A stretch of 64,000 bases of DNA, taken from an uncultured bacterium (GTDB lineage Bacteria; Acidobacteriota; Thermoanaerobaculia; Multivoradales; JAHZIX01). Shown piece by piece: positions 1 to 64,000 of the stretch. How positions within the stretch are numbered: position 1 is the first letter of the stretch; each line of letters opens with the position of its first letter. The stretch spans positions 5,488 to 69,487 of the forward strand of contig CBDUPA010000026.1 of the NCBI GenBank assembly GCA_965368975.1. Reading direction: 5' to 3'. Both the position numbers and the translations under genes were made by a program. The notes beneath the pieces were generated by a model that had not been told where the DNA came from, ran no database searches, and worked only from the letters and a program-made list of their open reading frames with translations.

Positions 1-582
1 CTCTTGGACCAGGGCGAGATCGACAACGTGCTGGTGTTCACTCGTACCAAGCACCGCGCCAACCGTCTGGCCAAGTTCCTCAACGGCCGCGGCCACGCCG
101 CCGATCGCATCCATGGCAACCGCACGCAGGCACAGCGCACCAAGGCGCTGGCCGCTTTCAAGAACGGCGAGACCCGCATCCTGGTTGCCACCGATATTGC
201 CGCCCGCGGCATCGACGTCGACTCCTTGTCGCACGTCATCAACTTCGACGTCCCCAATGTCCCCGAGGACTACATCCACCGCGTCGGCCGCACCGCGCGT
301 GCGCAGGCGACGGGTGAGGCGTTCACCTTCGTGTCGGACCAGGAGATGTCGGAGCTGCGGGCGATCGAACGTGCTGTTGGCAAGAAGCTGCCGCGCAAGC
401 AACTCGATGGCTTCTCCTACGACGCGCCGCCACCGCAGTCTCAGGACCACGTGTCGCAGGGGCAAGGACATCGTACTTCTCCGAACCGTCGCACCGCATC
501 CCACCGCCCCGCGGCTGGCCGCCCCGCTGGTCAGGGCTCCGGACGCCCGCGTCGGCGTCGTGCCCGGGGTGGCGGGCGCTAA
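1..582 (+). CDS. DEAD-box ATP-dependent RNA helicase, C-terminal part (5' end lies outside the window)
   Basis: Frame is open from base 1. Helicase C-domain motifs are present (VLVFTRTKHRANRLA, ILVATDIAARGIDV, IHRVGRTARA; RhlE-like pattern), followed by a basic Arg/Gly/Pro tail. An intrinsic terminator follows the gene. Confidence 0.9.
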   Translation, partial: LLDQGEIDNVLVFTRTKHRANRLAKFLNGRGHAADRIHGNRTQAQRTKALAAFKNGETRILVATDIAARGIDVDSLSHVINFDVPNVPEDYIHRVGRTARAQATGEAFTFVSDQEMSELRAIERAVGKKLPRKQLDGFSYDAPPPQSQDHVSQGQGHRTSPNRRTASHRPAAGRPAGQGSGRPRRRRARGGGR

Positions 583-605
583 GAGCGTCGCGCGTCTCGC
601 GTGAT

Positions 606-660
606 CTCCGCAACTCGACGCGCTCGGCATCTTCACAGGTGCCGAGCGTTTTTGCTGTTT
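606..660. repeat. Direct repeat copy A (contains the helicase terminator)
   Basis: Ungapped alignment with 1466-1520 gives 40/55 identical positions (counted by hand). The match covers stem, loop and T-tract. Confidence 0.6.
621..653 (+). terminator. Rho-independent terminator after the helicase gene
   Basis: 9-bp stem CGCTCGGCA/TGCCGAGCG with a 10-nt loop, followed by TTTTTGCTGTTT. Confidence 0.8.
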
Positions 661-775
661 GTGGTGGTAGGTGTCTTCGGCAGGTTGCATGACAAGTTCT
701 GAGCGGAGCCAGCATGGTAAAGTGCATTGCACTGCAACGCAGTTCGTCACTCAGGCTTCGTCGAGGATCAGCACC

Positions 776-1027
776 ATGCCAAGTCAACTGACCGTCCGAC
801 TCGCAGATGAACTCGACCGAGCGCTCACCCAAGCTGCCGCACAATCGCAGCGCAAGCGTTCGGAGATCGTCCGTCTGGCGCTACAGCAGTACCTTGGGTT
901 CCAAAGACCCGGCACGCGCCCCGCAGATCGAGTTCGTCACCTCTTCGGCTGTATCGAGTCGGGGGTTCCGGATCTGGCGGAGAATCATCGAACCCATATT
1001 CTGAAGTCGCTCGCGGATGGCGACTAA
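776..1027 (+). CDS. vapB: Ribbon-helix-helix (CopG/VapB-type) antitoxin
   Basis: MPSQLTVRLADELDRALTQAAAQSQRKRSEIVRLALQQYL is a typical RHH N-terminus. The gene overlaps the downstream PIN gene by 11 nt. I chose the ATG at 776 rather than the ORF-track start at 671. Confidence 0.8.
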   Translation: MPSQLTVRLADELDRALTQAAAQSQRKRSEIVRLALQQYLGFQRPGTRPADRVRHLFGCIESGVPDLAENHRTHILKSLADGD

Positions 1028-1436
1028 TACGCTGCTGCTCGACACAGGAGCTCTGGTCTCGCTCCTCGACCGAAGTCAGCGACTGCATGCGGCGTGTGTC
1101 GAGGTGTTTGAAGCCTGGACGGACGCGGTGGTGAGTACGGAAGCGGTGCTCACGGAAGCGACCCACTTGATGGGTCGCAAGCCTGGCGGTAGAGAAGCGT
1201 GTGCCGAGTTCTTCCTAAAGGGCGGTGCCACGCTGGTCCCCACCGTACCGGCTGCGCTGCTGCGCTGCCGCGAACTGATGGAGAAGTACGCGGACCTGCC
1301 GATGGACTATGCTGACGCGACGCTCGTGGTGCTGGCCGAGGAAGTCGAGTCGGACCTGGTCTTCACGACAGATCGTGATTTCTTGGTGTATCGGCACAAA
1401 GGCTGGCGAACGTTCCGGATCGTGCCGGAGCTCTAG
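1017..1436 (+). CDS. vapC: PIN-domain ribonuclease toxin (VapC family)
   Basis: LLLDTGALVSLLD near the N-terminus, plus DYADATLVVLAEE and VFTTDRDF acidic motifs. Length is 139 aa and the gene is coupled to the upstream RHH gene. Confidence 0.85.
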   Translation: MATNTLLLDTGALVSLLDRSQRLHAACVEVFEAWTDAVVSTEAVLTEATHLMGRKPGGREACAEFFLKGGATLVPTVPAALLRCRELMEKYADLPMDYADATLVVLAEEVESDLVFTTDRDFLVYRHKGWRTFRIVPEL

Positions 1437-1465
1437 TGGAGAGTACTGGTGGGCACATTGCGGAC

Positions 1466-1520
1466 TTCCGGAACTTGAGGTGCTCGGCACCGTCCAAGGT
1501 GTCGAGCGTTTTTCTTTCTG
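1466..1520. repeat. Direct repeat copy B (contains the vapC terminator)
   Basis: 40/55 identity with 606-660, ungapped. Confidence 0.6.
1482..1513 (+). terminator. Rho-independent terminator after vapC
   Basis: Stem GCTCGGCAC/GTGTCGAGC (one G-U pair) with an 8-nt loop, followed by GTTTTTCTTTC. Confidence 0.7.
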
Positions 1521-1569
1521 AAGTTGCCAGGTCTCAGTTCTAATCCAGAACTCTAGCCTGCGGGTGCTT

Positions 1570-2529
1570 CTAGGCGTCCTGCTGCTGCGCCTCCCATCCA
1601 TAGTCGACATACCGCCAGCTGACCTCGTCCCCGCGGAACTCCAGCATCGTATAGCCCTCCTCGAAGCCGTCCCGTACCCCCTGCCACCAGTTCCCTGACA
1701 CTGCGCCGACGTTGGCGAATTCGATACCCTTGAACTTGAAGGTCTCGACGACGTGCAGGTGACCGGCGAGCACGAGCTTGACGTTGTGCTGCAGGAGGAC
1801 CTTGGCGACTTCATGCGAGTTGGTGACGGCGTAACCAGCAGGGATGCCTTGGGTGGTGCCGGCATTCCATTCGACGTAATTGGTGAACAGCGGGATGTGA
1901 CCGACAACGACGGTGGGTTTGTTGTTGGCGGCGAGATCGTCGGCGAGCCAGGCGAGTTGTTCGGCGTCGACGTGGCCGATGTAGTGGCGCTCTTCGAGGC
2001 CGATGGTGTCGAGGATGACGAAGTGCCAACCTTCGTGGTCGAAACTGCGGTAGGTCGACTCCAGGCCTAAGCGCTGGCGGAACAGTTCCTTGCCGTACAT
2101 GGGATCGTCGGGCGAGATGCCGCTCGATTCGTAGACGCCGTAGCAGTCGTGGTTGCCGATTGTGTGATGGATCGGTACCTGGATTGGAGCCAGGGCGGTA
2201 TCGAGCAGGTCGAACTGGGCGTCGGCCGCTTCTCGATCAGTTTCCAAGACATCGAAGACCAGATCACCGCCGGTGATCACGGCTTCGGGGGCTTGTGGCT
2301 GCGCCAGCATGTGCTCGACGGCCTTGGCCGTGCCGGTGGGGGCGTCGAGTTCACCATTGATGTGCGGGTCGCTCAGAAAGCCGATGGTGAAATCCGGTGC
2401 GTCGGGTTTCGGTGCTGGCGCGTCGTTGGCGGACGGTCGGGCGCAGCCGTTCAAGGTGCCGGCAGTGATCCCGCCGAGAGCGAGACCTCCGAAAGTGAAG
2501 GTGCGAAGCAGGTCGCGTCGGTTGAGCAT
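1570..2529 (-). CDS. Metallophosphoesterase (calcineurin-like), probable Tat-exported lipoprotein
   Basis: Twin-arginine signal MLNRRDLLRTF and a lipobox-like LNGC. Motifs DPH, GGDLV, GNHD and GHxH (AGHLH) are present. GGAGAG lies 5 nt upstream of the ATG at 2529. Confidence 0.85.
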   Translation of the reverse strand: MLNRRDLLRTFTFGGLALGGITAGTLNGCARPSANDAPAPKPDAPDFTIGFLSDPHINGELDAPTGTAKAVEHMLAQPQAPEAVITGGDLVFDVLETDREAADAQFDLLDTALAPIQVPIHHTIGNHDCYGVYESSGISPDDPMYGKELFRQRLGLESTYRSFDHEGWHFVILDTIGLEERHYIGHVDAEQLAWLADDLAANNKPTVVVGHIPLFTNYVEWNAGTTQGIPAGYAVTNSHEVAKVLLQHNVKLVLAGHLHVVETFKFKGIEFANVGAVSGNWWQGVRDGFEEGYTMLEFRGDEVSWRYVDYGWEAQQQDA

Positions 2530-2648
2530 CGGTTCTCTCCGGGGGGCAGTTGGCTGGATGAACTTGCCGGAGCTTACCACTGGCCGCGAGGAGTAGGGAG
2601 GCCAGAGTCTGCTATTCTAGATTGATGTTTTGACATAGGGTTCTGCTA

Positions 2649-2681
2649 TGCACGCACAGTATTAATATGTTGTTGCGTGCA
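2649..2681 (+). promoter_or_regulatory. Inverted repeat bracketing an AT-rich -10-like element upstream of the protease gene
   Basis: TGCACGCA (2649-2656) and TGCGTGCA (2674-2681) flank CAGTATTAATATGTTGT, which contains TAATAT. TTGACA at 2630-2635 is too far upstream to pair with that -10. Confidence 0.3.
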
Positions 2682-2741
2682 CGAGTTCAGCCTGGGCGCA
2701 TCGTCGTGGCTTGGGCGTTCTACCAATCAGGAGATAGGAGA

Positions 2742-4235
2742 ATGAATATGATGAAGACAGCAGAGCGCTGCTGTACCTGGCTCGGTGCCGCACTGGCGCT
2801 GAGCCTGACGCTAACCCCGACTCTTGCCGCCGAGTCGGCCGAAGACATCTGCAGCGCCGTGCCGAAGTCCGAGGACGGCCAGGCGGTGCAGGTCGGTGAA
2901 GAGGTCATGCTGAGCCTCGACTCACCCGCGGTCACGCTTGCCGGCAAGGAAGAGCAACTGGTCTGGAGTGAGGAGATCCAGGACCCGGAAGGTGCCTACA
3001 TCGCACCGCATTTCGATGCCTTCCAGTTGCCGGAAGGTGCACGTCTCGTCGTGCGCTCTCCCGAGGGTGAACGCTCGTGGGAGTACACGGGCAGTGGACA
3101 GGGCGAAGGTGACGGATTCTGGGGTATTCATATCCATGGCGATACGGCCATCGTGGAGCTGTATTCCAGCGTCTCGCTGCTGGGTGGCGAGGTGAGCATC
3201 GACAGCTATGCTCGCGGCTACGATCTGCCGATGGACTTCGAGGCGCTGTGCGGCACGGACGATTCGGCGTGGGCCAAGTGCTACCAGACCAGCCATCCGC
3301 AGGTCTACAACAGCTCACGTGCTGTGGCCCGCTTGCTGATCGGTGGTACCAGCCTGTGCACGGGGTGGTTGGTCGGCAGCGACGGCCACCTGATGACCAA
3401 CAACCACTGCATCAGCAATGCCAGCGAGGCCAACAGCACCACGGTGGAGTTCATGGCCGAGGGGGCCACCTGCGGGACCAACTGCGCTTCCGCACTGGGC
3501 TGCCCTGGCACTGTCGTGGCCACCAGCACGACCTATGTGCAGTCGGATTTCACGCTCGACTACGCGCTGGTCAAGCTGCCGACCAACCCGACGACGACCT
3601 ACGGCTTCTTGCAGATGCGGGATCGTGGTACGGCAGCGGGTGAGCGTATCTACATCCCGCAGCATCCTGCGGGTTGGGGTAAGAAGATCGCTCTCTTCTC
3701 GACCCACTCGGACGACGAGACGGGCTTTTGCCAGGTCGAGAGTACAACGCGACCGCCCTGCAGCGGTGGTGCCGGCAACAATGACGTGGGCTACTGGTGC
3801 GACACGCAGGGCGGCAGCTCCGGTTCGCCGGTCCTCGGCTTGTGTGACCACGTCGTGCTGGCGCTGCACCACTGTGGCAGCTGCCCGAACCGCGGCGTGC
3901 CGATCGAGAAGGTGATCCGCGAGCTGCGCGATGCTGGCAACCTGCCGCCCAACAGCATCGCCAGTACCTGGGGGTGCGGCGATTGCGGTCCGGGGTATTG
4001 CGACGGCACGCAGTACTGCGACGATCTCGGCTGCTACCCGGCGGGTAGTCCGCTGTCGCGGGCCATCTGCGAGTGTGGCTGGTTGGCGCCCCAGTGTGGA
4101 ATTGGCGGCTGTGTCGGCGATAGCTACTGCGACGGGGCCAACTGCCAGTACCCGGTGTGCTGGATCGACACGTATCCCGGCTCGCAGGTGATGTGCCAGG
4201 GCCGTGAGGTCGACGCCGCCTGCAACGTGATCTGA
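2742..4235 (+). CDS. Secreted trypsin-like (S1/V8-type) serine protease with a Cys-rich C-terminal domain
   Basis: AGGAGATAGGAG lies immediately upstream of the ATG at 2742 and a signal peptide follows. Catalytic-triad contexts are GWLVGSDGHLMTNNHC, DYALVKL and GGSSGSPV. The last ~95 aa contain many Cys residues. Confidence 0.85.
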   Translation: MNMMKTAERCCTWLGAALALSLTLTPTLAAESAEDICSAVPKSEDGQAVQVGEEVMLSLDSPAVTLAGKEEQLVWSEEIQDPEGAYIAPHFDAFQLPEGARLVVRSPEGERSWEYTGSGQGEGDGFWGIHIHGDTAIVELYSSVSLLGGEVSIDSYARGYDLPMDFEALCGTDDSAWAKCYQTSHPQVYNSSRAVARLLIGGTSLCTGWLVGSDGHLMTNNHCISNASEANSTTVEFMAEGATCGTNCASALGCPGTVVATSTTYVQSDFTLDYALVKLPTNPTTTYGFLQMRDRGTAAGERIYIPQHPAGWGKKIALFSTHSDDETGFCQVESTTRPPCSGGAGNNDVGYWCDTQGGSSGSPVLGLCDHVVLALHHCGSCPNRGVPIEKVIRELRDAGNLPPNSIASTWGCGDCGPGYCDGTQYCDDLGCYPAGSPLSRAICECGWLAPQCGIGGCVGDSYCDGANCQYPVCWIDTYPGSQVMCQGREVDAACNVI

Positions 4236-4272
4236 CGTTCTGGGTCGACTCTCACAGCGTCAGCTCTAGATA

Positions 4273-4315
4273 GAGGAACCGCCGCGGTGCTCGTGCGCCG
4301 CGGCGGCTCCTCTTT
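4273..4315. terminator. Hairpin between convergent genes (possible bidirectional terminator)
   Basis: ~15-bp stem GAGGAACCGCCGCGG/CCGCGGCGGCTCCTC (one mismatch) with a 10-nt loop, followed by TTT. Confidence 0.55.
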
Positions 4316-4330
4316 GGGTGAGTCGCCGGA

Positions 4331-6145
4331 TCAGCGAGCGGATTCGCGGATCAGGCGCAGCTGGTAGGCACCCACCTCGCCGGGCAGCGCGGAGGTCATC
4401 GCGACGCCGTAGTCGCCGTTCTCGGGCAGCGTGGCTTCGATGTAGGCATTGGTGCCGGTGCCGCCATCATCGTCTTCGGCGATGCGGTCACCCTCGAAGC
4501 GGTCGAGCATCAGGTAGGTGTCGAAGTCTTCGGAGGTTGCTTCCAGTCGGATGGTTTCCCCCTTGCGGCCGTGGAAGTAGTAGACGTCCAGGTACTCGCC
4601 GTCGTCGAGGGTCTCATCTCCCGGCAGCAGGTAGGCATGGGTTGGGCGATCGTCGCTCAGGATGGCATCGAAGCGAGTGAACATCTCGTCGTCGCCGCCC
4701 TGGATGAAGTGTGGGGCACGGCGGGCAAGGGCGCACTGCATGGGGCTCAGCTGGCCGCCGAGGCTACTGGTATCCGCGTCTTCGGCCATCAGGTTCTGCG
4801 TTGTGTCGTTGTTGGGGTCGCCATCGCCTTCGGTGGGATCGGGCAGGCCGAGCATCTCACCGATCTGACGCGCTAGCTCCAGTTCCAGCTCGCGTTCGTG
4901 CAGCGCTGCATCGCTGAGAATGATGCTGACGCGGCTGGGGGCGAAGGTGGTGGACGAGAAGTGGGTGCTGTACGGACCACCGCCTTCGATGCGGGGCACG
5001 ACGAAGACAGTCAGGATACCCTCGGTCGGGCCGACGCGTTCGGGAAGCTCTTGCAGGGCGAGTTCTTCGTCCGTCCAGCCTTCGTCGGCAATCTCCAGGG
5101 CGTCTTCGACACCCGGAACCTCGACCGGAGGTCGGGGTTCGTCGCTGTCGAGCAGGATGCCGATGCCGCACTGCTTCCAGACGTCACGGCTGCGCTCGAC
5201 CACGCGCAGAACCTGATCTGTGGTCGCTTGCGATCCGCCCTTGCCGTTCTCGCCGTGCACGCGCAGCAGGCGCAGCTGCAGCGTGGCGCCATCGCGCTCA
5301 GGGCCCGGGAAGGGCGCGGCGGTGAGCTGGTACTGGCCACCGCGCAGTTCGCTGGTCGAGCTGACTTCGATCACCACCTCGCTACCCTCCGGCGTGGTCT
5401 TGGACGGCTCGAGGTACACCAGGGGGCGCAAGTCGCCGGAGGACAGGCTGATGTCATCGGCCCAGTAGACCAGCTCGCCGGAAGGTGAATTGACCCACAG
5501 CAGCAGGTCCAGCTCGCGGGAGGTGGCCAGGACCGCCACCGGGTGGGGCGGCATTTCGAGGCGCCAGACGTCTTCGTAGCTGTCAGCGGCGTTGATGGTG
5601 TCCCCTGGTGCCAGCCAAGCGTCGACGGTGTGGCCGACCTGCAGCTGTGAATGGCCTTCACGTACGCTCTGGCTCTTGACCGAGATGGTGTACATGCCGG
5701 TGCTCACCTCGACAGAGTTGGCCCAGGCCTGATAGGTGCCCCGGAGGCTGGGGAAGAACTCGATTTGGGAGGAATCGCCACGCGCAAAGTTCTCATCGTC
5801 GTTGATCTCGAGCACGAAGCCATCGGGATCGATCAGCATCAAGACCGGGTCGAAGTCGTCCGAGGCGAGCTGAATCGTGACCAGATCACCGGGCTCTCCG
5901 TCGAAGGTATAGATGTCGAAGTAGGTTTCGTCGAACAGCAGTCCGTCCCTGCTGGACAACTTGCCGGTCGTCGCTTCGCCCAGGGGCAGCGGCGTGCGGC
6001 TGTCGGGCCAGCGCTCGGCCTGGTCGGTGGCGCGCAGGCGGTCTTCGCCGCCTCCTTGAGCGTTGGCCGGGAGGCACGGCACGAGTAGCGCCGTGAGAAG
6101 TACCGCGAGCAGTACGAGGGGGAGACCGAGACGATGGGAATGCAT
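4331..6145 (-). CDS. Secreted protein with N- and C-terminal pre-peptidase C-terminal (PPC)-like domains and a central degenerate metzincin-like region
   Basis: Signal peptide MHSHRLGLPLVLLAVLLTALLVPCLPANA. PPC-like stretches are YFDIYTFDGEPGDLVTIQLASDDFDPVLMLIDPDG and YLDVYYFHGRKGETIRLEATSEDFDTYLMLD. AGGAAGG RBS upstream. Confidence 0.7.
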   Translation of the reverse strand: MHSHRLGLPLVLLAVLLTALLVPCLPANAQGGGEDRLRATDQAERWPDSRTPLPLGEATTGKLSSRDGLLFDETYFDIYTFDGEPGDLVTIQLASDDFDPVLMLIDPDGFVLEINDDENFARGDSSQIEFFPSLRGTYQAWANSVEVSTGMYTISVKSQSVREGHSQLQVGHTVDAWLAPGDTINAADSYEDVWRLEMPPHPVAVLATSRELDLLLWVNSPSGELVYWADDISLSSGDLRPLVYLEPSKTTPEGSEVVIEVSSTSELRGGQYQLTAAPFPGPERDGATLQLRLLRVHGENGKGGSQATTDQVLRVVERSRDVWKQCGIGILLDSDEPRPPVEVPGVEDALEIADEGWTDEELALQELPERVGPTEGILTVFVVPRIEGGGPYSTHFSSTTFAPSRVSIILSDAALHERELELELARQIGEMLGLPDPTEGDGDPNNDTTQNLMAEDADTSSLGGQLSPMQCALARRAPHFIQGGDDEMFTRFDAILSDDRPTHAYLLPGDETLDDGEYLDVYYFHGRKGETIRLEATSEDFDTYLMLDRFEGDRIAEDDDGGTGTNAYIEATLPENGDYGVAMTSALPGEVGAYQLRLIRESAR

Positions 6146-6220
6146 GTGGTGTCCTTCCTGAAGTCCATCCCTGAGACGCCGCGAACCGGGGGGGGAGCCA
6201 AGCCGGCCCGGGGACGCCTC

Positions 6221-6251
6221 GAAGAAACAAAGGTCCTGGGGTGCAGGACCT
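6221..6251 (-). terminator. Rho-independent terminator downstream of the small Cys-rich peptide gene
   Basis: On the minus strand: AGGTCCTG, a 5-nt loop, CAGGACCT, then TTGTTTCTTC. Confidence 0.65.
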
Positions 6252-6290
6252 GTATAGTTTATCTCTTGGTTCGACGGCCAAGTAGGGGAG

Positions 6291-6326
6291 AACCTCCGGC
6301 GGCCTCTGTGAGGCTCGCCGGAGGTT
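6291..6326 (-). other. Perfect 11-bp stem hairpin 25 nt after the peptide gene stop
   Basis: AACCTCCGGCG, a 14-nt loop, then CGCCGGAGGTT. There is no U-tract. Confidence 0.5.
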
Positions 6327-6350
6327 CAGACTCGATTCGCTCGACCTGCT

Positions 6351-6581
6351 TCAGGCGCAGCCGGCGAAGATGCAAGTGACGCAGGAGATGCAGATCGAGA
6401 TCTCGTTGGTCTGGCCCAGGCAGCGATCCGGGTTGCAGGTCTCGCAACTGCAAGTACATGGTTTCGGTTCGTCGACAGCGATGGCGACCGCGGCGCCGTT
6501 GGCGTGGCGCAGGCTGCTCTGATCCATGAACTGGATGGTCTCCCGGTTCAGTTGCAACTTGTTCGTCTTACGCTTGCGCAT
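6351..6581 (-). CDS. Small exported Cys/Ser/Thr-rich peptide precursor (RiPP/bacteriocin-like, double-glycine-type leader)
   Basis: GGAGGAGGAG lies 5 nt upstream of the ATG. The leader KLQLNRETIQFMDQSSLRHANGAA resembles KLxLxKETLxxL...GG leaders. The last 35 aa hold 9 Cys and 7 Ser/Thr. The gene has its own hairpin and terminator. Confidence 0.7.
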   Translation of the reverse strand: MRKRKTNKLQLNRETIQFMDQSSLRHANGAAVAIAVDEPKPCTCSCETCNPDRCLGQTNEISICISCVTCIFAGCA

Positions 6582-6722
6582 AGGTACTCCTCCTCCGTGT
6601 TGTGCGAGCGCGGGTTCGCGCTGCGGACCTCGCGGCTCGGCAGATTGAGATGTAGCCCTACTCTAGCGCTTGACGCCAAGGGTCGCCAGGGCTGGATTTG
6701 CTTCCTCCGCTCTCGGGGTACC

Positions 6723-8921
6723 TCACAGCCGGAACAGGTACGTCATCTTGACGATCACCTGGCGGTCGCGGGTTTCCAGGTCGGAGAAACTGGGGGAGTT
6801 CCAGTTCTCATTGTAGACCACGTAGAGGTCGGAACCGGGGCGGTAGGTCCAGCGCAGGCGCAGGTTGGCACCGAAGACTTCACTGACGCTGTTGTACTGC
6901 AGGATGCCGTTGAGCGACAGGTCCGGGGTGAACGATAGCTCCAGGCGCTGGCGCACGACATCGAAGTCGAAGTCGCCGACGGGCAGGCTGACGTCGCTGC
7001 GCACCCAGGTGGTCTCGGTACGGAAGTAGCGGGAGGCACGCACGCTGACGGAGGCTGTGAAGGCGGTGCTGGAGCCGTCGTAGAAGTCCCCGGCGGTGAG
7101 CTCGAGGAAGCCGAAAACGCGGCGGGCGTCGGAGGTGGACAGCTGGAAGCCGCCTTCCCACCAGTCGTAGTCACCGGCCGGCAGGGTGACGCCGGGGAAG
7201 ATCGGGAAGTCGTTCTGCAGGTTGTCTTCCTGGCGGCGGGCGAAGAAATGGAGCTCGTCTTCGGTATGCCAGCGCAGGCCGAAGAACTCGAGCTGGACCA
7301 GCGAGGTCTCGGTGCCGCCGCCGTCGCGCTCGTACTGTTCGGCGATCAGGCCGGAGCGGTAGTTGCGGATCCTGGGGTGGTCGACGGGGCGAGGCTCGTA
7401 GACGCCGGAGCCGCGGTAGCGGCGCACGCCGCGACGCAGCAGGAAGCCGGCATCGGGGTTGAAGTCCTTGCCGATGTCGATGGCGGAGAGCGAGAAGTCG
7501 TAGAGCGCGCTGTCGTAGTTGAAGCCGGCGCCGGCGTTCCAGGGCTCGTCTTCGTCGACCTCGGAATCGTCACTACGCGAGGCGAAGGCCCAGACGTTGG
7601 TTTCGTTGGTCGGCTTGAGATCGAGGTCGATACCGTAGACTTCGTTGAGATTGCCACCGTCGGTGTCACTGCGGGTGTAGATCATGCCGATGCTGGAGCG
7701 TTCTCCCAGGTTGCGCTTGACGCGCACGACGCCCCAGTCGTTTTCAGGGACGGGCGCGCCGTTCTGACTACCCAGACTGTCGGTGCGCACGTTCATCAGG
7801 CCGAGACTCCAGCCACCGGCGCGTCCGGTCAGGCGACCGCCGAAGTCGATCGGCACTTGACGCCCATCGTCCGAGATGCCGACACGACGCGAGAAGAAGA
7901 CCTTGAACAGCGGCACGTCGGCGAACGACGGGCCGAACTCGAAGATGCCGGCGCTCTCCAGGAAGAATTCCCGCTTCTCTTGAAAAAACAGTGGGAAGCG
8001 CGTCAGGTTCACCTGCTGGTCGTCGACTTCGGCTTCGGCGAAGTCGGTGTTGGCGGTGACGTCCAGCGTCAGGTCTTCGTTGATGCCCCATTTGAAGTCC
8101 AGGCCGGTTTCCCAATCCTCTTCCGAGCCGGTTCCGGCTTGCTTGCTGGAGGAGAAGCTGGCGTAGGGCTTGATCTCGATGTTGAGGCCGCGGCGGAGCT
8201 CGAAGGGGCCGAAGTGGCCACCCTTGGAGATGCGGAAGACGTTGTCTTCGAGCCCCAGCGGTGACCAGTACGTCTCTTCGTTCTTGCGCTTGATGATGCG
8301 CCGCACCTGCATGCCCCAGGTCTCGTTGTTGGGGTCGAAGCGCAGGGTGGAGAAGGGGATGGCGAATTCTGCCGACCAGCCCTCGTCCGAGATGTGAGTC
8401 TTGACGTCCCACACGGCACCGTCCCAGGAGACGTTGAAGTCGCGGCCTTCGTCGGTCAGCAGTGCGTCGGTACGGGCGCCGTTGGGATTGGTTTCGAAGA
8501 AGAAAGCGTTGCGGTGGTCGTGGAAGGTGTCGAGGAAGATGCCGATCGAATCGTCGCGGAAAAGGAAGGCATCGCGTTCCATCTCATTGGCGATGATCTC
8601 GGACGGCTCCGAGTCGTAGGCCATGATGCCGATGTAGAGATGGGTGTTGGTGAAGACCGCGCGGAGCACCGTGCGCTCCGTGGCCGGGGCGCCTACCTGG
8701 GGCTCGCGCTGGCGGAAGTCACCGGATGGCTCGGCCTGCTGCCAGGCGTCGTCGTCGAGGTGACCATCGACGCTGATGCTCTCGTCGATGAAGAGTGGCC
8801 GCAGCTCGGGGACGCTGGAAGCCTCGGTGTGCGCGGAGGCCGGAGCGGCCGCGCTCAGGCAGGCGGTGGCGGCCAGCAGGGTGCTGGCCAGCAGACGGTG
8901 GGAAGGTATCGGCGACAACAT
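6723..8921 (-). CDS. CBM9-like / DUF5916-family outer-membrane-associated protein
   Basis: Signal peptide, then VDGHLDDDAWQQAEP...FRQREP...HLYIGIMAYD...FFFETNPNGARTD...WSAEFAIPFSTLRF, the CBM9/DUF5916 pattern. A beta-rich C-terminal part ends in an aromatic-rich strand. The ATG at 8921 with GAGGAG RBS is preferred over the TTG at 8936. Confidence 0.75.
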   Translation of the reverse strand: MLSPIPSHRLLASTLLAATACLSAAAPASAHTEASSVPELRPLFIDESISVDGHLDDDAWQQAEPSGDFRQREPQVGAPATERTVLRAVFTNTHLYIGIMAYDSEPSEIIANEMERDAFLFRDDSIGIFLDTFHDHRNAFFFETNPNGARTDALLTDEGRDFNVSWDGAVWDVKTHISDEGWSAEFAIPFSTLRFDPNNETWGMQVRRIIKRKNEETYWSPLGLEDNVFRISKGGHFGPFELRRGLNIEIKPYASFSSSKQAGTGSEEDWETGLDFKWGINEDLTLDVTANTDFAEAEVDDQQVNLTRFPLFFQEKREFFLESAGIFEFGPSFADVPLFKVFFSRRVGISDDGRQVPIDFGGRLTGRAGGWSLGLMNVRTDSLGSQNGAPVPENDWGVVRVKRNLGERSSIGMIYTRSDTDGGNLNEVYGIDLDLKPTNETNVWAFASRSDDSEVDEDEPWNAGAGFNYDSALYDFSLSAIDIGKDFNPDAGFLLRRGVRRYRGSGVYEPRPVDHPRIRNYRSGLIAEQYERDGGGTETSLVQLEFFGLRWHTEDELHFFARRQEDNLQNDFPIFPGVTLPAGDYDWWEGGFQLSTSDARRVFGFLELTAGDFYDGSSTAFTASVSVRASRYFRTETTWVRSDVSLPVGDFDFDVVRQRLELSFTPDLSLNGILQYNSVSEVFGANLRLRWTYRPGSDLYVVYNENWNSPSFSDLETRDRQVIVKMTYLFRL

Positions 8922-8939
8922 CTTGACTCTCCTCAAGGA

Positions 8940-10349
8940 TCAGGAACGTCGGCGTAGCAAGCTCAGCAGCGCCAGTAGGGCGGCTCCGAGTCCCACGCCG
9001 CGCAGGATCTTCTCTTGTCTTTCCGCCCGGGCGACGGCATCGGCGTAGGGCATCGTGGTGTGGGCGACCAAGCCATAGAGGGGTTTCCACAGCTCTGGGA
9101 AGAGCCGATTCAACCACACGTCGGCCTTCTTGCGCAGCAGGAAGGGCAGTGAACGGAGGCGTTGGCTCAATTCCAGGAAGTTTTGCTTCGACAATTCAGC
9201 CAGCGTGTCCGTGTGGACTTTGCGGCTCAGCTGGAACTGGTGGAACAGAGCGCGCCAATCGAGATCGAATTCGGTGGCGCCGCCTCGGCACCCCAGCAGA
9301 GCTTCTTGCAGGAGGTCGTCGAGCACGACACAGTCTTCGAGCGCAGCGTTCATGCCCTGGCCGAAGAAGGGATAGACCGCGTGCACGGCGTCGCCGATCA
9401 GCACTGCCCAGTCCTCGTGATACCAGGGCGCGGTGCGCACGGTGACCAGCCGGCCGACGGGATGGCTGAAGAACTGTTCGGTCAGCTCGGGCATCAGGGG
9501 CAGCAGATCTGGGAAGTAGGCTTCGAACAGCTCGCGTACGGCCTCGGGTGTCTGAATGTCGTCGAAGCAGAAGCGGCCGTCCTCACGCGCGACGGGCATG
9601 AAGAGCGTGACGGTGTGCGAGCCGTCGCGGTTCGAGTGAGTGACGATCAGAGCGTCACCGCGCGGCCACACGTGCAGGGCGTCGAGCTGAATCTGCGAGC
9701 TGCCGTCGCGGGCCGCGGGTAGGGTCAGTTCCTTGTAGCCCCAAGGAAGGTATTCCTGGTGGAAGTTCGCGCGAATGCCGGCGTGCAGGTGCTGGCGGAC
9801 CACGGAGAAGGCGCCGTCGGCACCAATGAGCAGGTCCGCGTGCACCTTGTGCTCGGTCTCTTGATCCTGGTCGAGAAATGTCAGGGTGCGGGCGTCTTTG
9901 TCCAACTCGACGCAGCGCTGGCGGAAGTGGAAGCGGATCTGACCCGTGGCTTCGGCGGCGTCCAGCAGCACGCGGTTCAGCTCGGTGCGGTCGATCGAGT
10001 TGAGTGCTTCGCTCGGGTTCTTGCCGTAGGCATGGTAGGTGACGCTGCCGTCGAGGGCATGGACGGCGCGCCCGTGCATGACAACGGCACGGTCGAGCAT
10101 GTGCTGGTCGAGACCCGCGCGGCGCAGCGCGCGCAGGCCACGGGCGGTCAGGCCGAGGTTGATCGAGCGGCCGGCCATGCCGCCGGTCTGCCGTAGGTCG
10201 CCGCGGCGCTCGTAGACGTCGACCTGGAAGCCGGCGCGTGCCAGGTAGATCGACACCATCGAGCCGGCCAGGCCGGCTCCGACGACCACGACTGTCGGTC
10301 GTGCCGACGTGGAGGCGGCCTGTTCGTGAGGAGGCTGTGAGGTGGACAT
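8940..10349 (-). CDS. kmo: Kynurenine 3-monooxygenase (FAD-dependent)
   Basis: Matches KMO signatures recalled from the human enzyme: GAGLAGS...DVYERR, GRSINLGLTARG, GADGAFSVVR, YLPWGYKELT, LHVWPR, VTLFMP, IGDAVHAVYPFFGQGMNAALEDC. A C-terminal hydrophobic helix is present. Confidence 0.88.
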   Translation of the reverse strand: MSTSQPPHEQAASTSARPTVVVVGAGLAGSMVSIYLARAGFQVDVYERRGDLRQTGGMAGRSINLGLTARGLRALRRAGLDQHMLDRAVVMHGRAVHALDGSVTYHAYGKNPSEALNSIDRTELNRVLLDAAEATGQIRFHFRQRCVELDKDARTLTFLDQDQETEHKVHADLLIGADGAFSVVRQHLHAGIRANFHQEYLPWGYKELTLPAARDGSSQIQLDALHVWPRGDALIVTHSNRDGSHTVTLFMPVAREDGRFCFDDIQTPEAVRELFEAYFPDLLPLMPELTEQFFSHPVGRLVTVRTAPWYHEDWAVLIGDAVHAVYPFFGQGMNAALEDCVVLDDLLQEALLGCRGGATEFDLDWRALFHQFQLSRKVHTDTLAELSKQNFLELSQRLRSLPFLLRKKADVWLNRLFPELWKPLYGLVAHTTMPYADAVARAERQEKILRGVGLGAALLALLSLLRRRS

Positions 10350-10385
10350 GGGCCAGGATCTCCGAGGGAATCGCGCTCGGGCGCG

Positions 10386-11501
10386 TCAGTGTGGCCGCCG
10401 GGCCACGAGTAGGTGGTCACCGGTCGATTCGAGTACCGTGCAGGTCTCGATCTGCAGGCCGCTCTGTTCGAGCCAGCCGCGGACCTCGGCCAGGGTGTAG
10501 GTGCGCCCGCCCAGCAGATGGAAGAGGTTGAGGCGAAAGATGCGATGGAAGGCTTCGGCGACGGCGGGCAGTTCGGGCCGCTCCTCGCCCGCGAGCTGTT
10601 CGAGCACGACCAGCCGGCCTCCCGGCCGCAGCAGGGTACGCACCCGGCGTAGCAACTCCAGGTTGGTTTCCGCGGGAAAACTGTGCACGATGCTCAGTAG
10701 ATACGCGACGTCGTAGCCGTCGCTGCTGGCGGACGCGTCGTCCCTGAGGTCGTCCTCCAGGAAGTTGGCTGCCCGGAACTCGACGCGCTCGGCCAGACCC
10801 GCGGCTTCGGCGTTCTCGCGCGCGACTTCCAGCGAGCTGGGTAGATCGACGACGGTGGCAGTGGCGCCCTCAATGCGGCGGCAGAAGGCCAGGGCGTGAC
10901 GTCCGTGGCCACCACCGATATCGATCAGCCGCGGTGGCTGATTTGCCGTCGAGGTCGAGACGTCCAACTGCAGATGCTCCAGAATCTCGTCGCCGTTGAG
11001 TTCCGCCAGTTGCCCGAGCATGGTCTGGAACACACGCTGCGCCGCCGGTCGCTCGTCGAGCCAGCTGTAGAGATGCAGTCCGGGCTGGCCACTCCGGATG
11101 GTCCCTTCGAGGTCGTGCCACAGCTCGAACAGCTGCAGTGACCAGAACTCGACGACGGCGGTGAAGTCGAAGCCCTCGCCTTCTGGGGGCCGCAGCCAGC
11201 GACGGGCAGCTTCGCTCAGGGTCCAGATCGGGTCCGGTTGCTGGGCTTCCAACTGTTGGGCATACCCGAAGCTCTCCAGTGCTTCGAGCAGGAAGCCGGT
11301 GGCGGCGGGATCCGTGTCCAGGCGCGCCGCCAGCTCGGTGGCGGGGGCGTCGCCCTCGGCCAGAGCTTCGAACAGGCCCAGGCGCAGCGCTGCCGCGGCG
11401 GCACGGAAACCGGCGGTGGCGAGCAGGTCGAGCTGCGGCGCCGGGGCATCGGCACTGTCGAAGAAGGCTCGGGTTTCTTCGTCGCTGAGACGGATCGGCA
11501 T
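10386..11501 (-). CDS. Class I SAM-dependent O-methyltransferase (family 2, with N-terminal dimerisation domain)
   Basis: LIDIGGGHGRHALAF SAM motif with the overall length and layout of COMT/TcmO-like enzymes. GAGGAG RBS upstream. Confidence 0.8.
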   Translation of the reverse strand: MPIRLSDEETRAFFDSADAPAPQLDLLATAGFRAAAAALRLGLFEALAEGDAPATELAARLDTDPAATGFLLEALESFGYAQQLEAQQPDPIWTLSEAARRWLRPPEGEGFDFTAVVEFWSLQLFELWHDLEGTIRSGQPGLHLYSWLDERPAAQRVFQTMLGQLAELNGDEILEHLQLDVSTSTANQPPRLIDIGGGHGRHALAFCRRIEGATATVVDLPSSLEVARENAEAAGLAERVEFRAANFLEDDLRDDASASSDGYDVAYLLSIVHSFPAETNLELLRRVRTLLRPGGRLVVLEQLAGEERPELPAVAEAFHRIFRLNLFHLLGGRTYTLAEVRGWLEQSGLQIETCTVLESTGDHLLVARRPH

Positions 11502-11516
11502 GTCGACTCCTCGGCT

Positions 11517-12341
11517 TCAGATCTCTGCGGCGTCCGATGGGAGCGGCGGTCTTGCTGGTGGTATTTCCTGCGGAGCCAGACCTCGTAGCTCGATCTCGGC
11601 TTCCACCAGGGCGTCGATGGCACGGTCGAGACGCTGCTCAGAGACGGACTGACCGAGGCGCCGTAGGTAGGCGCGCAGGAAGCCGACTCGGGCACCCGCG
11701 GTGTCGCGGGGGCGCGAGAGGAAGGGTAGGTCGGTCTCCACCATGTGACGGATCACCAGCATGGGGATCGGACTGCGCAGCGGCCGGATCTTGTCGCTGC
11801 GCAGGCCCGGCGTCTGATTCTTGGCGTGGAACTCACCGAGCATCAGGCCGCAACGGGTGAAATCCTTTTTCAGCGTTGCCTGGACGCCGTCGATCAGTTC
11901 CGGCACGGCTGCTTCGTCGATGTCCGGGAACAGCATCAAGAGGGCCTTGTTGACTGACTCATCGCCGTAGCGTGGTTCCTGGTGCAAGAAGACGTCGCGG
12001 TACTGGCTGGCGATCTTGCCGACGTGCTCCGGCGCGGCGTCTGATTTCAGGTGGATGCACGTCAGGAACAACGAGTCGAGTTTCATCGCGATCGGCATGA
12101 AAGGACACACGGGGCCGGTGCGGCCGAGATCCGGGTGCGGCTGACACAGGAAGTCGCGCATCCAGGTGACGATGACGCACAGTGGCCCGAGATCCTCGGC
12201 GACGGGTTCTCCCGACTCGATCTGTGAGATGCGGTAGAGGGATGTCGGCGGCTGGGTAGCGTCATCTTCGCTGGGATTGCAGCCCTGGCGCAACGCGTCT
12301 TGCAGGCCCACGGCGGCGGGGGCGGTTGGTTTCTCGGTCAT
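11517..12341 (-). CDS. Conserved-looking protein of unknown function (BGC-embedded)
   Basis: 274-aa ORF whose start makes an ATGA overlap with the MFS gene stop. It contains GRTGPVCPFMP. I cannot assign a family by eye. Confidence 0.6.
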   Translation of the reverse strand: MTEKPTAPAAVGLQDALRQGCNPSEDDATQPPTSLYRISQIESGEPVAEDLGPLCVIVTWMRDFLCQPHPDLGRTGPVCPFMPIAMKLDSLFLTCIHLKSDAAPEHVGKIASQYRDVFLHQEPRYGDESVNKALLMLFPDIDEAAVPELIDGVQATLKKDFTRCGLMLGEFHAKNQTPGLRSDKIRPLRSPIPMLVIRHMVETDLPFLSRPRDTAGARVGFLRAYLRRLGQSVSEQRLDRAIDALVEAEIELRGLAPQEIPPARPPLPSDAAEI

Positions 12342-13738
12342 GGTAGGTCCTTTGCTGTCTCTGCTCCAGGGGATTCGATGTCGAGCGGCGCGTCGGCTCG
12401 CGATGGTTCGAGGGCGTCCGGGATCTCATCTTCCAAACCACGCAGGCGCGGATAGAGAAGGCCGACACCGGCGACCAGGATGACGCTGGCACCGCCGAGG
12501 ATGAACATGAAGGCGATTCCGCGGCCCGGGCCGGTGCCGATCAGTGCACCGACGCTGGTGGCCAGAGTGCCGCCGGGGGCCAGCAGGGGTTCGAAGACGT
12601 GGTCGGCCAGCGGTCCCGCCAGCACGTAGCCGAGCGGGACCGTGGCACGGGTCAGCATCTGGCGGGCGGCGAGGACCTTGCCGAGCACCCCGCTGGGCAC
12701 CTTGGTCTGCCAGATGATGTCGTTGCAGGCGAAGATGAAGGGCAGGGTGGCGAAGAAGAAGAAGGCGCAGACGCCGATCAGCAGCGACGATGGTCGCAAT
12801 CCGTGCAGCATCAGGGCGATGCCGGCCAGCGCCAGGAAGCCGAGCACGCCGTGGATGCGCCGTGCCGGTCCGCCCCAGCTGCTCATCAGCATGCCGCCCA
12901 CCAGCATGCCGACGCCACCGATCGAGGTCAGCAGGCCGAGCATGGCGGCGCTGGTGAACTCCAGGATCATCGGGGTGATCAGCGGGCCGATGATGGCCAG
13001 CATGAAGCTGAACCAGCCGATCACCGCCAGGATGCCGAGCAGCCCGGGATGGCGGAAAATGTAGGACAGGCCGAAGGTCAGCTCCTGCCGCAGGCCACCC
13101 TCACCCTCGTCACCCGCCTCGGCAAGCCGCGGCGGGCGTGGGATGCGCACCGCGAGTAGCGTTGCCAGCGCGACCAGGAAGGTGACGACGTCGATGCCGA
13201 CCACGCCGCTGAGGCCGACCTCGAGCAGCAGGTAGCCAGCCAGTGCCGGTGCCAGCACCTGGCGGATCGCCACCGCGGTCTGCGCCAAGCCGTTGGCGTG
13301 ACCCAACTGCTTGCGGGGCACCAGCAGCGGGATCGACGCCAGGTAGGCGGGCTCTTGGAAGGCGTTGCCGAGAGACGAGATCGCGACCACCAGGTAGATG
13401 TGCCACACGTCGAGCTGGCCGCTGAGGGCCAGCAGCAGGACGGCCAGGCTGCCCAGACCGGCCATCAGGTCGGCAGCGATCATCATGGTGCGGCGGTCGT
13501 GGCGGTCGACCAGCGCACCGGCCAGCGGCGCGATCAGCAGACCGGGCAGTTCCAGGAAGAGGAAGATGAGGGCAAAGCTGGTCGCCGAACCGGTCTGCTG
13601 GTAGACCCACACGCCGAGGGCAAAGGCGGTCAGGCCGGTGCCCACCTGCGATACCACCTGACCGCTCCAGATGGTGTAGAAGGGCTTCATGTTGGCACGT
13701 TGTACTGGTGCTTCTTCTTGGCTCATAGGGGGGCTCAT
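12338..13738 (-). CDS. MFS transporter (EntS/peptide-exporter-like)
   Basis: About 12 hydrophobic segments and the GALVDRHDRR loop motif typical of NRPS-associated MFS exporters. Its start makes an ATGA overlap with the NRPS-PKS stop. Confidence 0.85.
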   Translation of the reverse strand: MSPPMSQEEAPVQRANMKPFYTIWSGQVVSQVGTGLTAFALGVWVYQQTGSATSFALIFLFLELPGLLIAPLAGALVDRHDRRTMMIAADLMAGLGSLAVLLLALSGQLDVWHIYLVVAISSLGNAFQEPAYLASIPLLVPRKQLGHANGLAQTAVAIRQVLAPALAGYLLLEVGLSGVVGIDVVTFLVALATLLAVRIPRPPRLAEAGDEGEGGLRQELTFGLSYIFRHPGLLGILAVIGWFSFMLAIIGPLITPMILEFTSAAMLGLLTSIGGVGMLVGGMLMSSWGGPARRIHGVLGFLALAGIALMLHGLRPSSLLIGVCAFFFFATLPFIFACNDIIWQTKVPSGVLGKVLAARQMLTRATVPLGYVLAGPLADHVFEPLLAPGGTLATSVGALIGTGPGRGIAFMFILGGASVILVAGVGLLYPRLRGLEDEIPDALEPSRADAPLDIESPGAETAKDLP

Positions 13739-16700
13739 GCGGGAGGTACCGAGGTCTTCAGAGGTGGAAGTTTCAGCCTCGGCGTTTCGGGGCGCGTGCG
13801 GCGCAGGAAGCCGGTGCGTTCCAGGTAGTCGAAGTAGGTGGTGAGCAGGGTGTCGTCCGCGGGCGGGCAGACCAGGCCGGCAGCTTGCAGGCGGGCCTGC
13901 GAGTGGTGCTGCTCAAAAGTCGGCTGGCGGTCTTCCTCGAGCGTGTCGCCGAACAGGGCCAGGAAGGAGGCGAGGGCGTTTTCCTGCTGCGCCGCCACGG
14001 CGCTGCGCAGGGCCGTGACCCACTCGCCGTAGGGCACCAGGCGCAGCGGCTGCACATGGACGTTGACCCAGCGGGCCAGCTCGCGGAAAGGCAGCGTCCG
14101 GCGGTTGTAGAAGTGGTAGGCGCGGCCGAGTGTGCCTGTTCCGAGGTTGCCGCTATCGAGGTCCGTCGCCAGATCCGCCGCCAGGCAGACGATCGCCTTG
14201 GCCAGGTAGTCGACGGGCATCAGGTCGATGGCGTGGGCGATGTCGGGCGCCAGGCCCAGTTGCACGCAGCCCTTGATCCAGCTGTAGAAGAGATCCTGGG
14301 TGTTGGCGGCGCCGCTGGACGCCGCACCGGAGACGCGGGCGGGACGCAGGATGTTGACCGGCAGACCGCGCTCGCGCGCTTGTTCGCACAGCTGCTCGGC
14401 GACCCACTTGCTCTGCTCGTAGCCCTTGTCCAGGCCATCCGGGCTCGGCGCGTCGTCTTCGGTCACCGTCGTGCCTTCGTAGGCTGGTTGCAGGAACAGG
14501 CCGAGCGTCGAGACGAAGTGCACCGGTCGCGCGCCGTCGAGGGACGCTAGGCGCAGCACTTCCTCGGTCCCGTGGACATTGATGGCTTCGAGCGCGCTAT
14601 AGGGGCGCACGAAGTCGACCGCGGCGGCGTTGTGGTGCAGTTCGCCGAGCTGGGCTGCCAGGCGCGCGAAGGCGGCGGCGTCGAGGCCCAGGCGCGGCTG
14701 GCTGAGGTCGCCGAGTACCGGCACCAGGCGTGCTGCATCCTTGCGCCCGGCGTCGCCCCGAGACTCGATGTCGCTCCACAGGTCATAGGCTTCGAGATTG
14801 CGCTGGATGCGCTGGCGTCCGGCCTCGATGGTGTCCGCGCGCACCAGGATGTAGATGTCACCGTTGCGGGCGCGCAGCAGCTCGTCGATCAGGTAGGCGC
14901 CGAGGAAGCCGGTGCCGCCAGTGACCAGCACGCCGGTGCCGGTGGGTCGGTCCTTCTCCGGACGGGGCTGCCCGGGACGGGACTCCCTCGGCTGGATCGC
15001 CGGGTCGAGGACGGCGCGAGCGCGCAGGTCGAGGGTTTGTGTCTCGCCCGCCCGCAGCGCCTCGACGACGCGAGCGAAGGCAGCGACGGTCGTGGCCTCG
15101 AACAGCTTGGTCAGTGGGATCTCCAGGAGCAGCTCCAGCTGCATGCGGCTAGCCAGCTGCATGGCGAGCAGGGAGCTGCCACCGGCGGCGAAGAAGTCGT
15201 CCTCGACCCCCAGTTGCGGCGCGGACAGCAGCTCGCGCCAGATCTCCAACAGCTGTGCCTCTAGCGGTGTGCGCGGTGTCACCGGCTCGGCGGTACCGAC
15301 GGTCGGCGCTGGCAGAGCGCGCAGGTCGACCTTGCCGTTGGGGGTCAGCGGCAGGACTTCGAGCGGCACGATCGTCGACGGCACCATGTAGGCTGGGAGG
15401 TGGTCGGCGAGGAAGGTGCGCAGGGTGTCGAGGGCGGGTGGGGTGGTCTCTGTCGACTTCGCGACCACGTACCCCACCAACTGCGCCGCTGCTCCCTCAC
15501 CGAAAGCCACCACGACGGCCGACGCCACCTCTGGATGTCGCTGCAGCGTGGCCTCGATCTCACCCAGCTCGATGCGGAAGCCGCGGATCTTGACTTGACG
15601 GTCTCGGCGGCCGAGGAATTCGAGCACGCCTTGTGTGCTGGTGGCGTGCTCTCCGGAACGAACCGGTAGCCAGCGCGCCAGGTCGCCGGTGCGGTAGAGG
15701 CGCCCTCCGGGGTTTCCGCCGACCGGGGAACTGCCTTCGCCGCGGGCGAACGGATCGGGCACGAAGACCTCGGCGGTGCGCGCCGGCAAGCGCAGGTAGC
15801 CGAGTGCGATGCCGGCACCACCCAGGCACAGCTCTCCCGCCACGGACGCTGGCTGCGGCCGCAGATGCGTGTCCAGCACGTAGACGCGCACGTTGGGCAG
15901 CGGTGCACCGATCGGTAGGGCTGGACGCGTCACTTCCGAGCCGTCGCGCGTCGGGTAGGAGGTAGCGCAGACGGTCGCCTCGGTGGGGCCGTAGTGGTTG
16001 AACACGCGGGCCCGCGGCGATGCCAGCTGGGCCCAGGTTGCCAGCTGGTGCGTGTTCACTGCCTCGCCGCCGACCATCATGACTTCCAGGTCCGGCAACA
16101 CGAGCTGGCGGTTGCGTGCCCTCCCCTGAGAGGCCAGTTTCTGAGAGACTAGCCAGTCGTCGAGCCAGGCCTTCCACAACGCTACCGCGGTGTCGATCAC
16201 AGACACGCGGCGGCGCGTGCAGAAGCGGTCGAGCCGGTCGCCGGTCAGGCGGCCCGGTGCCGGGTGGAAGATCAGGCAGGCGCCGGCCGCCCAAGCGGGG
16301 AAGAGGTCGCCCACCGAGGCATCGAAGTGCAGTGGCGGTATGGCCAGGAAGCGGTGGGTCTCGCGCAGTCCGTGGTGCTGGACGAAGGCGTACGCCAGGT
16401 TGACCGCGCTACGGTGGCTGACGGCGACCCCCTTGGGGCGGCCGGTCGAGCCTGAGGTGGTGATGACGTAGGCCGGGTAGTCGGGGCTAAAGCCGGCGCT
16501 CGAGCTGGTGGGCAGCGGCGTGGCCGGTGCTGAGTGGCCGCGCGGCGGCACCAGACGGCCTTTGTAACCGGTCAGCCGGGCCGTGCCGATCAGCACGCGG
16601 CAGCCGTTGTCTTCGAGGATCTGGCGCTGGCGCTCGGCCGGGGCGCCCGGATCCAGGGGGAGGTAGGCGGCGCCCGCCAGGTGGATCGCGACGATGGCGA

Positions 16701-19700
16701 CCATGGCGTTGCAAGAACCCGGCAGCGCCAGCCCGACCAGGTCGCCGGGGGCGACACCGGTGCGTCGCAGGCGCGCGGCCAGGGCCCGTGCGTGGCGCAC
16801 GAGGTGACCGTAGCTCAACCGCCCGTCGGCCGCCTCCACGGCAATCGCATGGGGGCGCCGCGTGGCTTGACGCAGCACCAGGTCGTGCAAGCAGTCGTGC
16901 GGTGTCGCCTCGGGAACGGCGAGGGACTGCCGCCAGTCGACCGTCGTGGCGTTCCACTCGACCACCACGCGTGTGGCCTCCGCCGGGCTCATCACTGGCA
17001 GTGCCGCAACATCAATGCCATCGGCTTGCGACGCGACCGCCGCCAGCAGCGTCTGGAAGCCGTCGATCAAGCGCTCGATGGTGTCGGTTTCGAACAGGTC
17101 GGTGCTGAAGTCGATGAGGCCAGCCAGCTGGCCATTGCCCTCCTTGGTCCCTGCTTGCGGCGCCTGCTCCTCCAGAGAGAGGGTCAGGTCGAAGTGCGAA
17201 GTCTCAGAGTCGGGTTCCAGCATCTCGAAGGGGATGCCGGCGAAATCGTCGCCCACGGGCGGCGTGTTGTGGAACACCAGCATCACCTGGAACAGCGGGT
17301 TGACGCCCGCGTCACGCTGTGGCCGCAGCTCGCTGACCAGGCGCTCGAAGGGCAGTTCCTGGTTGGCGAAGCCGCCGGTCACCACTTCTTTGACCCGCGC
17401 TACCAGACGTGCGAAGTCGGAGTTCGGATCGATCACGGTGCGCAGCACCACGGTGTTGACGAAGAAGCCGATCAGTTCCTGCGTGCGCGGCTCTTCGCGG
17501 TTGGCCACCGGCGTGCCGACGCACACGTCCCACTGTCCGCTCCAACGCGCCAGCAGCAGCTGGAAGGCGGCGAGTACGACCGGGAACATCGTCGCTTTGG
17601 CTTGGCGGGCGAGCGTGCGCAGGCCGGCGAGGACGGAGCCCGGCACGCTGAAAGTGAGGCGGCGGCCTCGGAAGCTGTGCACGGACGGGCGGGCGTGGTC
17701 GAGCGGCAGTTCGAGGATCGGTGGCGCACCCGCCAATTGCCGGCGCCAGTACTCCAGCTGAGGCGCCAAGCCGTCCTGGCCTGGCGCGCTCGCCTTGCCG
17801 GCTTCATCCAAACGTCGACGTTGCCAGACGGCGTAGTCTGCGTACTGGATCGGCAGCTCGGGCAAGCGTGCCGCGGCGGTGTCGTCTGTCCCGGATTGCT
17901 GACTGTACAAGGCCGCCAGGTCGCGGAACAGGACGCGGCCGGACCAGCCGTCGAGGATCGAGTGGTGCATCGTCAGACCGAGGTAGCAGGCCTCTTGGCT
18001 CTTGCTCTTGCTCTCGTCATCATCCGCGGCCTCTTCCCGGACGTGCCACAGCCGAGCTCGCCACAGCGGTGCCCGCGCCAGGTCCATCGGCCGTGCCAGG
18101 TCGCGCAGCGTCTGCTGGCGCACGAAGGTCTCGGCGCCACGAATACGCCGCAGGTCGATCACCGGTAGCTCGACGGGGCCGGGCTCTTCGATTCGCTGTA
18201 CCGGCTTGCCGTCGTCGAGCACGAAGGCGGTGCGCAGCACTTCGTGGCGGCGCGCCAGCTCGGCCAGCGCGCGCCTCAGGGCGCCGGCGTCGAGCCGCCC
18301 GTGCAGGTGTAGCACTACCGGCAGGTTGTAGGCCGCCGAGCCGCCGTCTCCATCCCCGTCGGCACCCAATTGTGCGAGTAGCCACAAGCGTTCCTGGCTG
18401 TCCGACAGCGGTAGCGGTTGGCTGCGGGGTGCCGGCGCCAGCTCGCCAGTCATCGGCCGCCGGGCGTCGATCAGGGCTGCTTGTTCGGCGACCGTCGGTG
18501 CCTTGCCCAGGATCTCGGTCGCTCGAACCTCGACGCCGAAGCGGCGACGCAGAAGGTGCGCCAGCTGCGTGGCGAGCAGGGAGTGGCCACCGAGGTCGAG
18601 GAATTCGGCGTCGGGATCGACGGTCTCGAGGCCCAGTAGCTCGCGCCAGGCGTCGGCGACGGCTGCCGTCGTCCCCCCGAGGGGTACTGCGTCGGGCGTG
18701 CGAGCGGGCTCGGCTGGCCCAGGCCCGACATGCCCAGGCCCGACAGATCCAGGTGCGGCATCCTCCGCTGGAACCATCCCAGGAGTCGTGGCGCCGCGCC
18801 GCCCCGGCTCGATCCAGCAGCGCTGGCGTTCGAAGGGGTAGGTCGGCAGCACCACGCGGCGCCGTTCCTGGCCGGCCCAGAAGGTGTTTGGATCCACGTC
18901 GACACCAAGCAGCCACAGCCGGCCGACGGCTTCCAACACCTGCGCCAGGTCCGACGTCTCGTCGCGTGGATGCGGCAAGGTGCGGATGACGGGGTGATTC
19001 GTTCCTTGCGACTCGTTGCGGCGCACCAGGGTCGACAGCGTGTGCCCGGGGCCGAGCTCCAACAGCACGATGCCGCCCGGCTCGCTCTGGTGCAGCTCGA
19101 ACAGGCGTTGCAGGCTGTCGCCGAAGCGCACGGCGTGGCGCAGGTGACGCGTCCAGTAGTCGATCGACGCGGCCTCGGCGGGCTCGATCCAGCGGCCGGT
19201 GATGCAGGAGACGAACGGACGCTCGGGGGTCTTGGGAGCGGCGTGCTCGACCTCGGCGCGGTAGGCGTCGAGGATGGGTTCCATCAGCAAGGAGTGGGCG
19301 GCGGTGGTCAAGTGTAGGCGCCGGGTCTCGATCTCCTCCGCGGCCAACGTGGTCTCGAAAGCCTCGATGGCCGCGACCGTGCCGGCCACCACACAGTCGG
19401 ATGGGCTGTTGACGGTCGCCAGGGACAGCGTTTCAGCCATCCCGGTTTCGCGCAGCCGGGCCTCGACCTCGGCTGCCGGCCGGGTGACGGCGAGCATGGC
19501 GCCCGTCGGTGTCGCGGCCATCAGGCGACCGCGCGCGGCGACCAGTCGCAGTGCCGTGTCGCGCTCGAAGACACCGGCCAGCGTTGCGGCCACCAGCTCG
19601 CCCAGGCTGTGGCCGAGCATGGCTCGCGGCTCGATGCCCCAGCTTTGCCACAGCTGCGCCAGCGCGTACTCGACCAGGAACAGGGCCGGCTGCCCCAGGT

Positions 19701-22700
19701 CGAGTGTTGCCAGACGGCGCTGGGCGTCCTCGGCTGTGTGTTCGGAGGTATCACCGGTGGCCAGGATCAGCTCACGCAGGTCGAGGCCGAGCAGTGGCTC
19801 GAGCAGCGCGCAGCCTTCGTCCAGCTGGCGGCGGAAGACCTCTTCGTTGGCGTACAGCTGGCGCGCCATGCCGGCATGCTGGGTGCCCTGTCCTGCGAAG
19901 AGAAACACCACGGACGGTGGGCTCGGCGGTAGCTGGCCGAGCTGGCGCGCGCGCGGAGTGAGACCCCGCAGCTGCTGCACCGCCTGCGCCGGATCAGCCG
20001 CATCGACGATGGTCGTCAGGCGATGCTCGAAGTCCTTGCGACCGCGGTGCAGGGTGAAGGCGATGTCGGCGAAGTCGAGGCCTGCTGGTGATGCCGGCTG
20101 TTCCTCGAGGTGCTGGGCCAGACTGGCAGCATTGGCTTCCAAGGCTGCGGCCGTGCGGGCCGACAGGCGCAGCAGTTGCATGGGGTGACCCGGCCTGTCT
20201 GCGGCGCTCTCGGAAGCTGCCTCTTCCAGGATCACATGCGCGTTGGTGCCGCCGATGCCGAAGGCCGAGACCGCGGCGCGGCGCGGCGTCTCGCCCGCCG
20301 GCCAGGGTCGCGCCTCGGCTGGCACGTAGAAGGGCGAATCTTCGAGGTCGAGTTCCGGGTTGGGTGTCTGGAAGTGCAGGTTGGGTGGGATCTGCCGGTG
20401 CTGCAACGACAGCGCGGCCCGGATCAGGCCACCGACGCCGGCCGCGGTGTCCATGTGGCCGACCTGCGTCTTGAACGACGACAGCGCGATCGACTGCTCC
20501 TCCACGTGGGTTTGCTGTGTGTACGCGCGACGCAGCGCGTCGACCTCGATCGGGTCGCCGAGCACGGTGCCGGTGCCGTGACACTCGACGTAGCCCAGGC
20601 TGGCCGGTGCCACGCCGGCCCGCTGCAACGCCTTGACGATCACCCGCGTCTGCCCCTCGATGCTGGGCGCCGTGTAGCCAACCTTGGCGTCGCCGTCGTT
20701 GTTGATCGCCGTGCCCTTGATCACGGCCACGATCGGGTCGCCGTCGGCGCGCGCGTCGGCCAGGCGCTTGAGCACCACCATGCCGGCGCCGCTCGACTCG
20801 ACGGTGCCGCCGGCACGGGCGTCGAAGGCGCGGCAGTGACCGTCCGGCGAGGCGATGCTGTCGGCCACGTGCAGGTAGCCGACGCCGTGCGGGATCTGCA
20901 GCGTGCAACCGCCCGCCAGCGCCATGTCGCAGTCGCCGGAGAGCAGGCTCTGGCACGCCAGGTGGACCGCCACCAGTGAGGTCGAGCAGGCGGTCTGCAC
21001 CGATACCGCCGGGCCGCGCAGGCCGAGCTTGTAGGCGACGCGCGTGGCGGTGAAGTCCGGGCCGGTGGCGATCATCGATTGCACTTCGCCCTGCTGGTGC
21101 AGGATCTCTGGCCGCGTCAGCAGGTGCTTGACCAGATAGCCCGGCCCGCCTATCCCGGCGAAGACGCCGACTTCGCCGGGATAGGTGTCGCCAGCCCAGC
21201 CGGCCCGTTCGAGCGCTTCCCAGGCGCACTCGAGCAGCAGGCGCTGCTGCGGGTCGGTGAGCGCGGCTTCGCGAGCCCCGAAGTCGAAGAAGGCTGCGTC
21301 GAAATCGCGGATGTGGTCGACCTTGGTCCCGGCCGGCACGTAGTCCGGGTCGTCCACCCGCGCCGGATCTTCGCCCGCTTGCAGCAACTGCTCGCGGTCG
21401 AAGCGCTCGATCGCCTCGACGCCGTCGGTGATGCACCGCCACAGCGCGTCGATGTCCGGGGCGTGCGGGAAGCGGCCGGCCACCGCGACGATGGCGATGT
21501 CACGCCCGCTCGCGCTACCTGCTGCCGCCGTCGGGTGCCGTTCTGGTAGGAGCTGTTCTGGTGAGTGGACGGGGCGAGCGGATGCCGACTTGTCTCCCCC
21601 CGGCGCGCCGAGGAACCCCGCCAGCCGTCGTACGGTCGTGTGTTGGAGCAAGTCCAGGATGCGCACGCGCGGCCAGCGCTGCTTGAGGCGCAAGTGCAGG
21701 CGCGGCAGCAGCAGCGAATGGCCGCCGAGGTCGAAGAAGTTCTTGTCCGCCGGCACCGCGTCGAGGCCGAGTACCTGCCGCCAGAGTTCGGCGACGAACG
21801 CCTCCGCCTCGTCGGCCGGTGGCGCTCCCGCGGCCGTCTCGTGCTGCTCGTCTGGCAGCGGTCGCAGTGCCAGCGCCTTGCGGTCGATCTTGCCATTGGG
21901 GGTCAGCGGTAGTTCGTCGAGGCGGTCGAAGACCGCCGGCATCATGTAGCCGGGCAGGCGGGCGGCGGCGAAATCGCGCAGATCGGCGTCGGAGACGGTG
22001 GTCCCCGCTCCCGCGATGACATAGGCCACCAACCGCTGTCCGCGCACCAGCACTGCCGCCCCCGTCACCGATGGATGACGGCGCAGCGCGGCTTCGACTT
22101 CCCCCAGCTCGATGCGATACCCGTGCAGCTTGACTTGGTGGTCCAGTCGGCCGAGGAGCTCCAGCTCGCCATCGGCCCGCCAGCGAGCGCGGTCACCGGT
22201 GCGATAGAGCCGCTGACCGGCCTTGCCGAAGGGATCGGGCAAGTAACGCTCGGCGGTCAGGCCGGGCCGGCCGAGGTAGGCGCGTGTCACGCCCTCGCCC
22301 GCCAGCATCAGCTCGCCGAGGACGCCGATGGGCACCGCCTCGCCGCGCGCGTCGAGCACGTGGACCTGGGTGTTGTCGATTGGACCACCGATCGTCGGCT
22401 CGGCGTCACGGCCGCGCGATAGCAGCTTGCCCGATAGCAGCTTGCCCGGCACCAGCGAATACGTCGAGTAGGTGGTGTCCTCGGAAGGACCATAGAGGTT
22501 GTAGACCTTCACCGCCTTCGATGCCGCGTACACCTGGTCGACCAGCGCCCGCCGCAGGGGTTCGCCGGCCAGGTTGATCACCCGTGCGGAGTCTGGGATG
22601 CCTTCGGCGGCGGCGAGCTCGGCGATGGCCGAGGGCACGGTGTTGAGCAGCGTGACGCGCTCGCGGGCGGGGTGTTCGAGCAGATGCAGCGCGTCGCGAG

Positions 22701-25700
22701 CCAGGATCACCGTGCCGCCTTGGGTCAGCGGCAGGAACAGCTCGTAGATCGACAGGTCGAAGCACACCGAGGTCACTGCCGCCACGCCCGCCAGCTCGTC
22801 CGGCGGGAAGATACGCGCCGCCCAAGTCAGCATGGCGACGGCGTTGCGGTGGCTGATCTCGACACCTTTGGGGCGGCCGGTCGAGCCGGAGGTATAGATG
22901 AAGTAGGCGCGCTGCCGCGGGTCGACGCGGGACGCTGCCGGGGCTGCCGCTGCGTCTGCTGTCGGCGCCGCGAGGTCCAGCTCGTCGAGGAACAGCAGTT
23001 CTGGCCCCTTGGCCGTTTCGTCGGAGGGCTTGTCGACCAGCTCATCGAACAAATGGGCCAGCGCGCGGTCGGTGAGCACGCGTCGAGCACGCGTGTCCTG
23101 CACCATGAAGGCGAGGCGCTGCGGTGGGTAGGTGGGGTCGAGGGGCAGGTAGCTGCCACCCGCTTCCAGCACCGCCAGCAGGGCGACGACCAGTTCGGGC
23201 GTGCGCGGCAGGCAGACCGCCACCGCCTCCTCGGGCGCCACGCCGCGCCGACGCAGTAGCGCGGCCAGTCGGTGTACCCGCTGCCACAGCTGGGCGTAGG
23301 CCAGGGTCTCGACCGCCTCGGAGGTTCCTCCGGAGGTCCCCTCGGCGACTCCTTCGGCGATCAGCGCCGTCTGCGCTGGCGTCTGTGCCGCCTGCTGGGC
23401 CACCAGAGCGTGCAGCGTCACATCGGGCGGCAGCGGGCGCTCGGTGCGGTTGACCAGGTCGATCAGCTGGCGGTCGGCGGCCGGTACCAGCGGTAGTCGC
23501 CAAAGCGGCAGTTCGGGGTGGTCGAGCACGCCCTGGAGCAGCAGTCGATAGGCCTCGAACAGGCGTTCGATGGTGGTGGCGTCGAACAGTGCGGTGGCGT
23601 ACTCGACGGACACGCGCAATCCCTCGGCGCGGTCGAAGATGGTCACTTCGACGTCGAACTTGGCCGTGCCGCTGTGGCCGTGGAGCGGGCGCTGGTCGAG
23701 CCCGGGAAGCGACGGGGCCAGTTCCATCGCCAGCACCTGGAACAGCACCTGGAAGAACGGCGTGCGTGCGGCATCGCGCGTCGGTTCGAGCTCCTGCACC
23801 AGCCGCTCGAAGGGCAGCGCCTGGTGGATCTGCGCTCCCACCACCGTCTGGCGCGTGTTGGCCAGCAGATCGGCGAAAGTGCGGTTGCCATGCTCTGCAG
23901 CGGCCAGGTCGAGGCGCAGTACCAGGGTGTTGGCGAACAGGCCCACCAGGTTCTCGAACTCGGTGCGGTAGCGGCCGGCCGACGGCGTGCCTACAGCCAG
24001 GTCGTGGTGGCCGCTGAAGCGTGCGAAGAGGACGTAGAAGGCAGCGAGAAGTGCCGTGAACAGCGTCTCACCGTGCTGGCGGGCGAGGCCACGCAGGCCC
24101 TCGGACAGCTCGCCGGGCAGGGTCACTACATGCAGTGCGCCGTCCGCCTGCTGCACCCTCGGCCGTGGTCGGTCCGCGGGCAGGTCGGCCGGCTCCAGAC
24201 CATCGAGCTGACGGCGCCAGTAGGTCACCAGTCGCTGCTGCTCGGCTTCCTCCAGCCAGCTCGCCTGCCAGGCGGCGAAGTCGGCGTACTGCAGCTCGGG
24301 CTCGGGTAGCGGTGACGCTTGCCCCTGGTGGAAGACGTTGTAGAGCTGCGACATCTCCTTGGCGATCAGGTCCTGCGACCAGCCGTCCGTGGCGATGTGG
24401 TGGATGTTGAGGATCAAGACGTGCAGCTCGGCACCTGCCCTCAGCAGACGCGTGCGCCATACCGCGTCGTGCTCCAGGTCGAAGGGCGCGCCGGCTTCTC
24501 GCGCCACCAAGTCCCTGGACTTGCGCTGGCGGTCGGCGTCCTGGAGGCCGCTCAGGTCGACGATCTCGAGGTGCCAGGGCCGTGGCGGATCGACCAGCGC
24601 CACCGGCTCGCCGTCGCGACTGCCGTAGCGCGTGCGCAGCACGGCATGGCGGCGGGCGACATCGGCCAGGGCGCGGTCGAGGGCCTGGATGTCGAGGGCA
24701 CCGTGTAGCTCGAAGGCGGAAGGGATGTTGTAGAGCGCCGAACTCAGCTCCAGCTGGTGTAGGAACCACAGTCGCCGCTGGCCGAAGGAGAGCGGTGCTG
24801 GCCGCGTCGGGTCGAGGCGCGGAATCGGTGGCAGCGCCGCCGCCGTCGAGGTGCCGGCCGCCTGGACCTCTTGGATGCGCCGCGCCAGCGCGGCGACGGT
24901 GGGGTGCTCGAAGATCTCGTGCAGCGACAGTTCCAGGCCCAGGATGTCGCGCACGCGAGCCAGCAGCTGGGTAGCCAGCAGCGAGTGACCACCGAGGGCG
25001 AAGAAGCTGGTCTCGACGCCCACCCGCTCGGCGCCCAGCACCTCGCACCATAGCGCCGCGATTTGTCGCTCGAGATCGTTGCGCGGCTCGACCAACTCAG
25101 CCTCGCTGACGCCAGCGTGTTCGAAGTCGAAGGCCGGCAGGGCTCGCCGATCGACCTTGCCATTGGCGTTCAATGGCAGTTCATGAAGGAACTGGAAGCC
25201 GGTGGGGACCAGGTACTCCGGCATGCTCTGCCCGAGGAACGACCGCAGCTCTTCGACGCTCGGTGCCGCGACCTCGGCTCCAATCACGACGAAGGCCACC
25301 AGCCGCTTGGAGCCTCGGCCGTCGTCCTGCATCACCACCGCCCGCTCCTTGATCGCCGGGTGCTGACCCAGCTGCGCCTCGATCTCACCCAGCTCGACGC
25401 GGAAGCCGCGCACCTTCACCTGGTGGTCGATGCGGCCGATGTAGTCCAGCACCCCGCTGGGTAGCCAGCGCACCAGGTCGCCGGTGCGGTAGACGCGCGC
25501 GCCAGGCTGCTCGTGACCCACGCGTGCCGAGCAGGGATGGGGGATGAAGACGCCCGCGGTCAGCGCCGGTCGCCGGTGGTAGCCCTGCGCCAGACCGGGG
25601 CCACCGACCACCAGCTCGCCCGCTGCACCAATTGGTGCCGGCCGTTGCCAGCGGTCGAGCACCAGTACCTCGGTGTTGCCGACCGGCTCGCCGATCGGTA

Positions 25701-27486
25701 CCGACGTCGCGCCCGGCGGCACCTCCGGTACCCGGTAGCAAGTGGTGAAGGTGGTCGCTTCGGTCGGGCCGTAGCCGTTGATGTGCACCGTCGGACCTTG
25801 GGCCATCGACGCGCGCACGGCGTCCGGATCGCAGCGCTCGCCGCCGAACATGAGCGTGCCGACGTGGGCCAGCAGGTCCGGCACCTGGCGCGCATACTGG
25901 TGGAACAGCGACGCCGTCAGCCACAGCACGGTCGGTCGCAGGCGCTCGAGGGCCGTGCGCAAGCGCTCGGCGGACAGCAGCGTCTCGCGCTCGATACCCA
26001 GGAGGTGGCCGCCGTGCAGCAGTGAGCCCCAGAGTTCCAGTGTGGCGACGTCGAACGAGGTGTTGGACGCCTGTACGATGCGCTCCTCGGGGCCAAACTC
26101 GTAGTAACGGCCGCCGAACACCAGGCGCACGACGGCTCGTTGCGGAATTACCACACCCTTCGGCCGGCCGGTCGAGCCCGAGGTGTAGATCACATACGCT
26201 GGGTACTCCGGGCCGACGCGCGGTAGTGGTGGTTCTTCCTGAGAGGCTAGTTCGCCCTCAGCAACTGGCGCCGTGAACAATTCTTCGTCGACATACAGCA
26301 CGCGGCAGCCCTGCGCCGCCAGCTCGTCGAGCGGCAAGCGTGCCGCCTGCACCTTGTCGGTGATCAACACCGGCGTCGCGGTGTCTTCGGCCATCCACAC
26401 CAGTCGCTCGGCTGGATAGGCGGGGTCCAGCGGTGCGTACGCCGCGCCCGCCAAGATGATCGCCACGAAGCTGGTGATCAGCTCTGGCGAGCGTTCCAGG
26501 CAGACCGCCACCAGGTCGCCCGGTCGCACGCCGTGCGCGCGCAGATGGTGCGCCAGGCAGCGCGCTCGCTCGTCCAGTTGCCGGTAGTTCAGACACACTT
26601 CGCCGTAGCTCACCGCCGGCCGTTCCGGGTACGTCTCGACGGCGTGCTGGAACAGCTCCGTGAGACCGCGGTCGAGCGGTGCCTGCGTGCGCGCCGCACC
26701 GTTCCAGGCGTCGAGCAACTGCCACTGGCCGTCGCTCACCATCTCGAGCTCCGTCAGTCGCGACGACGGCGTCGCCGCCACGGCCGCGAGCAAGCGGGCA
26801 AAGCTCGCCAGCAGGTTCTCGATCGTCGCGGGATCGAAGAGCTCGCTCTCGTAGACGGCGCTCAGATAAGGCTCGGTGTCCGAGACCGTCACCAGCGTTA
26901 CCGCCAGATCGTGCGCAACCGGCACCGTGGTTTCACGATCGACGCCGCGGTGCTCGAACAAGACCTCGGTGAACGGATTTCTTGTCCCAGCGTGGGCCTC
27001 TGGTCGCAACGCGGAGACCAGGTCTGACCACGGAACCGCCTGCTCACGAGTCTTCCGTGCGAGGGTCCGAACGTGTGTGAGCAACTGGGCGAAGCTTGGC
27101 TGCCCGCCGACTTCGGCCGGGACCTCGACCGGGACCTCGACCGGGACCTCGACCGGGGCTGCCGTCAGCTGCACACGCACGACGGTCAGGTCGTCGTGCA
27201 TCCACCCTACCGCCAGGTCCGTATGCCCTGTCAAGCGGCTGAGCCAAGCCGAGAACGCGGCGAGGCCCGCGACTGACAGATCTGGGTCCAGGTCTCGTAG
27301 CCGCTCGATCAGCGCCGCCGACAACGCACGAACTTGCCGTCCCGGTTTGCCTAGGGACGTCTTCGTTCGCGTCCGGTCGATCGGCAACTCCAAGCGTCCC
27401 GGCTCGGCGCCCGCTAGGCGGTCACGCCAAGCTTCGATCAGTTCCGCCTCGGGTTCACTGCGGCCGCTTGGTTGACTCGGTGGCAT
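13735..27486 (-). CDS. Hybrid NRPS-PKS megasynthase: (truncated C)-A-T-C-A-T-KS-AT-T-C-A-T-R
   Basis: Core motifs in order: A (YVIYTSGSTGRPKGV), T (FFALGGHSLLA), C (HHIATDGWS), A (YFIYTSGSTGRPKGV), T (FFDLGGHSLL), KS (TACSTSLVAVH/ECHGTGT), AT (GHSLGE), T (FLDLGGHSLLA), C (HHSILDGWS), A (YVITTSGSTGRPKGV), T (FFAAGGSSLLA), R (VTGGTGFLG, YEQSK). The ATG at 27486 is preceded by AAGGAA. The ORF-track start is 27525. Confidence 0.95.
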   Translation of the reverse strand: MPPSQPSGRSEPEAELIEAWRDRLAGAEPGRLELPIDRTRTKTSLGKPGRQVRALSAALIERLRDLDPDLSVAGLAAFSAWLSRLTGHTDLAVGWMHDDLTVVRVQLTAAPVEVPVEVPVEVPAEVGGQPSFAQLLTHVRTLARKTREQAVPWSDLVSALRPEAHAGTRNPFTEVLFEHRGVDRETTVPVAHDLAVTLVTVSDTEPYLSAVYESELFDPATIENLLASFARLLAAVAATPSSRLTELEMVSDGQWQLLDAWNGAARTQAPLDRGLTELFQHAVETYPERPAVSYGEVCLNYRQLDERARCLAHHLRAHGVRPGDLVAVCLERSPELITSFVAIILAGAAYAPLDPAYPAERLVWMAEDTATPVLITDKVQAARLPLDELAAQGCRVLYVDEELFTAPVAEGELASQEEPPLPRVGPEYPAYVIYTSGSTGRPKGVVIPQRAVVRLVFGGRYYEFGPEERIVQASNTSFDVATLELWGSLLHGGHLLGIERETLLSAERLRTALERLRPTVLWLTASLFHQYARQVPDLLAHVGTLMFGGERCDPDAVRASMAQGPTVHINGYGPTEATTFTTCYRVPEVPPGATSVPIGEPVGNTEVLVLDRWQRPAPIGAAGELVVGGPGLAQGYHRRPALTAGVFIPHPCSARVGHEQPGARVYRTGDLVRWLPSGVLDYIGRIDHQVKVRGFRVELGEIEAQLGQHPAIKERAVVMQDDGRGSKRLVAFVVIGAEVAAPSVEELRSFLGQSMPEYLVPTGFQFLHELPLNANGKVDRRALPAFDFEHAGVSEAELVEPRNDLERQIAALWCEVLGAERVGVETSFFALGGHSLLATQLLARVRDILGLELSLHEIFEHPTVAALARRIQEVQAAGTSTAAALPPIPRLDPTRPAPLSFGQRRLWFLHQLELSSALYNIPSAFELHGALDIQALDRALADVARRHAVLRTRYGSRDGEPVALVDPPRPWHLEIVDLSGLQDADRQRKSRDLVAREAGAPFDLEHDAVWRTRLLRAGAELHVLILNIHHIATDGWSQDLIAKEMSQLYNVFHQGQASPLPEPELQYADFAAWQASWLEEAEQQRLVTYWRRQLDGLEPADLPADRPRPRVQQADGALHVVTLPGELSEGLRGLARQHGETLFTALLAAFYVLFARFSGHHDLAVGTPSAGRYRTEFENLVGLFANTLVLRLDLAAAEHGNRTFADLLANTRQTVVGAQIHQALPFERLVQELEPTRDAARTPFFQVLFQVLAMELAPSLPGLDQRPLHGHSGTAKFDVEVTIFDRAEGLRVSVEYATALFDATTIERLFEAYRLLLQGVLDHPELPLWRLPLVPAADRQLIDLVNRTERPLPPDVTLHALVAQQAAQTPAQTALIAEGVAEGTSGGTSEAVETLAYAQLWQRVHRLAALLRRRGVAPEEAVAVCLPRTPELVVALLAVLEAGGSYLPLDPTYPPQRLAFMVQDTRARRVLTDRALAHLFDELVDKPSDETAKGPELLFLDELDLAAPTADAAAAPAASRVDPRQRAYFIYTSGSTGRPKGVEISHRNAVAMLTWAARIFPPDELAGVAAVTSVCFDLSIYELFLPLTQGGTVILARDALHLLEHPARERVTLLNTVPSAIAELAAAEGIPDSARVINLAGEPLRRALVDQVYAASKAVKVYNLYGPSEDTTYSTYSLVPGKLLSGKLLSRGRDAEPTIGGPIDNTQVHVLDARGEAVPIGVLGELMLAGEGVTRAYLGRPGLTAERYLPDPFGKAGQRLYRTGDRARWRADGELELLGRLDHQVKLHGYRIELGEVEAALRRHPSVTGAAVLVRGQRLVAYVIAGAGTTVSDADLRDFAAARLPGYMMPAVFDRLDELPLTPNGKIDRKALALRPLPDEQHETAAGAPPADEAEAFVAELWRQVLGLDAVPADKNFFDLGGHSLLLPRLHLRLKQRWPRVRILDLLQHTTVRRLAGFLGAPGGDKSASARPVHSPEQLLPERHPTAAAGSASGRDIAIVAVAGRFPHAPDIDALWRCITDGVEAIERFDREQLLQAGEDPARVDDPDYVPAGTKVDHIRDFDAAFFDFGAREAALTDPQQRLLLECAWEALERAGWAGDTYPGEVGVFAGIGGPGYLVKHLLTRPEILHQQGEVQSMIATGPDFTATRVAYKLGLRGPAVSVQTACSTSLVAVHLACQSLLSGDCDMALAGGCTLQIPHGVGYLHVADSIASPDGHCRAFDARAGGTVESSGAGMVVLKRLADARADGDPIVAVIKGTAINNDGDAKVGYTAPSIEGQTRVIVKALQRAGVAPASLGYVECHGTGTVLGDPIEVDALRRAYTQQTHVEEQSIALSSFKTQVGHMDTAAGVGGLIRAALSLQHRQIPPNLHFQTPNPELDLEDSPFYVPAEARPWPAGETPRRAAVSAFGIGGTNAHVILEEAASESAADRPGHPMQLLRLSARTAAALEANAASLAQHLEEQPASPAGLDFADIAFTLHRGRKDFEHRLTTIVDAADPAQAVQQLRGLTPRARQLGQLPPSPPSVVFLFAGQGTQHAGMARQLYANEEVFRRQLDEGCALLEPLLGLDLRELILATGDTSEHTAEDAQRRLATLDLGQPALFLVEYALAQLWQSWGIEPRAMLGHSLGELVAATLAGVFERDTALRLVAARGRLMAATPTGAMLAVTRPAAEVEARLRETGMAETLSLATVNSPSDCVVAGTVAAIEAFETTLAAEEIETRRLHLTTAAHSLLMEPILDAYRAEVEHAAPKTPERPFVSCITGRWIEPAEAASIDYWTRHLRHAVRFGDSLQRLFELHQSEPGGIVLLELGPGHTLSTLVRRNESQGTNHPVIRTLPHPRDETSDLAQVLEAVGRLWLLGVDVDPNTFWAGQERRRVVLPTYPFERQRCWIEPGRRGATTPGMVPAEDAAPGSVGPGHVGPGPAEPARTPDAVPLGGTTAAVADAWRELLGLETVDPDAEFLDLGGHSLLATQLAHLLRRRFGVEVRATEILGKAPTVAEQAALIDARRPMTGELAPAPRSQPLPLSDSQERLWLLAQLGADGDGDGGSAAYNLPVVLHLHGRLDAGALRRALAELARRHEVLRTAFVLDDGKPVQRIEEPGPVELPVIDLRRIRGAETFVRQQTLRDLARPMDLARAPLWRARLWHVREEAADDDESKSKSQEACYLGLTMHHSILDGWSGRVLFRDLAALYSQQSGTDDTAAARLPELPIQYADYAVWQRRRLDEAGKASAPGQDGLAPQLEYWRRQLAGAPPILELPLDHARPSVHSFRGRRLTFSVPGSVLAGLRTLARQAKATMFPVVLAAFQLLLARWSGQWDVCVGTPVANREEPRTQELIGFFVNTVVLRTVIDPNSDFARLVARVKEVVTGGFANQELPFERLVSELRPQRDAGVNPLFQVMLVFHNTPPVGDDFAGIPFEMLEPDSETSHFDLTLSLEEQAPQAGTKEGNGQLAGLIDFSTDLFETDTIERLIDGFQTLLAAVASQADGIDVAALPVMSPAEATRVVVEWNATTVDWRQSLAVPEATPHDCLHDLVLRQATRRPHAIAVEAADGRLSYGHLVRHARALAARLRRTGVAPGDLVGLALPGSCNAMVAIVAIHLAGAAYLPLDPGAPAERQRQILEDNGCRVLIGTARLTGYKGRLVPPRGHSAPATPLPTSSSAGFSPDYPAYVITTSGSTGRPKGVAVSHRSAVNLAYAFVQHHGLRETHRFLAIPPLHFDASVGDLFPAWAAGACLIFHPAPGRLTGDRLDRFCTRRRVSVIDTAVALWKAWLDDWLVSQKLASQGRARNRQLVLPDLEVMMVGGEAVNTHQLATWAQLASPRARVFNHYGPTEATVCATSYPTRDGSEVTRPALPIGAPLPNVRVYVLDTHLRPQPASVAGELCLGGAGIALGYLRLPARTAEVFVPDPFARGEGSSPVGGNPGGRLYRTGDLARWLPVRSGEHATSTQGVLEFLGRRDRQVKIRGFRIELGEIEATLQRHPEVASAVVVAFGEGAAAQLVGYVVAKSTETTPPALDTLRTFLADHLPAYMVPSTIVPLEVLPLTPNGKVDLRALPAPTVGTAEPVTPRTPLEAQLLEIWRELLSAPQLGVEDDFFAAGGSSLLAMQLASRMQLELLLEIPLTKLFEATTVAAFARVVEALRAGETQTLDLRARAVLDPAIQPRESRPGQPRPEKDRPTGTGVLVTGGTGFLGAYLIDELLRARNGDIYILVRADTIEAGRQRIQRNLEAYDLWSDIESRGDAGRKDAARLVPVLGDLSQPRLGLDAAAFARLAAQLGELHHNAAAVDFVRPYSALEAINVHGTEEVLRLASLDGARPVHFVSTLGLFLQPAYEGTTVTEDDAPSPDGLDKGYEQSKWVAEQLCEQARERGLPVNILRPARVSGAASSGAANTQDLFYSWIKGCVQLGLAPDIAHAIDLMPVDYLAKAIVCLAADLATDLDSGNLGTGTLGRAYHFYNRRTLPFRELARWVNVHVQPLRLVPYGEWVTALRSAVAAQQENALASFLALFGDTLEEDRQPTFEQHHSQARLQAAGLVCPPADDTLLTTYFDYLERTGFLRRTRPETPRLKLPPLKTSVPPA
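22417..22446. repeat. In-frame 15-bp tandem duplication inside NRPS adenylation domain 2
   Basis: CGATAGCAGCTTGCC occurs twice in tandem and encodes GKLLSGKLLS. Confidence 0.9.
27121..27156. repeat. 12-bp x3 in-frame tandem repeat in the NRPS N-terminal region
   Basis: GACCTCGACCGG occurs three times and encodes the PVEVPVEVPVEV part of PVEVPVEVPVEVPAEV. Confidence 0.9.
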
Positions 27487-27816
27487 CGGGTTCCTTTTCA
27501 AGGCAACAGCACAAATCAACCGCAAGGCAGCGCTTAGGCTGCCACGGTACTCGTTGCCCTGTGACCTGGCGACTGTGTTCAGTCTTTAGTGAAGAGGAAC
27601 CCGGATGTCCTGTGATCAGAGCATGCAGACGCTCGGGAGACGACCTTCGCCGAGCCCAAGCTGAGAGGTCCAGTATAGACCAGCTTCGATTTCGAGTGGT
27701 TGGGTTAGTACTGAGGTGCTCACGGTAAAGGTCTTCGCGCGGACTCTGTCTGGTTGTCGCGTCGGTGGCCGGCGCGTGATCGCGGATCTCGCTGAAGTAG
27801 TCGGCGGTCCGAGTGA

Positions 27817-27886
27817 CTCAGGACTTGGTACTCAGGACTTGGTACTCAGGACTTGGTACTCAGGGCTTGATACTCAGGGCTTGATA
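27817..27886. repeat. 14-bp x5 non-coding tandem repeat
   Basis: CTCAGGACTTGGTA x3 is followed by CTCAGGGCTTGATA x2 and a partial copy. Confidence 0.95.
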
Positions 27887-27894
27887 CTGGCACC

Positions 27895-28119
27895 CTACCT
27901 GTTCGGCGTGCCTGCGGGAGAACGAACGAGGATGAACCCTTCCCGCCGCGCCGCTTCCGTCAAGCGTTGGTCGAGCGCGAGAAACTGATGCCCGTCCGGT
28001 TGGTTTTCCGCCCAACGCAGTGCGGCGCCGAGCTGGAAGGCGTCCGCCGTGCGAAGAGGATGCCGCAAGAGCAAGCGCTCCGCATTCTGTCGGACTTGCT
28101 CGGAAGGAAGGATTTCCAC
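27895..28119 (-). pseudogene. Probable remnant of a PIN-domain (VapC-like) toxin gene, C-terminal part only
   Basis: LRTADAFQLGAALRWA...FLALDQRLTEAARREGFILV matches the C-terminal half of PIN toxins. The N-terminal catalytic Asp region and a partner antitoxin are absent, and the ORF abuts the upstream gene. Confidence 0.45.
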
Positions 28120-28129
28120 CGATGTGGCC

Positions 28130-28813
28130 TTACCCGGTTCCTGTCAATCCCATGAACAAAGTGTGCCGGTCCCCCTTGCCTCCCGCGCGTGCCCGCACGC
28201 GGTAGGTCTTGGTCTGGAAGCCAGCACGTTGCAGGCGATCGCTGAAGCGGGGGTCGTCGCTGGCGGACCAGACGGCGAGCACGCCTCCTGGTTTCAGTGC
28301 TCGCTGCAGGCGCTGCAAGCCGGACTGGATATACAGCCGTTCGTTGCCGTTCAGCGTCAGCGCGGCGGGGCCATTGTCGACATCGAGGAGGATGACGTCG
28401 TAGCGTGCCTCGACACCTAAGAGATCCTGGACGTCGGTGACTTGTAGGTCGGTGCGCGGGTCGTCGAGAGGATGGTCGGCGAGGTGACCGAAGTAACGCT
28501 GGTTCCAGTCGACGACGGCGGGGAAGACCTCGGCGACGGTGACAGTAGCGCTCTCGAAGGCGTCGAGGCTGTCGAGGGCTGCGCGCAAGGTGAAGCCCAT
28601 ACCGAGACCGCCGATCAGGACGTGAGGAGACGGGATTGAGGTTCCCAGGGCTGAGAGCGCCAACCGTGCTAGCTCTTCTTCGGAGCCATGGGCTCGACTG
28701 GACATCAGGTCGTAGGTGTCGATCTCGATCTGGAAGCTGTCGCCGTGCTGGTAGAGCACTAACTCGGAGCCGTCGCGGGTGACCACGCTGTCGAGGATGC
28801 GGCGCGGTTTCAT
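28130..28813 (-). CDS. Spermidine-synthase-like class I methyltransferase-fold protein
   Basis: VLIGGLGMGFTLRAAL, DVILLDVDNGP and LKPGGVLAVW are present. The 227-aa size fits short SpeE-like proteins. Confidence 0.7.
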   Translation of the reverse strand: MKPRRILDSVVTRDGSELVLYQHGDSFQIEIDTYDLMSSRAHGSEEELARLALSALGTSIPSPHVLIGGLGMGFTLRAALDSLDAFESATVTVAEVFPAVVDWNQRYFGHLADHPLDDPRTDLQVTDVQDLLGVEARYDVILLDVDNGPAALTLNGNERLYIQSGLQRLQRALKPGGVLAVWSASDDPRFSDRLQRAGFQTKTYRVRARAGGKGDRHTLFMGLTGTG

Positions 28814-28816
28814 GTG

Positions 28817-30784
28817 TTACGAACTCGCCTCGGCGATGGCTTCGAGCTCTGTCCAACGCTCGTAGGCTGTCGCTAGCTCGCACGCGGCAGCTTCCAGCCG
28901 CGCCTTGACCTCGACCACCTTGCCGCCATCGCCATCACGGTACAGCGTAGGGTCAGCGAGCGTCGCGTGCAGTTCTTCTTGCTCGGCTTCCAGCGCCTCG
29001 ATGTGTGCCGGTAGGGCTTCGAGTTCCTGCTTCTCGCGGTAGCTGAGATTCCGTGGTCTACTGCCGTTCGCGGTCTCTGGCCGCGATGGGTCCTGCTTGG
29101 ATGCTCTCTTGCCCTTCGCGGGCGTACCCTTCGTCGTGGTGCCGGCTTCGGGCTTTGGACGCTGGGCCAGCCAATCCTCGTAGCCACCGGCGTAGTCCCC
29201 GACCTTGCCGTTCCCTTCCATCACCAAAGTGCTGGTGACCACGTTGTCGAGGAAGTCACGGTCGTGGCTGACCAGCAGGAGGGTGCCTTGGAACTCGACC
29301 AGCAAGGACTCGAGCAACTCCAGCGTCTCGACGTCGAGATCGTTGGTCGGCTCGTCCATCACCAGCAGGTTGCACGGACGGGTAAACAGGCGCGCCAGTA
29401 GCAGGCGGTTGCGCTCGCCGCCGGACAGCGACTTGACGGGACTGCGTGTTTGCGCCGGCGGGAACAGGAAGTCGCTCAGGTAGCTGATGACGTGGCGCGT
29501 CTTGCCGCCGACCGTCACCTTGTCGTTGCCGCCCGCGACGTTGTCCGCCACCGTCGCCTCTTCGTCCAGTTGTTCGCGATGCTGGTCGAAGACGGCGATT
29601 TCGAGCTTGGTGCCGTGCTTGACGTGGCCGGCGGTCGGCGTGAGCTTGCCGAGCAGCAGCTTGAGCAGCGTGCTCTTGCCCGAACCGTTGGGCCCCAGGA
29701 TGCCGACTTTGTCGCCGCGGGCGATGGTCGTGGTCAGGTCTCGAATCAGGAAGTCGGGTGCTGTGGCTTTGGCGTTGGCGTCGGTGTCGTAAGCGAAGCT
29801 CAGCCCTTCGACTTCGATCACCTTCTTGCCCGAGCGCTCCTGGTCGTCCAGCCGCAGGCGCGCCGACCCGGCCAGCTCGCGACGCTGCCGGCGTTGCTCG
29901 CGCAGCCGTTCGAGCGCCCGCACCCGACCCTCGTTGCGCGTGCGCCGGGCCTTGATGCCCTGGCGGATCCACGTTTCTTCCTGCGCCAGCTTCTTGTCGA
30001 AGCGCGCATTCTGCTCCGCCTCGACCTCCAGCTCATGCGCCTTGCGCTCCAGGTAGCGCGTGTAGTCGCCGGGCCAGTCCCGGAGGTGCCCGCGGTCGAG
30101 TTCCAGGATGCGCGTTGCCAGGCGGCGCAGGAAGGCGCGGTCGTGGGTGACGAAGATCAGGGTGCCCGGGTAGCCGAGCAGCAGTTCTTCGAGCCACTCG
30201 ATAGCTGGGATGTCGAAGTGGTTGGTCGGTTCGTCGAGCAGCAGCAGGTCCGGCTCGGCGACCAGCGCGCGCGCCAGCAGGGCTCGACGCTTGAGGCCGC
30301 CGGACAGCGTCTCGAACCGTGCGTCACTGCCGTGCGGTGGTGCGTCGAGCTGGAGCTTGGAGATCGCCGTCTCGACGCGCTGCTCGTGCTGCCAGGCACC
30401 GGCCGCGTCCATCCGCTCTTGTAACGTCGCCAGTCGTGCCAGGTCGGCGTCGCCGTGCAGGTTGTGGCTCAGGTGATGGTAGTCACTGAGTAGCGCACCC
30501 AGGTCAGCCAGACCGGAGGCGACGATGTCGAACACCTCACCCTCGATGTCCTGCGGTACCTCCTGCACCAGGCGCGTGATGCGCGTGCCGGGCGAGGTGA
30601 TCACCTCGCCGCCATCCGGCTGCAACTCGCCCGCCAAGATCTTCATCAGCGTCGACTTGCCGCAGCCGTTGCGTCCCACCAACGCGACGCGCTCGCCGGG
30701 GTCGACGTGGAAGCTGATGCCGTCCAGAATCGGTGCATCCGCGCCATAGCCGAGGGTCAGATCACGCGCACCGAGCAGGGCCAT
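28817..30784 (-). CDS. ABC-F family ATPase (Uup/YheS-like), two ABC cassettes plus a C-terminal coiled coil
   Basis: Two Walker A motifs (GRNGCGKST, GPNGSGKST) and two signature motifs (LSGGLKRR, LSGGERNR). There are no TM segments. Confidence 0.9.
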   Translation of the reverse strand: MALLGARDLTLGYGADAPILDGISFHVDPGERVALVGRNGCGKSTLMKILAGELQPDGGEVITSPGTRITRLVQEVPQDIEGEVFDIVASGLADLGALLSDYHHLSHNLHGDADLARLATLQERMDAAGAWQHEQRVETAISKLQLDAPPHGSDARFETLSGGLKRRALLARALVAEPDLLLLDEPTNHFDIPAIEWLEELLLGYPGTLIFVTHDRAFLRRLATRILELDRGHLRDWPGDYTRYLERKAHELEVEAEQNARFDKKLAQEETWIRQGIKARRTRNEGRVRALERLREQRRQRRELAGSARLRLDDQERSGKKVIEVEGLSFAYDTDANAKATAPDFLIRDLTTTIARGDKVGILGPNGSGKSTLLKLLLGKLTPTAGHVKHGTKLEIAVFDQHREQLDEEATVADNVAGGNDKVTVGGKTRHVISYLSDFLFPPAQTRSPVKSLSGGERNRLLLARLFTRPCNLLVMDEPTNDLDVETLELLESLLVEFQGTLLLVSHDRDFLDNVVTSTLVMEGNGKVGDYAGGYEDWLAQRPKPEAGTTTKGTPAKGKRASKQDPSRPETANGSRPRNLSYREKQELEALPAHIEALEAEQEELHATLADPTLYRDGDGGKVVEVKARLEAAACELATAYERWTELEAIAEASS

Positions 30785-30803
30785 TCTGTTCTCGACTGCT
30801 GCG

Positions 30804-33197
<2,394 letters not shown>

Positions 33198-33299
33198 GGT
33201 GTTCTCCGGTTCGAGTTGGATGGTGCTCCGACGGGGCGGAGGAGTGAGCGTATAGGAAAGCGTCGGTGAGGGGCAAAGGTTCTGCGGTAGGGTGATGGT

Positions 33300-33833
33300 A
33301 TGAAGCCTTCTAAGCGTCCCATCGTCGGCGTCATGGGCTCCGGTAGCTCGACGCATCCAGACCGTACTGTGCCCTTGGGCCAGCTCCTGGCTCGACTCGG
33401 AGTCCACCTGCTCACCGGCGGTGGCTCAGGCGTGATGGAGAGCGTCAGCGCGGCGTTTGCACGGGAAGATCGCCAAGGAAGTGTGATCGGTATCCTGCCG
33501 TGCCGGGTGGACGATCCGTTGCTTCGCCCCAAGTCCGGCTACCCCAATCGCTATGTCGAAATCCCGATCCGCACGCATCTTCCTCTCAGTGGCCTCGACG
33601 GTGCCGACCCGCTGTCGCGCAACCACATCAACGTTCTCACTGCGGATGCTGTCGTGGTGCTACCGGGAAGTTCGGGAACCTCGAGCGAGGCGCGGTTGGC
33701 GGTGCAATACCAGCGTCCGGTGATCGCGTATCTCGGGGCACGGGACGAGGTGCCGGATCTGGATGAAGCGATCGAGGTGGTCAACGAGCTGGCGGAGGTC
33801 GAGACTTTCTTGCGGCGGGCGCTGAGGATGTAG
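33300..33833 (+). CDS. LOG/TIGR00725-family (Rossmann, lysine-decarboxylase-like) protein
   Basis: IVGVMGSGS...[13 protein letters not shown]...[13 protein letters not shown] follows the LOG/TIGR00725 pattern. Confidence 0.7.
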
Positions 33834-33834
33834 A

Positions 33835-36399
33835 TCAGATTTCGCGGCGCCGTAGGCGGCTGGCCAGGAAGACCAGGCTCAGAACACCCAGAAGGCTGGC
33901 CAGCAACGCCTGGTGGAGCGGCCGCCGGTCGGTTTCGATGCGCACCACATGACGACCGGGCGGCGTCTCGACGGCGATCCGGTGCAGGTTGGCGACGCGC
34001 ACACGGACGTCCTCGCCGTCGATGGTGGCGCGGTAGATCGGCAGGTGGACGCGTTGCCAGACCAGGGCTCCGGAGCCGACCGCGTCGACTTCGGCTTCCA
34101 GGTGTTCGGGGCCCTGGCTGAGGATACGCACGCGACCGGCGTTACTGCGTGCCGGGGAGCCAAGGGTCGGCGATCCGCCAGGTGGCCCATCTCCGGGTAG
34201 GACGACGGCGGAGCGCGGATCGAAGTCAGCGCGCAGTAGATGCTCGACGGCGGCGTTCAGATGTGGCGCGTGGTGGACGGTACTCGCATAGAAGACGTCT
34301 GGTGTCGTTCTGGGCAACTGGTACACGAAGACGTCAAGCTCGAAACGGTGCTCGTGTGCCAATTGCCGGGCGTTGGGCGCGGCGATGGGGCCGAGGGCAG
34401 CGGTGTCGAGCGGGCGGTTGAGGATGATGTGCGTGACGCCCCAGGACTCGAGCAGGCGCAGACGCTGGGTGTCGTCGAGTTGTGGCATCAGGTCGTGCGC
34501 GGCGCGGGTGAGGAAGGACGAAAGGCCCTCGGGGGACATGTTCAGCTCGTAGCGCCGGCCGTGGAAGACGCCGCTGACGCTGTACAACTCGTAGAACGCC
34601 CGCCGCTGTTGCCAGGCAGCGGTGGGTTCAGGGTAGACGCCCGGATAGTTGCGCCGGCCGAAGGTTCCGTCTTCGGTGCCGTGGACGACGCGCGCATTCG
34701 TCGGCACGTAGCGCAGCAAGGGCGGCGGCGTGCGGTAGGCGTCGGCGTCGTCGGTGGGCATGGCCGGCCGTAGCAGGGTGAGCTGCGCACCGGCGTGCAC
34801 CAGCAGCAGCAGTGCCGCGCCCAGCCGAGGACGCTTGCCCAGCACGGCGACGGCGGCCAGCAGCAGCGCCAGCACGCCCAGATTGAGCAGCGCCAGGCCA
34901 GCCCAGCGCAGGCGCTCGTGGCTCACGAAGTCGTCGGGAAAGTTGGTCGGCACCCAGCCGCGCAGCAGGCCGAAGGCGGCGTCGGGGGCGAAGGTGAGCC
35001 ACGCCCAGGCGAGTAGGTAGCCGAGCGTCAGCAGCAGCAAGAGCAAGCGCAGACGCTGCCGGACGTCGTCGCTGGCCGCTAGCACGCGCTCGAACCCCAG
35101 CCCGGCGAGCAGCGCGGCGCCGATGGCTACCGGCAGCATCAGCTTGACGGGATAGCGCAGCATGTCGAGGCCCGGCAGCCCGAGCAGGAAGTCGGCGATC
35201 GGGTTGTGGCGCCCCATCGAGAAGAACAGGCCGCCGGCCACCAGCAGCCAGGCCCACAGCCGTGAGGCCCACAGGGTGCGCTGTGCGGAGCGGCGCCAGC
35301 CCGAGACAGTGATCAGGGCGAGGGTCAGTAATCCGGGGTAGAGGCTGAGGAAGAAGGGCGGTAGCTCACTATAGAAACGGCCACCCCAGAAGCTGCCGTA
35401 GCGCAGCAGGTCGAAGCGGCCGAAGCACATCGGCAGGAACCAGTCCAGCGTTTGGGCGGGGTGGAAGCTCGACAGCGTGCGCGTGTCGGCCGAGTAGCCC
35501 TGGTGACCACGGTAGGAGATGGGCAAGATGCGCAACGTCTCGACGATCTGTGGCAGCGCGATCAGCGAGCCGCACAGCACGACCAGCACCAGTGGTGCCC
35601 AGCCCGAGGTCCAGGCACCGGAGAGCCAGGTGCTGGTCTCACTCTCGCTCAGTCCTAGACGCTGGCGCCAATGACGCAGCGTCCAGGCTCCGCGTCCTTC
35701 GCGCACCAGCACGCCGGTCGACGCCAGCGCCAGCGCCAGCACCGCCAGCACGGGTTCTCCGCCGAGCAGTAGCAGCGCCCACAGCACGCCGAGCACGGCG
35801 GCGTAACGGGCCCGGCGAGGGGCCCGTCTAGGTGCCGGCGTGTTGCTGTCGGCGGGCTCGGTCAGGCGCAGCGCAGCGGCGCACAGGGCGGGCGTCAAGG
35901 TGGCGACGGCGATCAGGTTGGTGAAGTTGAGGTGTGATACCAGGAAGCCGCTGAAGCCGTACGTGACCCCCGCCGCCCAGGCTGCTTCGCGTCGCAAGCC
36001 CCAGGCTCGGCCCAGCCAGAAGAAGGCCCAGGGGGCCAGAAGCCAGTGCAGCCAAAGGTGAGTGTTGAGCGCCCACAGCACCGGGGCGAAGAGGTAGAGC
36101 AGCTGCGTCGGGTAGAGCGGCACGCTGTTGGGATTGCCCAGCAACGGTTGCCCGCCGGCCAGGCCAGGTGCGATCAACGGCAAGGCCGGCCCCTGCGCGC
36201 CGTCCTCGGCACTCTGGAGTGCACGTGCCTGTTCAGCCTTCATCGCCAGGTGGACGTTGAACAGGTCGCGCAAGAAGAGCGTGCGCTGTCCCAGGGCCAG
36301 CGGCAGGACGGTCAGCGCCAGCAGGACCAGCACCGGCACTGTGAGCGGTAGCATCTCGCGAGCCGGTCGCTTCACGCGATCCTCCCGACGGATGGCCAT
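33835..36399 (-). CDS. Polytopic membrane protein, GT-C/YfhO-like putative glycosyltransferase (paralog 3)
   Basis: Many TM segments, a conserved TLFLRDLF first-loop motif, a large C-terminal extracytoplasmic domain and a final TM helix. It is a close paralog of 36372-38963. The start is uncertain (36399 or 36354). The ORF-track N-terminal extension is an out-of-frame overlap with the upstream paralog and is an artefact. Confidence 0.7.
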   Translation of the reverse strand: MAIRREDRVKRPAREMLPLTVPVLVLLALTVLPLALGQRTLFLRDLFNVHLAMKAEQARALQSAEDGAQGPALPLIAPGLAGGQPLLGNPNSVPLYPTQLLYLFAPVLWALNTHLWLHWLLAPWAFFWLGRAWGLRREAAWAAGVTYGFSGFLVSHLNFTNLIAVATLTPALCAAALRLTEPADSNTPAPRRAPRRARYAAVLGVLWALLLLGGEPVLAVLALALASTGVLVREGRGAWTLRHWRQRLGLSESETSTWLSGAWTSGWAPLVLVVLCGSLIALPQIVETLRILPISYRGHQGYSADTRTLSSFHPAQTLDWFLPMCFGRFDLLRYGSFWGGRFYSELPPFFLSLYPGLLTLALITVSGWRRSAQRTLWASRLWAWLLVAGGLFFSMGRHNPIADFLLGLPGLDMLRYPVKLMLPVAIGAALLAGLGFERVLAASDDVRQRLRLLLLLLTLGYLLAWAWLTFAPDAAFGLLRGWVPTNFPDDFVSHERLRWAGLALLNLGVLALLLAAVAVLGKRPRLGAALLLLVHAGAQLTLLRPAMPTDDADAYRTPPPLLRYVPTNARVVHGTEDGTFGRRNYPGVYPEPTAAWQQRRAFYELYSVSGVFHGRRYELNMSPEGLSSFLTRAAHDLMPQLDDTQRLRLLESWGVTHIILNRPLDTAALGPIAAPNARQLAHEHRFELDVFVYQLPRTTPDVFYASTVHHAPHLNAAVEHLLRADFDPRSAVVLPGDGPPGGSPTLGSPARSNAGRVRILSQGPEHLEAEVDAVGSGALVWQRVHLPIYRATIDGEDVRVRVANLHRIAVETPPGRHVVRIETDRRPLHQALLASLLGVLSLVFLASRLRRREI

Positions 36400-38963
36400 C
36401 GCCACAGCAGGAGCAGGCTGAGCAGACCGAACAGTGAACCGATCAGCGACAGCTGCAGCGGTCGACGGTCGGTCTCGATGCGCACGATGTGCCGCCCCGG
36501 CGGTGTCTCGACCGCGATGCGGTACAGATTGGCGACGCGCACCGTGGCCGGCTCTCCATCGACGGTGGCGTGGTAGAGCGGCAGGTGGGCTCGCTGCCAG
36601 ACCAGGGCGCCGCCGTCGCCGGTCCCGCCTGGACTCTCGGGGACCACCACCTCGACCTCCAGGTGCTCGCGTCCCTGGCTCAGGATGCGTACGTTGCCGG
36701 ACATCCCCGTGGCTGCCGGGCTCGACACGAGGCCGCCAGGTACCACGACGGCGGTGCGCGGATCGAAGTCGGCGCTCAGCAGGTGCTCGACGGCGGCGTT
36801 GAGGTGGGGTGCGGGCAGGATGGTGCCGGCGTGGAAGACTTGCGGCGTGGTGGCGGGCAGGGAGTAGACGAAGACGTCGACGTCGAAGCGTCGCTGGTGG
36901 CTGATCAGCTCGACGCGCTCGGCCGCGGTTACGTCCAGCGGACGGTTGAGGATCAGTCGCTCGACTCCCCAAGCCTCGAGTAGCCGCAGTCGCTGGGTGT
37001 CGTCGAGCTGCGGCATCAGGTCGTGGGCGGCGCGCGCCAGGAACGAGGACAGACCTTCTGGCGACAGGTTCAGCTCGTAACGCCGGTCGTTCAGGATGCC
37101 AGCGGCGCTGTACAGCTCATGAAAGACGCGTCGCTGCTGCCAAGCGGCGGTCGACTCAGGATAGACGCCCGGCACGTGTTCTTGGTCGAAGGCACCGTCT
37201 TCGCTACCGTGCAACACACGGGCACCAGGTGGCACGACTCCCAGCAGCGGCACCGCCTCGGTGTAGGCGGCCACTTCGTCGGTCGGCATGGCCGGCTGCA
37301 GGAAGAAGAGCTGCGAGCCAGCGTGGAGGCCGAGCAACAGCGTGGCGCTGAGCAGGACTACCCGCGGTTGCTGACGCATTCGGGCGGCCAGGAGGGTGAG
37401 GGCGAAGTAGAGCACCAGCAGACCGAGGCTGAGCACGCATAGCGCTTGCCAGCGTTCCACCTCGTTGAGCACGAAGTCGTCCGGAAAGCCGGCCGGTACC
37501 CAGCCGCGCAGCAGTGCGAAGGCTCTGTGCGGTAGTAGGTCGAGCAGCAGCCAGGCGCCGACGAAGACGGCGAGCAGGACTCCCAAGGCTCGGCGCAGTG
37601 CTGGCATTCCTGGGGACGGCATCCCGAGGGACGCTCCGGAAGCTTCCACGGACAGCCAGCAGCGCTGGAAGCCGAGGCCGGCGAGCAGCGACGCGCCGAG
37701 CACCACCGGCAGCATCAGCTTGATCGGGTAGCGCAACACCTGCAGGCCGGGTAGGCCGAGCAGGAAATCGGCGACCGGGTTGTGACGGCCGAGCGCGAAG
37801 AACAGCCCGACGGCGATCAGCGTCCAGGCCCACAGACGCAGGCGTCCGTATCCGTCACCGTATCCCTCGCTGAGTGCGCCTTTGGACCGCCGCCCCCCGC
37901 TGGCGCCAACCAGGGCGAAGATCAGCAGCCCCGGGTAGAGACTGAAGTAGAAGGGCGGCATCTCGTTGAAGAAACGGCCGCCCCAGAAGCTGCCGTAGCG
38001 TAGGAGATCCATGCGCCCGAACGCCGACGGCAGCAGCCATTCGAGCATCTGCGCGGGGTGCAGGCTGGTGGCCGTGCGCGTGGTTTCCGAGTAGCCTTGG
38101 TGCCCGCGGTACGAGATCGGCAAGATGCGCAGCGTTTCGACGATTTGCGGCAGGGCTACCAGGCTGCCGGCGGCCAGCGCCAGCACCAGTGGCAAGCTGC
38201 GCGAGCGCCAGTCGCCGCCCCGCAGGTGCTCGCGCCAGAAGTCGGGCCTCACCACCGTGTGTCCTTCGCGCGCCAGCACCGCCGTGACCGCCAGGCCGAG
38301 CGCCAGCACCGCCAGCAGCGGTTCGCCGCCCAGCAGCAGGAGCGCCCACAGCAATCCACTGAGAAGCGCGTAGCGGCCCCGTGGTTGAGTCGGCGGTTCA
38401 GGGGCTGCCGACGCGGACGCTGTGGACGATACCGGTTCGGTGACGCGCAGCACCGCCGCGATCAACGCCGGAGTGAGCGATGCGACGGCGACCAGGTTGG
38501 TGAAGTTGAGCTGCGAGATCAGGTAACCGGAAAAGCCGTAGGCGACGCCGGCCGCCCAGGCTGCTTCCCGGCGCAGGCCCCAGACGCGCGCCAGCCAGTA
38601 GAAGCTCCAGGGCGCGAGCAGCACGTGTAGCCACAGGTGGGCGTTGAGCGCCCAGAACAGCGGCGTGAACAGGTACAGCACGTTGGTGGGGTAGAGCGGC
38701 ACGCTGTTCGGGTTGCCGAGCAGCGGCTGGCCACCCGCCATGCCCGGCCCGACCAGCGCCAGCGCCGAGTCACCGCCGTCTGTGCCCAGCAGCGCTCGTG
38801 CCTGTTCGGCTTTCATCGCCAGGTGAACGTTGAACAAGTCGCGCAGAAAGAGGGTGCGTTCGCCACTGATCAGCGGCCAGAGAGCCAGCAGCAGGAGTAG
38901 CAACGCCGGTGCGGCGAGCAGCAGCAGCTTGCGCTGCTCGGCCGTGAGTCGAAGTCGAATCAT
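36372..38963 (-). CDS. Polytopic membrane protein, GT-C/YfhO-like putative glycosyltransferase (paralog 2)
   Basis: The start MIRLRLTAEQRK at 38963 forms an ATGA overlap with the stop of paralog 1. The architecture matches paralog 3. Confidence 0.72.
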   Translation of the reverse strand: MIRLRLTAEQRKLLLLAAPALLLLLLALWPLISGERTLFLRDLFNVHLAMKAEQARALLGTDGGDSALALVGPGMAGGQPLLGNPNSVPLYPTNVLYLFTPLFWALNAHLWLHVLLAPWSFYWLARVWGLRREAAWAAGVAYGFSGYLISQLNFTNLVAVASLTPALIAAVLRVTEPVSSTASASAAPEPPTQPRGRYALLSGLLWALLLLGGEPLLAVLALGLAVTAVLAREGHTVVRPDFWREHLRGGDWRSRSLPLVLALAAGSLVALPQIVETLRILPISYRGHQGYSETTRTATSLHPAQMLEWLLPSAFGRMDLLRYGSFWGGRFFNEMPPFYFSLYPGLLIFALVGASGGRRSKGALSEGYGDGYGRLRLWAWTLIAVGLFFALGRHNPVADFLLGLPGLQVLRYPIKLMLPVVLGASLLAGLGFQRCWLSVEASGASLGMPSPGMPALRRALGVLLAVFVGAWLLLDLLPHRAFALLRGWVPAGFPDDFVLNEVERWQALCVLSLGLLVLYFALTLLAARMRQQPRVVLLSATLLLGLHAGSQLFFLQPAMPTDEVAAYTEAVPLLGVVPPGARVLHGSEDGAFDQEHVPGVYPESTAAWQQRRVFHELYSAAGILNDRRYELNLSPEGLSSFLARAAHDLMPQLDDTQRLRLLEAWGVERLILNRPLDVTAAERVELISHQRRFDVDVFVYSLPATTPQVFHAGTILPAPHLNAAVEHLLSADFDPRTAVVVPGGLVSSPAATGMSGNVRILSQGREHLEVEVVVPESPGGTGDGGALVWQRAHLPLYHATVDGEPATVRVANLYRIAVETPPGRHIVRIETDRRPLQLSLIGSLFGLLSLLLLWRWPSVGRIA

Positions 38964-41578
38964 GTCTCTTCGTTCTCCCCAGAGCGCTGTGTCTTCTCCC
39001 CAGAGCGACCGCGGAGCAGCAGCAGCAAGCAGAGGAGCGCCGCGCTCAGGGCGACACCCGCCGCCGCCTTCTCCGGTGTCGCCGACGCCTCGACCACCAC
39101 GCGATGCCGTCCCGGAGGCACTTCGACGCCGAGCAGCAGCAGGTGGACGGGAAGGGTCCGCAAGCGTCGGCTGGCTCCGGGATCGGCGGCTGAATCCGAC
39201 GCGACTGCGGGCTCTGACGAGACTGCTGGCTCTGACGAGACAACCCGGGCTTCGAACAGAGGATGGTGCGCACGCCGCAGTACCGCGACGCCGCCTTCGC
39301 TGTCGACCTCGAACTCCAGTCGATCCGGCTCGGCGCGCAGGAGGCGCACACGTCCGGCGCCCTGATACCCACGACCTCGAGGCTCGTCCGCCTCGGCGAG
39401 CGGCGGTACCTGCACCTCGGCCAAGGGATCTGGACTGCTGTAGAGGCCCTTCAGAGCGGCGACCGGGTTGGACGCCACGTGCACCCGCTCGGGCCACCAG
39501 GCCGGCGGGGCACTGCCGTGGATACGCAGCAGATGACTCTCGACGCTCAGCCGGCGCGCCTGCGCGATCGGTTCGAAGCCGGGGAGCAGCGTCAACTCCG
39601 AGGGCAGCGCTCCATAGAGCACCAACGCTTCGACGCCGAGCACGCGCAGTTGATTCAGCCGAGCCGCCCACGACGCGCGTGCCAGGTTGACGTCCGCGAA
39701 CACCGTCAAGGCTGGCGCCATGCCTTCCAGGTTCGGTGCCAGTGGGTAGTGCAGGCCGTGCAGCTGACCGGGCGTCGGGTAGAGATCGCGCGCGCGCGCT
39801 CGCTGCTGCTCGCCCTGCGTCGCATCGGCGTAGTACGCCTGCGGCTTCCACAGCTCCAACAGTGTGTCCTGGTTGAGCACACCGGGACCGAGACCCAGTT
39901 GCTCGGCCGTTGGATCGCTTGTGTCCGACGCGTGCTGTGCCAGCACTTGCCGTGTCCAGGGCGGCACCTCGCGGTACGGCTCGATCTTCTCGGTCAGTAG
40001 CAGCGGCGCCAGCGGCAGCAGCGCGACCACCTGGAGTGCCACCACTGCGACCTTGCGCAGGTGTGCCGACCCGACCTTGGTGTCCGGCAGCCAGCGTTGA
40101 CTGCACAGTCCCGCGATCACCGCCAGGATCAGCGTACTGAAGGCCAGGTAGAAGCACGGCATCAGCCAGCGGAGACTGAGCGCTGTCTGCAAGGCTTCGT
40201 CCTCGGCCAGCCGCCACGGCCGCAGCGTCAGGACGGCCAGCACTGGTAGGAAGAGCACCGCCGCCGCGCCCAGGCAGCGACGTACCCAGGCCGCCGGCGC
40301 CGCGCACAGACGATCGAGCCCGAAGCCGGCGAGCAGTGGCAGCGCCAGCGCGAACCACACCAGGAAGCGCTCCGGGAAGCGGAAGACGCCGAAGCTCAGC
40401 TGGCCTAGAAGGCCACTCAACCAGCCACCGGTCATCGCCAGTAGCAGCGACGTCAAGGCCAGTCCGGCCCACAGTTTGACGGCTTGCTTCTGTCTTCGAA
40501 TGCCGACCAGAGTCACGAGGGCGAGCAGCAGAGCGACGATGCCGAAGTGCAGTGAGAAGAAGTACGGCATCAGCCGCTGGAGCTCGAGCACCCAGGTGCC
40601 CAGCAGGTCGTCGCGGAACGGCCAGCCGAAGGGAAAGGCCACGATCAGCTCCAACAAGCGCCACGGCTGGAGCGCGTAGCTGCTCACCACCGACTCCGGA
40701 TTGCCGTGCGCCCCACGGTAGCTGACCCCCAGAACACGCGCCGTCGCCACCACCTGCGGCAGCGCGATCAGCACGCCCGTCAGGCCGATGCCGAAGGTCA
40801 CGCCAAGTCCGTGGCGCCAGCGCCGCCACCAGCTCAGCTGTGCACCTGTGCTCGTCGAGGGAGGGGCGCTCAGTGGTACGGCCAGTAGCAACAGCGGCAC
40901 CACGCCGAGCAGTGCCGTCAAGGGCTCTCCGCCCAGAAGCGCCAGCCCGCACGCCAGGCCTCCCACTGCAATTCCGGACATGACCGCGTGCCGCCCGCTC
41001 GCGCGGGCCTTCACCGCTCCCACCAGTACCAGCGGCCACCAGGCCGCCACGGTGATCGTGTTGTAGAAGGTGAACAGGGTCAAGAACCAGCCGCTGCCCG
41101 CGTACGTCACTCCCGCCAACAACGACGCCGGCCGGCTCTGTCCGAGTGAGCGTGCCAGCCAGGTGAAGGTCAGCAGCGCCAGCAGCCAGTGCAGCACGAA
41201 GTGCAGGTTGAAGGCGTTCCAGAACGGCAACAGCAAGTAGAGCAGGTTGTCCGGATAGAACGCTTGGTAGGCCGGGTTGCCACGGTAGGGGTGACCCAGA
41301 CCCCAGGTCGGATCGAAGGCCGGAATCTTGCCCTGCCGCAGTTGCTCGGCACCGAAGGCTTTATGCGGCAGCAGATTCGAGAACACGTCGCGCAGGAAGA
41401 CCGTCTCCTGCCCGAGCGCCAGCGGCAAGCTGACGATCAACCAGACCAGCAGCACCCCCACCCATAGCCAGCGCAGTGGCGACCAGCCCTGCAACGGCCA
41501 GCCCAGCAGCCGAGGCTGTTGCCGGTCCAGAGTGGAGGACTCCGCGTCGAGATTCAGATCGGGATTTGCTGGCTCCAT
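38960..41578 (-). CDS. Polytopic membrane protein, GT-C/YfhO-like putative glycosyltransferase (paralog 1, more divergent)
   Basis: 872 aa with ETVFLRDVF in the first loop, multiple TM segments, a C-terminal soluble domain and a terminal TM helix. Confidence 0.7.
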   Translation of the reverse strand: MEPANPDLNLDAESSTLDRQQPRLLGWPLQGWSPLRWLWVGVLLVWLIVSLPLALGQETVFLRDVFSNLLPHKAFGAEQLRQGKIPAFDPTWGLGHPYRGNPAYQAFYPDNLLYLLLPFWNAFNLHFVLHWLLALLTFTWLARSLGQSRPASLLAGVTYAGSGWFLTLFTFYNTITVAAWWPLVLVGAVKARASGRHAVMSGIAVGGLACGLALLGGEPLTALLGVVPLLLLAVPLSAPPSTSTGAQLSWWRRWRHGLGVTFGIGLTGVLIALPQVVATARVLGVSYRGAHGNPESVVSSYALQPWRLLELIVAFPFGWPFRDDLLGTWVLELQRLMPYFFSLHFGIVALLLALVTLVGIRRQKQAVKLWAGLALTSLLLAMTGGWLSGLLGQLSFGVFRFPERFLVWFALALPLLAGFGLDRLCAAPAAWVRRCLGAAAVLFLPVLAVLTLRPWRLAEDEALQTALSLRWLMPCFYLAFSTLILAVIAGLCSQRWLPDTKVGSAHLRKVAVVALQVVALLPLAPLLLTEKIEPYREVPPWTRQVLAQHASDTSDPTAEQLGLGPGVLNQDTLLELWKPQAYYADATQGEQQRARARDLYPTPGQLHGLHYPLAPNLEGMAPALTVFADVNLARASWAARLNQLRVLGVEALVLYGALPSELTLLPGFEPIAQARRLSVESHLLRIHGSAPPAWWPERVHVASNPVAALKGLYSSPDPLAEVQVPPLAEADEPRGRGYQGAGRVRLLRAEPDRLEFEVDSEGGVAVLRRAHHPLFEARVVSSEPAVSSEPAVASDSAADPGASRRLRTLPVHLLLLGVEVPPGRHRVVVEASATPEKAAAGVALSAALLCLLLLLRGRSGEKTQRSGENEET

Positions 41579-41608
41579 GCCGGTGCAACTCTACACCGGC
41601 CCTGGGTC

Positions 41609-42730
41609 CTAGAAGTAGGACTCCAGCTCGCCACTGCGGCGCACGTCGAGGGTAGCGCAGTGGAAGGAGCCGCCGAAGTCGTTGAAGTTGAGGAAGGGCA
41701 GGGTGAGGACTTCGAAGCCCCAGTCTTCCAACATCTCGATGAGCGGCGTCTCATTCTCCTCGACCACCACGCGCTCGGCATCCAGCGACACCAGGTTGAT
41801 GCTCACCCAGCGGCTGCAGAACTTGAACGACCCGCGGTCGCACAGCGCGGGGGGCGGGGCTGGACGCACGTCCCAATCCTTGAACATCTCCGGCACCTCT
41901 GGCACGCGCTCCGGGTTGATCAGGAGCTTGCCCGGTGCCAGCGGCGTGAGGGAGGCGTCGATGTGCATGGGGTGCTCGTCGTAAAGGTCGACCTCGTGCA
42001 CGCGCAGGCCTTGCGTCTCCAGGTGCCGGCGTAGCCATTCGAAGCCGAGACGGTTGGTGACGTGGCTGAGTTGGCCGAAGATGTCGCGACCGCAGCGGAT
42101 GAAGTCGGCGGCGTCGAAGACGGGTTCGTGCTCGGTGACGACCGAGGCGAAGGGACGACCGTCGGTGGGCTCGGGCACCTGGGCGTGGAAGGCGGCGTCG
42201 GTGAGCAGCGGCGACGGGGCGGCGGTCCAGCGGGCGCCGGCACGGAAGTACTCGGTGAGCAGTGGCCGGTAAGCCTCGATCTCAAAATATCGGCTGCGCC
42301 AGGCCATCGGTACCTCGATCAACTCGTCACCGATCACCAGCAGCAGGTCGCGCGGCATGGCGGCGTACAGGCCGCCCGGGCTGGACCAGGCGGGCGTGGC
42401 GAAGGGACGGCTGAAGTCGACGCGCTCGGGGCGGCGCACCGTGATGCCCTCGCGTTCCAGCAGGGCGACGAAGCCATCGAGTTCGCGCTTGGCGGCGTCG
42501 ACCATCTCCTGCGGGAATGGCTGGCCGGCGTAGCGGTCGAAGAAGGCTTTCTGCTCGGGGCCGATGGTGGCTTCCAGGGCCACATCCCACTGGGGGACGG
42601 CTGAACCTTCGACGATGCCGACGATCACTTCTTCGAGCGGATCCCACTCGGTCCAGGCGCTGACAGTCGGGTCCGAGTTCGGGGCCGAGTTCGAGTTTCG
42701 GGGCTGCGGGGCCTTGGCTTGAAGGGTCAT
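41609..42730 (-). CDS. Amidinotransferase (glycine/inosamine-phosphate amidinotransferase family)
   Basis: HPMHIDASL and the C-terminal GGSFHCATLDVRRSG closely match the AGAT/StrB1 active-site His and Cys contexts. Confidence 0.85.
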   Translation of the reverse strand: MTLQAKAPQPRNSNSAPNSDPTVSAWTEWDPLEEVIVGIVEGSAVPQWDVALEATIGPEQKAFFDRYAGQPFPQEMVDAAKRELDGFVALLEREGITVRRPERVDFSRPFATPAWSSPGGLYAAMPRDLLLVIGDELIEVPMAWRSRYFEIEAYRPLLTEYFRAGARWTAAPSPLLTDAAFHAQVPEPTDGRPFASVVTEHEPVFDAADFIRCGRDIFGQLSHVTNRLGFEWLRRHLETQGLRVHEVDLYDEHPMHIDASLTPLAPGKLLINPERVPEVPEMFKDWDVRPAPPPALCDRGSFKFCSRWVSINLVSLDAERVVVEENETPLIEMLEDWGFEVLTLPFLNFNDFGGSFHCATLDVRRSGELESYF

Positions 42731-42836
42731 ATCTGCTTCTCCAAACGAGTTCGACAGAGAAAAGTTGCAGGCTGATCAGCTTTCGCGCGTCAACTGGCCT
42801 GGGTCGGTGGCCGCGAGCGAGTACAATACCCGTCCC

Positions 42837-43706
42837 ATGCATCCCCTGCTACGAGCTCTCCGTCCCGCCCAGTGGACCAAGAACCTCTTTGTCCTGGCAC
42901 CTTTGGTGTTTGCGCGCGGCCTGCTGGACGGCGACTTGATCGCCCGCTCCCTGATGGCCTTTGCCGCCTTCTGCGCCGCGGCAAGCGCGGTGTACCTGCT
43001 CAACGACCTGCGCGATCGCGACGCCGACCGCCAGCACCCGCTGAAAAAGAACCGGCCGATCGCCTCCGGGGCCCTGTCCACTGGCACGGCAGCTGTCGCG
43101 GCCGCTGTCTTGGCCGTAGCGGCGATGGCCTCCGGGGCGGTCTTGGGCTGGCACTTCGTGCTGGTCGTCGCGGTGTATCTGCTGCTCAACATCGGCTATT
43201 CCCTGGGGCTCAAACGCGTGGTGATCCTGGACGTTATGATCGTCGGCATGGGTTTTGTGCTGCGCGTGCTGGCGGGCGGCGTGGCGGTGGATGTCGCACT
43301 GTCGCGCTGGTTGCTGCTGTGCACCATCTTTGTCTCGCTCTTCCTGGTGCTCTCCAAGAGGCGCCACGAGCTGGTGCTGTTGGCGGACGAAGCGGCGCGC
43401 CAGCGGCTGGTGCTGGAGCACTACAGCGCCACCTTCCTTGATCAGATGATCAACGTCGTCACCGCTTCGACGGTCGTCTGCTACGCACTCTATGCGGTGG
43501 CGCCGGAGACCGATCAGAAGTACGACACCAACTACCTGGTCTACACCATTCCGCTGGTGCTCTTCGGCATCTTCCGCTACCTGTACCTGACCTACCAGAG
43601 CCGCAATCCACGCAATCCCACCGAGGCGATGCTGCGCGACGTGCCGTTCCTGGTCAACTTGGCGCTGTGGGGGCTGGCGGTGACGGGGATCGTGTATGCG
43701 ACCTGA
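42837..43706 (+). CDS. UbiA-family polyprenyl-phosphate 5-phosphoribosyltransferase (DPPR-synthase-like)
   Basis: RPAQWTKNLFV...YLLNDLRDRDADRQHPLKKNRPIASG is the signature I associate with Rv3806c-type enzymes. About 8-9 TM segments. The ATG at 42837 is preferred over 42765. Confidence 0.8.
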   Translation: MHPLLRALRPAQWTKNLFVLAPLVFARGLLDGDLIARSLMAFAAFCAAASAVYLLNDLRDRDADRQHPLKKNRPIASGALSTGTAAVAAAVLAVAAMASGAVLGWHFVLVVAVYLLLNIGYSLGLKRVVILDVMIVGMGFVLRVLAGGVAVDVALSRWLLLCTIFVSLFLVLSKRRHELVLLADEAARQRLVLEHYSATFLDQMINVVTASTVVCYALYAVAPETDQKYDTNYLVYTIPLVLFGIFRYLYLTYQSRNPRNPTEAMLRDVPFLVNLALWGLAVTGIVYAT

Positions 43707-46422
43707 ACGGGCACCCGACACACCGGTGCGTCAGCGCTTGCCGGTGCGTTCGCTCGCGGTCTTGGCGCTGTTTGTCCTCTCGGGTGCCGGCTCGTTGATG
43801 GACCAGGTAGTGTGGCTGCGGTACCTGAGCCTGAGCTTCGGCAACACGACCTACGCTGCCGCGACGCTGCTCGCCGTCTTCATGGGCGGGCTCGGGCTCG
43901 GTGCGCTGCTCTTCGGTCGCTTGGCTGATCGGCTGCGGCGGCCCCTGGCGGTCTTCGCCGCGGTACAGGTCGGCGTGGCGCTGTTCGCCATGGCGTCGCC
44001 CTGGCTGTTCGACGGTATCGACGCCGGCTACGTCTGGCTGTACCGCACCTGGGGCGCGCAGCCGCTGCTGTTCGCCGTGGGGCGCGCCGTCCTGGCCGCG
44101 TTCTTCCTGCTGCCGCCAACGTTGTTGATGGGCGGCACCTTGCCGTTGATCCTACGCGCAGTCACAGCGGCACCGGCGAGCGACAATGGAGTGGCGGGTA
44201 CAACCGGAACCGTGCGCCACGATGTGGGGCGCGTGACGGCGCTGGCCTACGCCCTCAACACGCTGGGCGCCGTGTGTGGAGTCGCGCTTGCGGGTTTTCT
44301 CACCATTCGGCTGCTCGGCCTCTACGCGACCTTGCTGCTGGCCGCTGGCTTCGACCTGACGGCGGGCCTCGGCTGCTTGTTGCTGTCGCGGACGGTCGGA
44401 CGTGAGGAGGAGCCGGCTCCAACCGACGCTGCATCGATCTCTAGCGGCCCTCCGGAGTCCGGCAACAAGCCTGCTCCGCCATCTCGACGCCTACGCTGGG
44501 CACTGCTCGGCCTGTTCTTTTTCATGGGTGCATCGAGTCTGGCGCTGGAAGTGCTGTGGACGCGCATTCTGGTCTTCTTCCTCGGCTCGAGCGTCTATGC
44601 CTACAGCCTGATGCTGCTGCTCTTCCTGCTCGGCGTCGGTGCCGGCAGCCTGCTCTTGACGCCGTGGGTCGACCGGCTACGCTCGCCTCTCGTCGCCCTG
44701 GCGGTACTGGAGGCGGCGCTGGGCGCCTGGGCGCTGGCGCAGGTCGGCTTGTTCCAGCACCTCAACGACCTGCTGGCCTGGACCGCTGAGCGCTCGCCCT
44801 GGCAGGAGGGCTTCTCCGCTCTGGTTCTGACCCAACTCGTTGCGCTGCTACCCGTGTTGTTGCCGCCGACGCTGCTGATGGGCGCCTCCTTCCCGCTGGC
44901 GGTGCGCGCCCTGCATCAGACGGACCCGGAGCGCGTCGGCTGGGACGTTGGCAGGGTGTATGGCGCCAACACCCTCGGTTCCGTCGTCGGCTCGCTGACC
45001 GCCGGCTTCCTGTGCATCCCGCTGCTCGGTACGCAGAACAGCCTGGTCGTCGTCGGTGCCGTCAATGCGCTGCTGGCGGCGGTGGTGCTGTGGATGCTGG
45101 TGCCCCGATCCCTCTCGAGCACGTGGCTACCTCGCGGCGCGCGCTGGGCTGCCGTGGCGCTGCCGGTCTTGATCGTCGCCTCGATTCTCTGGCTGCCACC
45201 CGATCGCGTGATCCTGAGCGCTGGCCTGTTCGCTGCCGACCGTCCGGGCGACCTGCTCTACTTTCACGAGGACGCCTCGGCAACCGTCACGATTCGCCGT
45301 CAAGGCACCGACCAGAACCCGTACGAGGTGCTGGAATTGAACGGTGTCAACGTCGCCGGCACCAGCTCCGATCTCTACGCGGTGCAGAAGATGCAGGGAC
45401 ACCTGCCACTGATCCTGGCCGACGCGCCGAAGCGCGTGGCACACATCGGCTTCGGCAGCGGCGGCACCGCCTGGGCCGTGTCGCGCCACCCGGTGGAGGA
45501 GATCCGCATCATCGAGATCAGCCAGGCGGTGCTCGATGCGTCGGGCAGCTGGTTCGGGCACATCAACCACGACGTGCTCAGGGATCCGCGCGTGGTGCGC
45601 GAGATCAACGACGGTCGCAACTACCTGCTGGCCAGCGAGCGTACCTTCGACGCGGTGCTCTCTGACTCGATCCACCCGCGCTACTCGGGCAACGGCTCGC
45701 TCTACAGCCTCGAATACTTCCGCCTGCTGCGCGCGCGCCTGGAACCGGGTGGCGTCGCGTCCATGTGGTTGCCCACCTACGCCCTGACGCCGCGCAACTT
45801 TCAGATGGTGGTCAAGGCCTTCGCCGAGGTCTTCGCCGAGCCGACCGTATGGTACGAACCGTCGGCGCTCAACTCCTTTACCATCGTCACCGGCCGCGTC
45901 GAAGACACGGACGGCCGCGTGCGTCCCTGGAACCCTCGGCAGCTGCAGCGGGTCTTCCACGACCCACGGGTGAGCGGCGAACTGGCCGACCTGGGTGTAC
46001 ACGGTCCGGCGGAAGTGCTGGGGTGTTACGTCTTGGGTGGCGATCGGCTGCGTGCCTGGCTGGCCGACGTGCCGCCGCACACGGACGACCTACCGGCGGT
46101 GGAGTACGAGAGTGGCACCCTGGTGCTGCGCGACTTCACCTGGCTCGTCACCTTCACCAAATTGCTCGAACAGCGACCGGCGTCAGTACCGGCGCGCTAC
46201 TTGGAGGGTCTGGACATCGCTGAGCAAGCCCGCGCCCAAGAGGTCTACGATGCCTACGGTCGACGCATGCAGGAACACCGCGAGCTGCTGCTGAGTGGCA
46301 TGGCCCGCGCTCTTGGGCTGCGTCGTGACCAACTACCGGTCGAGCTGTTCGGAGAACCTGCTCTCTTGGATTCCGGACAGCCGGGGCTCTTGGGTGAAGC
46401 CGGGCCGAGTGTGAGAAACTAG
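43696..46422 (+). CDS. Fused multi-TM (MFS-like) / spermidine-synthase-like protein
   Basis: The N-terminal ~500 aa are polytopic (FVLSGAGSLMDQVVWLRYLSLSFGNTTYA). The C-terminal part is a class I SpeE-like fold (HIGFGSGGTA, IIEIS, INDGRNYL, LSDSIHP). Confidence 0.85.
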   Translation: MRPERAPDTPVRQRLPVRSLAVLALFVLSGAGSLMDQVVWLRYLSLSFGNTTYAAATLLAVFMGGLGLGALLFGRLADRLRRPLAVFAAVQVGVALFAMASPWLFDGIDAGYVWLYRTWGAQPLLFAVGRAVLAAFFLLPPTLLMGGTLPLILRAVTAAPASDNGVAGTTGTVRHDVGRVTALAYALNTLGAVCGVALAGFLTIRLLGLYATLLLAAGFDLTAGLGCLLLSRTVGREEEPAPTDAASISSGPPESGNKPAPPSRRLRWALLGLFFFMGASSLALEVLWTRILVFFLGSSVYAYSLMLLLFLLGVGAGSLLLTPWVDRLRSPLVALAVLEAALGAWALAQVGLFQHLNDLLAWTAERSPWQEGFSALVLTQLVALLPVLLPPTLLMGASFPLAVRALHQTDPERVGWDVGRVYGANTLGSVVGSLTAGFLCIPLLGTQNSLVVVGAVNALLAAVVLWMLVPRSLSSTWLPRGARWAAVALPVLIVASILWLPPDRVILSAGLFAADRPGDLLYFHEDASATVTIRRQGTDQNPYEVLELNGVNVAGTSSDLYAVQKMQGHLPLILADAPKRVAHIGFGSGGTAWAVSRHPVEEIRIIEISQAVLDASGSWFGHINHDVLRDPRVVREINDGRNYLLASERTFDAVLSDSIHPRYSGNGSLYSLEYFRLLRARLEPGGVASMWLPTYALTPRNFQMVVKAFAEVFAEPTVWYEPSALNSFTIVTGRVEDTDGRVRPWNPRQLQRVFHDPRVSGELADLGVHGPAEVLGCYVLGGDRLRAWLADVPPHTDDLPAVEYESGTLVLRDFTWLVTFTKLLEQRPASVPARYLEGLDIAEQARAQEVYDAYGRRMQEHRELLLSGMARALGLRRDQLPVELFGEPALLDSGQPGLLGEAGPSVRN

Positions 46423-46428
46423 CCGACG

Positions 46429-48273
46429 ATGCCGAACCGTTTCCCCGGAACCTTGGGCGGAGGTGGCGATACCTCCACTGGACTGGTCGCGCCCCCCGCT
46501 GGTGGCGCGCTGCCGGAACGCTATGGCCTGCGCGAGCAGGAAGAGGCACGTTTCCTGTACTGCAAGGAGACGCCGAACCTGAGCGTTGGCATCGACCGTA
46601 GCTACAGCGTCTCCGAGGCCGACGCGCGCAAGCTGGGCAGCCACGTCATCCTGCTCGACGGCGCCGGCCGCTTTCAACCGCTGCTCGACGACAACCAGCA
46701 TCTCTACAACCTGGACCACCACAAAGGCTGCCTGCGCGCCTTCACCCTGGCGACCTGCGAGCAGGCGCTGGTACTGGTGCTCAAGGGGCTGGAACTCGAA
46801 TCCGGTGACTGGAAGCTGTGGGCCAACGAGCCGGACCTGGACACGGTCTTCTCGATCTGGGTGCTGCTCAACCACCGACGTCTGCGCACGCTGCGGCCGG
46901 AAGCCTTCGACGTCATCGCGCCGCTACTGCGCCTGGAAGGCGCGATCGACGCCAACGGCTACGAAGTGGCCGAGTTCTGCGGCTTGCCGCGGCGCGTCTA
47001 TGAGGACACCAAGGTGCTGCTCGACTCGCTTTTTCGGCGCGAGCAGGAGGTCAAGAACGCCGGCGAGTGGGAGAGCCAGGACCTGATGGCCTACACCGTC
47101 GACATGCTCGATCGCATCGATCACCTGGTCTACGAGCGCGCCGACTTCGAAGATTTTGTCAGCGTCGAGAAGGAATACGGGCACGTCGAGATCGGTGGCG
47201 GTAAGGTGGCGGTCGTGTGCCGCGACGAGGGCGGTATCTACGACGTCGAGAAGCGACTCAAGAAGGTGTGGGGCGACCGTCTGGGCGTGGTGGCGCTGGA
47301 GAAGAACAGCGGTCACTACACGCTGCGTCGTACCGCTTCGCTGTCCGGCATCGACCTGGAGCAGGCGTACGAGAAACTCAACTTGCTCGACCCGGCGGTC
47401 GACGGGCGGCCGGCGGAGAAGCGCTGGGGCGGCTCGGACGATATCGGCGGCTCGCCGCGACCCAGCGGCTCCAAACTGAGCCCCAACCAACTCGGCCGCA
47501 TCCTGCGTCTGGCCTACAGCACGCCCGGAGCCTGGGCCGAGCTGAAGCACATCGCCATGACCACCCTGGTGACCGCCGTCTTGCTGCTGGCGCCGGGTCT
47601 GGTGCTCTACCTGTGGAACCGTTTCGATGGCGCCGCCGAGATTCCGATGGGATTGGCCGGTCGCTGCGCTGTCACCGCGCTGCTGATGCTCGCCGGAACC
47701 GTGCTACTCAGCCGCGAGTTCTCCAACCGGCGGCTGTGGCTGTTTGGCTGGCGCCACTTTGCCGGTCGTGACTGGCTGGTACTGGTGCCACCGTTGCTGC
47801 TCAGCGTGCTGGCCGGCGGTGCCTGGTGGCCGGGCCGTCTGCAGATCGGGGCCGAGGGGGGCGCTGTCGGTGTGGGTGGCAATGGCGTCGTGGCTTCGAT
47901 CTTCGGCGTGCTACTGCTCTTCGCCCTGGTGCAGGAGCTGGCTTTCCGTGGCCTGGTGCACGGCATGCTGCTGCTCGACGCGCGCGTGCAGCGAGTGGGC
48001 GGTGGCTGGTTCGTCTCCGGTCCCGTGTGGTTCGCCGCGCTGCTGTTCGCCATCGCCACCCTGGGCCTGAGCTTCTTCGACTTCGCCGGCGCGGCGCCGA
48101 GCGTCGCCGCCGTTCTCGACCTGGAATCGCTCGGCAGCGCGGTTGTCGCCGCTCTGGCGGCGCTGCTCACTGGCCTGCTGGCGGGGCTGATCCGCGAGCG
48201 TAGCCTGAGCTTGTGGCCCGCTCTGCTGACCGTTCTGACCGGCTACCTGCTGCGCTGGTGGCTTACGGGCTGA
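46429..48273 (+). CDS. Two-part protein: unknown N-terminal soluble domain plus C-terminal CPBP (CAAX/Abi-type) intramembrane protease domain
   Basis: The C-terminal third is polytopic and has VQELAFRGLVHG, which resembles CPBP motif 1 (EExxxR). The N-terminal domain contains NLDHHKGC but I cannot place it in a family. Confidence 0.65.
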   Translation: MPNRFPGTLGGGGDTSTGLVAPPAGGALPERYGLREQEEARFLYCKETPNLSVGIDRSYSVSEADARKLGSHVILLDGAGRFQPLLDDNQHLYNLDHHKGCLRAFTLATCEQALVLVLKGLELESGDWKLWANEPDLDTVFSIWVLLNHRRLRTLRPEAFDVIAPLLRLEGAIDANGYEVAEFCGLPRRVYEDTKVLLDSLFRREQEVKNAGEWESQDLMAYTVDMLDRIDHLVYERADFEDFVSVEKEYGHVEIGGGKVAVVCRDEGGIYDVEKRLKKVWGDRLGVVALEKNSGHYTLRRTASLSGIDLEQAYEKLNLLDPAVDGRPAEKRWGGSDDIGGSPRPSGSKLSPNQLGRILRLAYSTPGAWAELKHIAMTTLVTAVLLLAPGLVLYLWNRFDGAAEIPMGLAGRCAVTALLMLAGTVLLSREFSNRRLWLFGWRHFAGRDWLVLVPPLLLSVLAGGAWWPGRLQIGAEGGAVGVGGNGVVASIFGVLLLFALVQELAFRGLVHGMLLLDARVQRVGGGWFVSGPVWFAALLFAIATLGLSFFDFAGAAPSVAAVLDLESLGSAVVAALAALLTGLLAGLIRERSLSLWPALLTVLTGYLLRWWLTG

Positions 48274-48280
48274 TACCGTG

Positions 48281-51200
48281 ATGTTCCGATCTCCTGCTGT
48301 CTGGTCCCTTCGCCGATCATCTCTATCGGCGGCACGTGCTGTACTGATAGCTGTATTGGTGGGCATCGTTCACCTGCCAACCAGCCCGGCCGCCGCCCAG
48401 GCATGGGATGAGTTTCCCGTGCCCGCCGATGGTCAGCGCCTGGCCGTGCCGTCGAGCCTGGACGGCCCGCAGTACAACTTCTTGCGCACCTGCCTGCGCG
48501 ACAAGAACTCGATCTCCGGCGCCAGCTACTGGGGCGCGGTGGTCAACAACAGTTCGCGCCGCGGTGATCCCGACGACGGCGAGGCGACGCCCTATGTCGA
48601 CGCCCTGTACCAGGATTGGCGCCGTCGTGGCGTTGGTATCGAGCCACAGCGCCACATCCTGATCTTGATCGCGCTCGAGAATCGTGCTGTCGCCATCCAC
48701 CCGGGAAGCTCTTGGGCTGATCAAAACTTCGATCCGAACCGCGTCGACATGGGCAAGTTCGGTGACTACATGCGCGACGGCAACACCGATCTGGCGGTGT
48801 GCAACCTGGTCGAGGCGATCGACACCTACCTGACCACCCTGGACACCGCCGGTCAGCCGCCGCTCAGTGTGCCGCAGCGCGGCGAGCGCCGACCCGCTCA
48901 GCCGGTCGGCGCTTTGCCCGCTACGGCCGCGGCTCCGGCCGAGTTGCCTGGTGGCTGTGTTTGGGGGCTGTTCTTCCTGGTGCTGCTCTTCGGCCTGCTG
49001 CTGGTGCGCGGTCGGCGTAAGGCGACAGCCAGGGAACGGGCCGAGATGGAGGCCGAGCTGGCACGCTGGCAAGAGCAGATCAACGCCGCCGGTCAGCGTC
49101 TGCTAGAGCTGGAGAACCAGCATCCTCTCTACCTACAGTCGGGCTCACAGCGTTGGGAGGGCGAAAGCGCCGAGCTAGACCAGGAATGCGCCGACGCCGT
49201 CAACCACCTCTTCCTGCTCTACTCAAAGGCTTTCGAGTTGTTGCAGGATGCTCAGAATCAGGCCCAACGTGCCAAGGGGGGCTGGTCCGCCAAGCCCTAC
49301 AAGGACGTGTTGAAGACCCTGCGCGAGACCGTCGTGCGTTTCGAGACCGGCGAGGCCGAGCCGAACCGGCGTATCTTCCTGCCGCTCACGCGGGACTACG
49401 AGAACACCGCGCCTGGGTTGCTGCAGGATCTGGACAGCGCTTACGCCGAAGCGCTCGAACACCTGGAGTTCGTCGCCGAGGTTCAGCTACAGGCTGGCGC
49501 CGCCGCCGATGCTTGCAGCCGTGCTGCCGAAGCGGCCATGGCGGCGGCCGAAGCCCGCGGTGCACTCGAGTTGCCGGTCGAGCCGCTGATGCAGGAGCTG
49601 GAGCCGCTGCTGGCCCGGCGCGACGAGTTGCGTGCCCGCCTGGGTCGCGACCCGCTCGGCATCGGCGATGCCTTCGCCGAGGTCACCATGCAGCTGGACG
49701 CCGTGCGCGTGCGCGGCGAGCAGGGCAACGCGACGGTCGAGCAGCTGCGCGGTCCGGTCAGCGAGCTGGGCAGCCGGCTTCGCGCGCGCGTCGAGCACCT
49801 GCGCGGCCAGGGCGTGGCGCTGCGCGAGCCCGGCTTCGAGCCCGAAGTGCGACTCGACCACGGTAGTGCCGAGGCTGCACGGGCGATCGAAGAGGTGGCG
49901 GCTGGCCAGGAAGCCTCCGCCGTCGAACGCTTGCAACGCTTGCAGGAAGGGCTGCAGGAGCTCGAAGGGGAGATCGAAGCCTGGCACCAGGCACCCGAGA
50001 CGCTGCCGCGGCTGCGTGCTGACCTGCAGCGCGACCGGGCGCAGGTGGAGCAGCGCGTCCCGAACGGTCGCCGCATCCTCGACGAACTTGCCGAAGAGCA
50101 CGCCGCTGACGCCTTCCGTCGCGAGGCTGACAACCTGGACGAGCTCAGCCAGCTACTGACGCGGTTCGACGATTGGCAGGCGCAGATTCTGAAAGCCGAG
50201 GGAGCCCATCACTACCTCGCGGCGTTGGCGGACGCCGAGGGGTGCCGCGGCTTGCTGGCGCAAGGCAGCGTCCTGCTCGACGAGATCGACAGCATTCACC
50301 AGCGACTCGAAGATGCCCGCTCGCTGGCACTCGGCGATCTCGATACCCTGCGGCGTCAGCGTGGCGATGTGACGAACGCGAGCGGTCCAGGCGTCGACAG
50401 CGAGCTGCGTCGGCAGCTAGAGCAGCGGGCGTCCGAGGTCGCCGGTCTGCTCGACGCGGCCGACGAGGATCGCCCCAACTGGCTGCAGGTCGCTGCCGCT
50501 GCCGCTGCCACCCGCCAGGACCTGGAAGAGCTGCTCCAGCAGGCCGCCGAGCAGCGCGCGCTGCACGCGCAAGCGCGTGAACAGGCAGCGCAACTCGAGA
50601 ACCGTTTGCGAACCCTCGACCAGCAAGTCGAGAGCGAGCGGCGCGATCGCCCGCACGTGGCGCGCGCCGTCGTCGACGTACATCAGCGCTTCGATGATCT
50701 CGACCGTCAGCTCGACAGTCCAGAGGTTGCCGGCGACGAGCAGCTGCACGCCGTGCGCGATGCCGCCTCGGCCCTGGAGTGGGCCGAAGGGGTGCTGCGC
50801 AGCGAACTGCAGGCGATTCGCCTGGCCGAAGCCGAGCTGGACTCCGCGCGCGATGCCGTGCGGGCTCTCGGGTATCAGCACTTTGGCCACGGCGTCGCGG
50901 CCAACACCTCGGGACCGAGTTCCGAGCTGCGGCGTGCCGAGAGTTCGGCGGCGTCCAACGATTGGGACGAGGTCCTGAGCGCGTCGCGGCGCGCCAAGGC
51001 CGAGGCCGAGGCCGAGTCACGACGGGCGCAGAGCGAAGCGCGCCGGCGCGAACAGGAACAACGCCGCCGGCTGCGCCAGCAGCGGCTGCAGCAAGCTGCC
51101 ACCGCGGCTGCAGCGGTGGCGGCCATCGCCAGTTCCCAGCGCGCCTCCGCGGCGCCGTCGTTCACCATCAGCAACCCGTTCGGTGGTTCGTCGGGGGGGG

Positions 51201-51322
51201 CGTCGCGGCGTTCCAGCGGCTCCAGTCTGTCCACGTCGCGTTCCAGTTTCGGAGGCGGTGCGTCGAGCAAGGGTGGCTGGACACAGAGCAAGACGTCGCG
51301 CTCGTGGAACGCTCGCTGGTAG
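48281..51322 (+). CDS. TPM-domain protein with one TM helix, a ~650-aa coiled-coil region and a Gly/Ser-rich tail
   Basis: Signal peptide ending AAAQA. TPM-like core YVDALYQDW...HILILIALENRAVAIHPGSSW. TM helix GLFFLVLLFGLLLV. A long Glu/Arg/Leu/Ala heptad-like region follows, then the tail GGSSGGASRRSSGSSLSTSRSSFGGGASSKGG. The ORF-track start at 48278 is a GTG one codon upstream. Confidence 0.7.
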   Translation: MFRSPAVWSLRRSSLSAARAVLIAVLVGIVHLPTSPAAAQAWDEFPVPADGQRLAVPSSLDGPQYNFLRTCLRDKNSISGASYWGAVVNNSSRRGDPDDGEATPYVDALYQDWRRRGVGIEPQRHILILIALENRAVAIHPGSSWADQNFDPNRVDMGKFGDYMRDGNTDLAVCNLVEAIDTYLTTLDTAGQPPLSVPQRGERRPAQPVGALPATAAAPAELPGGCVWGLFFLVLLFGLLLVRGRRKATARERAEMEAELARWQEQINAAGQRLLELENQHPLYLQSGSQRWEGESAELDQECADAVNHLFLLYSKAFELLQDAQNQAQRAKGGWSAKPYKDVLKTLRETVVRFETGEAEPNRRIFLPLTRDYENTAPGLLQDLDSAYAEALEHLEFVAEVQLQAGAAADACSRAAEAAMAAAEARGALELPVEPLMQELEPLLARRDELRARLGRDPLGIGDAFAEVTMQLDAVRVRGEQGNATVEQLRGPVSELGSRLRARVEHLRGQGVALREPGFEPEVRLDHGSAEAARAIEEVAAGQEASAVERLQRLQEGLQELEGEIEAWHQAPETLPRLRADLQRDRAQVEQRVPNGRRILDELAEEHAADAFRREADNLDELSQLLTRFDDWQAQILKAEGAHHYLAALADAEGCRGLLAQGSVLLDEIDSIHQRLEDARSLALGDLDTLRRQRGDVTNASGPGVDSELRRQLEQRASEVAGLLDAADEDRPNWLQVAAAAAATRQDLEELLQQAAEQRALHAQAREQAAQLENRLRTLDQQVESERRDRPHVARAVVDVHQRFDDLDRQLDSPEVAGDEQLHAVRDAASALEWAEGVLRSELQAIRLAEAELDSARDAVRALGYQHFGHGVAANTSGPSSELRRAESSAASNDWDEVLSASRRAKAEAEAESRRAQSEARRREQEQRRRLRQQRLQQAATAAAAVAAIASSQRASAAPSFTISNPFGGSSGGASRRSSGSSLSTSRSSFGGGASSKGGWTQSKTSRSWNARW

Positions 51323-51372
51323 CTACTGTGTCCCTGGTCGCCAGCTAGGCCACTAGGCATGGGACTAGCAAA

Positions 51373-53400
51373 TCAGAGCGCCTGGACAACGCCCAGGCGC
51401 CGGGCCAGCCAATAGACCAGCACGAAGTCGACTCCTGGTGGTCGGATGCCGATGTCCCGCGGTACCGCCAGGTCGCCGACGAGCTTGAACGGTGACCGCT
51501 GCCACAGGAAGTCCGTGCTCGGTCGCGCATCGACGGGCAGGGGCTGGCGGCTGATCCGCTCCTTGCCGCCGCCGGACAAGCCTGGATACCGTACCGTCTC
51601 CAGGCTGGTGTCGCCGCGGTGATCGAACGGTTGGAAGATCCTCGAGCGCTGCAGCCACAACGCCAGCTGCCCGCGGACCTCGTGCTCCAGCTCGGAGCGG
51701 GGCCGGCTGAGCAGTGCGGGTGTCTCGCCGAACAAAGCCAGTTCCACCAGGTTGAACCAGGCGTTGTCGTGGTAGCGCAGTGCCCGCCGCAGGACGCGCA
51801 GGGGTAGGGCCATCTGCGCCCTCTGTTCTGGGTTGTCTTCGGCCAGCAGCAGGAGGGCGAGACCGTGCTCCAGATTGAACTTGTAGTACCTGTTGTGCGG
51901 GTCGAGCGTCTGCAGCCACGAGAACCACCACAAACACGGCGCCGCGTCCGCGATCCGCCCGTACGCGTCGGCGAAGGAGTCAGGGTCGAGGCGCTGGGCC
52001 AGGTGCAGAATGTAGAGGACCTGGGTCGGAGAGAAGCCGTAGGTGACGCTACTGCTCGGTGGTTCGTCGGCGTCCAGGCGCACCTCGGCCGGGGACCAGC
52101 CGTTGTTCAGTAGATAGCCGGCCATCGCCAGTACCAGCTGCCTCGCTCGCTCGCGCAGCTGCGTGATGTGGTCGTCGGGTTCTCCTGGCTCGAGCAGCAA
52201 AGCTGCCAGGCCGGCGCCGAGGAAGGCGCCAGCGTACTGATCGCGAGTGATGTGCCCGAGGGCGCGAACGGAGTCCCCGGGGTCGACGATCGAGCTGGTC
52301 GCCAGCGAGCCCCCGCCGGTCACGGGTTCGCGGCTGTTGAACAACCATTCCGCCTTGCCGCGCCGTTCGATGTCCAGCTCCAAGGCTTCCAGTACCGGTG
52401 AGGCCAGCGGCACACGGACACGGCAGAGCTGGCCGGGGTCGACGGTCAGTCGGGTCAAAGTCTCCAGGCCGTCGAGCGCCCGCTCCACCGCACTGGCGGC
52501 CTCGTCCTCGCGCGTCACCACGAAATGCAGCACCTCCGCGGCCAGATAGTGTCCGGTCCAGATGGCACTGTCCTGAAACTGTACGAACGATGCCGGCGCT
52601 GCCTTCACCCTGGGAGCACTGAGGCGCAGTCCCAGCACGGTATTCCACGGCATGTGCTCGGCCAGGATGTGGGCCGACAGCGTGCGGGCGGTTCCCTCCA
52701 GGTCCACGGGCAAAGCGGGGTCGGCCACTGCCGGTGCTGCGGGTGCCAGGCCGAGTTGCCGGATCTCCTCGGCTTCCGGGTGTGGCAAGAGTTCCTGCAA
52801 CGCCGCTTCGGCCTGTCCGCGCGCTACGTGCCGCGCCACCAGTTCCGCCGTTTCCAGCAGAAGCTGGAGCAGGGGAGTCTTGCTGCCGGAGTCGGGTGTC
52901 TCCAACTCGACCTCGAAGTCGACATGCAGCCGACTGTGCCGCAGCAGCTCGGCTTCTGTTCGCCGCGTCCGTCGTGCCTGCAGGGCCGCGTGGATGCGCA
53001 GGTCGCGCAACTGGATCGCCAGGGTGTGATGGTTTCCGAGCAACGGCAGCGAGCGCTCCACCTCGACCTGCACCGCCAGGCTCCAGGTTCCCTCGAGTGG
53101 CAGGCAGATTTCCAGCTCCTCTTGCGCGGCCGCTGGCAGATTGGTGCACCGGAGTCCGGGGGGCGGTTGTAGCTCCAATCGCAGTTCTCGGAAGCCCCGG
53201 ATCCACTCCGTTTGCCGGCGCAGTTCGTCCAGGGCCAGGCTGGCTCGCTCGACCAGCTCACGCTGGCGCGCCGCCCAGACGCCTGCCAGAAAGTGGTTCA
53301 GCGCCGCGCTGGCTGCGGCCTGTTCGCTGTCGTTCACCGAGTGTTGGAGAAACGAAGAGGTTACTTGCTGCTCTCTGTGAAACAGGTCTCCGTCAGGCAT
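51373..53400 (-). CDS. Hypothetical cytoplasmic protein (675 aa), helical-repeat-looking C-terminal half
   Basis: Long uninterrupted ORF with non-repetitive, coding-like composition. No signal peptide and no motif I recognise. Confidence 0.6.
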   Translation of the reverse strand: MPDGDLFHREQQVTSSFLQHSVNDSEQAAASAALNHFLAGVWAARQRELVERASLALDELRRQTEWIRGFRELRLELQPPPGLRCTNLPAAAQEELEICLPLEGTWSLAVQVEVERSLPLLGNHHTLAIQLRDLRIHAALQARRTRRTEAELLRHSRLHVDFEVELETPDSGSKTPLLQLLLETAELVARHVARGQAEAALQELLPHPEAEEIRQLGLAPAAPAVADPALPVDLEGTARTLSAHILAEHMPWNTVLGLRLSAPRVKAAPASFVQFQDSAIWTGHYLAAEVLHFVVTREDEAASAVERALDGLETLTRLTVDPGQLCRVRVPLASPVLEALELDIERRGKAEWLFNSREPVTGGGSLATSSIVDPGDSVRALGHITRDQYAGAFLGAGLAALLLEPGEPDDHITQLRERARQLVLAMAGYLLNNGWSPAEVRLDADEPPSSSVTYGFSPTQVLYILHLAQRLDPDSFADAYGRIADAAPCLWWFSWLQTLDPHNRYYKFNLEHGLALLLLAEDNPEQRAQMALPLRVLRRALRYHDNAWFNLVELALFGETPALLSRPRSELEHEVRGQLALWLQRSRIFQPFDHRGDTSLETVRYPGLSGGGKERISRQPLPVDARPSTDFLWQRSPFKLVGDLAVPRDIGIRPPGVDFVLVYWLARRLGVVQAL

Positions 53401-53517
53401 GGTGAGCGTCTCCTGAAAAAAATCAGAGATCGGAGTTGCTGTGCCAAGGGTTGTCTTCAGCCTAGCATGGTGTGCTGAAATCTGAGGTGGAGGGATGCGG
53501 GAGGACGCTGGATCTCC

Positions 53518-55761
53518 TCAGGGCCTCGACTCTCGCCAGCGCCGCGCTCCCTCGGCATCTCCCAAGCGCTCTGCTGTCGCTGCCGCCAGTTCAACGACAT
53601 CCGGCTCCGGCCGCGCCCGGACCATCGCTTCGAGCAACGGCTCAATGGCGGCAAACCGTTGCTGCGACGCATAGAGCACTGCTAGGTTCGCATAGGCCTG
53701 GCTGTTGCCGGGGAAGCGCTGGATCTCTTCCTGGAACGCGGCTTCCGCTTCCCGCGGCCGTGCTAGTCGCGCCAGGGTGTCGGCGCGCAGGAAGCAGAGC
53801 GTAGGCACCGGTTCCAGGCTGCCGCTACGGACCCGTGCTTGCAGTGCGTCCAAGTGCTGCAGTGCCTCCGGCAGGCGCTGAGCCTCGATCAGTAGTCGGG
53901 CCAGTAGCAGCACCGCCTCGGGACGTGCCACGGCGTCGGCGTCGACAGCGGCACGGGCGGCGGCGAGAGCATCGGAGGTATCGCCGGCTCGCTCGGCGAT
54001 GCGCGCCAGCAGGGCTTGTGCGGGGCCGGGCGTGGGCCCGACGGCGGCTTCAGCGTGCTCGCGAGCTTCCTCGAGGCGGTCGAGGGCGAGCAGGCTGTGG
54101 CCCATGTCGACAAGCAAGCTGCCAGCGGCGGCGGGACTGAGCTCCAGGGCCTGGCGGTAGCTGGCCAGGGCCTCTTCGTGACGGTCGAGTCGTTGCAGGC
54201 AGCCGGCACGCTGGACGTGGGCGTCGAACATGGCGGGGAACCGAGCGAGGACGCGGTCGAGAGCTTCGACGGAACCGGAACAGTCGCCTTCGGCGGCGCG
54301 AGCGTAAGCAGCCTGGACATCCTCGAGCACGGGGAGGGCGTCCTTGGGGTCGGGCAGGTCACCATCCGTCGCGGCGGAGGGCGTGGAGAGGTAGCCCAGG
54401 GCGGCGAAGCGGGCGGCTTCTTCGTCGCTGACGGCGGCGGGACCGGCGAAAGTGTCGGGGTGTTGCTCGGCGAGCTCGTCGCGCAGGGTGAAGTAGGCTC
54501 GGCGCGGGGCACCGGAGGGGGCGTCGGTCAGTAGGTTGTGCCGCTGGGCCGGGTCTGCGGCGAGATCGTAGAGTTCGGGGCGCGGGGCCTCGATGTACTG
54601 GTAAGGCAAGCCGACCAGGGAGCGTAGCGGGCTCCAGCCGAGATGGAGACGAGCGTAGTAGCTCTCGGCGTAGAGTGGGCGCGCCTGGCCGCTCGCGGGC
54701 GCGGGTGCGAGCAGGGAGCGGCCAGCCAGGGTATCCGTACCGGGGCCAGGAGGGGGTGTCGCGGAAAGTGGCAGGTCGAGGACGTCCAGCACGGTGGGCA
54801 GGATATCGATCAGCCCGACCGGCTGCTGGAGTATGGTGCCGGCGCGCAGGTTGGCGCGTTGCTCGGTGGGTAGGTTGACGGGTAGCTTGAGGAGGAGTGG
54901 CACGCGTAGCGTTTCGCGGTAGAGGAAGATGCCGTGCTCGGCTTCGCCATGGTCGCCGAGACCTTCGCCGTGGTCGGAGAGGAAGATAATCAAGGCGTCA
55001 TCGTAGAGGTCGAGGGTGCGCAGGTGGTCGAGCAGTTGACCGATTGCCGCGTCGGCGGCGGCGATCTCGCCGTCATAGGCGTCTGGGTAGCGACTCCGAA
55101 AAGGTTCGGGTGGCGTGTAGGGTGTGTGCGGCTCGAACAGGTGGACGAAGAGGAAGAAGGGCTGATCCGGCCGGTTTCGGTGCTGCGTGTCGAGCCAGGC
55201 GCGGGCTGCAGCGACGGTCTGGAGCCCCGCGCGCTGCAGATCCCCCATGCCACGGTTGGCGCCATAGTCGACGCCGTCATCGTAGTGCTCGAAGGCCTCG
55301 CCGAGGCCGCTGTCGGCGCGCAAGACGTAGGCCGAGACGGCGGCGGCGGTGGCGTAGCCGGCACTGCGCAACCGCTGTGGCAGCAGGGGGTGCCCTTCGG
55401 CGGCCAGACGCTGCGCGTCCAGGCGGTAGCCGACGTTGTCGCGCACGCCGTGCTGGTAGGGATGCAGGCCGGTGAACAGGCTGCTGTGAGCGGGCAGGGT
55501 CAGAGGAGCCGAGGTGAAGGCGTTGTCGTAACGCACGGCGTCGGCGGCCAGGCGGTCCACATGCGGGGTGTCGACGCCGTCGTAGCCGTAGACCGGCAGG
55601 CGGTCGGCACGCAGAGTGTCGACAGAGATCAAGATCACCGGTGGCGTGCTCGTGGGCGTGGTGTCGGCTGGCGAAGTAGCTGACGGTGCGTCCGGTGATG
55701 GGCTACAGGCGTGCAGCCAGAGCGGCAGGAGCAGGGCAAGGAGAAGATGGCGGTGCTGCAT
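53518..55761 (-). CDS. Sulfatase-like (alkaline-phosphatase superfamily) lipoprotein with C-terminal TPR repeats
   Basis: Lipobox LHAC. ILISVDTLRADRL...TPHVDRLA...SAPLTLPAHSSLFTG places TLPAH where sulfatases have C/S-x-P-x-R. The C-terminal ~300 aa are TPR-like. Confidence 0.8.
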   Translation of the reverse strand: MQHRHLLLALLLPLWLHACSPSPDAPSATSPADTTPTSTPPVILISVDTLRADRLPVYGYDGVDTPHVDRLAADAVRYDNAFTSAPLTLPAHSSLFTGLHPYQHGVRDNVGYRLDAQRLAAEGHPLLPQRLRSAGYATAAAVSAYVLRADSGLGEAFEHYDDGVDYGANRGMGDLQRAGLQTVAAARAWLDTQHRNRPDQPFFLFVHLFEPHTPYTPPEPFRSRYPDAYDGEIAAADAAIGQLLDHLRTLDLYDDALIIFLSDHGEGLGDHGEAEHGIFLYRETLRVPLLLKLPVNLPTEQRANLRAGTILQQPVGLIDILPTVLDVLDLPLSATPPPGPGTDTLAGRSLLAPAPASGQARPLYAESYYARLHLGWSPLRSLVGLPYQYIEAPRPELYDLAADPAQRHNLLTDAPSGAPRRAYFTLRDELAEQHPDTFAGPAAVSDEEAARFAALGYLSTPSAATDGDLPDPKDALPVLEDVQAAYARAAEGDCSGSVEALDRVLARFPAMFDAHVQRAGCLQRLDRHEEALASYRQALELSPAAAGSLLVDMGHSLLALDRLEEAREHAEAAVGPTPGPAQALLARIAERAGDTSDALAAARAAVDADAVARPEAVLLLARLLIEAQRLPEALQHLDALQARVRSGSLEPVPTLCFLRADTLARLARPREAEAAFQEEIQRFPGNSQAYANLAVLYASQQRFAAIEPLLEAMVRARPEPDVVELAAATAERLGDAEGARRWRESRP

Positions 55762-55814
55762 GAGGCCTTCTGTGTGTGGTGGCGAGAAGGGGGCTGGGTA
55801 TCGAGGGTGGGGTT

Positions 55815-57461
55815 TCAGGCGGCGTGCGCCTCGAAGTCGTCACGCAGGTCCTCGACCGCCTTCGGGTTGCCGCAGACGAAGACGCTGTCCCCCTTCTCGA
55901 AGACGAAGTCGGTGCCGAGGTTGGTCTTGGCCTCGGCGCCACGCTCGACCGCGACCACGGAGCAGCCACTGCGCGCGCGCAGGCGCAAGTCGCCCAGCCG
56001 ACGGCCAGCGAGGTTGCCGACCGGCAGGCGCAGCACCTTCAGCTGCGGGTACAGCGACACCGCGTCTTCACCCAGCAGGCGGCGGCCGAGGATCTGTCCC
56101 GAAACCTGGCTCATCGACAGGGCGAACTCGGCGCCGGCGGTGTGGATGCGCAGCACGTTCTGAGCCTTGTTGACGCGCGCGATGATGGGCAGATGGGGGC
56201 ACATATCCTTGAGGATGACAGTGGCGAAGAGGGTCGCGCTGTCGGAGTCGAGCGCGAGGATGAAGCTCTGCGCCTCTTCAAAGCCGGCCTGGTGCAGGAT
56301 ATCCGGGTCGAGCACGTCACCGACCAGATCGACTTCGCGGCCGGGATTACGGTCGATCAGCAGGACGTCTTCGCCGGCGTCGCGCAGCAGGTGCGCTACC
56401 TTGCGACCCACCTCGCCGCCGCCGCCGACGATGAAGCGCCCTTTCTGACGCAGCGCGAACGCGGTACCGGCAGCCAGCTCGATCAGCCGGTCGACGTGCT
56501 GCTCGGTGCCGACGACCACCAGGAGGCCGTCGGCTACCAAGAGGGTGTCGGGTCCGGGTTGACTATCCAGCCGTCCGCGGTGCCACTGGCCGATGACATT
56601 GACGCCAGTTCGCCGGCCGATATCGGCATCGGCCAGGGATTGGCCAGCGAGGGGGCTCTCCGGGCGGATGCGGACCTCGGTGACCCGCAGGTGTTCTCCT
56701 AGCGCTTCGACGCCCGCCACCGGCGAGGCCAGGCGCCGACTGGCACGTGCGGCGAGAGCGGCGCCGAGCATGTGGCGGGGAGTGTAGACAGCGTCGGCGC
56801 CGGCCAGGTGCAGCGGCTTGCGGTGTTGCGGCTCCTCGACCAAGGCCAGGATATCGTGCTCGAATCCGGCCTGCCGTGCCGCCAGGATGACGTTGGCATT
56901 GCGGTCATCAGCGGCGTTGGCCACCAGGGCGCTGGCGCGCTCCAGGCCGGCGGCGGGTAGGGCGTCGTCGTCGAGGTCGCGGAACACGACCGTCACTCCT
57001 TGGTCGATCAGGCGGCGCGCACGGCTTTCCTCCTCTTCGATCACCACGACCTGGCGGCCAGCAGCCTGCAGCTGCTCGATCAAGGTGGTCACCGAGGTGC
57101 CGTAGCCGAAGATCAGCACGTGGTTGTGCACTTTGGGGGGAAGGTTCCGCGGCAGGCGGCTCTCGAAGCGCTCTTCGAGAAAGGGGATCAGATAGATCGG
57201 GATGATCAGGAAGACCAGGAAGACCCCGAGGAACTGGACAGCGGCGACGTAGACCGACATCAAGGGGTGGGTCCAGACGGCATCCTTGCCGTACCCGGTG
57301 GTCGTCAGAGTCTCGACGGACCACTCGAAGGCTTGCCAGAAGGTGCGCGTCTCGTTCTCGAGTGTGGCCATGCCCCACTGGTAGACAACGGCCAGCAGTA
57401 TGACCAGCAAGGGGAAGGACAGCAACAGTAGAAACAGTCGGCGGCGGGCTCGCGAGACCAT
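55815..57461 (-). CDS. Potassium channel with tandem RCK (TrkA-N/TrkA-C) domains
   Basis: Two TM segments plus a pore with selectivity filter TTTGYGK. Two Rossmann-type RCK domains (IFGYGTSV, IVGGGGEVG) are present. Confidence 0.88.
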   Translation of the reverse strand: MVSRARRRLFLLLLSFPLLVILLAVVYQWGMATLENETRTFWQAFEWSVETLTTTGYGKDAVWTHPLMSVYVAAVQFLGVFLVFLIIPIYLIPFLEERFESRLPRNLPPKVHNHVLIFGYGTSVTTLIEQLQAAGRQVVVIEEEESRARRLIDQGVTVVFRDLDDDALPAAGLERASALVANAADDRNANVILAARQAGFEHDILALVEEPQHRKPLHLAGADAVYTPRHMLGAALAARASRRLASPVAGVEALGEHLRVTEVRIRPESPLAGQSLADADIGRRTGVNVIGQWHRGRLDSQPGPDTLLVADGLLVVVGTEQHVDRLIELAAGTAFALRQKGRFIVGGGGEVGRKVAHLLRDAGEDVLLIDRNPGREVDLVGDVLDPDILHQAGFEEAQSFILALDSDSATLFATVILKDMCPHLPIIARVNKAQNVLRIHTAGAEFALSMSQVSGQILGRRLLGEDAVSLYPQLKVLRLPVGNLAGRRLGDLRLRARSGCSVVAVERGAEAKTNLGTDFVFEKGDSVFVCGNPKAVEDLRDDFEAHAA

Positions 57462-57547
57462 GGAGCTATTCTAGCGTGCTGGCATGGGGCTGTGCCGGCC
57501 CAGAGGCAAGGCGGGGCGGTGCTAAGCTGAGGCCGGAGGGAGTCTCG

Positions 57548-57940
57548 ATGAGCAGCGGTGCGGACAAGGAAGTACGGATCGACAAGTGGCTGCAGATCGC
57601 CCGGGTTTTCAAGTCGCGCAGTCAGGCGACTCGAGCGTGCGAGTTGGGCCGCGTCAAGGTCAACGGCTACGTTACCAAGGCGCACCGTCGCCTGCAGCTA
57701 GAGGATCGCATTGCGGTGGAGAAGGGGGAGTGGACGCAGGTCGTGGTGGTGAAGGAATTGCGTGACAAGCCGCTTCCCAAGGCCGAAGCTGCGCGTCTGT
57801 ACGAGGATGAGAGCCCACCGAAGCCGGCACCGGATCCGCTGCGCAGGCTGATGCGGATGCCCGCTGCCAAGCGCGAGCGCGGCGCTGGCCGGCCGACCAA
57901 GAAGCAGCGGCGCGAGATGGACCGTCTCCGCGGAGACTGA
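57548..57940 (+). CDS. S4-domain RNA-binding protein (Hsp15/HslR-like)
   Basis: VRIDKWLQIARVFKSRSQATRACELGRVKVNG is an S4 motif, followed by a basic tail. GGAGGG lies 7 nt upstream of the ATG at 57548. Confidence 0.8.
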   Translation: MSSGADKEVRIDKWLQIARVFKSRSQATRACELGRVKVNGYVTKAHRRLQLEDRIAVEKGEWTQVVVVKELRDKPLPKAEAARLYEDESPPKPAPDPLRRLMRMPAAKRERGAGRPTKKQRREMDRLRGD

Positions 57941-57963
57941 TTTCCGCGGAGACTGATCTCCGC
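57927..57963. repeat. 16-bp x2.3 tandem repeat spanning the S4-gene stop codon
   Basis: TCCGCGGAGACTGATT, TCCGCGGAGACTGATC, then TCCGC. Confidence 0.9.
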
Positions 57964-58053
57964 TGAAATGGAGCTGGCGACCGGTTGGGCGATGGGGCTG
58001 CCTGGTGAAACGGGGCTGTCGAGGAGATCCCGCGGACATGCTTGCGCTCTTGG

Positions 58054-58088
58054 CAAAAAAATGCGTCGGGAGCTGCTAGCTCCCGACG
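58054..58088 (-). terminator. Strong rho-independent terminator on the minus strand
   Basis: Perfect 11-bp stem (58064-58088, 3-nt loop). On the minus strand it is followed by CA and then seven T residues. Confidence 0.8.
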
Positions 58089-58277
58089 GCAGAGGACAGC
58101 CGGTTACGGCTTCTGTTTCGAGTTGTCACCGAGTCGCTGGCGCTCTAGGGCCAGCTCAGCCATGGGGGCCAGCGGGTATGGAGGCCCATTCAGTGGTGCG
58201 AGGTCCGCATCTCAGTGGTAGAGGAGGAACTGTGAGATGACCCACTGAGATTGTGCGTGCGGTGCGGTTTCCTCACG
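58054..58277 (-). ncRNA. Candidate ~220-nt small RNA (promoter-to-terminator unit, no convincing ORF)
   Basis: The unit runs from a near-consensus promoter (TTGACA-17 nt-TAGACT) to the terminator above. An internal 10-bp stem (58209-58218 with 58242-58251) presents a CCUCCUC-containing loop. Confidence 0.5.
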
Positions 58278-58283
58278 ACCCGG

Positions 58284-58312
58284 AGTCTAGGCACTAGATC
58301 TTGAGTTGTCAA
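58284..58312 (-). promoter_or_regulatory. Sigma70-type promoter (minus strand)
   Basis: The -35 TTGACA is at 58312-58307 and the -10 TAGACT at 58289-58284, with a 17-nt spacer. Confidence 0.55.
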
Positions 58313-58338
58313 GGTGATGTCCATGTTCTGTTGACCAA
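58306..58338. promoter_or_regulatory. Three phased 11-bp direct repeats (CarH-operator-like)
   Basis: The units TTGTCAAGGTG, ATGTCCATGTT and CTGTTGACCAA fit nTGTnnAnnTn at 6/6, 6/6 and 5/6 specified positions. Confidence 0.5.
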
Positions 58339-58359
58339 ATCTGGACAGGCTGGTACAGT
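58331..58359 (+). promoter_or_regulatory. Sigma70-type promoter for the carH-like gene (predicts a leaderless mRNA)
   Basis: The -35 TTGACC, a 17-nt spacer and an extended -10 TGGTACAGT. Only 6 nt separate the -10 from the ATG at 58366. Confidence 0.55.
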
Positions 58360-58365
58360 CCCGCA

Positions 58366-59376
58366 ATGTCCAGTAAGCTGATTCACATGCCACTCCCTCG
58401 CTCGCTAGAGTCCGCGGTCCAGCAAGACGACGTTGCGCGCCATCCCATTGGGATTGTTGCACGCCGTACGGCGCTTAAGCCTGACCTGATCCGGGCCTGG
58501 GAGCGACGCTACCAGGCGGTGCAGCCACGGAGGACTGCAGGTCGACATCGCTTTTACAGCGATCTGGACATCGAGCGATTGACGCTGCTGCGTTTGGCGA
58601 CCGAGAATGGTCGCAGTATTGGGCAGATCGCAAGGCTGTCGCACCAGGAACTGCTGCAACTGGTGCGCGAGGATCAGCAGGCGGTGGGCAGCGTGCCCCT
58701 GCGGGGCGAGCCGGTTCTCAGTGATGGCCTCAGGGGCGCCGAGCAGTACCGCACCGCGTGCATGTCAGCGGTGGAAGGGCTGGAGGCGCGCGAGTTGGAG
58801 TTGTTGCTGGAGCAGGCCGCGGTCGACTTGAGTCGGCCGGTCCTGATCGAGGAAATGCTGGTTCCGCTTCTGCAGCAGATCGGTGACCGCTGGCGCGAGG
58901 GAAGCCTCCGGCCGATGCACGAGCATCTGAGCACGGCGGTGGTGCGCTCGTTCATCGGCACGATCCACGCCAACTCGCTGGTCGACGCGCACGCACCGCA
59001 GCTAGTGGCGACCACGCCGTCAGGGCAACGGCACGAGTTGGGAGCCTTGATGGTCGCCGGTATTGCAGCTTCGGAAGGCTGGCGGACGACCTATCTCGGG
59101 CCGGACCTGCCAGCGGAGGAAATTGTCGCGGCTTGCCGCCTGAAGGGGGCACGGGCACTGGCGCTGAGCCTGGTCTACCCGGCGGACGATCCGCTGCTGG
59201 GCGACAATCTTCTACTTCTAAGCAGACACCTGCCGGAGACCTGTTCGATTCTGATCGGAGGGGCCGCGGCACCCGCCTACCGTGAGTACTTGGACGCAAT
59301 CGGAGCCGTGGTCGTGGGGGACTTGACGTCATTCCGCGACGAACTGGGTAAGCTACGACTCCAGTCTAAAGTCTGA
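58366..59376 (+). CDS. carH: MerR-family, B12-binding photoreceptor-type transcriptional repressor (CarH/LitR family)
   Basis: MerR HTH (IGIVARRTALKPDLIRAWERRY). Wx9EH motif (WREGSLRPMHEH). B12-binding motifs RHELG...SL...GG. Confidence 0.8.
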   Translation: MSSKLIHMPLPRSLESAVQQDDVARHPIGIVARRTALKPDLIRAWERRYQAVQPRRTAGRHRFYSDLDIERLTLLRLATENGRSIGQIARLSHQELLQLVREDQQAVGSVPLRGEPVLSDGLRGAEQYRTACMSAVEGLEARELELLLEQAAVDLSRPVLIEEMLVPLLQQIGDRWREGSLRPMHEHLSTAVVRSFIGTIHANSLVDAHAPQLVATTPSGQRHELGALMVAGIAASEGWRTTYLGPDLPAEEIVAACRLKGARALALSLVYPADDPLLGDNLLLLSRHLPETCSILIGGAAAPAYREYLDAIGAVVVGDLTSFRDELGKLRLQSKV

Positions 59377-59383
59377 AGCTTCA

Positions 59384-59413
59384 GCCCCCTTCGACTTGGC
59401 CCCCTTCGACTGG
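59384..59413. repeat. 15-bp x2 tandem duplication in the convergent intergenic region
   Basis: GCCCCCTTCGACTTG followed by GCCCCCTTCGACTGG. Confidence 0.9.
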
Positions 59414-59419
59414 CGCGCT

Positions 59420-59455
59420 TCAGATCGGCTGTGTCTCTCAGATCGGCTGTGTCTC
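59420..59455. repeat. 18-bp x2 tandem duplication that includes the stop and last five codons of the 59438-60775 gene
   Basis: TCAGATCGGCTGTGTCTC occurs twice in perfect tandem. Confidence 0.95.
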
Positions 59456-60775
59456 GGAGCGTTGCTGGGCGCGCTCCAGGTAGGCGGCGATCTCGCGCAA
59501 CAGGCCCAAGGTCACCAGTTGCTTCTCGGCGGCGTTGACGAACAGGATCAGGGCCGCCATGACCTCGCGTCCGAGCTGCTGGCCCTGGAAGATGGGCAGC
59601 ATTTCCTGCGCTAGCTGCTGAATGCGCACCACCTCGCCGCGCCGAGCGTAGACCATCGCCAGGTCGAGCGACACGCGGGCGGCTTCGTAGCTCATGTTCA
59701 GCTCGAGGTAGCGTTGCTGTAGCTCCAGGTACTTCTCTTCGGCCTGGTCCAGGCGATCGGCAGCGGCGTCGAGGTCAGCGCCGGCCCAACGCAGCCGCAG
59801 CAGGTTGAGGCGGTCTCCGAGGCGCTCGCACACCTGGATGGCACCGGCGAGTTCACGCTGGGCGTCGGTGTCTCGTCCTTGGGCCATGAAGCAGAGGGAG
59901 AGGTTCTGGCGGGCGCAGACCACGAGCGAGCCCTCGCGCCAGGTGTCGATCTGGTCCAGACCTTGGTAGAGCAGGTCGACGACCGTGTCGAGGTCATCTG
60001 GGTCGCCGTCCACTGCCCGCCAAGCCAGATGTCGTACGACGCCTTGCTGGATGCGCGCGCGGCCGAGCTGGTGGTTATCGGAGGCGGCATCGTAGATGTC
60101 ACTCATAGCGTCGAGCAGCAAGTCGGCTTCTGCGTAGCGTGCCAGGTCGCACAGCAGGGAGACGCGCAAGGACAGCACTTCGGCGCGCAGGTAGGGATCG
60201 AGGCGCTCCTCGGCCGGCGTCGCGGAGTCGAGCAATCTGCGCGCTTCTTCCATCGCCTGCTCGGCGCCCGGCAAGTCGGAGCCGACGCGGCGGGAGTTGG
60301 CCAGGTAGGCCCAGGCGCGTGCCAGCAACCCGGAGCGTAGCCGGCGGTCGTAGTCAGTGGCGTCGAGGCGGCGCGCCACGGTCAAGCCGAGGGTCGCCAT
60401 GTCGACAGCTTGACGGCTGTCGTCGAACCAAGACTGGCGGCACTTCTCGAGCAGCATCTCGGCCAGCAGGTAGCTGCTGAAGCGTTCGTCGGCTCGAGCT
60501 AGCTGCAGCCGTACCTCGGACGGGCAGGCGAGTAGTTCAGCGTAGAGGACCGGCGCCAGAGAGCGGTCGCGGGCGGCAAGATCCTTGCCGTTGTGCAGGC
60601 GTTCCGTGACGTGCTCGATCGCCTGCCGGTAGTCTTCGTTGTCCCAGGCCGAGGCAGTCCGGTTCGACAGCTCGACCAGGTCGTCTTCGGAGTCTGTTTC
60701 CTGCTGTACCCAGGGGAAGGCCAGAACGCGTGCTTGGCCGGAATTAGAGTCGGACATGTCGGGTCTCCGCGTCAA
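59438..60775 (-). CDS. Helical-repeat (TPR-like) protein of unknown function
   Basis: 445-aa ORF rich in Leu/Ala/Arg helix-pair-like repeats. No TM segment or signal peptide. Confidence 0.6.
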   Translation of the reverse strand: MTRRPDMSDSNSGQARVLAFPWVQQETDSEDDLVELSNRTASAWDNEDYRQAIEHVTERLHNGKDLAARDRSLAPVLYAELLACPSEVRLQLARADERFSSYLLAEMLLEKCRQSWFDDSRQAVDMATLGLTVARRLDATDYDRRLRSGLLARAWAYLANSRRVGSDLPGAEQAMEEARRLLDSATPAEERLDPYLRAEVLSLRVSLLCDLARYAEADLLLDAMSDIYDAASDNHQLGRARIQQGVVRHLAWRAVDGDPDDLDTVVDLLYQGLDQIDTWREGSLVVCARQNLSLCFMAQGRDTDAQRELAGAIQVCERLGDRLNLLRLRWAGADLDAAADRLDQAEEKYLELQQRYLELNMSYEAARVSLDLAMVYARRGEVVRIQQLAQEMLPIFQGQQLGREVMAALILFVNAAEKQLVTLGLLREIAAYLERAQQRSETQPI

Positions 60776-60914
60776 TCCCTACGATTCGACTGGAACGTGC
60801 ATCAAATGTCAAACGGGCGGCCAAGATGTCGAGGGCCCGCGGTTTAGGATCGAGCCCAGCGCCGGGCAGCCAAGGTCACCGTGGAGGCCTCGGGGCGCGG
60901 CAGCTCCAGTGCCT

Positions 60915-61328
60915 TCATGGCGGCACCGCCCCGTTGGGATCGATCACCGAACCTCTCTCGTCCACCGGTTCGCCGGGAGGATCCGGCTCTGGATTCAGTG
61001 GGTCGGAGCCGATTGTTGCTGCGTCGCCGCTTTCTGGGTCGATACCATCCGGATCGGAACTCCCTGACGCGAGGCTGCTGCTGGAGACGTTCTCTGTTGT
61101 TGGTTGGCTGTCGTCGGCACCGTTCCACCAGTAGTGCCAGAGTCTCTGCAATAGGTCGGCCCAGGTGTCCTGCGCAACCGTCTGTATCTCGATGCCCGCC
61201 TGTGTCGGCGCCGGGTTGCGGGCGCTTGCCGCCGCTGGCCAGACCAGCGTTAGCAGCAGCAGGCAGGCGAGCCAGCCGGAGCGGTGACGTGGGGACGGAT
61301 GGTGTTCGGATGTCGGTTTCTCGGGCAT
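60915..61328 (-). CDS. Small secreted acidic, Pro/Asp/Ser-rich protein (hypothetical)
   Basis: Signal-peptide-like WLACLLLLTLVWPAAASA and a purine-rich stretch before the ATG. Composition is low-complexity, so the call is tentative. Confidence 0.4.
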   Translation of the reverse strand: MPEKPTSEHHPSPRHRSGWLACLLLLTLVWPAAASARNPAPTQAGIEIQTVAQDTWADLLQRLWHYWWNGADDSQPTTENVSSSSLASGSSDPDGIDPESGDAATIGSDPLNPEPDPPGEPVDERGSVIDPNGAVPP

Positions 61329-61555
61329 GCTGGCTCTTCTTGAATGTCGTTGTCTCAGTGCATGCTACTGTTTGCAGGATTGAGTTTAGTCTCTTCGGAG
61401 TCGTTTGTGAAGTGGATGAGAGACTCAGACTCGCAACTGGGCGGAGCTTGTGGGCAAAGCCATCGCGGCAAGAGCCCAAGGGCGCAAGAGCCCTGAGGGG
61501 GGAAGAGCGAGGGTGGAAGTGCCGGCGAGTTGGGAGAGGAAGGGTAGGGCGGGCG

Positions 61556-62395
61556 TCAGGACACCAACTCACGTGCCCGTCGCGTGGCTTCGACGACCGC
61601 CTTGATCAGCGTCACGCGCAAGCCCCCTTCTTCGAGGGTCAGGAGCCCGTCGATCGTGCAGCCGGCCGGGGTCGTGACGGCGTCTTTGAGCACCGCGGGA
61701 TGGTGCCCGGTTTCGAGCACCATGCGCGCGGCCCCGAGACAGGTCTGGGCCGCCAGCTCGGTCGCGACGCCGCGTGGCAAGCCGACCTTGACGCCGCCTT
61801 CCGCCAGCGCCTCGATCATCACGTAGATGAACGCCGGGCCGCTGCCGGACAGGCCGGTGACGGCGTCGAAGTACTTCTCGTCGAGGGCCACCGTGCGGCC
61901 GAGTTGCTCGAACACGTGGGCCACCGTCGCGAGGTCGTCGTCGTCCGCTGCGCGTCCCTTGCACACGGCGGTCATGCCGGCACCCAACAAGCTCGGCGTG
62001 TTGGGCATGGCGCGCACCACCGGCACGCGCTCGGACAAGCGCTCCTCGAGGTAGGCGCAAGAGACGCCGGCCAGGATCGACACCAGCACCTGGTTTGGTC
62101 CGAGCGTCGGGCTCAACTCGGCACAGACGGCGTCGGCGGTCTGCGGTTTGGTACACAGGAGGATGAGGTCCGCCCCTTGCACCGCAGCGTGGTTGTCCGG
62201 CGCGATCTCGATGCCGAGCTCGTCGGCCAGTTTGCCCAGTCGCTGTGCACGTCGCGCGGTGGCGACGACGCGCTCCGGTGTCACGACACCTTCGCGCAGG
62301 AGCACGCGGATCAGCGTCTCGCCCATGCGTCCGGTGCCGATCACCGCCAGGCGTTGAATGTCACGGGCCTTGCCGGTCGAAGCCTCCTGGGTCAT
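61556..62395 (-). CDS. proC: Pyrroline-5-carboxylate reductase
   Basis: LAVIGTGRMGETL Rossmann motif, plus GSGPAFIYVMIEALAEGGVKVGLPR and VTTPAGCTIDGL. Its start makes an ATGA overlap with the upstream gene stop. The ORF-track N-terminal extension is rejected. Confidence 0.9.
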   Translation of the reverse strand: MTQEASTGKARDIQRLAVIGTGRMGETLIRVLLREGVVTPERVVATARRAQRLGKLADELGIEIAPDNHAAVQGADLILLCTKPQTADAVCAELSPTLGPNQVLVSILAGVSCAYLEERLSERVPVVRAMPNTPSLLGAGMTAVCKGRAADDDDLATVAHVFEQLGRTVALDEKYFDAVTGLSGSGPAFIYVMIEALAEGGVKVGLPRGVATELAAQTCLGAARMVLETGHHPAVLKDAVTTPAGCTIDGLLTLEEGGLRVTLIKAVVEATRRARELVS

Positions 62396-63315
62396 GGCGT
62401 TCTCCGTGGCAGCATGGCCCGGAAGACATGCCCGGCGATCTCGGGGTTCTCGCGTAGCCGGCGCATCGAGTAGGGGTGCCAGTCGATGCCATACGGCACG
62501 TAGACTCGCAGTCGGTGGCCGCCGGCGATGAGGATGCGGCGCAGCTGGACGTCGACGCCGTAGAGCATCTGGAACTCGTAGCGATCCTTGGGCAGGCCGA
62601 GTTCGTCGACCAGGGCGCAGGCGGCACAGGCGAGGTATTCGTCGTGCGTCGCGATGCCGACGTAGATGCCGCAGCGGAAGAGCTTCTTCAGCGCTTCGAC
62701 GAAGTTGAGGCGTACCGTCTCGTAGCCCTTCCAGGCGACGTCCCGGGGCTCGATGTAGATGCCTTTGCACAGGCGGACGTTGGCGTCCTCGGGCAGGCTG
62801 GCGATGTCGTCGAGGGTGCGTCGCATGTAGGCTTGCAACACAACGCCGACGTTGTCGAAGCCTTCGGCGCGCAACTGGTGGTAGATGCGCAGCGTCGCAT
62901 CGGTGGTCGTGCGATCCTCCATGTCGATGCGCACGAAGTTGCCGTGCCCGGCCGCGACTTCGACGATGCGCCGCAGGTTGTCGCGGCAGAAGTTCTCGTC
63001 GAGGTTGAGGCCGAGCATGGTCGGCTTGACGGACACGTTGCCGTCGAGCGAGGTCTTGCCCGCGTCGAGCCCCTTTTCGAGCGCCTCCAGCACCTCGACA
63101 TAGGCGTCGACGGCGGCGCGTGCCTTGCCGCGCTCGTGAACCTCCTCCCCGAGGACGTCGACGGTGGTCATCGCCCCTTCGGCGTTGAGGGCCTGCACAG
63201 CCCGCATGGCGTCGTCGAGGGTCTCTCCGGCGACATAGCGGGCGGCGAAGCGACCGACGATGAATTTGGGGACCAGCGGCAGCGTGGTGACCAGGACGCG
63301 ATTGAACAAAGACAT
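62392..63315 (-). CDS. Proline dehydrogenase (monofunctional PRODH family)
   Basis: FIVGRFAARYVAGETLDDAM...TTVDVLGEEV...VSVKPTMLGL...FVRIDMED...LCKGIY follows the PRODH TIM-barrel pattern. Confidence 0.85.
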   Translation of the reverse strand: MSLFNRVLVTTLPLVPKFIVGRFAARYVAGETLDDAMRAVQALNAEGAMTTVDVLGEEVHERGKARAAVDAYVEVLEALEKGLDAGKTSLDGNVSVKPTMLGLNLDENFCRDNLRRIVEVAAGHGNFVRIDMEDRTTTDATLRIYHQLRAEGFDNVGVVLQAYMRRTLDDIASLPEDANVRLCKGIYIEPRDVAWKGYETVRLNFVEALKKLFRCGIYVGIATHDEYLACAACALVDELGLPKDRYEFQMLYGVDVQLRRILIAGGHRLRVYVPYGIDWHPYSMRRLRENPEIAGHVFRAMLPRRTP

Positions 63316-63420
63316 GGATGTTTCGTGGTTCCGACCTGCAGCTGCGGCTGGTCAGGTTCCTTGCCTCGGCCTCATGGAGCGGTTGTCAGGACGTTCGAGT
63401 CTGAGAAGAGAGAGCGTACG

Positions 63421-64000
63421 TCAGCCGCCGGCCACCGGCAAGTTCTCGTCGGCGCTGTCGTCGATGTCGACCACCCAGCGCACCGACTTGGCGCACGGGC
63501 AGGAACCAGCGACACGGCGCAGGGCCGGGACGCGGTGCGATGCCTCTTCCGGTGTCAGCTCGCCGGCGTCGACCTGACTCAGCAGGCGCAGGTAGGTCTG
63601 GAAGTCGCTGCTCGCCAGGTACGACTCGGGCAGCTGCGCGGCCATGTATTCGCGGTAGCTGTCGAGATCGTCGAAGCGCTCTCCGTCGAGGCCGACCATG
63701 GTGAAAGCCGGCACACCGCGGCGGCGGTAGAAATTCTTGTGCGGCAGCTGCAGCAGGTCTTCCGGCTTGACGCCCTCGACCACCTCGCCGTTTTCCAGCC
63801 GCTCCATGGCCGTGTGCGCCTCGTTGAGGCCGAGCTTCGGCAGGCGTGCGCGCAGGTACCGCATGTTCAAGTCGTGCAGGACCTTGGCGCACTCTTCATA
63901 GTACTGGTCCTGAGCCTCGGCGTTCTTCATCGGCTTGAGGCCCAGGCGTACGTTTGAGCTGCCGCCCCGCTCGTCACCGAACATCTCGAGGCCGCGCGGC
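63421..64000 (-). CDS. Hypothetical protein, possibly 5'-truncated by the window edge
   Basis: The frame stays open from the stop at 63421 to base 64000. An ATG exists at 63984 but the true start may lie outside the window. No motif recognised. Confidence 0.5.
   Translation of the reverse strand, partial: PRGLEMFGDERGGSSNVRLGLKPMKNAEAQDQYYEECAKVLHDLNMRYLRARLPKLGLNEAHTAMERLENGEVVEGVKPEDLLQLPHKNFYRRRGVPAFTMVGLDGERFDDLDSYREYMAAQLPESYLASSDFQTYLRLLSQVDAGELTPEEASHRVPALRRVAGSCPCAKSVRWVVDIDDSADENLPVAGG

What the first reader, a model, noticed from the sequence alone, without database searches (positions are those of the whole stretch)
6221..6581. Orphan 76-aa gene: double-glycine-type leader plus a 9-Cys/7-Ser/Thr core, with a strong RBS and its own terminators
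Seen: GGAGGAGGAG lies 5 nt upstream of the ATG at 6581. The N-terminus MRKRKTNKLQLNRETIQFMDQSSLRHANGAA resembles the KLxLxKETLxxL...GG leaders of exported bacteriocin/RiPP precursors (TIGR04149-like), here ending in GA/AA. The C-terminus is PCTCSCETCNPDRCLGQTNEISICISCVTCIFAGCA, with CxCxC and CxxCxxC spacing and an odd number of Cys residues. A perfect 11-bp hairpin (6291-6326) and a hairpin with a U-tract (6221-6251) follow the stop. I see no LanM/LanB/LanC, radical-SAM, YcaO or C39-peptidase ABC transporter gene within the window. The neighbours are secreted proteins: a PPC/degenerate-metzincin protein downstream and, further on, a protease with a Cys-rich tail. Inference: this is a candidate RiPP or disulfide-rich secreted peptide whose maturation and export genes lie elsewhere, or an unrecognised class. 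A metallothionein-like metal-binding peptide is an alternative, but the export-type leader argues against that.
Basis: partly seen in the sequence, partly recalled or inferred. Interest (0 to 1): 0.7.

Follow-up and report, generated by a model that had tools for sequence, protein, structure and literature searches.

The report
Unclustered RiPP precursor peptide, Thermoanaerobaculia family
The 76-codon ORF is a real gene for a leader-plus-cysteine-rich-core precursor peptide from a large, unstudied Acidobacteriota (Thermoanaerobaculia) family; most relatives sit right behind a B12-dependent radical-SAM enzyme, but this copy stands alone, so its modifying enzyme must lie elsewhere.

Summary
In detail: ORF, 9 Cys, GGAGGAGGAG 5 nt before the ATG, and two downstream hairpins are all present. 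The gene looks real. GC3 is 0.83 in frame, and its Shine-Dalgarno is the only GGAGGAGGAG in 64 kb.

It is not a sequence orphan. Single-sequence searches found nothing. A degenerate DNA scan for the leader motif in metagenomes, then a profile search of 5.8 billion proteins, found 1280 relatives (best E 6e-27). These are 64-89 aa, and those with an organism name are Thermoanaerobaculia/Acidobacteriota. An HMM built from 25 relatives hits only this ORF in the six-frame window (E 3e-14).

Shared features are the leader LxLx[KR]ET[LI]...L[RS]xAxGAA, a linker, and a core motif TxxISxCxxC. In 7 of 11 long loci, and 3 short contigs, a TIGR03975 B12-binding radical-SAM gene lies directly upstream of the peptide. 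Four long loci have no maturase within 8-10 kb, as here.

The wider leader superfamily is often linked to LanB/LanC. The window has no maturase or C39 transporter.

Best reading: a divergent, unclustered RiPP precursor modified in trans; the chemistry is unknown. Interest is moderate.

The parts
6587..6596 (-). Shine-Dalgarno GGAGGAGGAG, with a 5-nt spacer to the ATG
   Evidence: Read directly. It is the only occurrence in the window on either strand. Relatives carry similar AAGGAGGAG-type sites.
6351..6581 (-). 76-aa precursor peptide gene, including the stop codon at 6351-6353
   Evidence: GC3 is 0.83. A family HMM gives E 3e-14 and 48 bits, the only hit among 1150 six-frame segments of the window.
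6492..6581 (-). Leader, M1-A30: MRKRKTNKLQLNRETIQFMDQSSLRHANGA. It carries the LxLx[KR]x5[LM] motif. The G29-A30 end is a putative cleavage site.
   Evidence: NF038153 gives E 0.01. It aligns with family leaders of the form ...L[RS]xA[NA]GAA. GAA is the commonest leader end among 120 relatives. Cleavage at this site is inferred, not shown.
6354..6491 (-). Core, A31-A76: a hydrophobic/acidic linker, then the Cys-rich region (9 Cys)
6420..6458 (-). CTCSCETCNPDRC: an extra Cys-rich segment that is absent from the relatives' cores in the alignment
   Evidence: The 120 best relatives have 3-7 Cys, against 9 here.
6381..6410 (-). TNEISICISC: this peptide's copy of the family core motif T-x-x-[IVL]-S-x-C-x-x-C
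   Evidence: The motif occurs in 97 of 120 relatives. It arises in 0.03% of shuffles of this core, using a post hoc motif definition. The core-only HMM reaches only 8 bits, which is not significant.
6290..6327 (-). Long GC-rich hairpin (12 + 5 bp) starting 23 nt after the stop codon, with no U tract
6221..6251 (-). Terminator-like site: 8-bp stem, 5-nt loop, then TTGTTTCTTC
   Evidence: Relatives also end in a hairpin plus a T run.

Best explanation
The ORF at 6351-6581 (-) is an expressed gene for a ribosomal precursor peptide. It belongs to a large, so far unnamed peptide family of Thermoanaerobaculia (Acidobacteriota).

The family has four shared parts:
- a basic N-terminus;
- the leader motif K-L-x-L-x-[KR]-E-T-[LI]...L-[RS]-x-A-x-G-A-A, a distant sister of the 'L1a' LxLxKx5L leaders of Bacteroidota class I lanthipeptides;
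- a short linker;
- a Cys/Ser/Thr core built around T-x-x-I-S-x-C-x-x-C.

In clustered family members the gene lies immediately downstream of a TIGR03975 B12-binding radical-SAM enzyme ('RiPP maturation radical SAM C-methyltransferase').

The window's copy is a divergent member, with 9 Cys and an extra CTCSCETCNPDRC segment. It is also unclustered. The inferred pathway is as follows. The leader is recognised in the cytoplasm by such an enzyme encoded elsewhere in the genome. The core is modified there. The leader is then removed around G29-A30 and the product is exported.

What is shown: the gene signals, family membership, and the enzyme linkage in relatives. What is inferred: modification in trans, the cleavage site, export, and any chemistry.
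For: Gene reality:
- The strongest Shine-Dalgarno in the window sits at ideal spacing.
- GC3 is 0.83, and an independent GC3-based caller picks the ORF.
- The gene has its own hairpins and terminator.

Family:
- A degenerate DNA scan for the leader in metagenomes gave 120 loci, with about 87 credible peptides in 73 loci, often in tandem copies.
- The closest were L096, L121 and L120 (phmmer E 2e-12 to 9e-9 within that set).
- A profile search of 5.8e9 proteins found 1280 relatives, best E 6e-27; those with an organism name are Thermoanaerobaculia/Acidobacteriota.
- An HMM of 25 database relatives finds only this ORF in the six-frame window, at E 3e-14, with the next hit at 0.32.
- Against the rSAM-linked subfamily HMM, the window peptide scores highest of 79 peptides selected by the same motif: 42 bits, versus a mean of 26, sd 6 and maximum 38.
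- The window's neighbouring gene is closest to Ca. Multivorans, class Thermoanaerobaculia.

Enzyme linkage:
- TIGR03975 scores 703 bits directly beside the peptides in L120 and L130.
- The same arrangement is seen in L096 and L102.
- A 663-684-aa Radical_SAM gene occupies the same position in L136, L137, L138, L140 and L141.

Unclustered precedents:
- L132/L133, L134/L135, the P0110 locus and L139 have no rSAM within 8-10 kb.

Shared gene architecture:
- Relatives also have a strong Shine-Dalgarno and their own terminator.
Against: - No TIGR03975, LanB/C or any other maturase lies within 6.3 kb on one side and 57 kb on the other. The rest of the genome could not be searched, so a partner enzyme is assumed.
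- Core similarity alone is not statistically significant: 8 bits, with a strong Cys composition bias.
- The margin over LanBC-linked peptides in leader score is modest (z about 2.7).
- The relatives were first found with a pattern taken from this peptide's own leader, so the motif columns match by construction.
- No member of the family has been studied experimentally, as far as the held literature shows.
- The TIGR03975 rule of antiSMASH has been treated as prone to false positives (PMC9426513).
Confidence: 0.6

Rival explanations
1. It is a class I lanthipeptide precursor. LanB and LanC encoded elsewhere dehydrate the core Ser/Thr residues and link them to Cys, forming thioether rings.
For: - The leader hits NF038153 lant_leader_L1a and fits the LxLxKx5L motif reported for Bacteroidetes class I LanAs (PMC7268733).
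- Among 73 metagenome loci with this leader type, 26 carry LanC and 12 carry full-length LanB.
- The core has 7 Ser/Thr, mostly N-terminal to Cys.
- One unclustered family member (P0110) has a LanC gene 3.4 kb away.
Against: - The HMM score (16 bits) is below the curated cut-off of 22 bits.
- The closest relatives sit beside a B12-rSAM and have no LanBC within 5-10 kb.
- There are 9 Cys for 7 Ser/Thr.
- The window contains no LanB or LanC.
- The LanC near P0110 has its own 50-aa ORF.
Confidence: 0.2
2. It is an unmodified or decaying family member. Either it is made and simply forms disulfides, as a bacteriocin-like or signalling peptide, or it is a relic that has lost its enzyme.
For: - No maturase or transporter is present in 64 kb.
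- The core diverges from the family consensus: it has an extra Cys segment and its tail lacks the conserved ...LDTCP.
- A leaderless, core-like remnant exists in a relative (L130:419-565), which shows that copies can decay.
Against: - The reading frame is intact, the Shine-Dalgarno is the strongest in the window, GC3 is gene-like, and the gene has its own terminator.
- The leader is well conserved, which makes sense only if something still recognises it.
- An odd Cys count (9) fits poorly with a purely disulfide-bonded fold.
Confidence: 0.13
3. It is a cytoplasmic metallothionein-like, metal-binding peptide.
For: The CxCxCxxC spacing and the Cys content (20% of the core).
Against: - It matches no metallothionein family in Pfam or NCBIfam.
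- The 30-aa leader is homologous to RiPP leaders, and relatives are linked to rSAM or LanBC.
- The core is hydrophobic (I, V, F).
Confidence: 0.03
4. It is not a protein-coding gene in its own right. It is either a chance ORF or a regulatory (attenuator) leader ORF for the downstream PPC-domain gene.
For: - The ORF is followed by two hairpins upstream of a same-strand gene.
- Its codon-usage score is at the low end for the window's genes, at the 2.6th percentile.
Against: - The family HMM gives E 3e-14.
- Relatives lie in front of convergent genes, leaving nothing downstream to attenuate.
- The hairpins begin 23 nt after the stop codon and do not overlap the Cys codons.
Confidence: 0.02

Closest known systems
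Unnamed Thermoanaerobaculia peptide family beside TIGR03975 radical-SAM genes (for example P0017/L130, P0008/L136, P0047/L137, L120, L096)
   Same: - Leader: MKKxKxxKLxLxRETLRSL..L[RS]xAxGAA.
- A linker ending in ..PCT.
- The core motif TxxISxCxxC.
- Length of 64-89 aa.
- A strong Shine-Dalgarno and the gene's own terminator.
- The taxon.
   Different: - The window copy has 9 Cys, against 3-7 in relatives.
- It carries an extra CTCSCETCNPDRC segment.
- Its tail CVTCIFAGCA replaces the family's CT[TG]xLD[TG]CP.
- It has no adjacent rSAM, as is also true of P0088, P0103, P0110 and P0122.
Bacteroidota class I lanthipeptide precursors with LxLxKx5L leaders (NF038153 lant_leader_L1a; pinensin-type family; Walker et al. 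2020, PMC7268733)
   Same: The leader motif L9-x-L11-x-R13-x5-M19 and a Gly-containing leader end. The core has both Ser/Thr and Cys.
   Different: - The HMM score is below the cut-off (16 versus 22 bits).
- The phylum is different.
- There is no LanB, LanC or C39 protease nearby.
- The closest relatives are paired with a B12-rSAM rather than LanBC.
TIGR04149 (GG_sam_targ_CFB) rSAM-modified RiPP precursors of Bacteroidota
   Same: A KLxLxKETI-type leader ending in a small-residue pair, and an association with a radical-SAM maturase in relatives.
   Different: The match is only E 0.49 at 10 bits, against a cut-off of 25. From my own knowledge, the partner enzyme class there is SPASM-type rSAM; here it is B12-binding TIGR03975.
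Prochlorosin/Nif11-type systems, in which many scattered precursors share one enzyme
   Same: Precursor genes lie far from the modifying enzyme; this is noted for prochlorosins in PMC7268733. Cores are hypervariable behind a conserved leader.
   Different: The leader family, enzyme and phylum all differ. Processing in trans is inferred here, not shown.
Proteusin-type B12-rSAM C-methyltransferases (PoyB/PoyC). The link to TIGR03975 rests on the NCBIfam family name and on my own knowledge.
   Same: The relatives' partner enzyme carries this family annotation (TIGR03975, 703 bits).
   Different: Those enzymes use NHLP-type leaders and long cores. Here the substrates are short and Cys-rich, and the actual reaction is unknown.

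Membership tests
Thermoanaerobaculia L1a-like-leader / TIGR03975-linked peptide family (unnamed) | The leader plus linker matches the family profile | tested here: met
   An HMM of 25 database members gives E 3e-14 and 48 bits, and it is the only hit in the six-frame window. The window peptide scores highest of 79 against the subfamily HMM.
Thermoanaerobaculia L1a-like-leader / TIGR03975-linked peptide family (unnamed) | The conserved core motif CT-x-x-[IVL]-S-x-C-x-x-C-T...D-x-C-P | tested here: inconclusive
   TNEISICISC.T is present. The regex occurs in 97 of 120 relatives and in 0.03% of shuffles of this core. The core-only HMM reaches only 8 bits, and the ...LDxCP tail is absent.
Thermoanaerobaculia L1a-like-leader / TIGR03975-linked peptide family (unnamed) | A TIGR03975 B12-binding radical-SAM gene lies adjacent | tested here: not met
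   None is present in the window. However, 4 of 11 long relative loci also lack it, so adjacency is typical of the family rather than obligatory.
Class I lanthipeptide precursor (NF038153 L1a type) | The leader HMM scores at or above the curated cut-off | tested here: not met
   16 bits against a cut-off of 22, E 0.01.
Class I lanthipeptide precursor (NF038153 L1a type) | LanB dehydratase and LanC cyclase are in the cluster | tested here: not met
   No PF04738, PF14028 or PF05147 hit was found, and tblastn with soil LanB and LanC queries found nothing.
Class I lanthipeptide precursor (NF038153 L1a type) | The core has Ser/Thr and Cys placed so that rings could form | tested here: met
   The core has 7 Ser/Thr and 9 Cys, with most Ser/Thr N-terminal to a Cys.
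Class I lanthipeptide precursor (NF038153 L1a type) | Dehydro residues and lanthionine in the mature product | not testable with these tools
   This needs mass spectrometry.
TIGR04149 rSAM-modified RiPP precursor | The HMM scores at or above the cut-off | tested here: not met
   10.3 bits against a cut-off of 25, E 0.49.
Double-glycine (PCAT-processed) leader peptide | G-[GAS] at positions -2/-1, with hydrophobic residues at -4, -7, -12 and -15 | tested here: met
   By inspection: G29-A30, with A27 (-4), L24 (-7), M19 (-12) and I16 (-15). Leaders of relatives end in GAA, GGA or GAL.
Double-glycine (PCAT-processed) leader peptide | A C39-peptidase ABC transporter is encoded with the peptide | tested here: not met
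   None is present in the window. None appears in the 8-10 kb flanks of the relatives whose genes were listed.
Bacterial metallothionein | A match to a metallothionein family model | tested here: not met
   There is no Pfam hit and no metallothionein-family NCBIfam hit at E up to 1.

The most novel reading that the evidence does not exclude
The peptide and its 1280 relatives may define an uncharacterised RiPP class of Thermoanaerobaculia. In this reading a TIGR03975 B12-dependent radical-SAM enzyme recognises a lanthipeptide-like (L1a-type) leader and installs an as yet unknown modification on TxxISxCxxC cores. The modification could be C-methylation, or something new involving the conserved Cys. 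One enzyme would serve both adjacent precursors and precursors scattered around the genome, prochlorosin-style. The window copy, with 9 Cys, would then be a diversified substrate.
Probability: 0.35. Interest if true: 0.6.

Novelty: new variant of a known kind. Interest (0 to 1): 0.42.

Why it matters
The finding turns an apparent orphan into a handle on a large, unannotated peptide family in Thermoanaerobaculia, a class of Acidobacteriota recently highlighted as rich in RiPPs (PMC13083261).

- Nearly all family members are labelled 'hypothetical' in databases. At least one is labelled 'class I lanthipeptide' purely on its leader, although a B12-rSAM gene, not LanBC, sits beside it.
- The same leader type is paired with two unrelated maturase systems, LanBC and TIGR03975 rSAM. 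That is a concrete case of leader reuse across RiPP classes.
- Clustered and unclustered precursors coexist, so genome miners that require adjacency will miss a sizeable share of substrates.
- The chemistry of TIGR03975 enzymes on short Cys-rich cores is untested, and it is directly testable by co-expression.

Tried and rejected
- Single-sequence searches found nothing. The word-index search of 5.8e9 proteins returned only the query itself. phmmer against 1.84e9 representatives returned the query plus two compositional repeat proteins. Those proteins are irrelevant.
- Exact-sequence contig look-ups for the peptide and for a neighbouring gene found nothing on record. The unseen 7.4 kb of the contig and the rest of the genome therefore stayed out of reach.
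- Synteny through the upstream DUF5916 gene gave 9 loci at 29-46% identity, none with a comparable small ORF.
- The downstream PPC protein is itself nearly an orphan, with a single 27%-identity hit, so it offered no conserved pairing to exploit.
- No paralogous leader occurs elsewhere in the window.
- A core-only HMM could not establish core homology.
- The 681-aa protein upstream of the peptide in L134/L135 was considered as a possible novel maturase. It was rejected because it has a signal peptide, no family hits, and no homologue in the window.
- A sigma-54 promoter was sought because clustered relatives carry an FHA-sigma54 activator upstream. No consensus site was found.
- ThaA and TheA, the Cys-rich Thermoanaerobaculia precursors in PMC13083261, were checked as possible relatives. 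They have mersacidin-type leaders and belong to a different family.
- The rSAM enzyme has no relative of solved structure by sequence.
- No sigma-70-like promoter was found upstream of the ORF.

Full report
**1. The observation**

- GGAGGAGGAG lies at 6596-6587, five bases before the ATG.
- It is the only such decamer on either strand of the window. The other gene starts I inspected have at best partial Shine-Dalgarno matches such as AGGA or GGAG.
- Downstream, a 12+5-bp hairpin spans 6327-6290. An 8-bp stem at 6251-6231 is followed by TTGTTTCTTC (fold z = -5.5).
- Third-position GC is 0.83, typical of the window's genes. A simple GC3-based gene caller picks this ORF as the only gene in the 577-bp gap between its neighbours.
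- First-position GC and the codon-usage score are atypical (2.6th percentile). The Cys/Ser/Thr/Ile/Asn-rich composition explains this.

**2. Context in the window**

The window is 67% GC. The neighbouring DUF5916/CBM9 gene is closest (45-46% identity) to Candidatus Multivorans and other Thermoanaerobaculia, phylum Acidobacteriota.

Around the peptide lie:
- a secreted PPC-domain protein (4331-6145, -);
- an S1 protease with a Cys-rich tail (2667-4235, +);
- a DUF5916 protein (6723-8936, -);
- an NRPS-PKS cluster (8940-27525).

Pfam and NCBIfam scans covered nearly all called genes, including every one of 200 aa or more. tblastn was also run with LanB, LanC and rSAM queries. Together they found no LanB/C/M, radical-SAM, YcaO or C39-ABC gene. 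The peptide lies 6.3 kb from the window's left end, and up to 7.4 kb of the source contig were not visible.

**3. Finding relatives**

Single-sequence searches failed. The only family signal was a sub-threshold match of residues 1-28 to NF038153 lant_leader_L1a (E 0.01, 16 bits, cut-off 22) and a weaker one to TIGR04149. The motif L9-x-L11-x-R13-x5-M19 fits the LxLxKx5L leader that Walker et al. described for Bacteroidetes class I LanAs (PMC7268733).

I then scanned JGI metagenome contigs with a degenerate, GC-rich-codon DNA pattern for K-L-x-[LF]-x-[KR..]-E-T-[ILM], followed 24-48 nt later by G-[GA].
- About 87 peptides in 73 loci are 45-90-aa ORFs of the form MKKxxKKLxLxRETLRxL...GG plus a Cys/Ser/Thr-rich core. 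They often occur in tandem copies.
- The closest to the window peptide were L096 (two copies), L121 and L120 (three copies).
- These share with it the leader end L[RS]xA[NAD]GAA, a hydrophobic linker and [KN]PCT.

A profile of the window peptide plus 13 of these (alignment A1) then retrieved 1280 proteins at E <= 0.1 from 5.8e9 sequences, best 6e-27. The 120 listed are 64-89 aa, nearly all labelled 'hypothetical', and those with an organism name come from Thermoanaerobaculia/Acidobacteriota MAGs.

**4. Is the window ORF a member?**

- An HMM built only from 25 database relatives hits this ORF, and nothing else, among the 1150 six-frame segments of the window. The ORF scores E 3e-14 and 48 bits; the next hit is at 0.32.
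- Because the first relatives were found with a pattern taken from this leader, I used the other pattern-selected peptides as an internal control. Against the HMM of the rSAM-linked subfamily, the window peptide ranks first of 79: 42 bits, versus mean 26, sd 6 and maximum 38.
- In the core, TNEISICISC.T matches the family motif T-x-x-[IVL]-S-x-C-x-x-C. That motif is present in 97 of 120 relatives and in 0.03% of shuffles of this core, using a post hoc motif definition. The match is especially close to P0123 (WQTNCISICLGCTT...GCP) and L102 (ETISICKYCTT).
- A core-only HMM is not significant once HMMER corrects for Cys bias: 8 bits.

So membership rests on the leader and linker; the core match is only suggestive. 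The window peptide is also divergent. It has 9 Cys against 3-7 in relatives, an extra CTCSCETCNPDRC segment, and a CVTCIFAGCA tail in place of CT[TG]xLD[TG]CP.

**5. What the relatives sit next to**

*Clustered members.*
- In L120, a 776-aa ORF between the three precursors scores 703 bits against TIGR03975, 'RiPP maturation radical SAM C-methyltransferase', a B12-binding rSAM.
- L096 and L102 end with the C-terminus of the same enzyme (80% and 54% identity), directly followed by precursors.
- In database contigs, a 663-684-aa Radical_SAM gene lies 55-70 nt upstream of the peptide in L130 (an 8.8-Mb contig; TIGR03975 at 703 bits), L136, L137, L138, L140 and L141.

*Unclustered members.*
- Four other long loci have no rSAM or LanBC beside the peptide within 8-10 kb: L132/L133, L134/L135, the P0110 locus and L139.
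- Three of these belong to one sub-group (...CTNVLS[IV]CY[ST]CTTPLDTCPPVYT.PAYTCA) that sits in three unrelated contexts.
- Unclustered copies are therefore a regular feature of the family, and the window copy is another.

*Shared features and the wider superfamily.*
- No listed locus shows a C39/ABC transporter.
- Relatives share the strong Shine-Dalgarno, and several have a hairpin plus T run after the stop codon.
- In the wider set of pattern-selected loci, the recurrent neighbours are LanC (26 of 73 loci) and full-length LanB (12 loci).
- This leader type therefore serves both class I lanthipeptide systems and the rSAM system in high-GC soil bacteria.

**6. Mechanism**

*Shown:*
- a well-signalled small gene;
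- leader and linker homology to a large family;
- tight linkage of that family to a TIGR03975 rSAM in most long contexts.

*Inferred:*
- the leader is a recognition element for a cytoplasmic maturase encoded elsewhere in this genome, most likely the TIGR03975 type and less likely LanBC;
- the core is modified;
- the leader is cut near G29-A30, where hydrophobic residues at -4, -7, -12 and -15 fit a double-glycine-type site;
- the product is exported.

The reaction is unknown. 'C-methyltransferase' is only the NCBIfam family name. There is no relative of solved structure, and I found no paper on these clusters. One study dismissed antiSMASH's TIGR03975 rule as giving probable false positives (PMC9426513).

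**7. Rivals**

- **Class I lanthipeptide made by distant LanBC (about 0.2).** It fits the leader superfamily and the Ser/Thr-before-Cys layout, but not the closest relatives.
- **Unmodified disulfide peptide, or a relic without its enzyme (about 0.13).** It fits the missing enzyme and the divergent core. It fits poorly with the intact frame, the exceptional Shine-Dalgarno and the conserved leader.
- **Metallothionein (about 0.03).**
- **Chance or attenuator ORF (about 0.02).** Family membership argues against it, and relatives lie in front of convergent genes.

**8. Comparison and novelty**

The feature works like a RiPP precursor. It fails the formal tests for NF038153 and TIGR04149 membership because the scores fall below the cut-offs, and no cognate enzymes are present.

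It is best filed as a divergent, unclustered member of an unnamed Thermoanaerobaculia family linked to B12-rSAM. That makes it a new variant of a known kind.

The 'orphan' label holds only for position, and the PCAT-export step is not backed by context.

Interest is moderate (0.42). The single locus is not startling. However, it exposes a large uncharacterised family, an unusual pairing of a lanthipeptide-like leader with a B12-rSAM, and precursors that adjacency-based mining would miss.

Noticed in passing
window 8940-27525 (-): A separate biosynthetic cluster lies about 2.4 kb upstream of the peptide gene. It comprises a 4596-aa NRPS-PKS hybrid, an MFS exporter, a DUF6875 protein, an O-methyltransferase and an FAD mono-oxygenase. 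I saw no evidence linking it to the peptide.
   Followed up: partly
window 33835-41578 (-): Three consecutive ORFs of about 850 aa have good GC3 coding signal but no Pfam or NCBIfam hit. The frame changes near 36.3 kb and 38.9 kb.
   Followed up: partly
window 2667-4235 (+) and 4331-6145 (-): A secreted S1 protease carries a Cys-rich C-terminal tail of about 90 aa. A PPC-domain protein next to it is almost without relatives: one 27%-identity hit among 5.8e9 proteins. They are not syntenic with the peptide family elsewhere.
   Followed up: partly
L137:4753-4992 (P0047, GCA_036275055.1): NCBI names this family member 'class I lanthipeptide'. Yet it sits behind a 678-aa radical-SAM gene, with no LanB or LanC in the contig as far as it was fetched (4.7 kb upstream to the contig end, 8 kb downstream). 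The name presumably comes from the leader HMM alone and may be misleading.
   Followed up: partly
L086:948-1649 (-), and 10 other soil loci: A protein of about 234 aa with no Pfam or NCBIfam match is conserved next to LanC and LanB in 11 loci that carry this leader type. It may be an unrecognised component of lanthipeptide clusters.
   Followed up: partly
L130:419-565 (+): A leaderless stretch resembling the family core (VPDCTQAISDCVSCTKRLDSCK) lies 9.5 kb upstream of the rSAM-precursor pair in an 8.8-Mb contig. It may be a decayed precursor copy.
   Followed up: no
L130, L138, L140, L141 (upstream of the rSAM gene): The rSAM clusters share an upstream module: a Ser/Thr kinase of about 900 aa, an FHA-sigma54 activator, and a secreted Flg_new_2 or glycosyl-hydrolase/fn3 protein. 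No sigma-54 promoter consensus was found upstream of the rSAM or precursor genes.
   Followed up: partly
L077 and L088 (peptide at about 10.7 kb and 9.5 kb): A related GA-leader peptide lies beside a 2455-2481-aa protein with CHAT/HetF-like and NACHT-like matches. No maturase is visible in these loci.
   Followed up: no
window 671-1436 (+): An RHH-PIN toxin-antitoxin pair lies here. Two unclustered family members elsewhere (the P0088 and P0110 loci) also lie next to PhdYeFM-PIN pairs. This is probably coincidence.
   Followed up: no

Follow-up and report, generated by a model that had tools for sequence, protein, structure and literature searches.

Genes and Domains at the Locus

The window, that is, the whole stretch of 64,000 nucleotides that was analyzed, carries on its minus strand six tightly coupled genes, in the order synthetase, MFS exporter, 274-amino acid protein, O-methyltransferase (OMT), KMO-like flavoenzyme, and CBM9/DUF5916 protein:

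13735..27486, minus strand: hybrid NRPS-PKS megasynthase, (half-C)-A1-T1-C2-A2-T2-KS-AT-T3-C3-A3-T4-R (ORF, Pfam, start codon and motifs)
12338..13738, minus strand: MFS exporter of the EntS/MFS_3 type (Pfam; adjacency to the R-domain gene conserved in related loci)
11517..12341, minus strand: DUF6875/cytochrome P422 thiolate-heme enzyme (PF21780, 192.5 bits, cut-off 24.5)
10386..11501, minus strand: class I SAM O-methyltransferase with dimerization domain (Methyltransf_2)
8940..10349, minus strand: KMO-family class A flavin monooxygenase with a noncanonical ring pocket and a hydrophobic C-terminal tail (FAD_binding_3)
6723..8921, minus strand: secreted protein with a CBM9-like β-sandwich and a large β-barrel, DUF5916 (Pfam, signal peptide, structure model)

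Regarding their coupling, the start of the MFS gene lies over the stop of the synthetase gene in an ATGA overlap (13735-13738), and a second ATGA overlap (12338-12341) joins the MFS gene to that of the 274-amino acid protein; 15 nt with GAGGAG precede the OMT gene, a 36-nt gap precedes the flavoenzyme gene, and 18 nt with GAGGAG stand ahead of the ATG of the DUF5916 gene at 8921. The accessory Pfam assignments are MFS_1/MFS_3, DUF6875, Methyltransf_2 with its dimerization domain, FAD_binding_3, and CBM9_1 with DUF5916. An earlier note on this DNA had described a compact, translationally coupled hybrid NRPS-PKS operon with these same five junctions, all of which are as it gave them; Pfam domains and ATGA overlaps bear the description out. 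Judged from these features, the six-gene operon is real and encodes a small hybrid peptide-polyketide assembly.

The synthetase ORF spans 13735..27525 on the minus strand; translation probably starts from the ATG at 27486, which AAGGAA precedes, and gives a protein of 4,583 amino acids. Pfam finds three Condensation, three AMP-binding, and four PP-binding domains, the N- and C-terminal parts of a KS, one Acyl_transf_1, and one NAD_binding_4, and detects no KR, DH, or ER domain in the protein. The domain limits are as follows, and those proposed in the earlier note agree with the Pfam limits within a few tens of nucleotides:

26671..27486, minus strand: truncated C domain, C-terminal lobe only, with a PVEV low-complexity insert (PF00668 profile positions 198-454)
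25126..26670, minus strand: A1 (code DVLWMGGTFK)
24841..25098, minus strand: T1 carrier, LGGHSL (Pfam and motif)
23431..24828, minus strand: C2, standard condensation domain, HHIATDG (PF00668, 332 bits, full length)
21826..23418, minus strand: A2 (code DLYNNALTYK)
21571..21813, minus strand: T2 carrier, LGGHSL (Pfam and motif)
20326..21528, minus strand: KS with intact Cys-His-His (TACS, HGTGT, VGH; Pfam and motifs)
18856..19938, minus strand: AT with GHSLG and Arg, TAAH at the specificity motif (Pfam and motifs)
18436..18678, minus strand: T3 (ACP) carrier, with no KR, DH, or ER between AT and T3 (Pfam and motif)
16996..18408, minus strand: C3, standard condensation domain, HHSILDG, acceptor of a β-ketoacyl donor (motif, PF00668)
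15346..16968, minus strand: A3 (code DAGDMGHVCK)
15046..15288, minus strand: T4 carrier, GGSSL (Pfam and motif)
13738..14958, minus strand: terminal thioester reductase (R), GGTGFLG and YEQSK (PF07993, motifs)

The N-terminal C piece lacks HHxxxDG, its match to PF00668 is limited to profile positions 198-454, and by these signs it is catalytically dead; because of this, the N-terminus of the product is probably a free amine. A starter (lipo-initiation) C domain was considered for this position and rejected, given the incomplete domain and the missing motif. No Cy-type DxxxxD motif occurs anywhere in the synthetase, C2 having HHIATDG in its place.

As for the polyketide part, it has the makeup of a minimal type I module, with the Cys-His-His residues of the KS, GHSxG and Arg in the AT, and the ACP serine; because the module is devoid of KR, DH, and ER, the β-keto group is probably kept, which supports the β-keto unit proposed earlier. 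The specificity motif of the AT is TAAH instead of the malonyl-type HAFH found in its orthologue at locus L090, and malonyl is the most likely, albeit uncertain, extender. Finally, the R domain (PF07993, 218 bits) has the Rossmann motif GxxGxxG as GGTGFLG and the catalytic YxxxK as YEQSK, and its best solved relative is the R domain of the myxalamid protein MxaA (257 bits); it appears competent by sequence, in agreement with the reductive release suggested in the earlier note.

Substrate Codes of the Adenylation Domains

The codes were extracted by MAFFT alignment to GrsA-PheA, the sequence of which was verified against 1AMU, and read DVLWMGGTFK for A1, DLYNNALTYK for A2, and DAGDMGHVC(K) for A3, exactly as in the previous reading by hand. 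The A2 code is an exact match of Ala(17), the commonest Ala code of the curated compendium, which lists it for 73 A domains (PMC12283262 Table S6), and it is identical at 9 of 10 positions to DLFNNALTYK, the Ala code of McyA2 (PMC3640908). McyA2, which activates L-Ala in vitro, is also the best single-domain solved relative of A2 (445 bits), whereas solved domains that activate Cys lie far below this (230 bits for BmdB). By its code, the A2 substrate is alanine, not cysteine as had been claimed. The first four residues, DLYN, are indeed shared with the Cys codes DLYN[LM]SLIWK, but the half that defines a Cys domain ([L/M]299, S301, I/V330, and W331) is missing: compared with the Cys code DLYN[L/M/W][S/A]L[I/V]WK, A2 has N299, A301, T330, and Y331, and a Cys-activating A2 was rejected. 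The apparent paradox of a Cys domain behind a noncyclizing C domain vanishes because the code is that of Ala, which the earlier note had mistaken for a Cys code.

A1, for which the earlier note had given no matching code, is identical at 8 of 10 positions to the Val codes DVFWIGGTFK and DVFWLGGTFK (PMC12283262 Table S5), and a Val-type small aliphatic residue is predicted as its substrate. A3, which the earlier note had left unplaced as well, agrees with no code of the published tables for Trp and Phe at more than 6 of 10 positions; it fits the pattern of Trp codes (position 239 small, G301, position 322 polar, V330), while its polar D278 and H322 are unusual. It is proposed that A3 loads an oxidized tryptophan.

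The P422 Heme Enzyme

The 274-amino acid protein, which the earlier note had left without an assignment, is a member of the DUF6875/cytochrome P422 family, as indicated by its PF21780 match and by the presence of all four published P422 motifs: the heme-binding RxGxVCP is RTGPVCP, with Cys79 as the axial ligand, and the substrate motifs Rx(M/L)x3Dx2F, Dx2(Q/H)x3K, and MxGxF are RHMVETDLPF, DGVQATLK, and MLGEF. N1 hydroxylation of tryptophan was recently shown for this family, which binds heme with a CO spectrum at 422 nm and also includes C6- and C7-hydroxylases (bioRxiv 10.64898/2025.12.11.692455); Lc584 from L. capsici AZ78, Ls910, Ls950, and Rr391 from R. rubra produced 1-hydroxy-Trp in vitro (bioRxiv 10.64898/2025.12.11.692455, suppl. 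Table 5).

For the comparison, the L. capsici AZ78 protein was equated with Lc584 by its strain and its length of 271 amino acids, and Rr391 was located via its accession; the AZ78 protein and that of locus L001 fall into one cluster at an identity of at least 90%. The window enzyme is 43-47% identical to the assayed N1-hydroxylases over the full length (∼50% over the local BLASTP match), and SBR1 and SBR3 (RHMVETDLPF and MLGEF) are the same in it and in the AZ78 protein, a 1-OH enzyme. It is predicted to be an L-Trp N1-hydroxylase.

The KMO-Family Flavoenzyme

The flavoenzyme aligns along its full length with P. fluorescens KMO (PfKMO) and rat KMO at 281-285 bits, the KMO-specific C-terminal domain included; the P. 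fluorescens protein gives 285 bits and the next family 59 bits. Among the pocket residues, the roles of which are known for KMO (PMC5477544, PMC6376250), the anchors of the substrate carboxylate and amine (R84, Y98, N369, and Y404) are all kept. The ring pocket differs from the canonical one (A56, I106, L213, I224, L226, F238, and M373) by five changes, A56G, I106L, I224V, L226H, and M373L in PfKMO numbering; these sites are identical in bacterial and mammalian KMOs, and within the subfamily G56, L106, V224, H226, and L373 do not vary. Of the 119 nearest clusters at 90% identity, 116 have the signature NGRYLELVHTFPF[Y/F]GNLY and three a slightly different form of it; among 150 representatives of the family, ∼80 have the exact canonical KMO pocket and two this signature.

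As for the genomic context, neither the window nor the 12 related loci contain TDO, formamidase, or kynureninase; contexts searched from the side of the flavoenzyme again contain P422 or an NRPS, and a P422-FMO fusion protein exists. The subfamily is annotated as KMO at JGI but not at NCBI. Of the earlier description as a clear KMO, the family assignment and the kept anchors stand; the five fixed changes in the ring pocket, together with the lack of the three kynurenine-pathway genes nearby, speak against the activity that the name implies.

O-Methyltransferase and DUF5916 Protein

The OMT is an optional partner of these genes, present in loci L008, L090, and L093 and missing from the Lysobacter loci; its similarity to SibL, a 3-hydroxykynurenine methyltransferase, is weak (56 bits). 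In fold comparisons, the model of the DUF5916 protein (pLDDT 83, pTM 0.81) matches nothing but generic outer-membrane barrels and a CBM-like domain (TM 0.74), and an outer-membrane protein is predicted. As a recurrent accessory of Acidobacteriota-type loci, DUF5916 genes adjoin the cassette in L008, L090, L091, and L094, in different arrangements and with identities of 30-59%; there are more than 7,500 homologues, and Acidobacteriota abound in such genes regardless of context, therefore the adjacency may partly be due to chance.

A Recurrent Gene Cassette

The unit made of [A-T-R], MFS exporter, P422, and KMO-like enzyme recurs in 12 further loci from Acidobacteriota and Lysobacter. The terminal A domain is retained in 11 of them, each time with the code DAGDMGHVCK, which is thereby invariant across 12 clusters, window included, even though the A domains are only 41-52% identical. 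The P422 loci of Lysobacter and Rugamonas have the order [C-A-T-R]-MFS-P422-FMO. In 12 of the 13 clusters covered, which come from two phyla and vary in gene order, a flavoenzyme of this subfamily adjoins P422 or an NRPS; the exception is L090, where the flavoenzyme gene is on a second contig (L092) of the same MAG, directly upstream of an NRPS gene. This Acidobacteriota MAG holds the closest full analogue of the window, with 52-75% identity per part, while L008 is a close relative, hence the synteny that it shares is not independent evidence. The earlier note had allowed that the kmo and OMT genes might serve primary NAD metabolism; synteny places both in the cluster.

Proposed Product and Biosynthetic Route

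We assign a probability of roughly 55% to a product of the type Val-like–Ala–malonyl–(oxidized Trp), reductively released, with the oxidized Trp made by P422 and the KMO-like enzyme. The chain would be loaded by A1-T1 and extended by alanine in module 2; the minimal KS-AT-ACP module would add one C2 unit with its β-keto group retained, module 4 would append the residue selected by A3, and the NAD(P)H-dependent R domain would free the chain as an aldehyde or alcohol. The predicted skeleton is Val-like–Ala–CO-CH2-CO–(oxidized Trp)-al/ol, from which a pyrazinone (amine-ketone condensation) or a pyrrolinone (Knoevenagel condensation) might form by spontaneous cyclization. The translationally coupled EntS-type MFS pump would act as the exporter, and the DUF5916 barrel may be the route of the product through the outer membrane.

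The A3 residue would be L-tryptophan oxidized while still a free amino acid. P422 presumably acts at N1, as its characterized relatives in the same cassette do, and the flavoenzyme, with its grip on the free α-amino acid kept and its ring pocket rebuilt, would add a second oxidation; by analogy, the site could be C7, which lies ortho to the nitrogen and would agree with the geometry of KMO, or C2 as in VioC, in which case an N-hydroxy-oxindole would result. The probable target of the OMT is one of the hydroxyls so introduced, methylated either late or without an effect on recognition, because the OMT is found in some cassettes only while the A3 code is unchanged. More tentatively, and with odds somewhat short of even, the cassette makes and incorporates an undescribed doubly oxidized Trp, O-methylated in the window, such as 1,7-dihydroxy-Trp or N-hydroxy-oxindolylalanine (a cyclic hydroxamate).

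Among the alternatives, the model of the earlier note, aa1–Cys–(C2 β-keto unit)–aa3 with KMO and OMT supplying an O-methylated 3-hydroxykynurenine-derived residue, now looks highly improbable: it could draw on the DLYN of A2, the clear KMO ancestry of the flavoenzyme, and the faint likeness of the OMT to SibL, but the complete A2 code contradicts its cysteine, and its 3-hydroxykynurenine is doubtful in view of the remodeled pocket, the lack of TDO, formamidase, and kynureninase nearby, and the Trp hydroxylase gene of the operon, which the model left out. Kynurenine could also arise if housekeeping TDO and formamidase opened Trp or P422-hydroxylated Trp, with C3 hydroxylation by the KMO-like enzyme and loading by A3 of a (di)hydroxy- or N-hydroxy-kynurenine, maybe O-methylated. 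This route, which we consider unlikely, would suit the KMO fold and C-terminal domain of the flavoenzyme, its four anchors and most of its ring-pocket residues, and the JGI annotation; moreover, hydroxy-Trp can enter the kynurenine pathway via TDO (bioRxiv 10.64898/2025.12.11.692455). However, while the P422 family is often co-localized with TDO and kynureninase and its C7-hydroxylase subclade occurs in TDO- or NRPS-containing clusters (bioRxiv 10.64898/2025.12.11.692455), all 13 clusters of this analysis are free of TDO, formamidase, and kynureninase. The five fixed changes in the pocket, L226H included, argue for a different ring system, and NCBI does not name the subfamily KMO; in addition, if P422 itself hydroxylated C7, there would be no need for KMO, and the assayed enzymes closest to it act at N1.

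Loading of plain L-Trp or 1-hydroxy-Trp by A3, with the flavoenzyme and the OMT acting only on the assembled product, be it carrier-bound or released, is rather improbable. The sameness of the A3 code with or without an OMT would be consistent with it, as would the many class A flavoenzymes that modify assembled indole scaffolds, but R84, Y98, N369, and Y404, which in KMO hold the α-carboxylate and amine of a free amino acid, would be needless for a peptide substrate, and the A3 code agrees at no more than 6 of 10 positions with listed Trp codes and has the unusual polar residues D278 and H322. There is very little to recommend the flavoenzyme and DUF5916 genes as unrelated neighbors from primary metabolism or envelope biology: the abundance of DUF5916 in Acidobacteriota whatever the context and the dependent synteny of L008 would allow it, but the flavoenzyme gene is beside P422 or NRPS genes in 12 of 13 clusters from two phyla and is once fused to P422, the DUF5916 gene is found in four other loci whose arrangements differ and whose proteins are 30-59% identical, and the intergenic gaps of 18-36 nt contain ribosome-binding sites.

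Significance

The operon is a sound genome-mining lead. Nonribosomal peptides with N1-hydroxy-Trp were predicted, with none named, by the discoverers of P422 (bioRxiv 10.64898/2025.12.11.692455), and the window with its related loci makes this prediction concrete and testable in the form of a fixed gene cassette; DAGDMGHVCK, an invariant and previously unlisted code, is usable as a mining handle, and the obligate partner flavoenzyme is mislabeled as KMO by automated pipelines. Since the cassette is present in genetically tractable Lysobacter, its chemistry could be solved there and transferred to the NRPS-PKS variant of the uncultured acidobacterium. A false anomaly, Cys behind a noncyclizing C domain, which would have misdirected effort, is removed. 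If the reading of a doubly oxidized Trp were true, A3 would provide the first code of an A domain for tryptophan oxygenated at N1, the flavoenzyme would be the first KMO-type enzyme repurposed for an intact indole amino acid, and the product family would be widespread in soil Acidobacteriota and Lysobacter.

Comparison with Known Systems

Full-text literature searches found no characterized cluster with a matching architecture, and the earlier note had likewise named none. With respect to KMO (P. fluorescens, rat/human; EC 1.14.13.9), the flavoenzyme is ∼38% identical over the full length and conserves R84, Y98, N369, Y404, L213, F238, P318, F319, and G321; the hydrophobic C-terminal tail is shared with eukaryotic KMOs, whereas its subfamily accompanies P422 and NRPS genes and not those of the kynurenine pathway in the 13 clusters examined. 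The best NCBIfam match of the flavoenzyme is violacein VioC, at 208 bits far under the cut-off of the model (760). VioC is itself a flavoenzyme related to KMO and oxidizes an indole ring at C2, although its substrate is not an amino acid. Compared with module 2 of McyA (microcystin), A2 lacks a following epimerase and feeds a KS, not a C domain. Known lines of reductive release (MxaA, the aureusimine enzyme AusA, and fungal PKS-NRPS enzymes such as PsoA) are unlike the window in module order and substrates; still, fungal pyrrolinone formation resembles the β-ketoamide and aldehyde chemistry predicted here, and pyrazinone formation that of a free dipeptidyl amine with a carbonyl.

The pathways of actinomycin, sibiromycin, tomaymycin, and quinolobactin combine, as the window does, a Trp-ring oxygenase, a methyltransferase, and an NRPS, and the pyrrolobenzodiazepines among them (sibiromycin and tomaymycin) are also released reductively. 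The clusters of these pathways, which build 3-hydroxykynurenine-derived units, encode TDO, formamidase, and/or kynureninase themselves, and the units loaded are anthranilate or acids of the quinaldate type; the window has neither these genes nor such loading. A precedent for an N1-oxygenated, O-methylated Trp incorporated by an NRPS is the N-methoxy-L-tryptophan of the fungal apicidins (PMC11343938), which differ from the window in their fungal origin, their enzymes, their cyclic tetrapeptide structure, and the lack of reductive release.

The P422 clusters of Lysobacter capsici, L. enzymogenes, and Rugamonas rubra share with the window C-A(DAGDMGHVCK)-T-R, the MFS exporter, P422, and the KMO-like FMO; the products of P422-linked NRPS clusters have been called undiscovered (bioRxiv 10.64898/2025.12.11.692455). 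These clusters are NRPS-only, with a module for Gly ahead of that for the final residue, and are devoid of OMT and DUF5916, whereas the window adds to the shared cassette a KS-AT-ACP module, an OMT, and a predicted outer-membrane barrel.

Synthetase architecture and operon limits

The synthetase is encoded by a single gene, with the following extent:

13735..27525, minus strand: synthetase ORF, 13.8 kb; translation probably begins with the ATG at 27486, after AAGGAA, giving 4,583 aa

Regarding its domains, Pfam recognizes three Condensation, three AMP-binding (with the C-terminal part) and four PP-binding domains, a ketosynthase (KS; N, C and linker parts), Acyl_transf_1 and NAD_binding_4, and no KR, DH or ER. 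Of the 456 positions of its profile, the first condensation (C) domain covers only 198-454, and it lacks HHxxxDG, so that it is read as an inert C-terminal lobe; C2 (HHIATDG) and C3 (HHSILDG) are both standard C domains. The single ORF with its domain order, the lack of KR, DH and ER, the truncated first C and the standard rather than Cy type of C2 had all been proposed in the earlier note, from the sequence alone, and are confirmed; its gene junctions also match exactly, with two ATGA overlaps followed by gaps of 15, 36 and 18 nt, and GAGGAG present in two of the gaps. A low-complexity PVEVPVEVPVEVPAEV insert occurs at about 27112-27165 (minus strand), within the N-terminal C-domain remnant.

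The KS has the Cys-His-His set, and the acyltransferase (AT; 18856-19938, minus strand) has GHSLG and the Arg, with TAAH in place of HAFH as its specificity motif; its orthologue in L090, a related locus on one of two contigs of an Acidobacteriota MAG, is 57% identical and has the canonical malonyl motif HAFH, and the extender unit may differ or the site may be relaxed. As for the reductase (R) domain, it contains GGTGFLG and YEQSK, and among solved structures it scores best against the myxalamid MxaA reductase (257 bits).

A promoter scan returned no sigma-70 promoter upstream of the synthetase, and the sole terminator-like site near the operon end is a weak hairpin far downstream (6231-6251; 8 bp, GC-rich, flanked by a T-rich tail on either strand), between the DUF5916 gene and the gene of a PPC-domain protein (4331-6145); the operon limits thus follow from gene spacing only. 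Just upstream of the cluster are a glutaminyl-tRNA synthetase that carries a GatB/YqeY domain fused at its C-terminus (30804-33407, minus strand) and, immediately downstream of that gene, an ABC-F ATPase (28817-30784); both are probably housekeeping genes. The synthetase shares no more than 63% identity with any species representative, its best matches being in Acidobacteriota, so that the window comes from an uncultured lineage. Farther away, several very large ORFs, 675-1,045 aa or more in length and with a GC3 like that of coding sequence, occupy 33838-41578 (minus), 46429-51319 (plus) and 51376-53400 (minus), none with a Pfam match; the overlap of two long ORFs in different frames around 36.4-41.0 kb points to a frameshift or to nested calls. 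The window also encodes a UbiA-family prenyltransferase followed by a 908-aa fusion of MFS and spermidine-synthase-like parts (42765-46419, plus), a MerR-family regulator that has B12-binding domains and is similar to the light-responsive CarH type (58366-59373, plus) and, near its start, a PIN-domain protein (1005-1433, plus), possibly the toxin of a toxin-antitoxin pair.

Predicted substrates of the adenylation domains

The three adenylation (A) domains were aligned to GrsA, whose sequence was verified against 1AMU, and the resulting codes, DVLWMGGTFK for A1, DLYNNALTYK for A2 and DAGDMGHVCK for A3, reproduce letter for letter those read by hand before; two of the assignments then attached to them do not hold. 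A1 had been said to match no code, and it is identical at 8 of 10 positions to the Val codes DVFW[I/L]GGTFK (PMC12283262). A2 had been taken for a cysteine-type domain behind a non-cyclising C domain. DLYNNALTYK is instead Ala(17), the most frequent Ala code (73 domains) in a compiled set of 2,051 characterised bacterial A domains, while Cys codes, DLYN[L/M/W][S/A]L[I/V]WK, share only the first four residues with Ala domains (PMC12283262, Table S6 for Ala(17)). The microcystin synthetase domain McyA2 has the code DLFNNALTYK, with Ala both predicted and observed (PMC3640908, Table 2), and activates L-Ala in vitro (bioRxiv 10.1101/2023.11.13.566838); it is also the top single-domain solved match of A2 (PDB 8jbr, 445 bits, versus 230 bits for the Cys-activating BmdB). 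The predicted substrate of A2 is alanine, not cysteine; since A2 is an Ala domain, a standard C2 is what is expected, and the apparent paradox falls.

As for A3, the earlier note had matched its code to no known one; in the published Trp and Phe code tables and in a portion of the Tyr table DAGDMGHVCK is absent and the best agreement is 6/10, as with Lysobacter WAPS2 DAGLVGEVWK. The code does fit the Trp pattern, with a small residue at 239, G301, a polar residue at 322 and V330; D278 and H322 are unusual. The terminal A domains of related clusters are only 41-52% identical to A3, and the pocket DAGDMGHVCK occurs in 12/12 clusters that retain the domain. A1 and A2 being aliphatic, A3 is the sole entry for an aromatic unit, and it is there that the chemistry of the two oxidative enzymes of the operon, described below, must meet. 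The O-methyltransferase (OMT) is found in only 4 of the clusters and the A3 code is the same regardless, so that methylation probably comes after loading or does not matter for recognition.

The P422 heme enzyme

The 274-aa protein, previously listed as unknown, belongs to DUF6875 (PF21780, 192 bits), a family renamed cytochrome P422 in a December 2025 preprint; these thiolate-ligated heme enzymes introduce a hydroxyl group into free L-Trp, at N1, C6 or C7, and roughly half of the family lies in NRPS clusters with undiscovered products (bioRxiv 10.64898/2025.12.11.692455). The window protein has four of the four published motifs (RTGPVCP, RHMVETDLPF, DGVQATLK and MLGEF), and a PDB sequence search gave no solved relative. 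Among named relatives, the closest belong to Lysobacter and Rugamonas; Lc584 (L. capsici AZ78), Ls910 and Ls950 (Lysobacter) and Rr391 (R. rubra) are reported as N1-hydroxylases (bioRxiv 10.64898/2025.12.11.692455, supplementary table). Rr391 was recovered by accession; the L. capsici AZ78 protein, equated with Lc584 by strain and length (271 aa), shares, by exact look-up, a cluster (identity 90% or higher) with the protein of the related locus L001. SBR1 and SBR3, the motifs that the P422 authors tie to regioselectivity (bioRxiv 10.64898/2025.12.11.692455), are identical in the window and L. capsici AZ78 proteins.

The flavoenzyme

[quoted passage not shown] Substrate contacts were taken from papers on the PfKMO-L-Kyn structure, after correcting a +1 numbering offset; R84, Y98, N369 and Y404 hold the α-carboxylate and amine of the substrate (PMC5477544, PMC6376250). 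These four residues, and also L213, F238, P318, F319 and G321, are kept in the window enzyme and in every cassette enzyme aligned (the FMO row of locus L005 was left out), but the ring pocket is not canonical, with A56G, I106L, I224V, L226H and M373L in all of them. PfKMO and rat KMO, 37% identical to each other and each 37-39% identical to the window enzyme, agree at those five sites. Family membership and the amino-acid anchors stand, and the canonical pocket does not.

When 1.84 billion representatives were searched exhaustively, the exact canonical pocket was present in about 80 of the 150 best matches and the signature of the window enzyme in only 2, the next nearest having other non-canonical pockets; among the closest 90% clusters the signature is present in 116 of 119, with close variants in the other 3. 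Annotations of the subfamily vary, from a generic FAD-dependent oxidoreductase (NCBI) to KMO (JGI), and the best NCBIfam match is VioC, below cut-off. TDO, kynurenine formamidase and kynureninase are absent from the 64-kb window and from the surroundings of every cassette examined. From these comparisons we conclude that the flavoenzyme is KMO-derived and would act on a free amino acid whose ring system differs from that of kynurenine; the P422 product is the obvious candidate. At its C-terminus (8940-9000, minus strand) is a hydrophobic helix, GVGLGAALLALLSLLRRRS, a tail present also in a Lysobacter fusion protein; it resembles the membrane anchor of eukaryotic KMO, whereas PfKMO is soluble.

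Other accessory genes

No accessory gene matched an NCBIfam family above cut-off. The OMT has weak solved relatives (MfnG, 68 bits; SibL, 56 bits). The DUF5916 protein has a Sec signal peptide and, by PDB sequence search, no solved relative; its AlphaFold2 model, made with database homologues (pLDDT 83, pTM 0.81), consists of a CBM9-like sandwich and then a large β-barrel. For this model Foldseek returned only generic outer-membrane barrels (LptD, TonB-dependent receptors, AlgE and MtrB), with low TM-scores, and a CBM-like domain (TM 0.74). DUF5916 genes neighbour the cassette in L090 and L094 and, on the opposite strand, in L091, with 30-59% identity; however, the family is very common in Acidobacteriota. 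That the protein serves the MFS pump as a conduit through the outer membrane is a reasonable proposal, though a weak one.

The conserved cassette and the proposed pathway

Related loci were gathered from two sides, via P422 and via the flavoenzyme, and comprise two Lysobacter species representatives, L. enzymogenes, L. capsici, Thermoanaerobaculia and Acidobacteriota MAGs, and metagenome contigs. Their common unit consists of an MFS_3-type pump, P422, the KMO-like gene and, in the contigs that extend far enough, a terminal C-A-T-R module; genes outside it vary. In six NRPS-only clusters (L001, L002, L004, L005, L006, L009) the module before the terminal residue is a Gly one, with the code DILQLG[L/M/V]VWK. 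Since either a Gly or a KS module stands at this place, a -CH2-CO- unit (Gly or malonate) always precedes the terminal residue.

L008, from a close relative, is a near-identical cluster. L090 has the layout of the window (A-T-KS-AT-T-C-A-T-R, MFS, P422, OMT, DUF5916) at 52-75% identity, and in it a Gly module feeds the KS. The flavoenzyme is not missing from L090: its gene was recovered from the MAG's second contig, where it directly precedes an NRPS gene starting with an Ala-code A domain. In a Lysobacter MAG, the 711-aa protein P0415 joins P422 (RSGPVCP) and the KMO-like flavoenzyme in frame, either as a natural Rosetta-stone fusion or through a stop codon lost in the MAG. An MbtH gene lies between the MFS and P422 genes of L093, and in L. 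enzymogenes (L006/L007, 12.5-14.4 kb) a PF00756 esterase and an AraC regulator follow the cassette; the PF00756 family includes siderophore esterases.

At the level of sequence, the module order, the inactivity of the first C domain, alanine as the module-2 residue, the retained β-keto group, a competent reductase and coupled export are established for this pathway. A1 would load a Val-like starter, and the extender unit would be malonyl. A3 would take Trp oxidised by P422 at N1 and by the flavoenzyme, the latter perhaps at C7, by analogy to KMO geometry, or at C2, by analogy to VioC. O-Methylation would occur late, and the chain would be released as an aldehyde or alcohol and then cyclise spontaneously.

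Regarding known systems, a full-text literature search, MIBiG being outside it, gave no characterised cluster matching the window, and no relevant Lysobacter kynurenine/NRPS cluster was retrieved from the literature. In conclusion, the window holds a hybrid NRPS-PKS of a familiar kind, built around a widespread, uncharacterised terminal cassette, the heme enzyme of which was not described until 2025.

Follow-up and report, generated by a model that had tools for sequence, protein, structure and literature searches.

A probable carH-linked family of small non-coding RNAs in Acidobacteriota

The 64,000-nucleotide stretch of DNA analyzed here (the window) very probably contains, at 58277-58055 on the minus strand, a stand-alone gene for a small non-coding RNA (sRNA) of about 223 nt, judging from its sequence signals. 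The RNA very probably belongs to a new family tied to carH, the gene of a B12-dependent photoreceptor, in Acidobacteriota (Thermoanaerobaculia, Holophagales). This makes the finding more general than an earlier note on the same DNA, which had proposed a single candidate sRNA, could see. The best reading of the unit, to which we assign a probability of about 0.5, is an sRNA that CarH represses and light induces, and that acts in trans through an anti-Shine-Dalgarno-like seed. Light/B12 control and anti-Shine-Dalgarno action are both well motivated and unproven. The family suggests that carH-bearing Acidobacteriota may control gene expression by light through an RNA.

The predicted gene is delimited by two strong signals (Table 1). 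TTGACA-17-TAGACT is the sole site in the 64-kb window (67% G+C, both strands) that matches at least 10 of the 12 sigma-70 consensus positions, and shuffles matched in composition give 0.75 such sites. Both hexamers and the distance between them are kept in more than 30 loci. The start of the RNA is predicted near 58277, as deduced from the position of the -10 hexamer. At the other end, the arms of the terminator are GC-rich and 100% complementary, and no more than four strong hairpin-plus-T-run sites turned up on the two strands of the window, this one being the best. The plus strand lacks a T-run after the hairpin, so termination is expected to be one-directional. The promoter proposed in the earlier note was found exactly where it had been placed; the 11-bp hairpin followed by CA and seven T residues, and the S4 gene ending on the opposite strand, were likewise borne out. 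Neither the promoter alone nor the terminator alone is significant; their pairing and, above all, recurrence in more than 30 loci is.

Table 1. Features of the candidate sRNA gene and its surroundings, in window coordinates
Feature	Position	Strand	Details
carH	58366-59376	plus	MerR_1, B12-binding_2 and B12-binding domains (Pfam); divergent from the sRNA
carH promoter	TTGACC 58331-58336; TACAGT 58354-58359	plus	17-nt spacer; ATG at 58366; consensus match
Two further TnnACA repeats	TCAACA 58334-58329; TGGACA 58323-58318	minus	Exactly 22 and 11 bp upstream of the -35 hexamer
-35 hexamer TTGACA	58312-58307	minus	Doubles as the promoter-proximal TnnACA repeat; kept in all related loci
-10 hexamer TAGACT	58289-58284	minus	17-nt spacer after the -35 hexamer
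5′ domain, three-tier hairpin (predicted)	58276-58199	minus	Outer helix GUGAGG/CCUCGC, middle helix CCGCA/UGCGG
Apical stem	58251-58242 / 58218-58209	minus	10 bp, 100% complementary, 23-nt loop
Loop motif UUCCUCCUCU	58229-58220	minus	In the apical loop; predicted unpaired 0.99 (window), 0.89 (L002); absent from L003
Window-specific segment	58170-58130	minus	Gap in the L002 and L003 alignment; bears part of the 19-codon frame
Small hairpin AGCCG-UAAC-CGGCU	58111-58098	minus	Invariant in window, L002, L003 and L039
C/U-rich motif GUCCUCUGC	58097-58089	minus	Between small hairpin and terminator; invariant in the window clade
Intrinsic terminator	58088-58055	minus	Arms 58088-58078 / 58074-58064, 11 bp, 3-nt loop, CA, T7 at 58061-58055
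S4-domain (Hsp15-like) gene	57476-57940	plus	Flanks the sRNA 3′ end

Evidence for a family comes from other carH loci, whose upstream regions were read on the minus strand for architecture rather than for sequence similarity. Eighty loci were gathered from GTDB species representatives with a CarH alignment, about 54 of them labelled Acidobacteriota and about 26 from other phyla; the CarH homologues of the window carry source names from Acidobacteriota, mostly Thermoanaerobaculia. Directly upstream of carH and divergent from it, 26 of the 80 loci have a promoter, a small non-coding body and a terminator. Each of these loci is labelled Acidobacteriota (Thermoanaerobaculia, Holophagales, Thermoanaerobaculaceae or unclassified), so that roughly half of the carH loci in the phylum have the sRNA, and the architecture was found at none of the approximately 26 loci from other phyla. 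Five further metagenome contigs carry the unit. L164, L165 and L168 are examples from contigs that encode closer CarH homologues. The independent non-coding unit beside carH that the earlier note had proposed thus has strong comparative support, and the region does recur next to carH homologues. In the layout shared by these loci, T[GA]GACA-N5-TTGACA, 17-18 nt and a -10 hexamer of the form TAnnnT lie at a distance of 14-54 nt from the carH start codon, and the short unit that follows closes with a GC-rich hairpin and U4-8. In the metagenome contigs L002 and L003 the gene order (trkA-like, S4, intergenic region, carH) is the same as in the window, both promoter hexamers are conserved, and the changes in the terminator stem are compensatory.

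Members of the family range from 44 to 223 nt. The short forms (44-67 nt, n=21, of which 18 were folded; the others are L164, L165 and L168) consist of a 12-16-nt 5′ tail with CCCUC(C), UCCACCUCCCUC or similar, followed by a hairpin and a U-tail. The long forms (130-223 nt: window, L002, L003, L039, L009, L012, L017, L006 and L007) add variable structured 5′ domains, usually with a small hairpin, and keep the C/U-rich motif between that hairpin and the terminator. In two sub-clades, pairwise identity is 0.51-0.77 over tail and stem, compared with 0.36-0.48 in the promoter spacer and 0.27-0.29 in the 20 nt past the U-run. Tandem carH paralogs are found in some loci (L008, L011, L015, L019, L020, L037, L050, L164, L165 and L168), where the order is S4, carH1, sRNA on the opposite strand, and carH2. 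The sRNA in such loci always belongs to the downstream carH, and the distance of 1.3 kb between S4 and carH is explained by the second paralog in between.

Across these sequences, a C/U-rich motif just 5′ of the terminator is the defining feature of the family. In 29 of 30 members the 16 nt that precede the terminator stem contain CCUC or CUCC, as do 17% of random 16-nt windows drawn from these loci; the stricter YCCUC/CCUCY is present in 28 of 30 members and in 7.5% of random windows. The motif stays beside the terminator in RNAs of 44 and of 223 nt, and with predicted starts 5 or 180 nt away, which argues for a role in the RNA and not in promoter DNA. A conserved seed of the kind expected of an anti-Shine-Dalgarno RNA is therefore found in 29 of the 30 members, with an accessibility that is predicted: the mean unpaired probability is 0.95 in the 18 folded short forms and only 0.2-0.7 in the long forms, including 0.54 for GUCCUCUGC in the window. 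Folding of several long forms predicts pairing of the terminator-proximal motif with G-rich segments of the 5′ part, which hints at self-masking. The long forms L006 (2216-2372), L007 (2227-2380) and L017 (879-1042), all on the minus strand, have G-rich, Shine-Dalgarno-like 5′ domains, e.g., GGUGGAGAGGUGGGAGGUG, for which pairing with the C/U-rich motif is predicted, and in L006 and L007 an internal hairpin with U6 precedes the conserved 3′ module. These domains and internal hairpins may serve self-masking or a two-stage termination.

The terminator stem itself covaries, which is the kind of support in homologous intergenic regions that the earlier note had suggested looking for. All eight basal stem pairs change on both sides among 29 aligned family members. 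In this alignment 86.6% of cells are paired, vs. 63% in shuffles and 33-53% when partner columns are slid, figures to be read with the fact that the alignment was trimmed and fitted to each sequence's own predicted hairpin and so leans towards pairing. The trimmed alignment was used because stem lengths differ, which makes RNAalifold on a plain MAFFT alignment of 26 3′ modules unsuited.

In the window, the full 224-nt RNA folds better than its shuffles (z = -3.5). The 10-bp apical stem of the earlier note is real and is predicted to fold as described there, within the 5′ domain (z = -3.5). The three-tier architecture is also found in L002 and L003 with changed sequence and is absent from short-form members. 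Only four members of the window-type long form are known, and the 5′ domain is consequently backed by little covariation. The CCUCCUC sequence of the apical loop, proposed earlier as complementary to Shine-Dalgarno sequences, is present, and its exposure is predicted. Only the window and its closest relative, L002 (CarH 82% identical), have it; L003 (62%) does not. The family-wide motif is GUCCUCUGC; the anti-Shine-Dalgarno idea of the earlier note is therefore plausible, and the element it chose is the less conserved one. The block AAGCCGUAACCGGCUGUCCUCUGC is invariant in the alignment of window, L002 and L003. The small hairpin AGCCG-UAAC-CGGCU has an analogue at the same place in L009 and L012. 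Two frames lie inside the unit, one of 19 codons starting with ATG (58163-58104) and one of 29 codons starting with GTG (58245-58156), neither of which has a ribosome-binding site. The limits given earlier hold here too: the longest ATG frame has 19 codons, and the 90-aa frame at 58190-58462 starts upstream of the promoter.

The promoter is embedded in repeats of a known kind. CarH operators are tandem 11-bp direct repeats of the form nnnnTnnACAn, one of which holds the -35 hexamer TTGACA (PMC9304148). In the window, TCAACA, TGGACA and TTGACA form three tandem 11-bp direct repeats of this type, which match the published consensus and overlap the -35 hexamer (PMC9304148), in agreement with the earlier view that the -35 lies inside CarH-operator-like repeats. 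When 25 loci are compared at the position 11 bp upstream of the -35, the hexamer there scores 3.76 out of 4 for T..ACA (background 1.05), and T[GA]GACA stands at exactly this distance in 24 of the 25. TRGACA-N5-TTGACA occurs once in the window. In every member of the family, two TnnACA repeats stand 11 bp apart and the second of them supplies the -35 hexamer; most members have two strong repeats and the window has three. The TGGACA-N5-TTGACA pair stays beside carH even in loci without the sRNA, as expected for CarH's own operator, and CarH on these candidate repeats would have to cover the -35 of the sRNA. In one sub-clade (L055, L079, L036, L027, L052, L048 and L026) the upstream TGGACAA repeat recurs in inverted form, as TTGTCCA(G/A), in the spacer between -35 and -10, so that the -35 is bracketed by an inverted pair. 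This copy may provide an extra CarH contact.

Aligned with Thermus CarH (3WHP/5C8D), the CarH protein of the window has retained both Wx9EH and the histidine that binds cobalamin (H of the xRHExG motif). The promoter of carH, on the plus strand, also has TnnAC-type repeats (TTGACC, TGGACA and GGTACA). Its -10 hexamer TACAGT ends only 6 nt before the ATG, and the carH mRNA is therefore probably leaderless and autoregulated. Similar spacings are found nearby: the trkA-like gene (minus strand) has TAGAAT 6 nt before its ATG (57461), and in most relatives TAGACT precedes the ATG of the S4/Hsp15-like gene by 6-7 nt. Leaderless mRNAs thus seem to be common in this lineage (carH, trkA-like, and S4 in most relatives). 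S4 of the window and of L002, however, is preceded by a leader of about 20 nt that carries the Shine-Dalgarno sequence GGAGGGAG. Across the S4 stop in the window (57925-57971) stand three tandem copies of a 16-nt unit, giving overlapping palindromes GTCTCCGCGGAGAC without a T-run, which may form a hairpin at the 3′ end of the S4 mRNA. On the far side of carH, a 445-aa protein encoded convergently at 59438-60775 (minus strand) is kept in L002 (91% identity) and L022 (36%); it has no Pfam match. The window also holds a single ORF of 4596 codons at 13735-27525 (minus strand).

What occupies the position of the sRNA differs among lineages. Elsewhere the promoter divergent from carH leads into genes for a sigma-70 factor, a fatty-acid desaturase, a fasciclin protein or a small membrane protein. 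These are protein-coding candidate CarH targets at the same spot, and the sRNA thus appears to take the place of a CarH target gene. In three loci (L021, L024 and L030, at about 2340-2440) a deletion has removed the RNA body and the -35 has degenerated to ATGACA, TAGACA and CCGACA, leaving TGGACA and TTGTCCAG. Four more (L016, L033, L035 and L073) have the repeat pair right at the S4 stop, with neither a -10 hexamer nor a terminator. All seven look like losses of the sRNA. The RNA is missing from about half of the carH loci in Acidobacteriota and is decaying in some, which indicates that it is dispensable.

From these features we infer that the unit is transcribed, that CarH binds at its promoter, that light induces it and that it acts in trans on mRNA targets. 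The near-consensus sigma-70 promoter would drive the sRNA, with its -35 embedded in repeats of the type bound by AdoCbl-loaded CarH. CarH tetramers would occupy the -35 in darkness and prevent synthesis of the RNA. On illumination, photolysis of AdoCbl would release CarH and allow a burst of sRNA that stops at the strong terminator. Unpaired C/U-rich motifs would then pair in trans with G-rich or Shine-Dalgarno regions of mRNAs and lower the translation or stability of these targets. Two candidate seeds are available, the terminator-adjacent motif found family-wide and a second one in the large apical loop, which is restricted to the window clade.

Several other readings of the same DNA were weighed against this light-induced, trans-acting sRNA. 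A role in cis or as an antisense transcript is unlikely. It would follow from an upstream gene (S4/Hsp15-like or carH1) that has no terminator of its own and reads through towards carH; the sRNA, or its convergent promoter, would block or process this transcription by transcriptional interference or duplex cleavage, leaving carH insulated from upstream transcription in a CarH- and light-dependent manner. In keeping with this, the sRNA is always convergent with the upstream gene, whose stop codon can be as close as about 12-20 nt to the sRNA 3′ end, the hairpin on the plus strand has no T-run behind it, and the adjacency of S4 and carH in the same orientation is widespread. However, insulation fails to explain why a short C/U-rich motif is fixed to the terminator while the remaining sequence drifts, or why structured 5′ domains were added in some lineages, and S4 and carH stay adjacent in loci without the sRNA. 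It is rather improbable that the RNA is a functionless by-product, made because the CarH operator happens to hold TTGACA or because the promoter sets carH expression, with a terminator that shields S4. The TGGACA-N5-TTGACA pair persists where the RNA does not, the RNA has been lost repeatedly, and the short forms are barely more than a terminator with a 12-16-nt leader, all of which a by-product would account for. It would not account for the conservation of a good -10 at the correct spacing, for the enrichment of CCUC/CUCC in the leader (29 of 30 members against a 17% background), for the long forms, in which this motif tracks the terminator and not the promoter, or for an RNA body whose conservation exceeds that of the promoter spacer and of the downstream flank.

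A translated product and a cis-acting leader fare worse. Both frames described above exist, and a small protein made from either is nonetheless rejected as very improbable: neither has a ribosome-binding site, the 19-codon frame sits in a segment deleted from L002 and L003, and the 44-67-nt short forms are too small for an ORF. In addition, the same DNA gives tblastn matches to L002 and L003 in several frames, as expected when nucleotides and not a protein are conserved. No conserved ORF was found within the unit by the alignment of window, L002 and L003 or by tblastn, contrary to the conserved small ORF that the earlier note had named as a possible explanation. A riboswitch or leader, for instance a cobalamin-sensing one that attenuates a downstream gene, would suit the B12-related neighborhood and a structured RNA ending in a terminator. 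It is hardly credible, and membership of the cobalamin riboswitches is rejected, since there is no same-strand gene downstream (the next gene, S4, is on the opposite strand) and no Rfam family is matched at gathering score by the window and 20 related loci. A more sweeping version of the trans-acting reading is a long shot. Here, an abundant CCUCC-bearing RNA would act as a light-gated mimic of the 16S anti-Shine-Dalgarno and titrate many Shine-Dalgarno sequences at once. Translation would shift to leaderless mRNAs (carH, trkA-like, and S4/Hsp15-like in most relatives), and the G-rich 5′ domains of the long forms would mask the seed until the RNA is processed.

Searches beyond the carH loci agree with a new family. 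The Rfam scan envisaged in the earlier note matched no known family, and even at an E-value of 10 over 57900-58420 it gave four chance-level matches only, none of them a cobalamin or other riboswitch; the weak matches near the S4 stop are due to the tandem palindromes there. With the window-clade alignment, nhmmer found only L002-L005 among 85 loci. A 22-mer of the window 3′ block had zero matches in genome and metagenome collections. A relaxed pattern of this block gave 64 genome matches, of which only L088 is real (on the same contig as L039), and 7 metagenome matches, all coding-sequence coincidences. When all GTDB representatives were searched with a pattern made of RNA features only (tail motif, stem and U-run), all four Acidobacteriota matches were known carH-adjacent copies; besides three unrelated chance matches, no unlinked copies appeared within the narrow reach of the pattern. 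The sequence GGGACAGCCGTAACCGGCTGTCCTCTGTTTTT, present in MAGs of Eremiobacterota/Vulcanimicrobiota (L091, L098, L106, L107, L116, L120, L134 and L143), is an ordinary terminator hairpin with 21 nt identical to the small hairpin and C/U-rich motif of the window. It was judged coincidental, as its context differs and has no carH. The literature search found no paper linking CarH or LitR to an sRNA or describing a carH-linked RNA family.

Transcripts and targets were also sought. None of the public RNA runs contained the window. Metatranscriptome contigs on L052 and L079 have thin coverage of carH and zero over the 57-67-nt sRNA, in libraries unsuited to such sizes. Genes with GGAG/GAGGAG-type ribosome-binding sites are present in the window (e.g., starts at 8921, 11501 and 53400, and S4 with the leader given above). 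A duplex-energy target scan inside the window returned the self-antisense match and GC-rich noise only. The ribosome-binding site of S4 was rejected as a conserved target because S4 is leaderless in most relatives. Several neighboring genes are apparently leaderless as well and thus offer no Shine-Dalgarno sequence to target.

Acidobacteriota are an abundant, little-studied phylum, and many of the CarH-bearing genomes are from non-phototrophic sediment and soil organisms. To our knowledge, all known cases of CarH/LitR photoreceptors control protein-coding genes. An sRNA as a conserved, linked output of CarH, if true, would add a post-transcriptional arm to B12-dependent light sensing, and the family would rank among the first sRNA families defined in Acidobacteriota. 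The minimal form of 45-65 nt (seed plus terminator), together with a compact CarH-controlled promoter, would be attractive for RNA-level optogenetic control. Should the RNA mimic the 16S anti-Shine-Dalgarno, it would be a global RNA-based translational switch run by a B12 photoreceptor.

The candidate RNA resembles several known systems. The CcsR1-4 or 'Cuckoo' RNAs of Alphaproteobacteria carry a C/U-rich anti-Shine-Dalgarno sequence, CCUCCUCCC, in hairpin loops, and in Rhodobacter they are part of the photo-oxidative (singlet-oxygen) stress response (PMC8034643). Both are small RNAs that display a C/U-rich sequence of the anti-Shine-Dalgarno type. However, each CcsR RNA has two loops with CCUCCUCCC and is processed from the 3′ UTR of a DUF1127 gene, whereas the window RNA has one loop with UUCCUCCUCU. 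The regulator is RpoHI/HII in one case and the candidate CarH in the other, the phylum differs, and the motif kept throughout the carH-linked family lies in the linker or 5′ tail by the terminator, unlike the CcsR loops. Membership of the CcsR/Cuckoo family is rejected: there is no Rfam match even at an E-value of 10, and the UUCCUCCUCU loop is absent from most family members. Another example is RsaE/RoxS of Firmicutes, in which repeated unpaired C-rich motifs pair with G-rich/Shine-Dalgarno regions of many mRNAs and a repressor responsive to redox state or a small molecule governs the promoter (PMC6158497). The likeness lies in a short RNA with an unpaired C-rich motif and a repressor-controlled promoter, CarH control being the proposed counterpart here. 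The motif is CCCC/UCCC in RsaE/RoxS and CCUC/CUCC here, the phylum and the presumed signal (light via B12) differ, and membership is rejected with no Rfam match and no sequence relationship.

The closest parallel on the DNA side is found in the CarH/LitR promoters of Thermus thermophilus, Bacillus megaterium and Myxococcales. These share with the present loci a MerR plus AdoCbl-binding regulator with the Wx9EH and histidine motifs, 11-bp nnnnTnnACAn repeats of which one holds the -35, and a regulated promoter divergent from or beside carH. Most members of the carH-linked family have two strong repeats instead of three or four, and control by CarH is predicted here. The established targets of CarH/LitR are protein-coding (carotenoid genes, sigma factors and others), whereas the divergent partner of carH here is predicted to be a small non-coding RNA.
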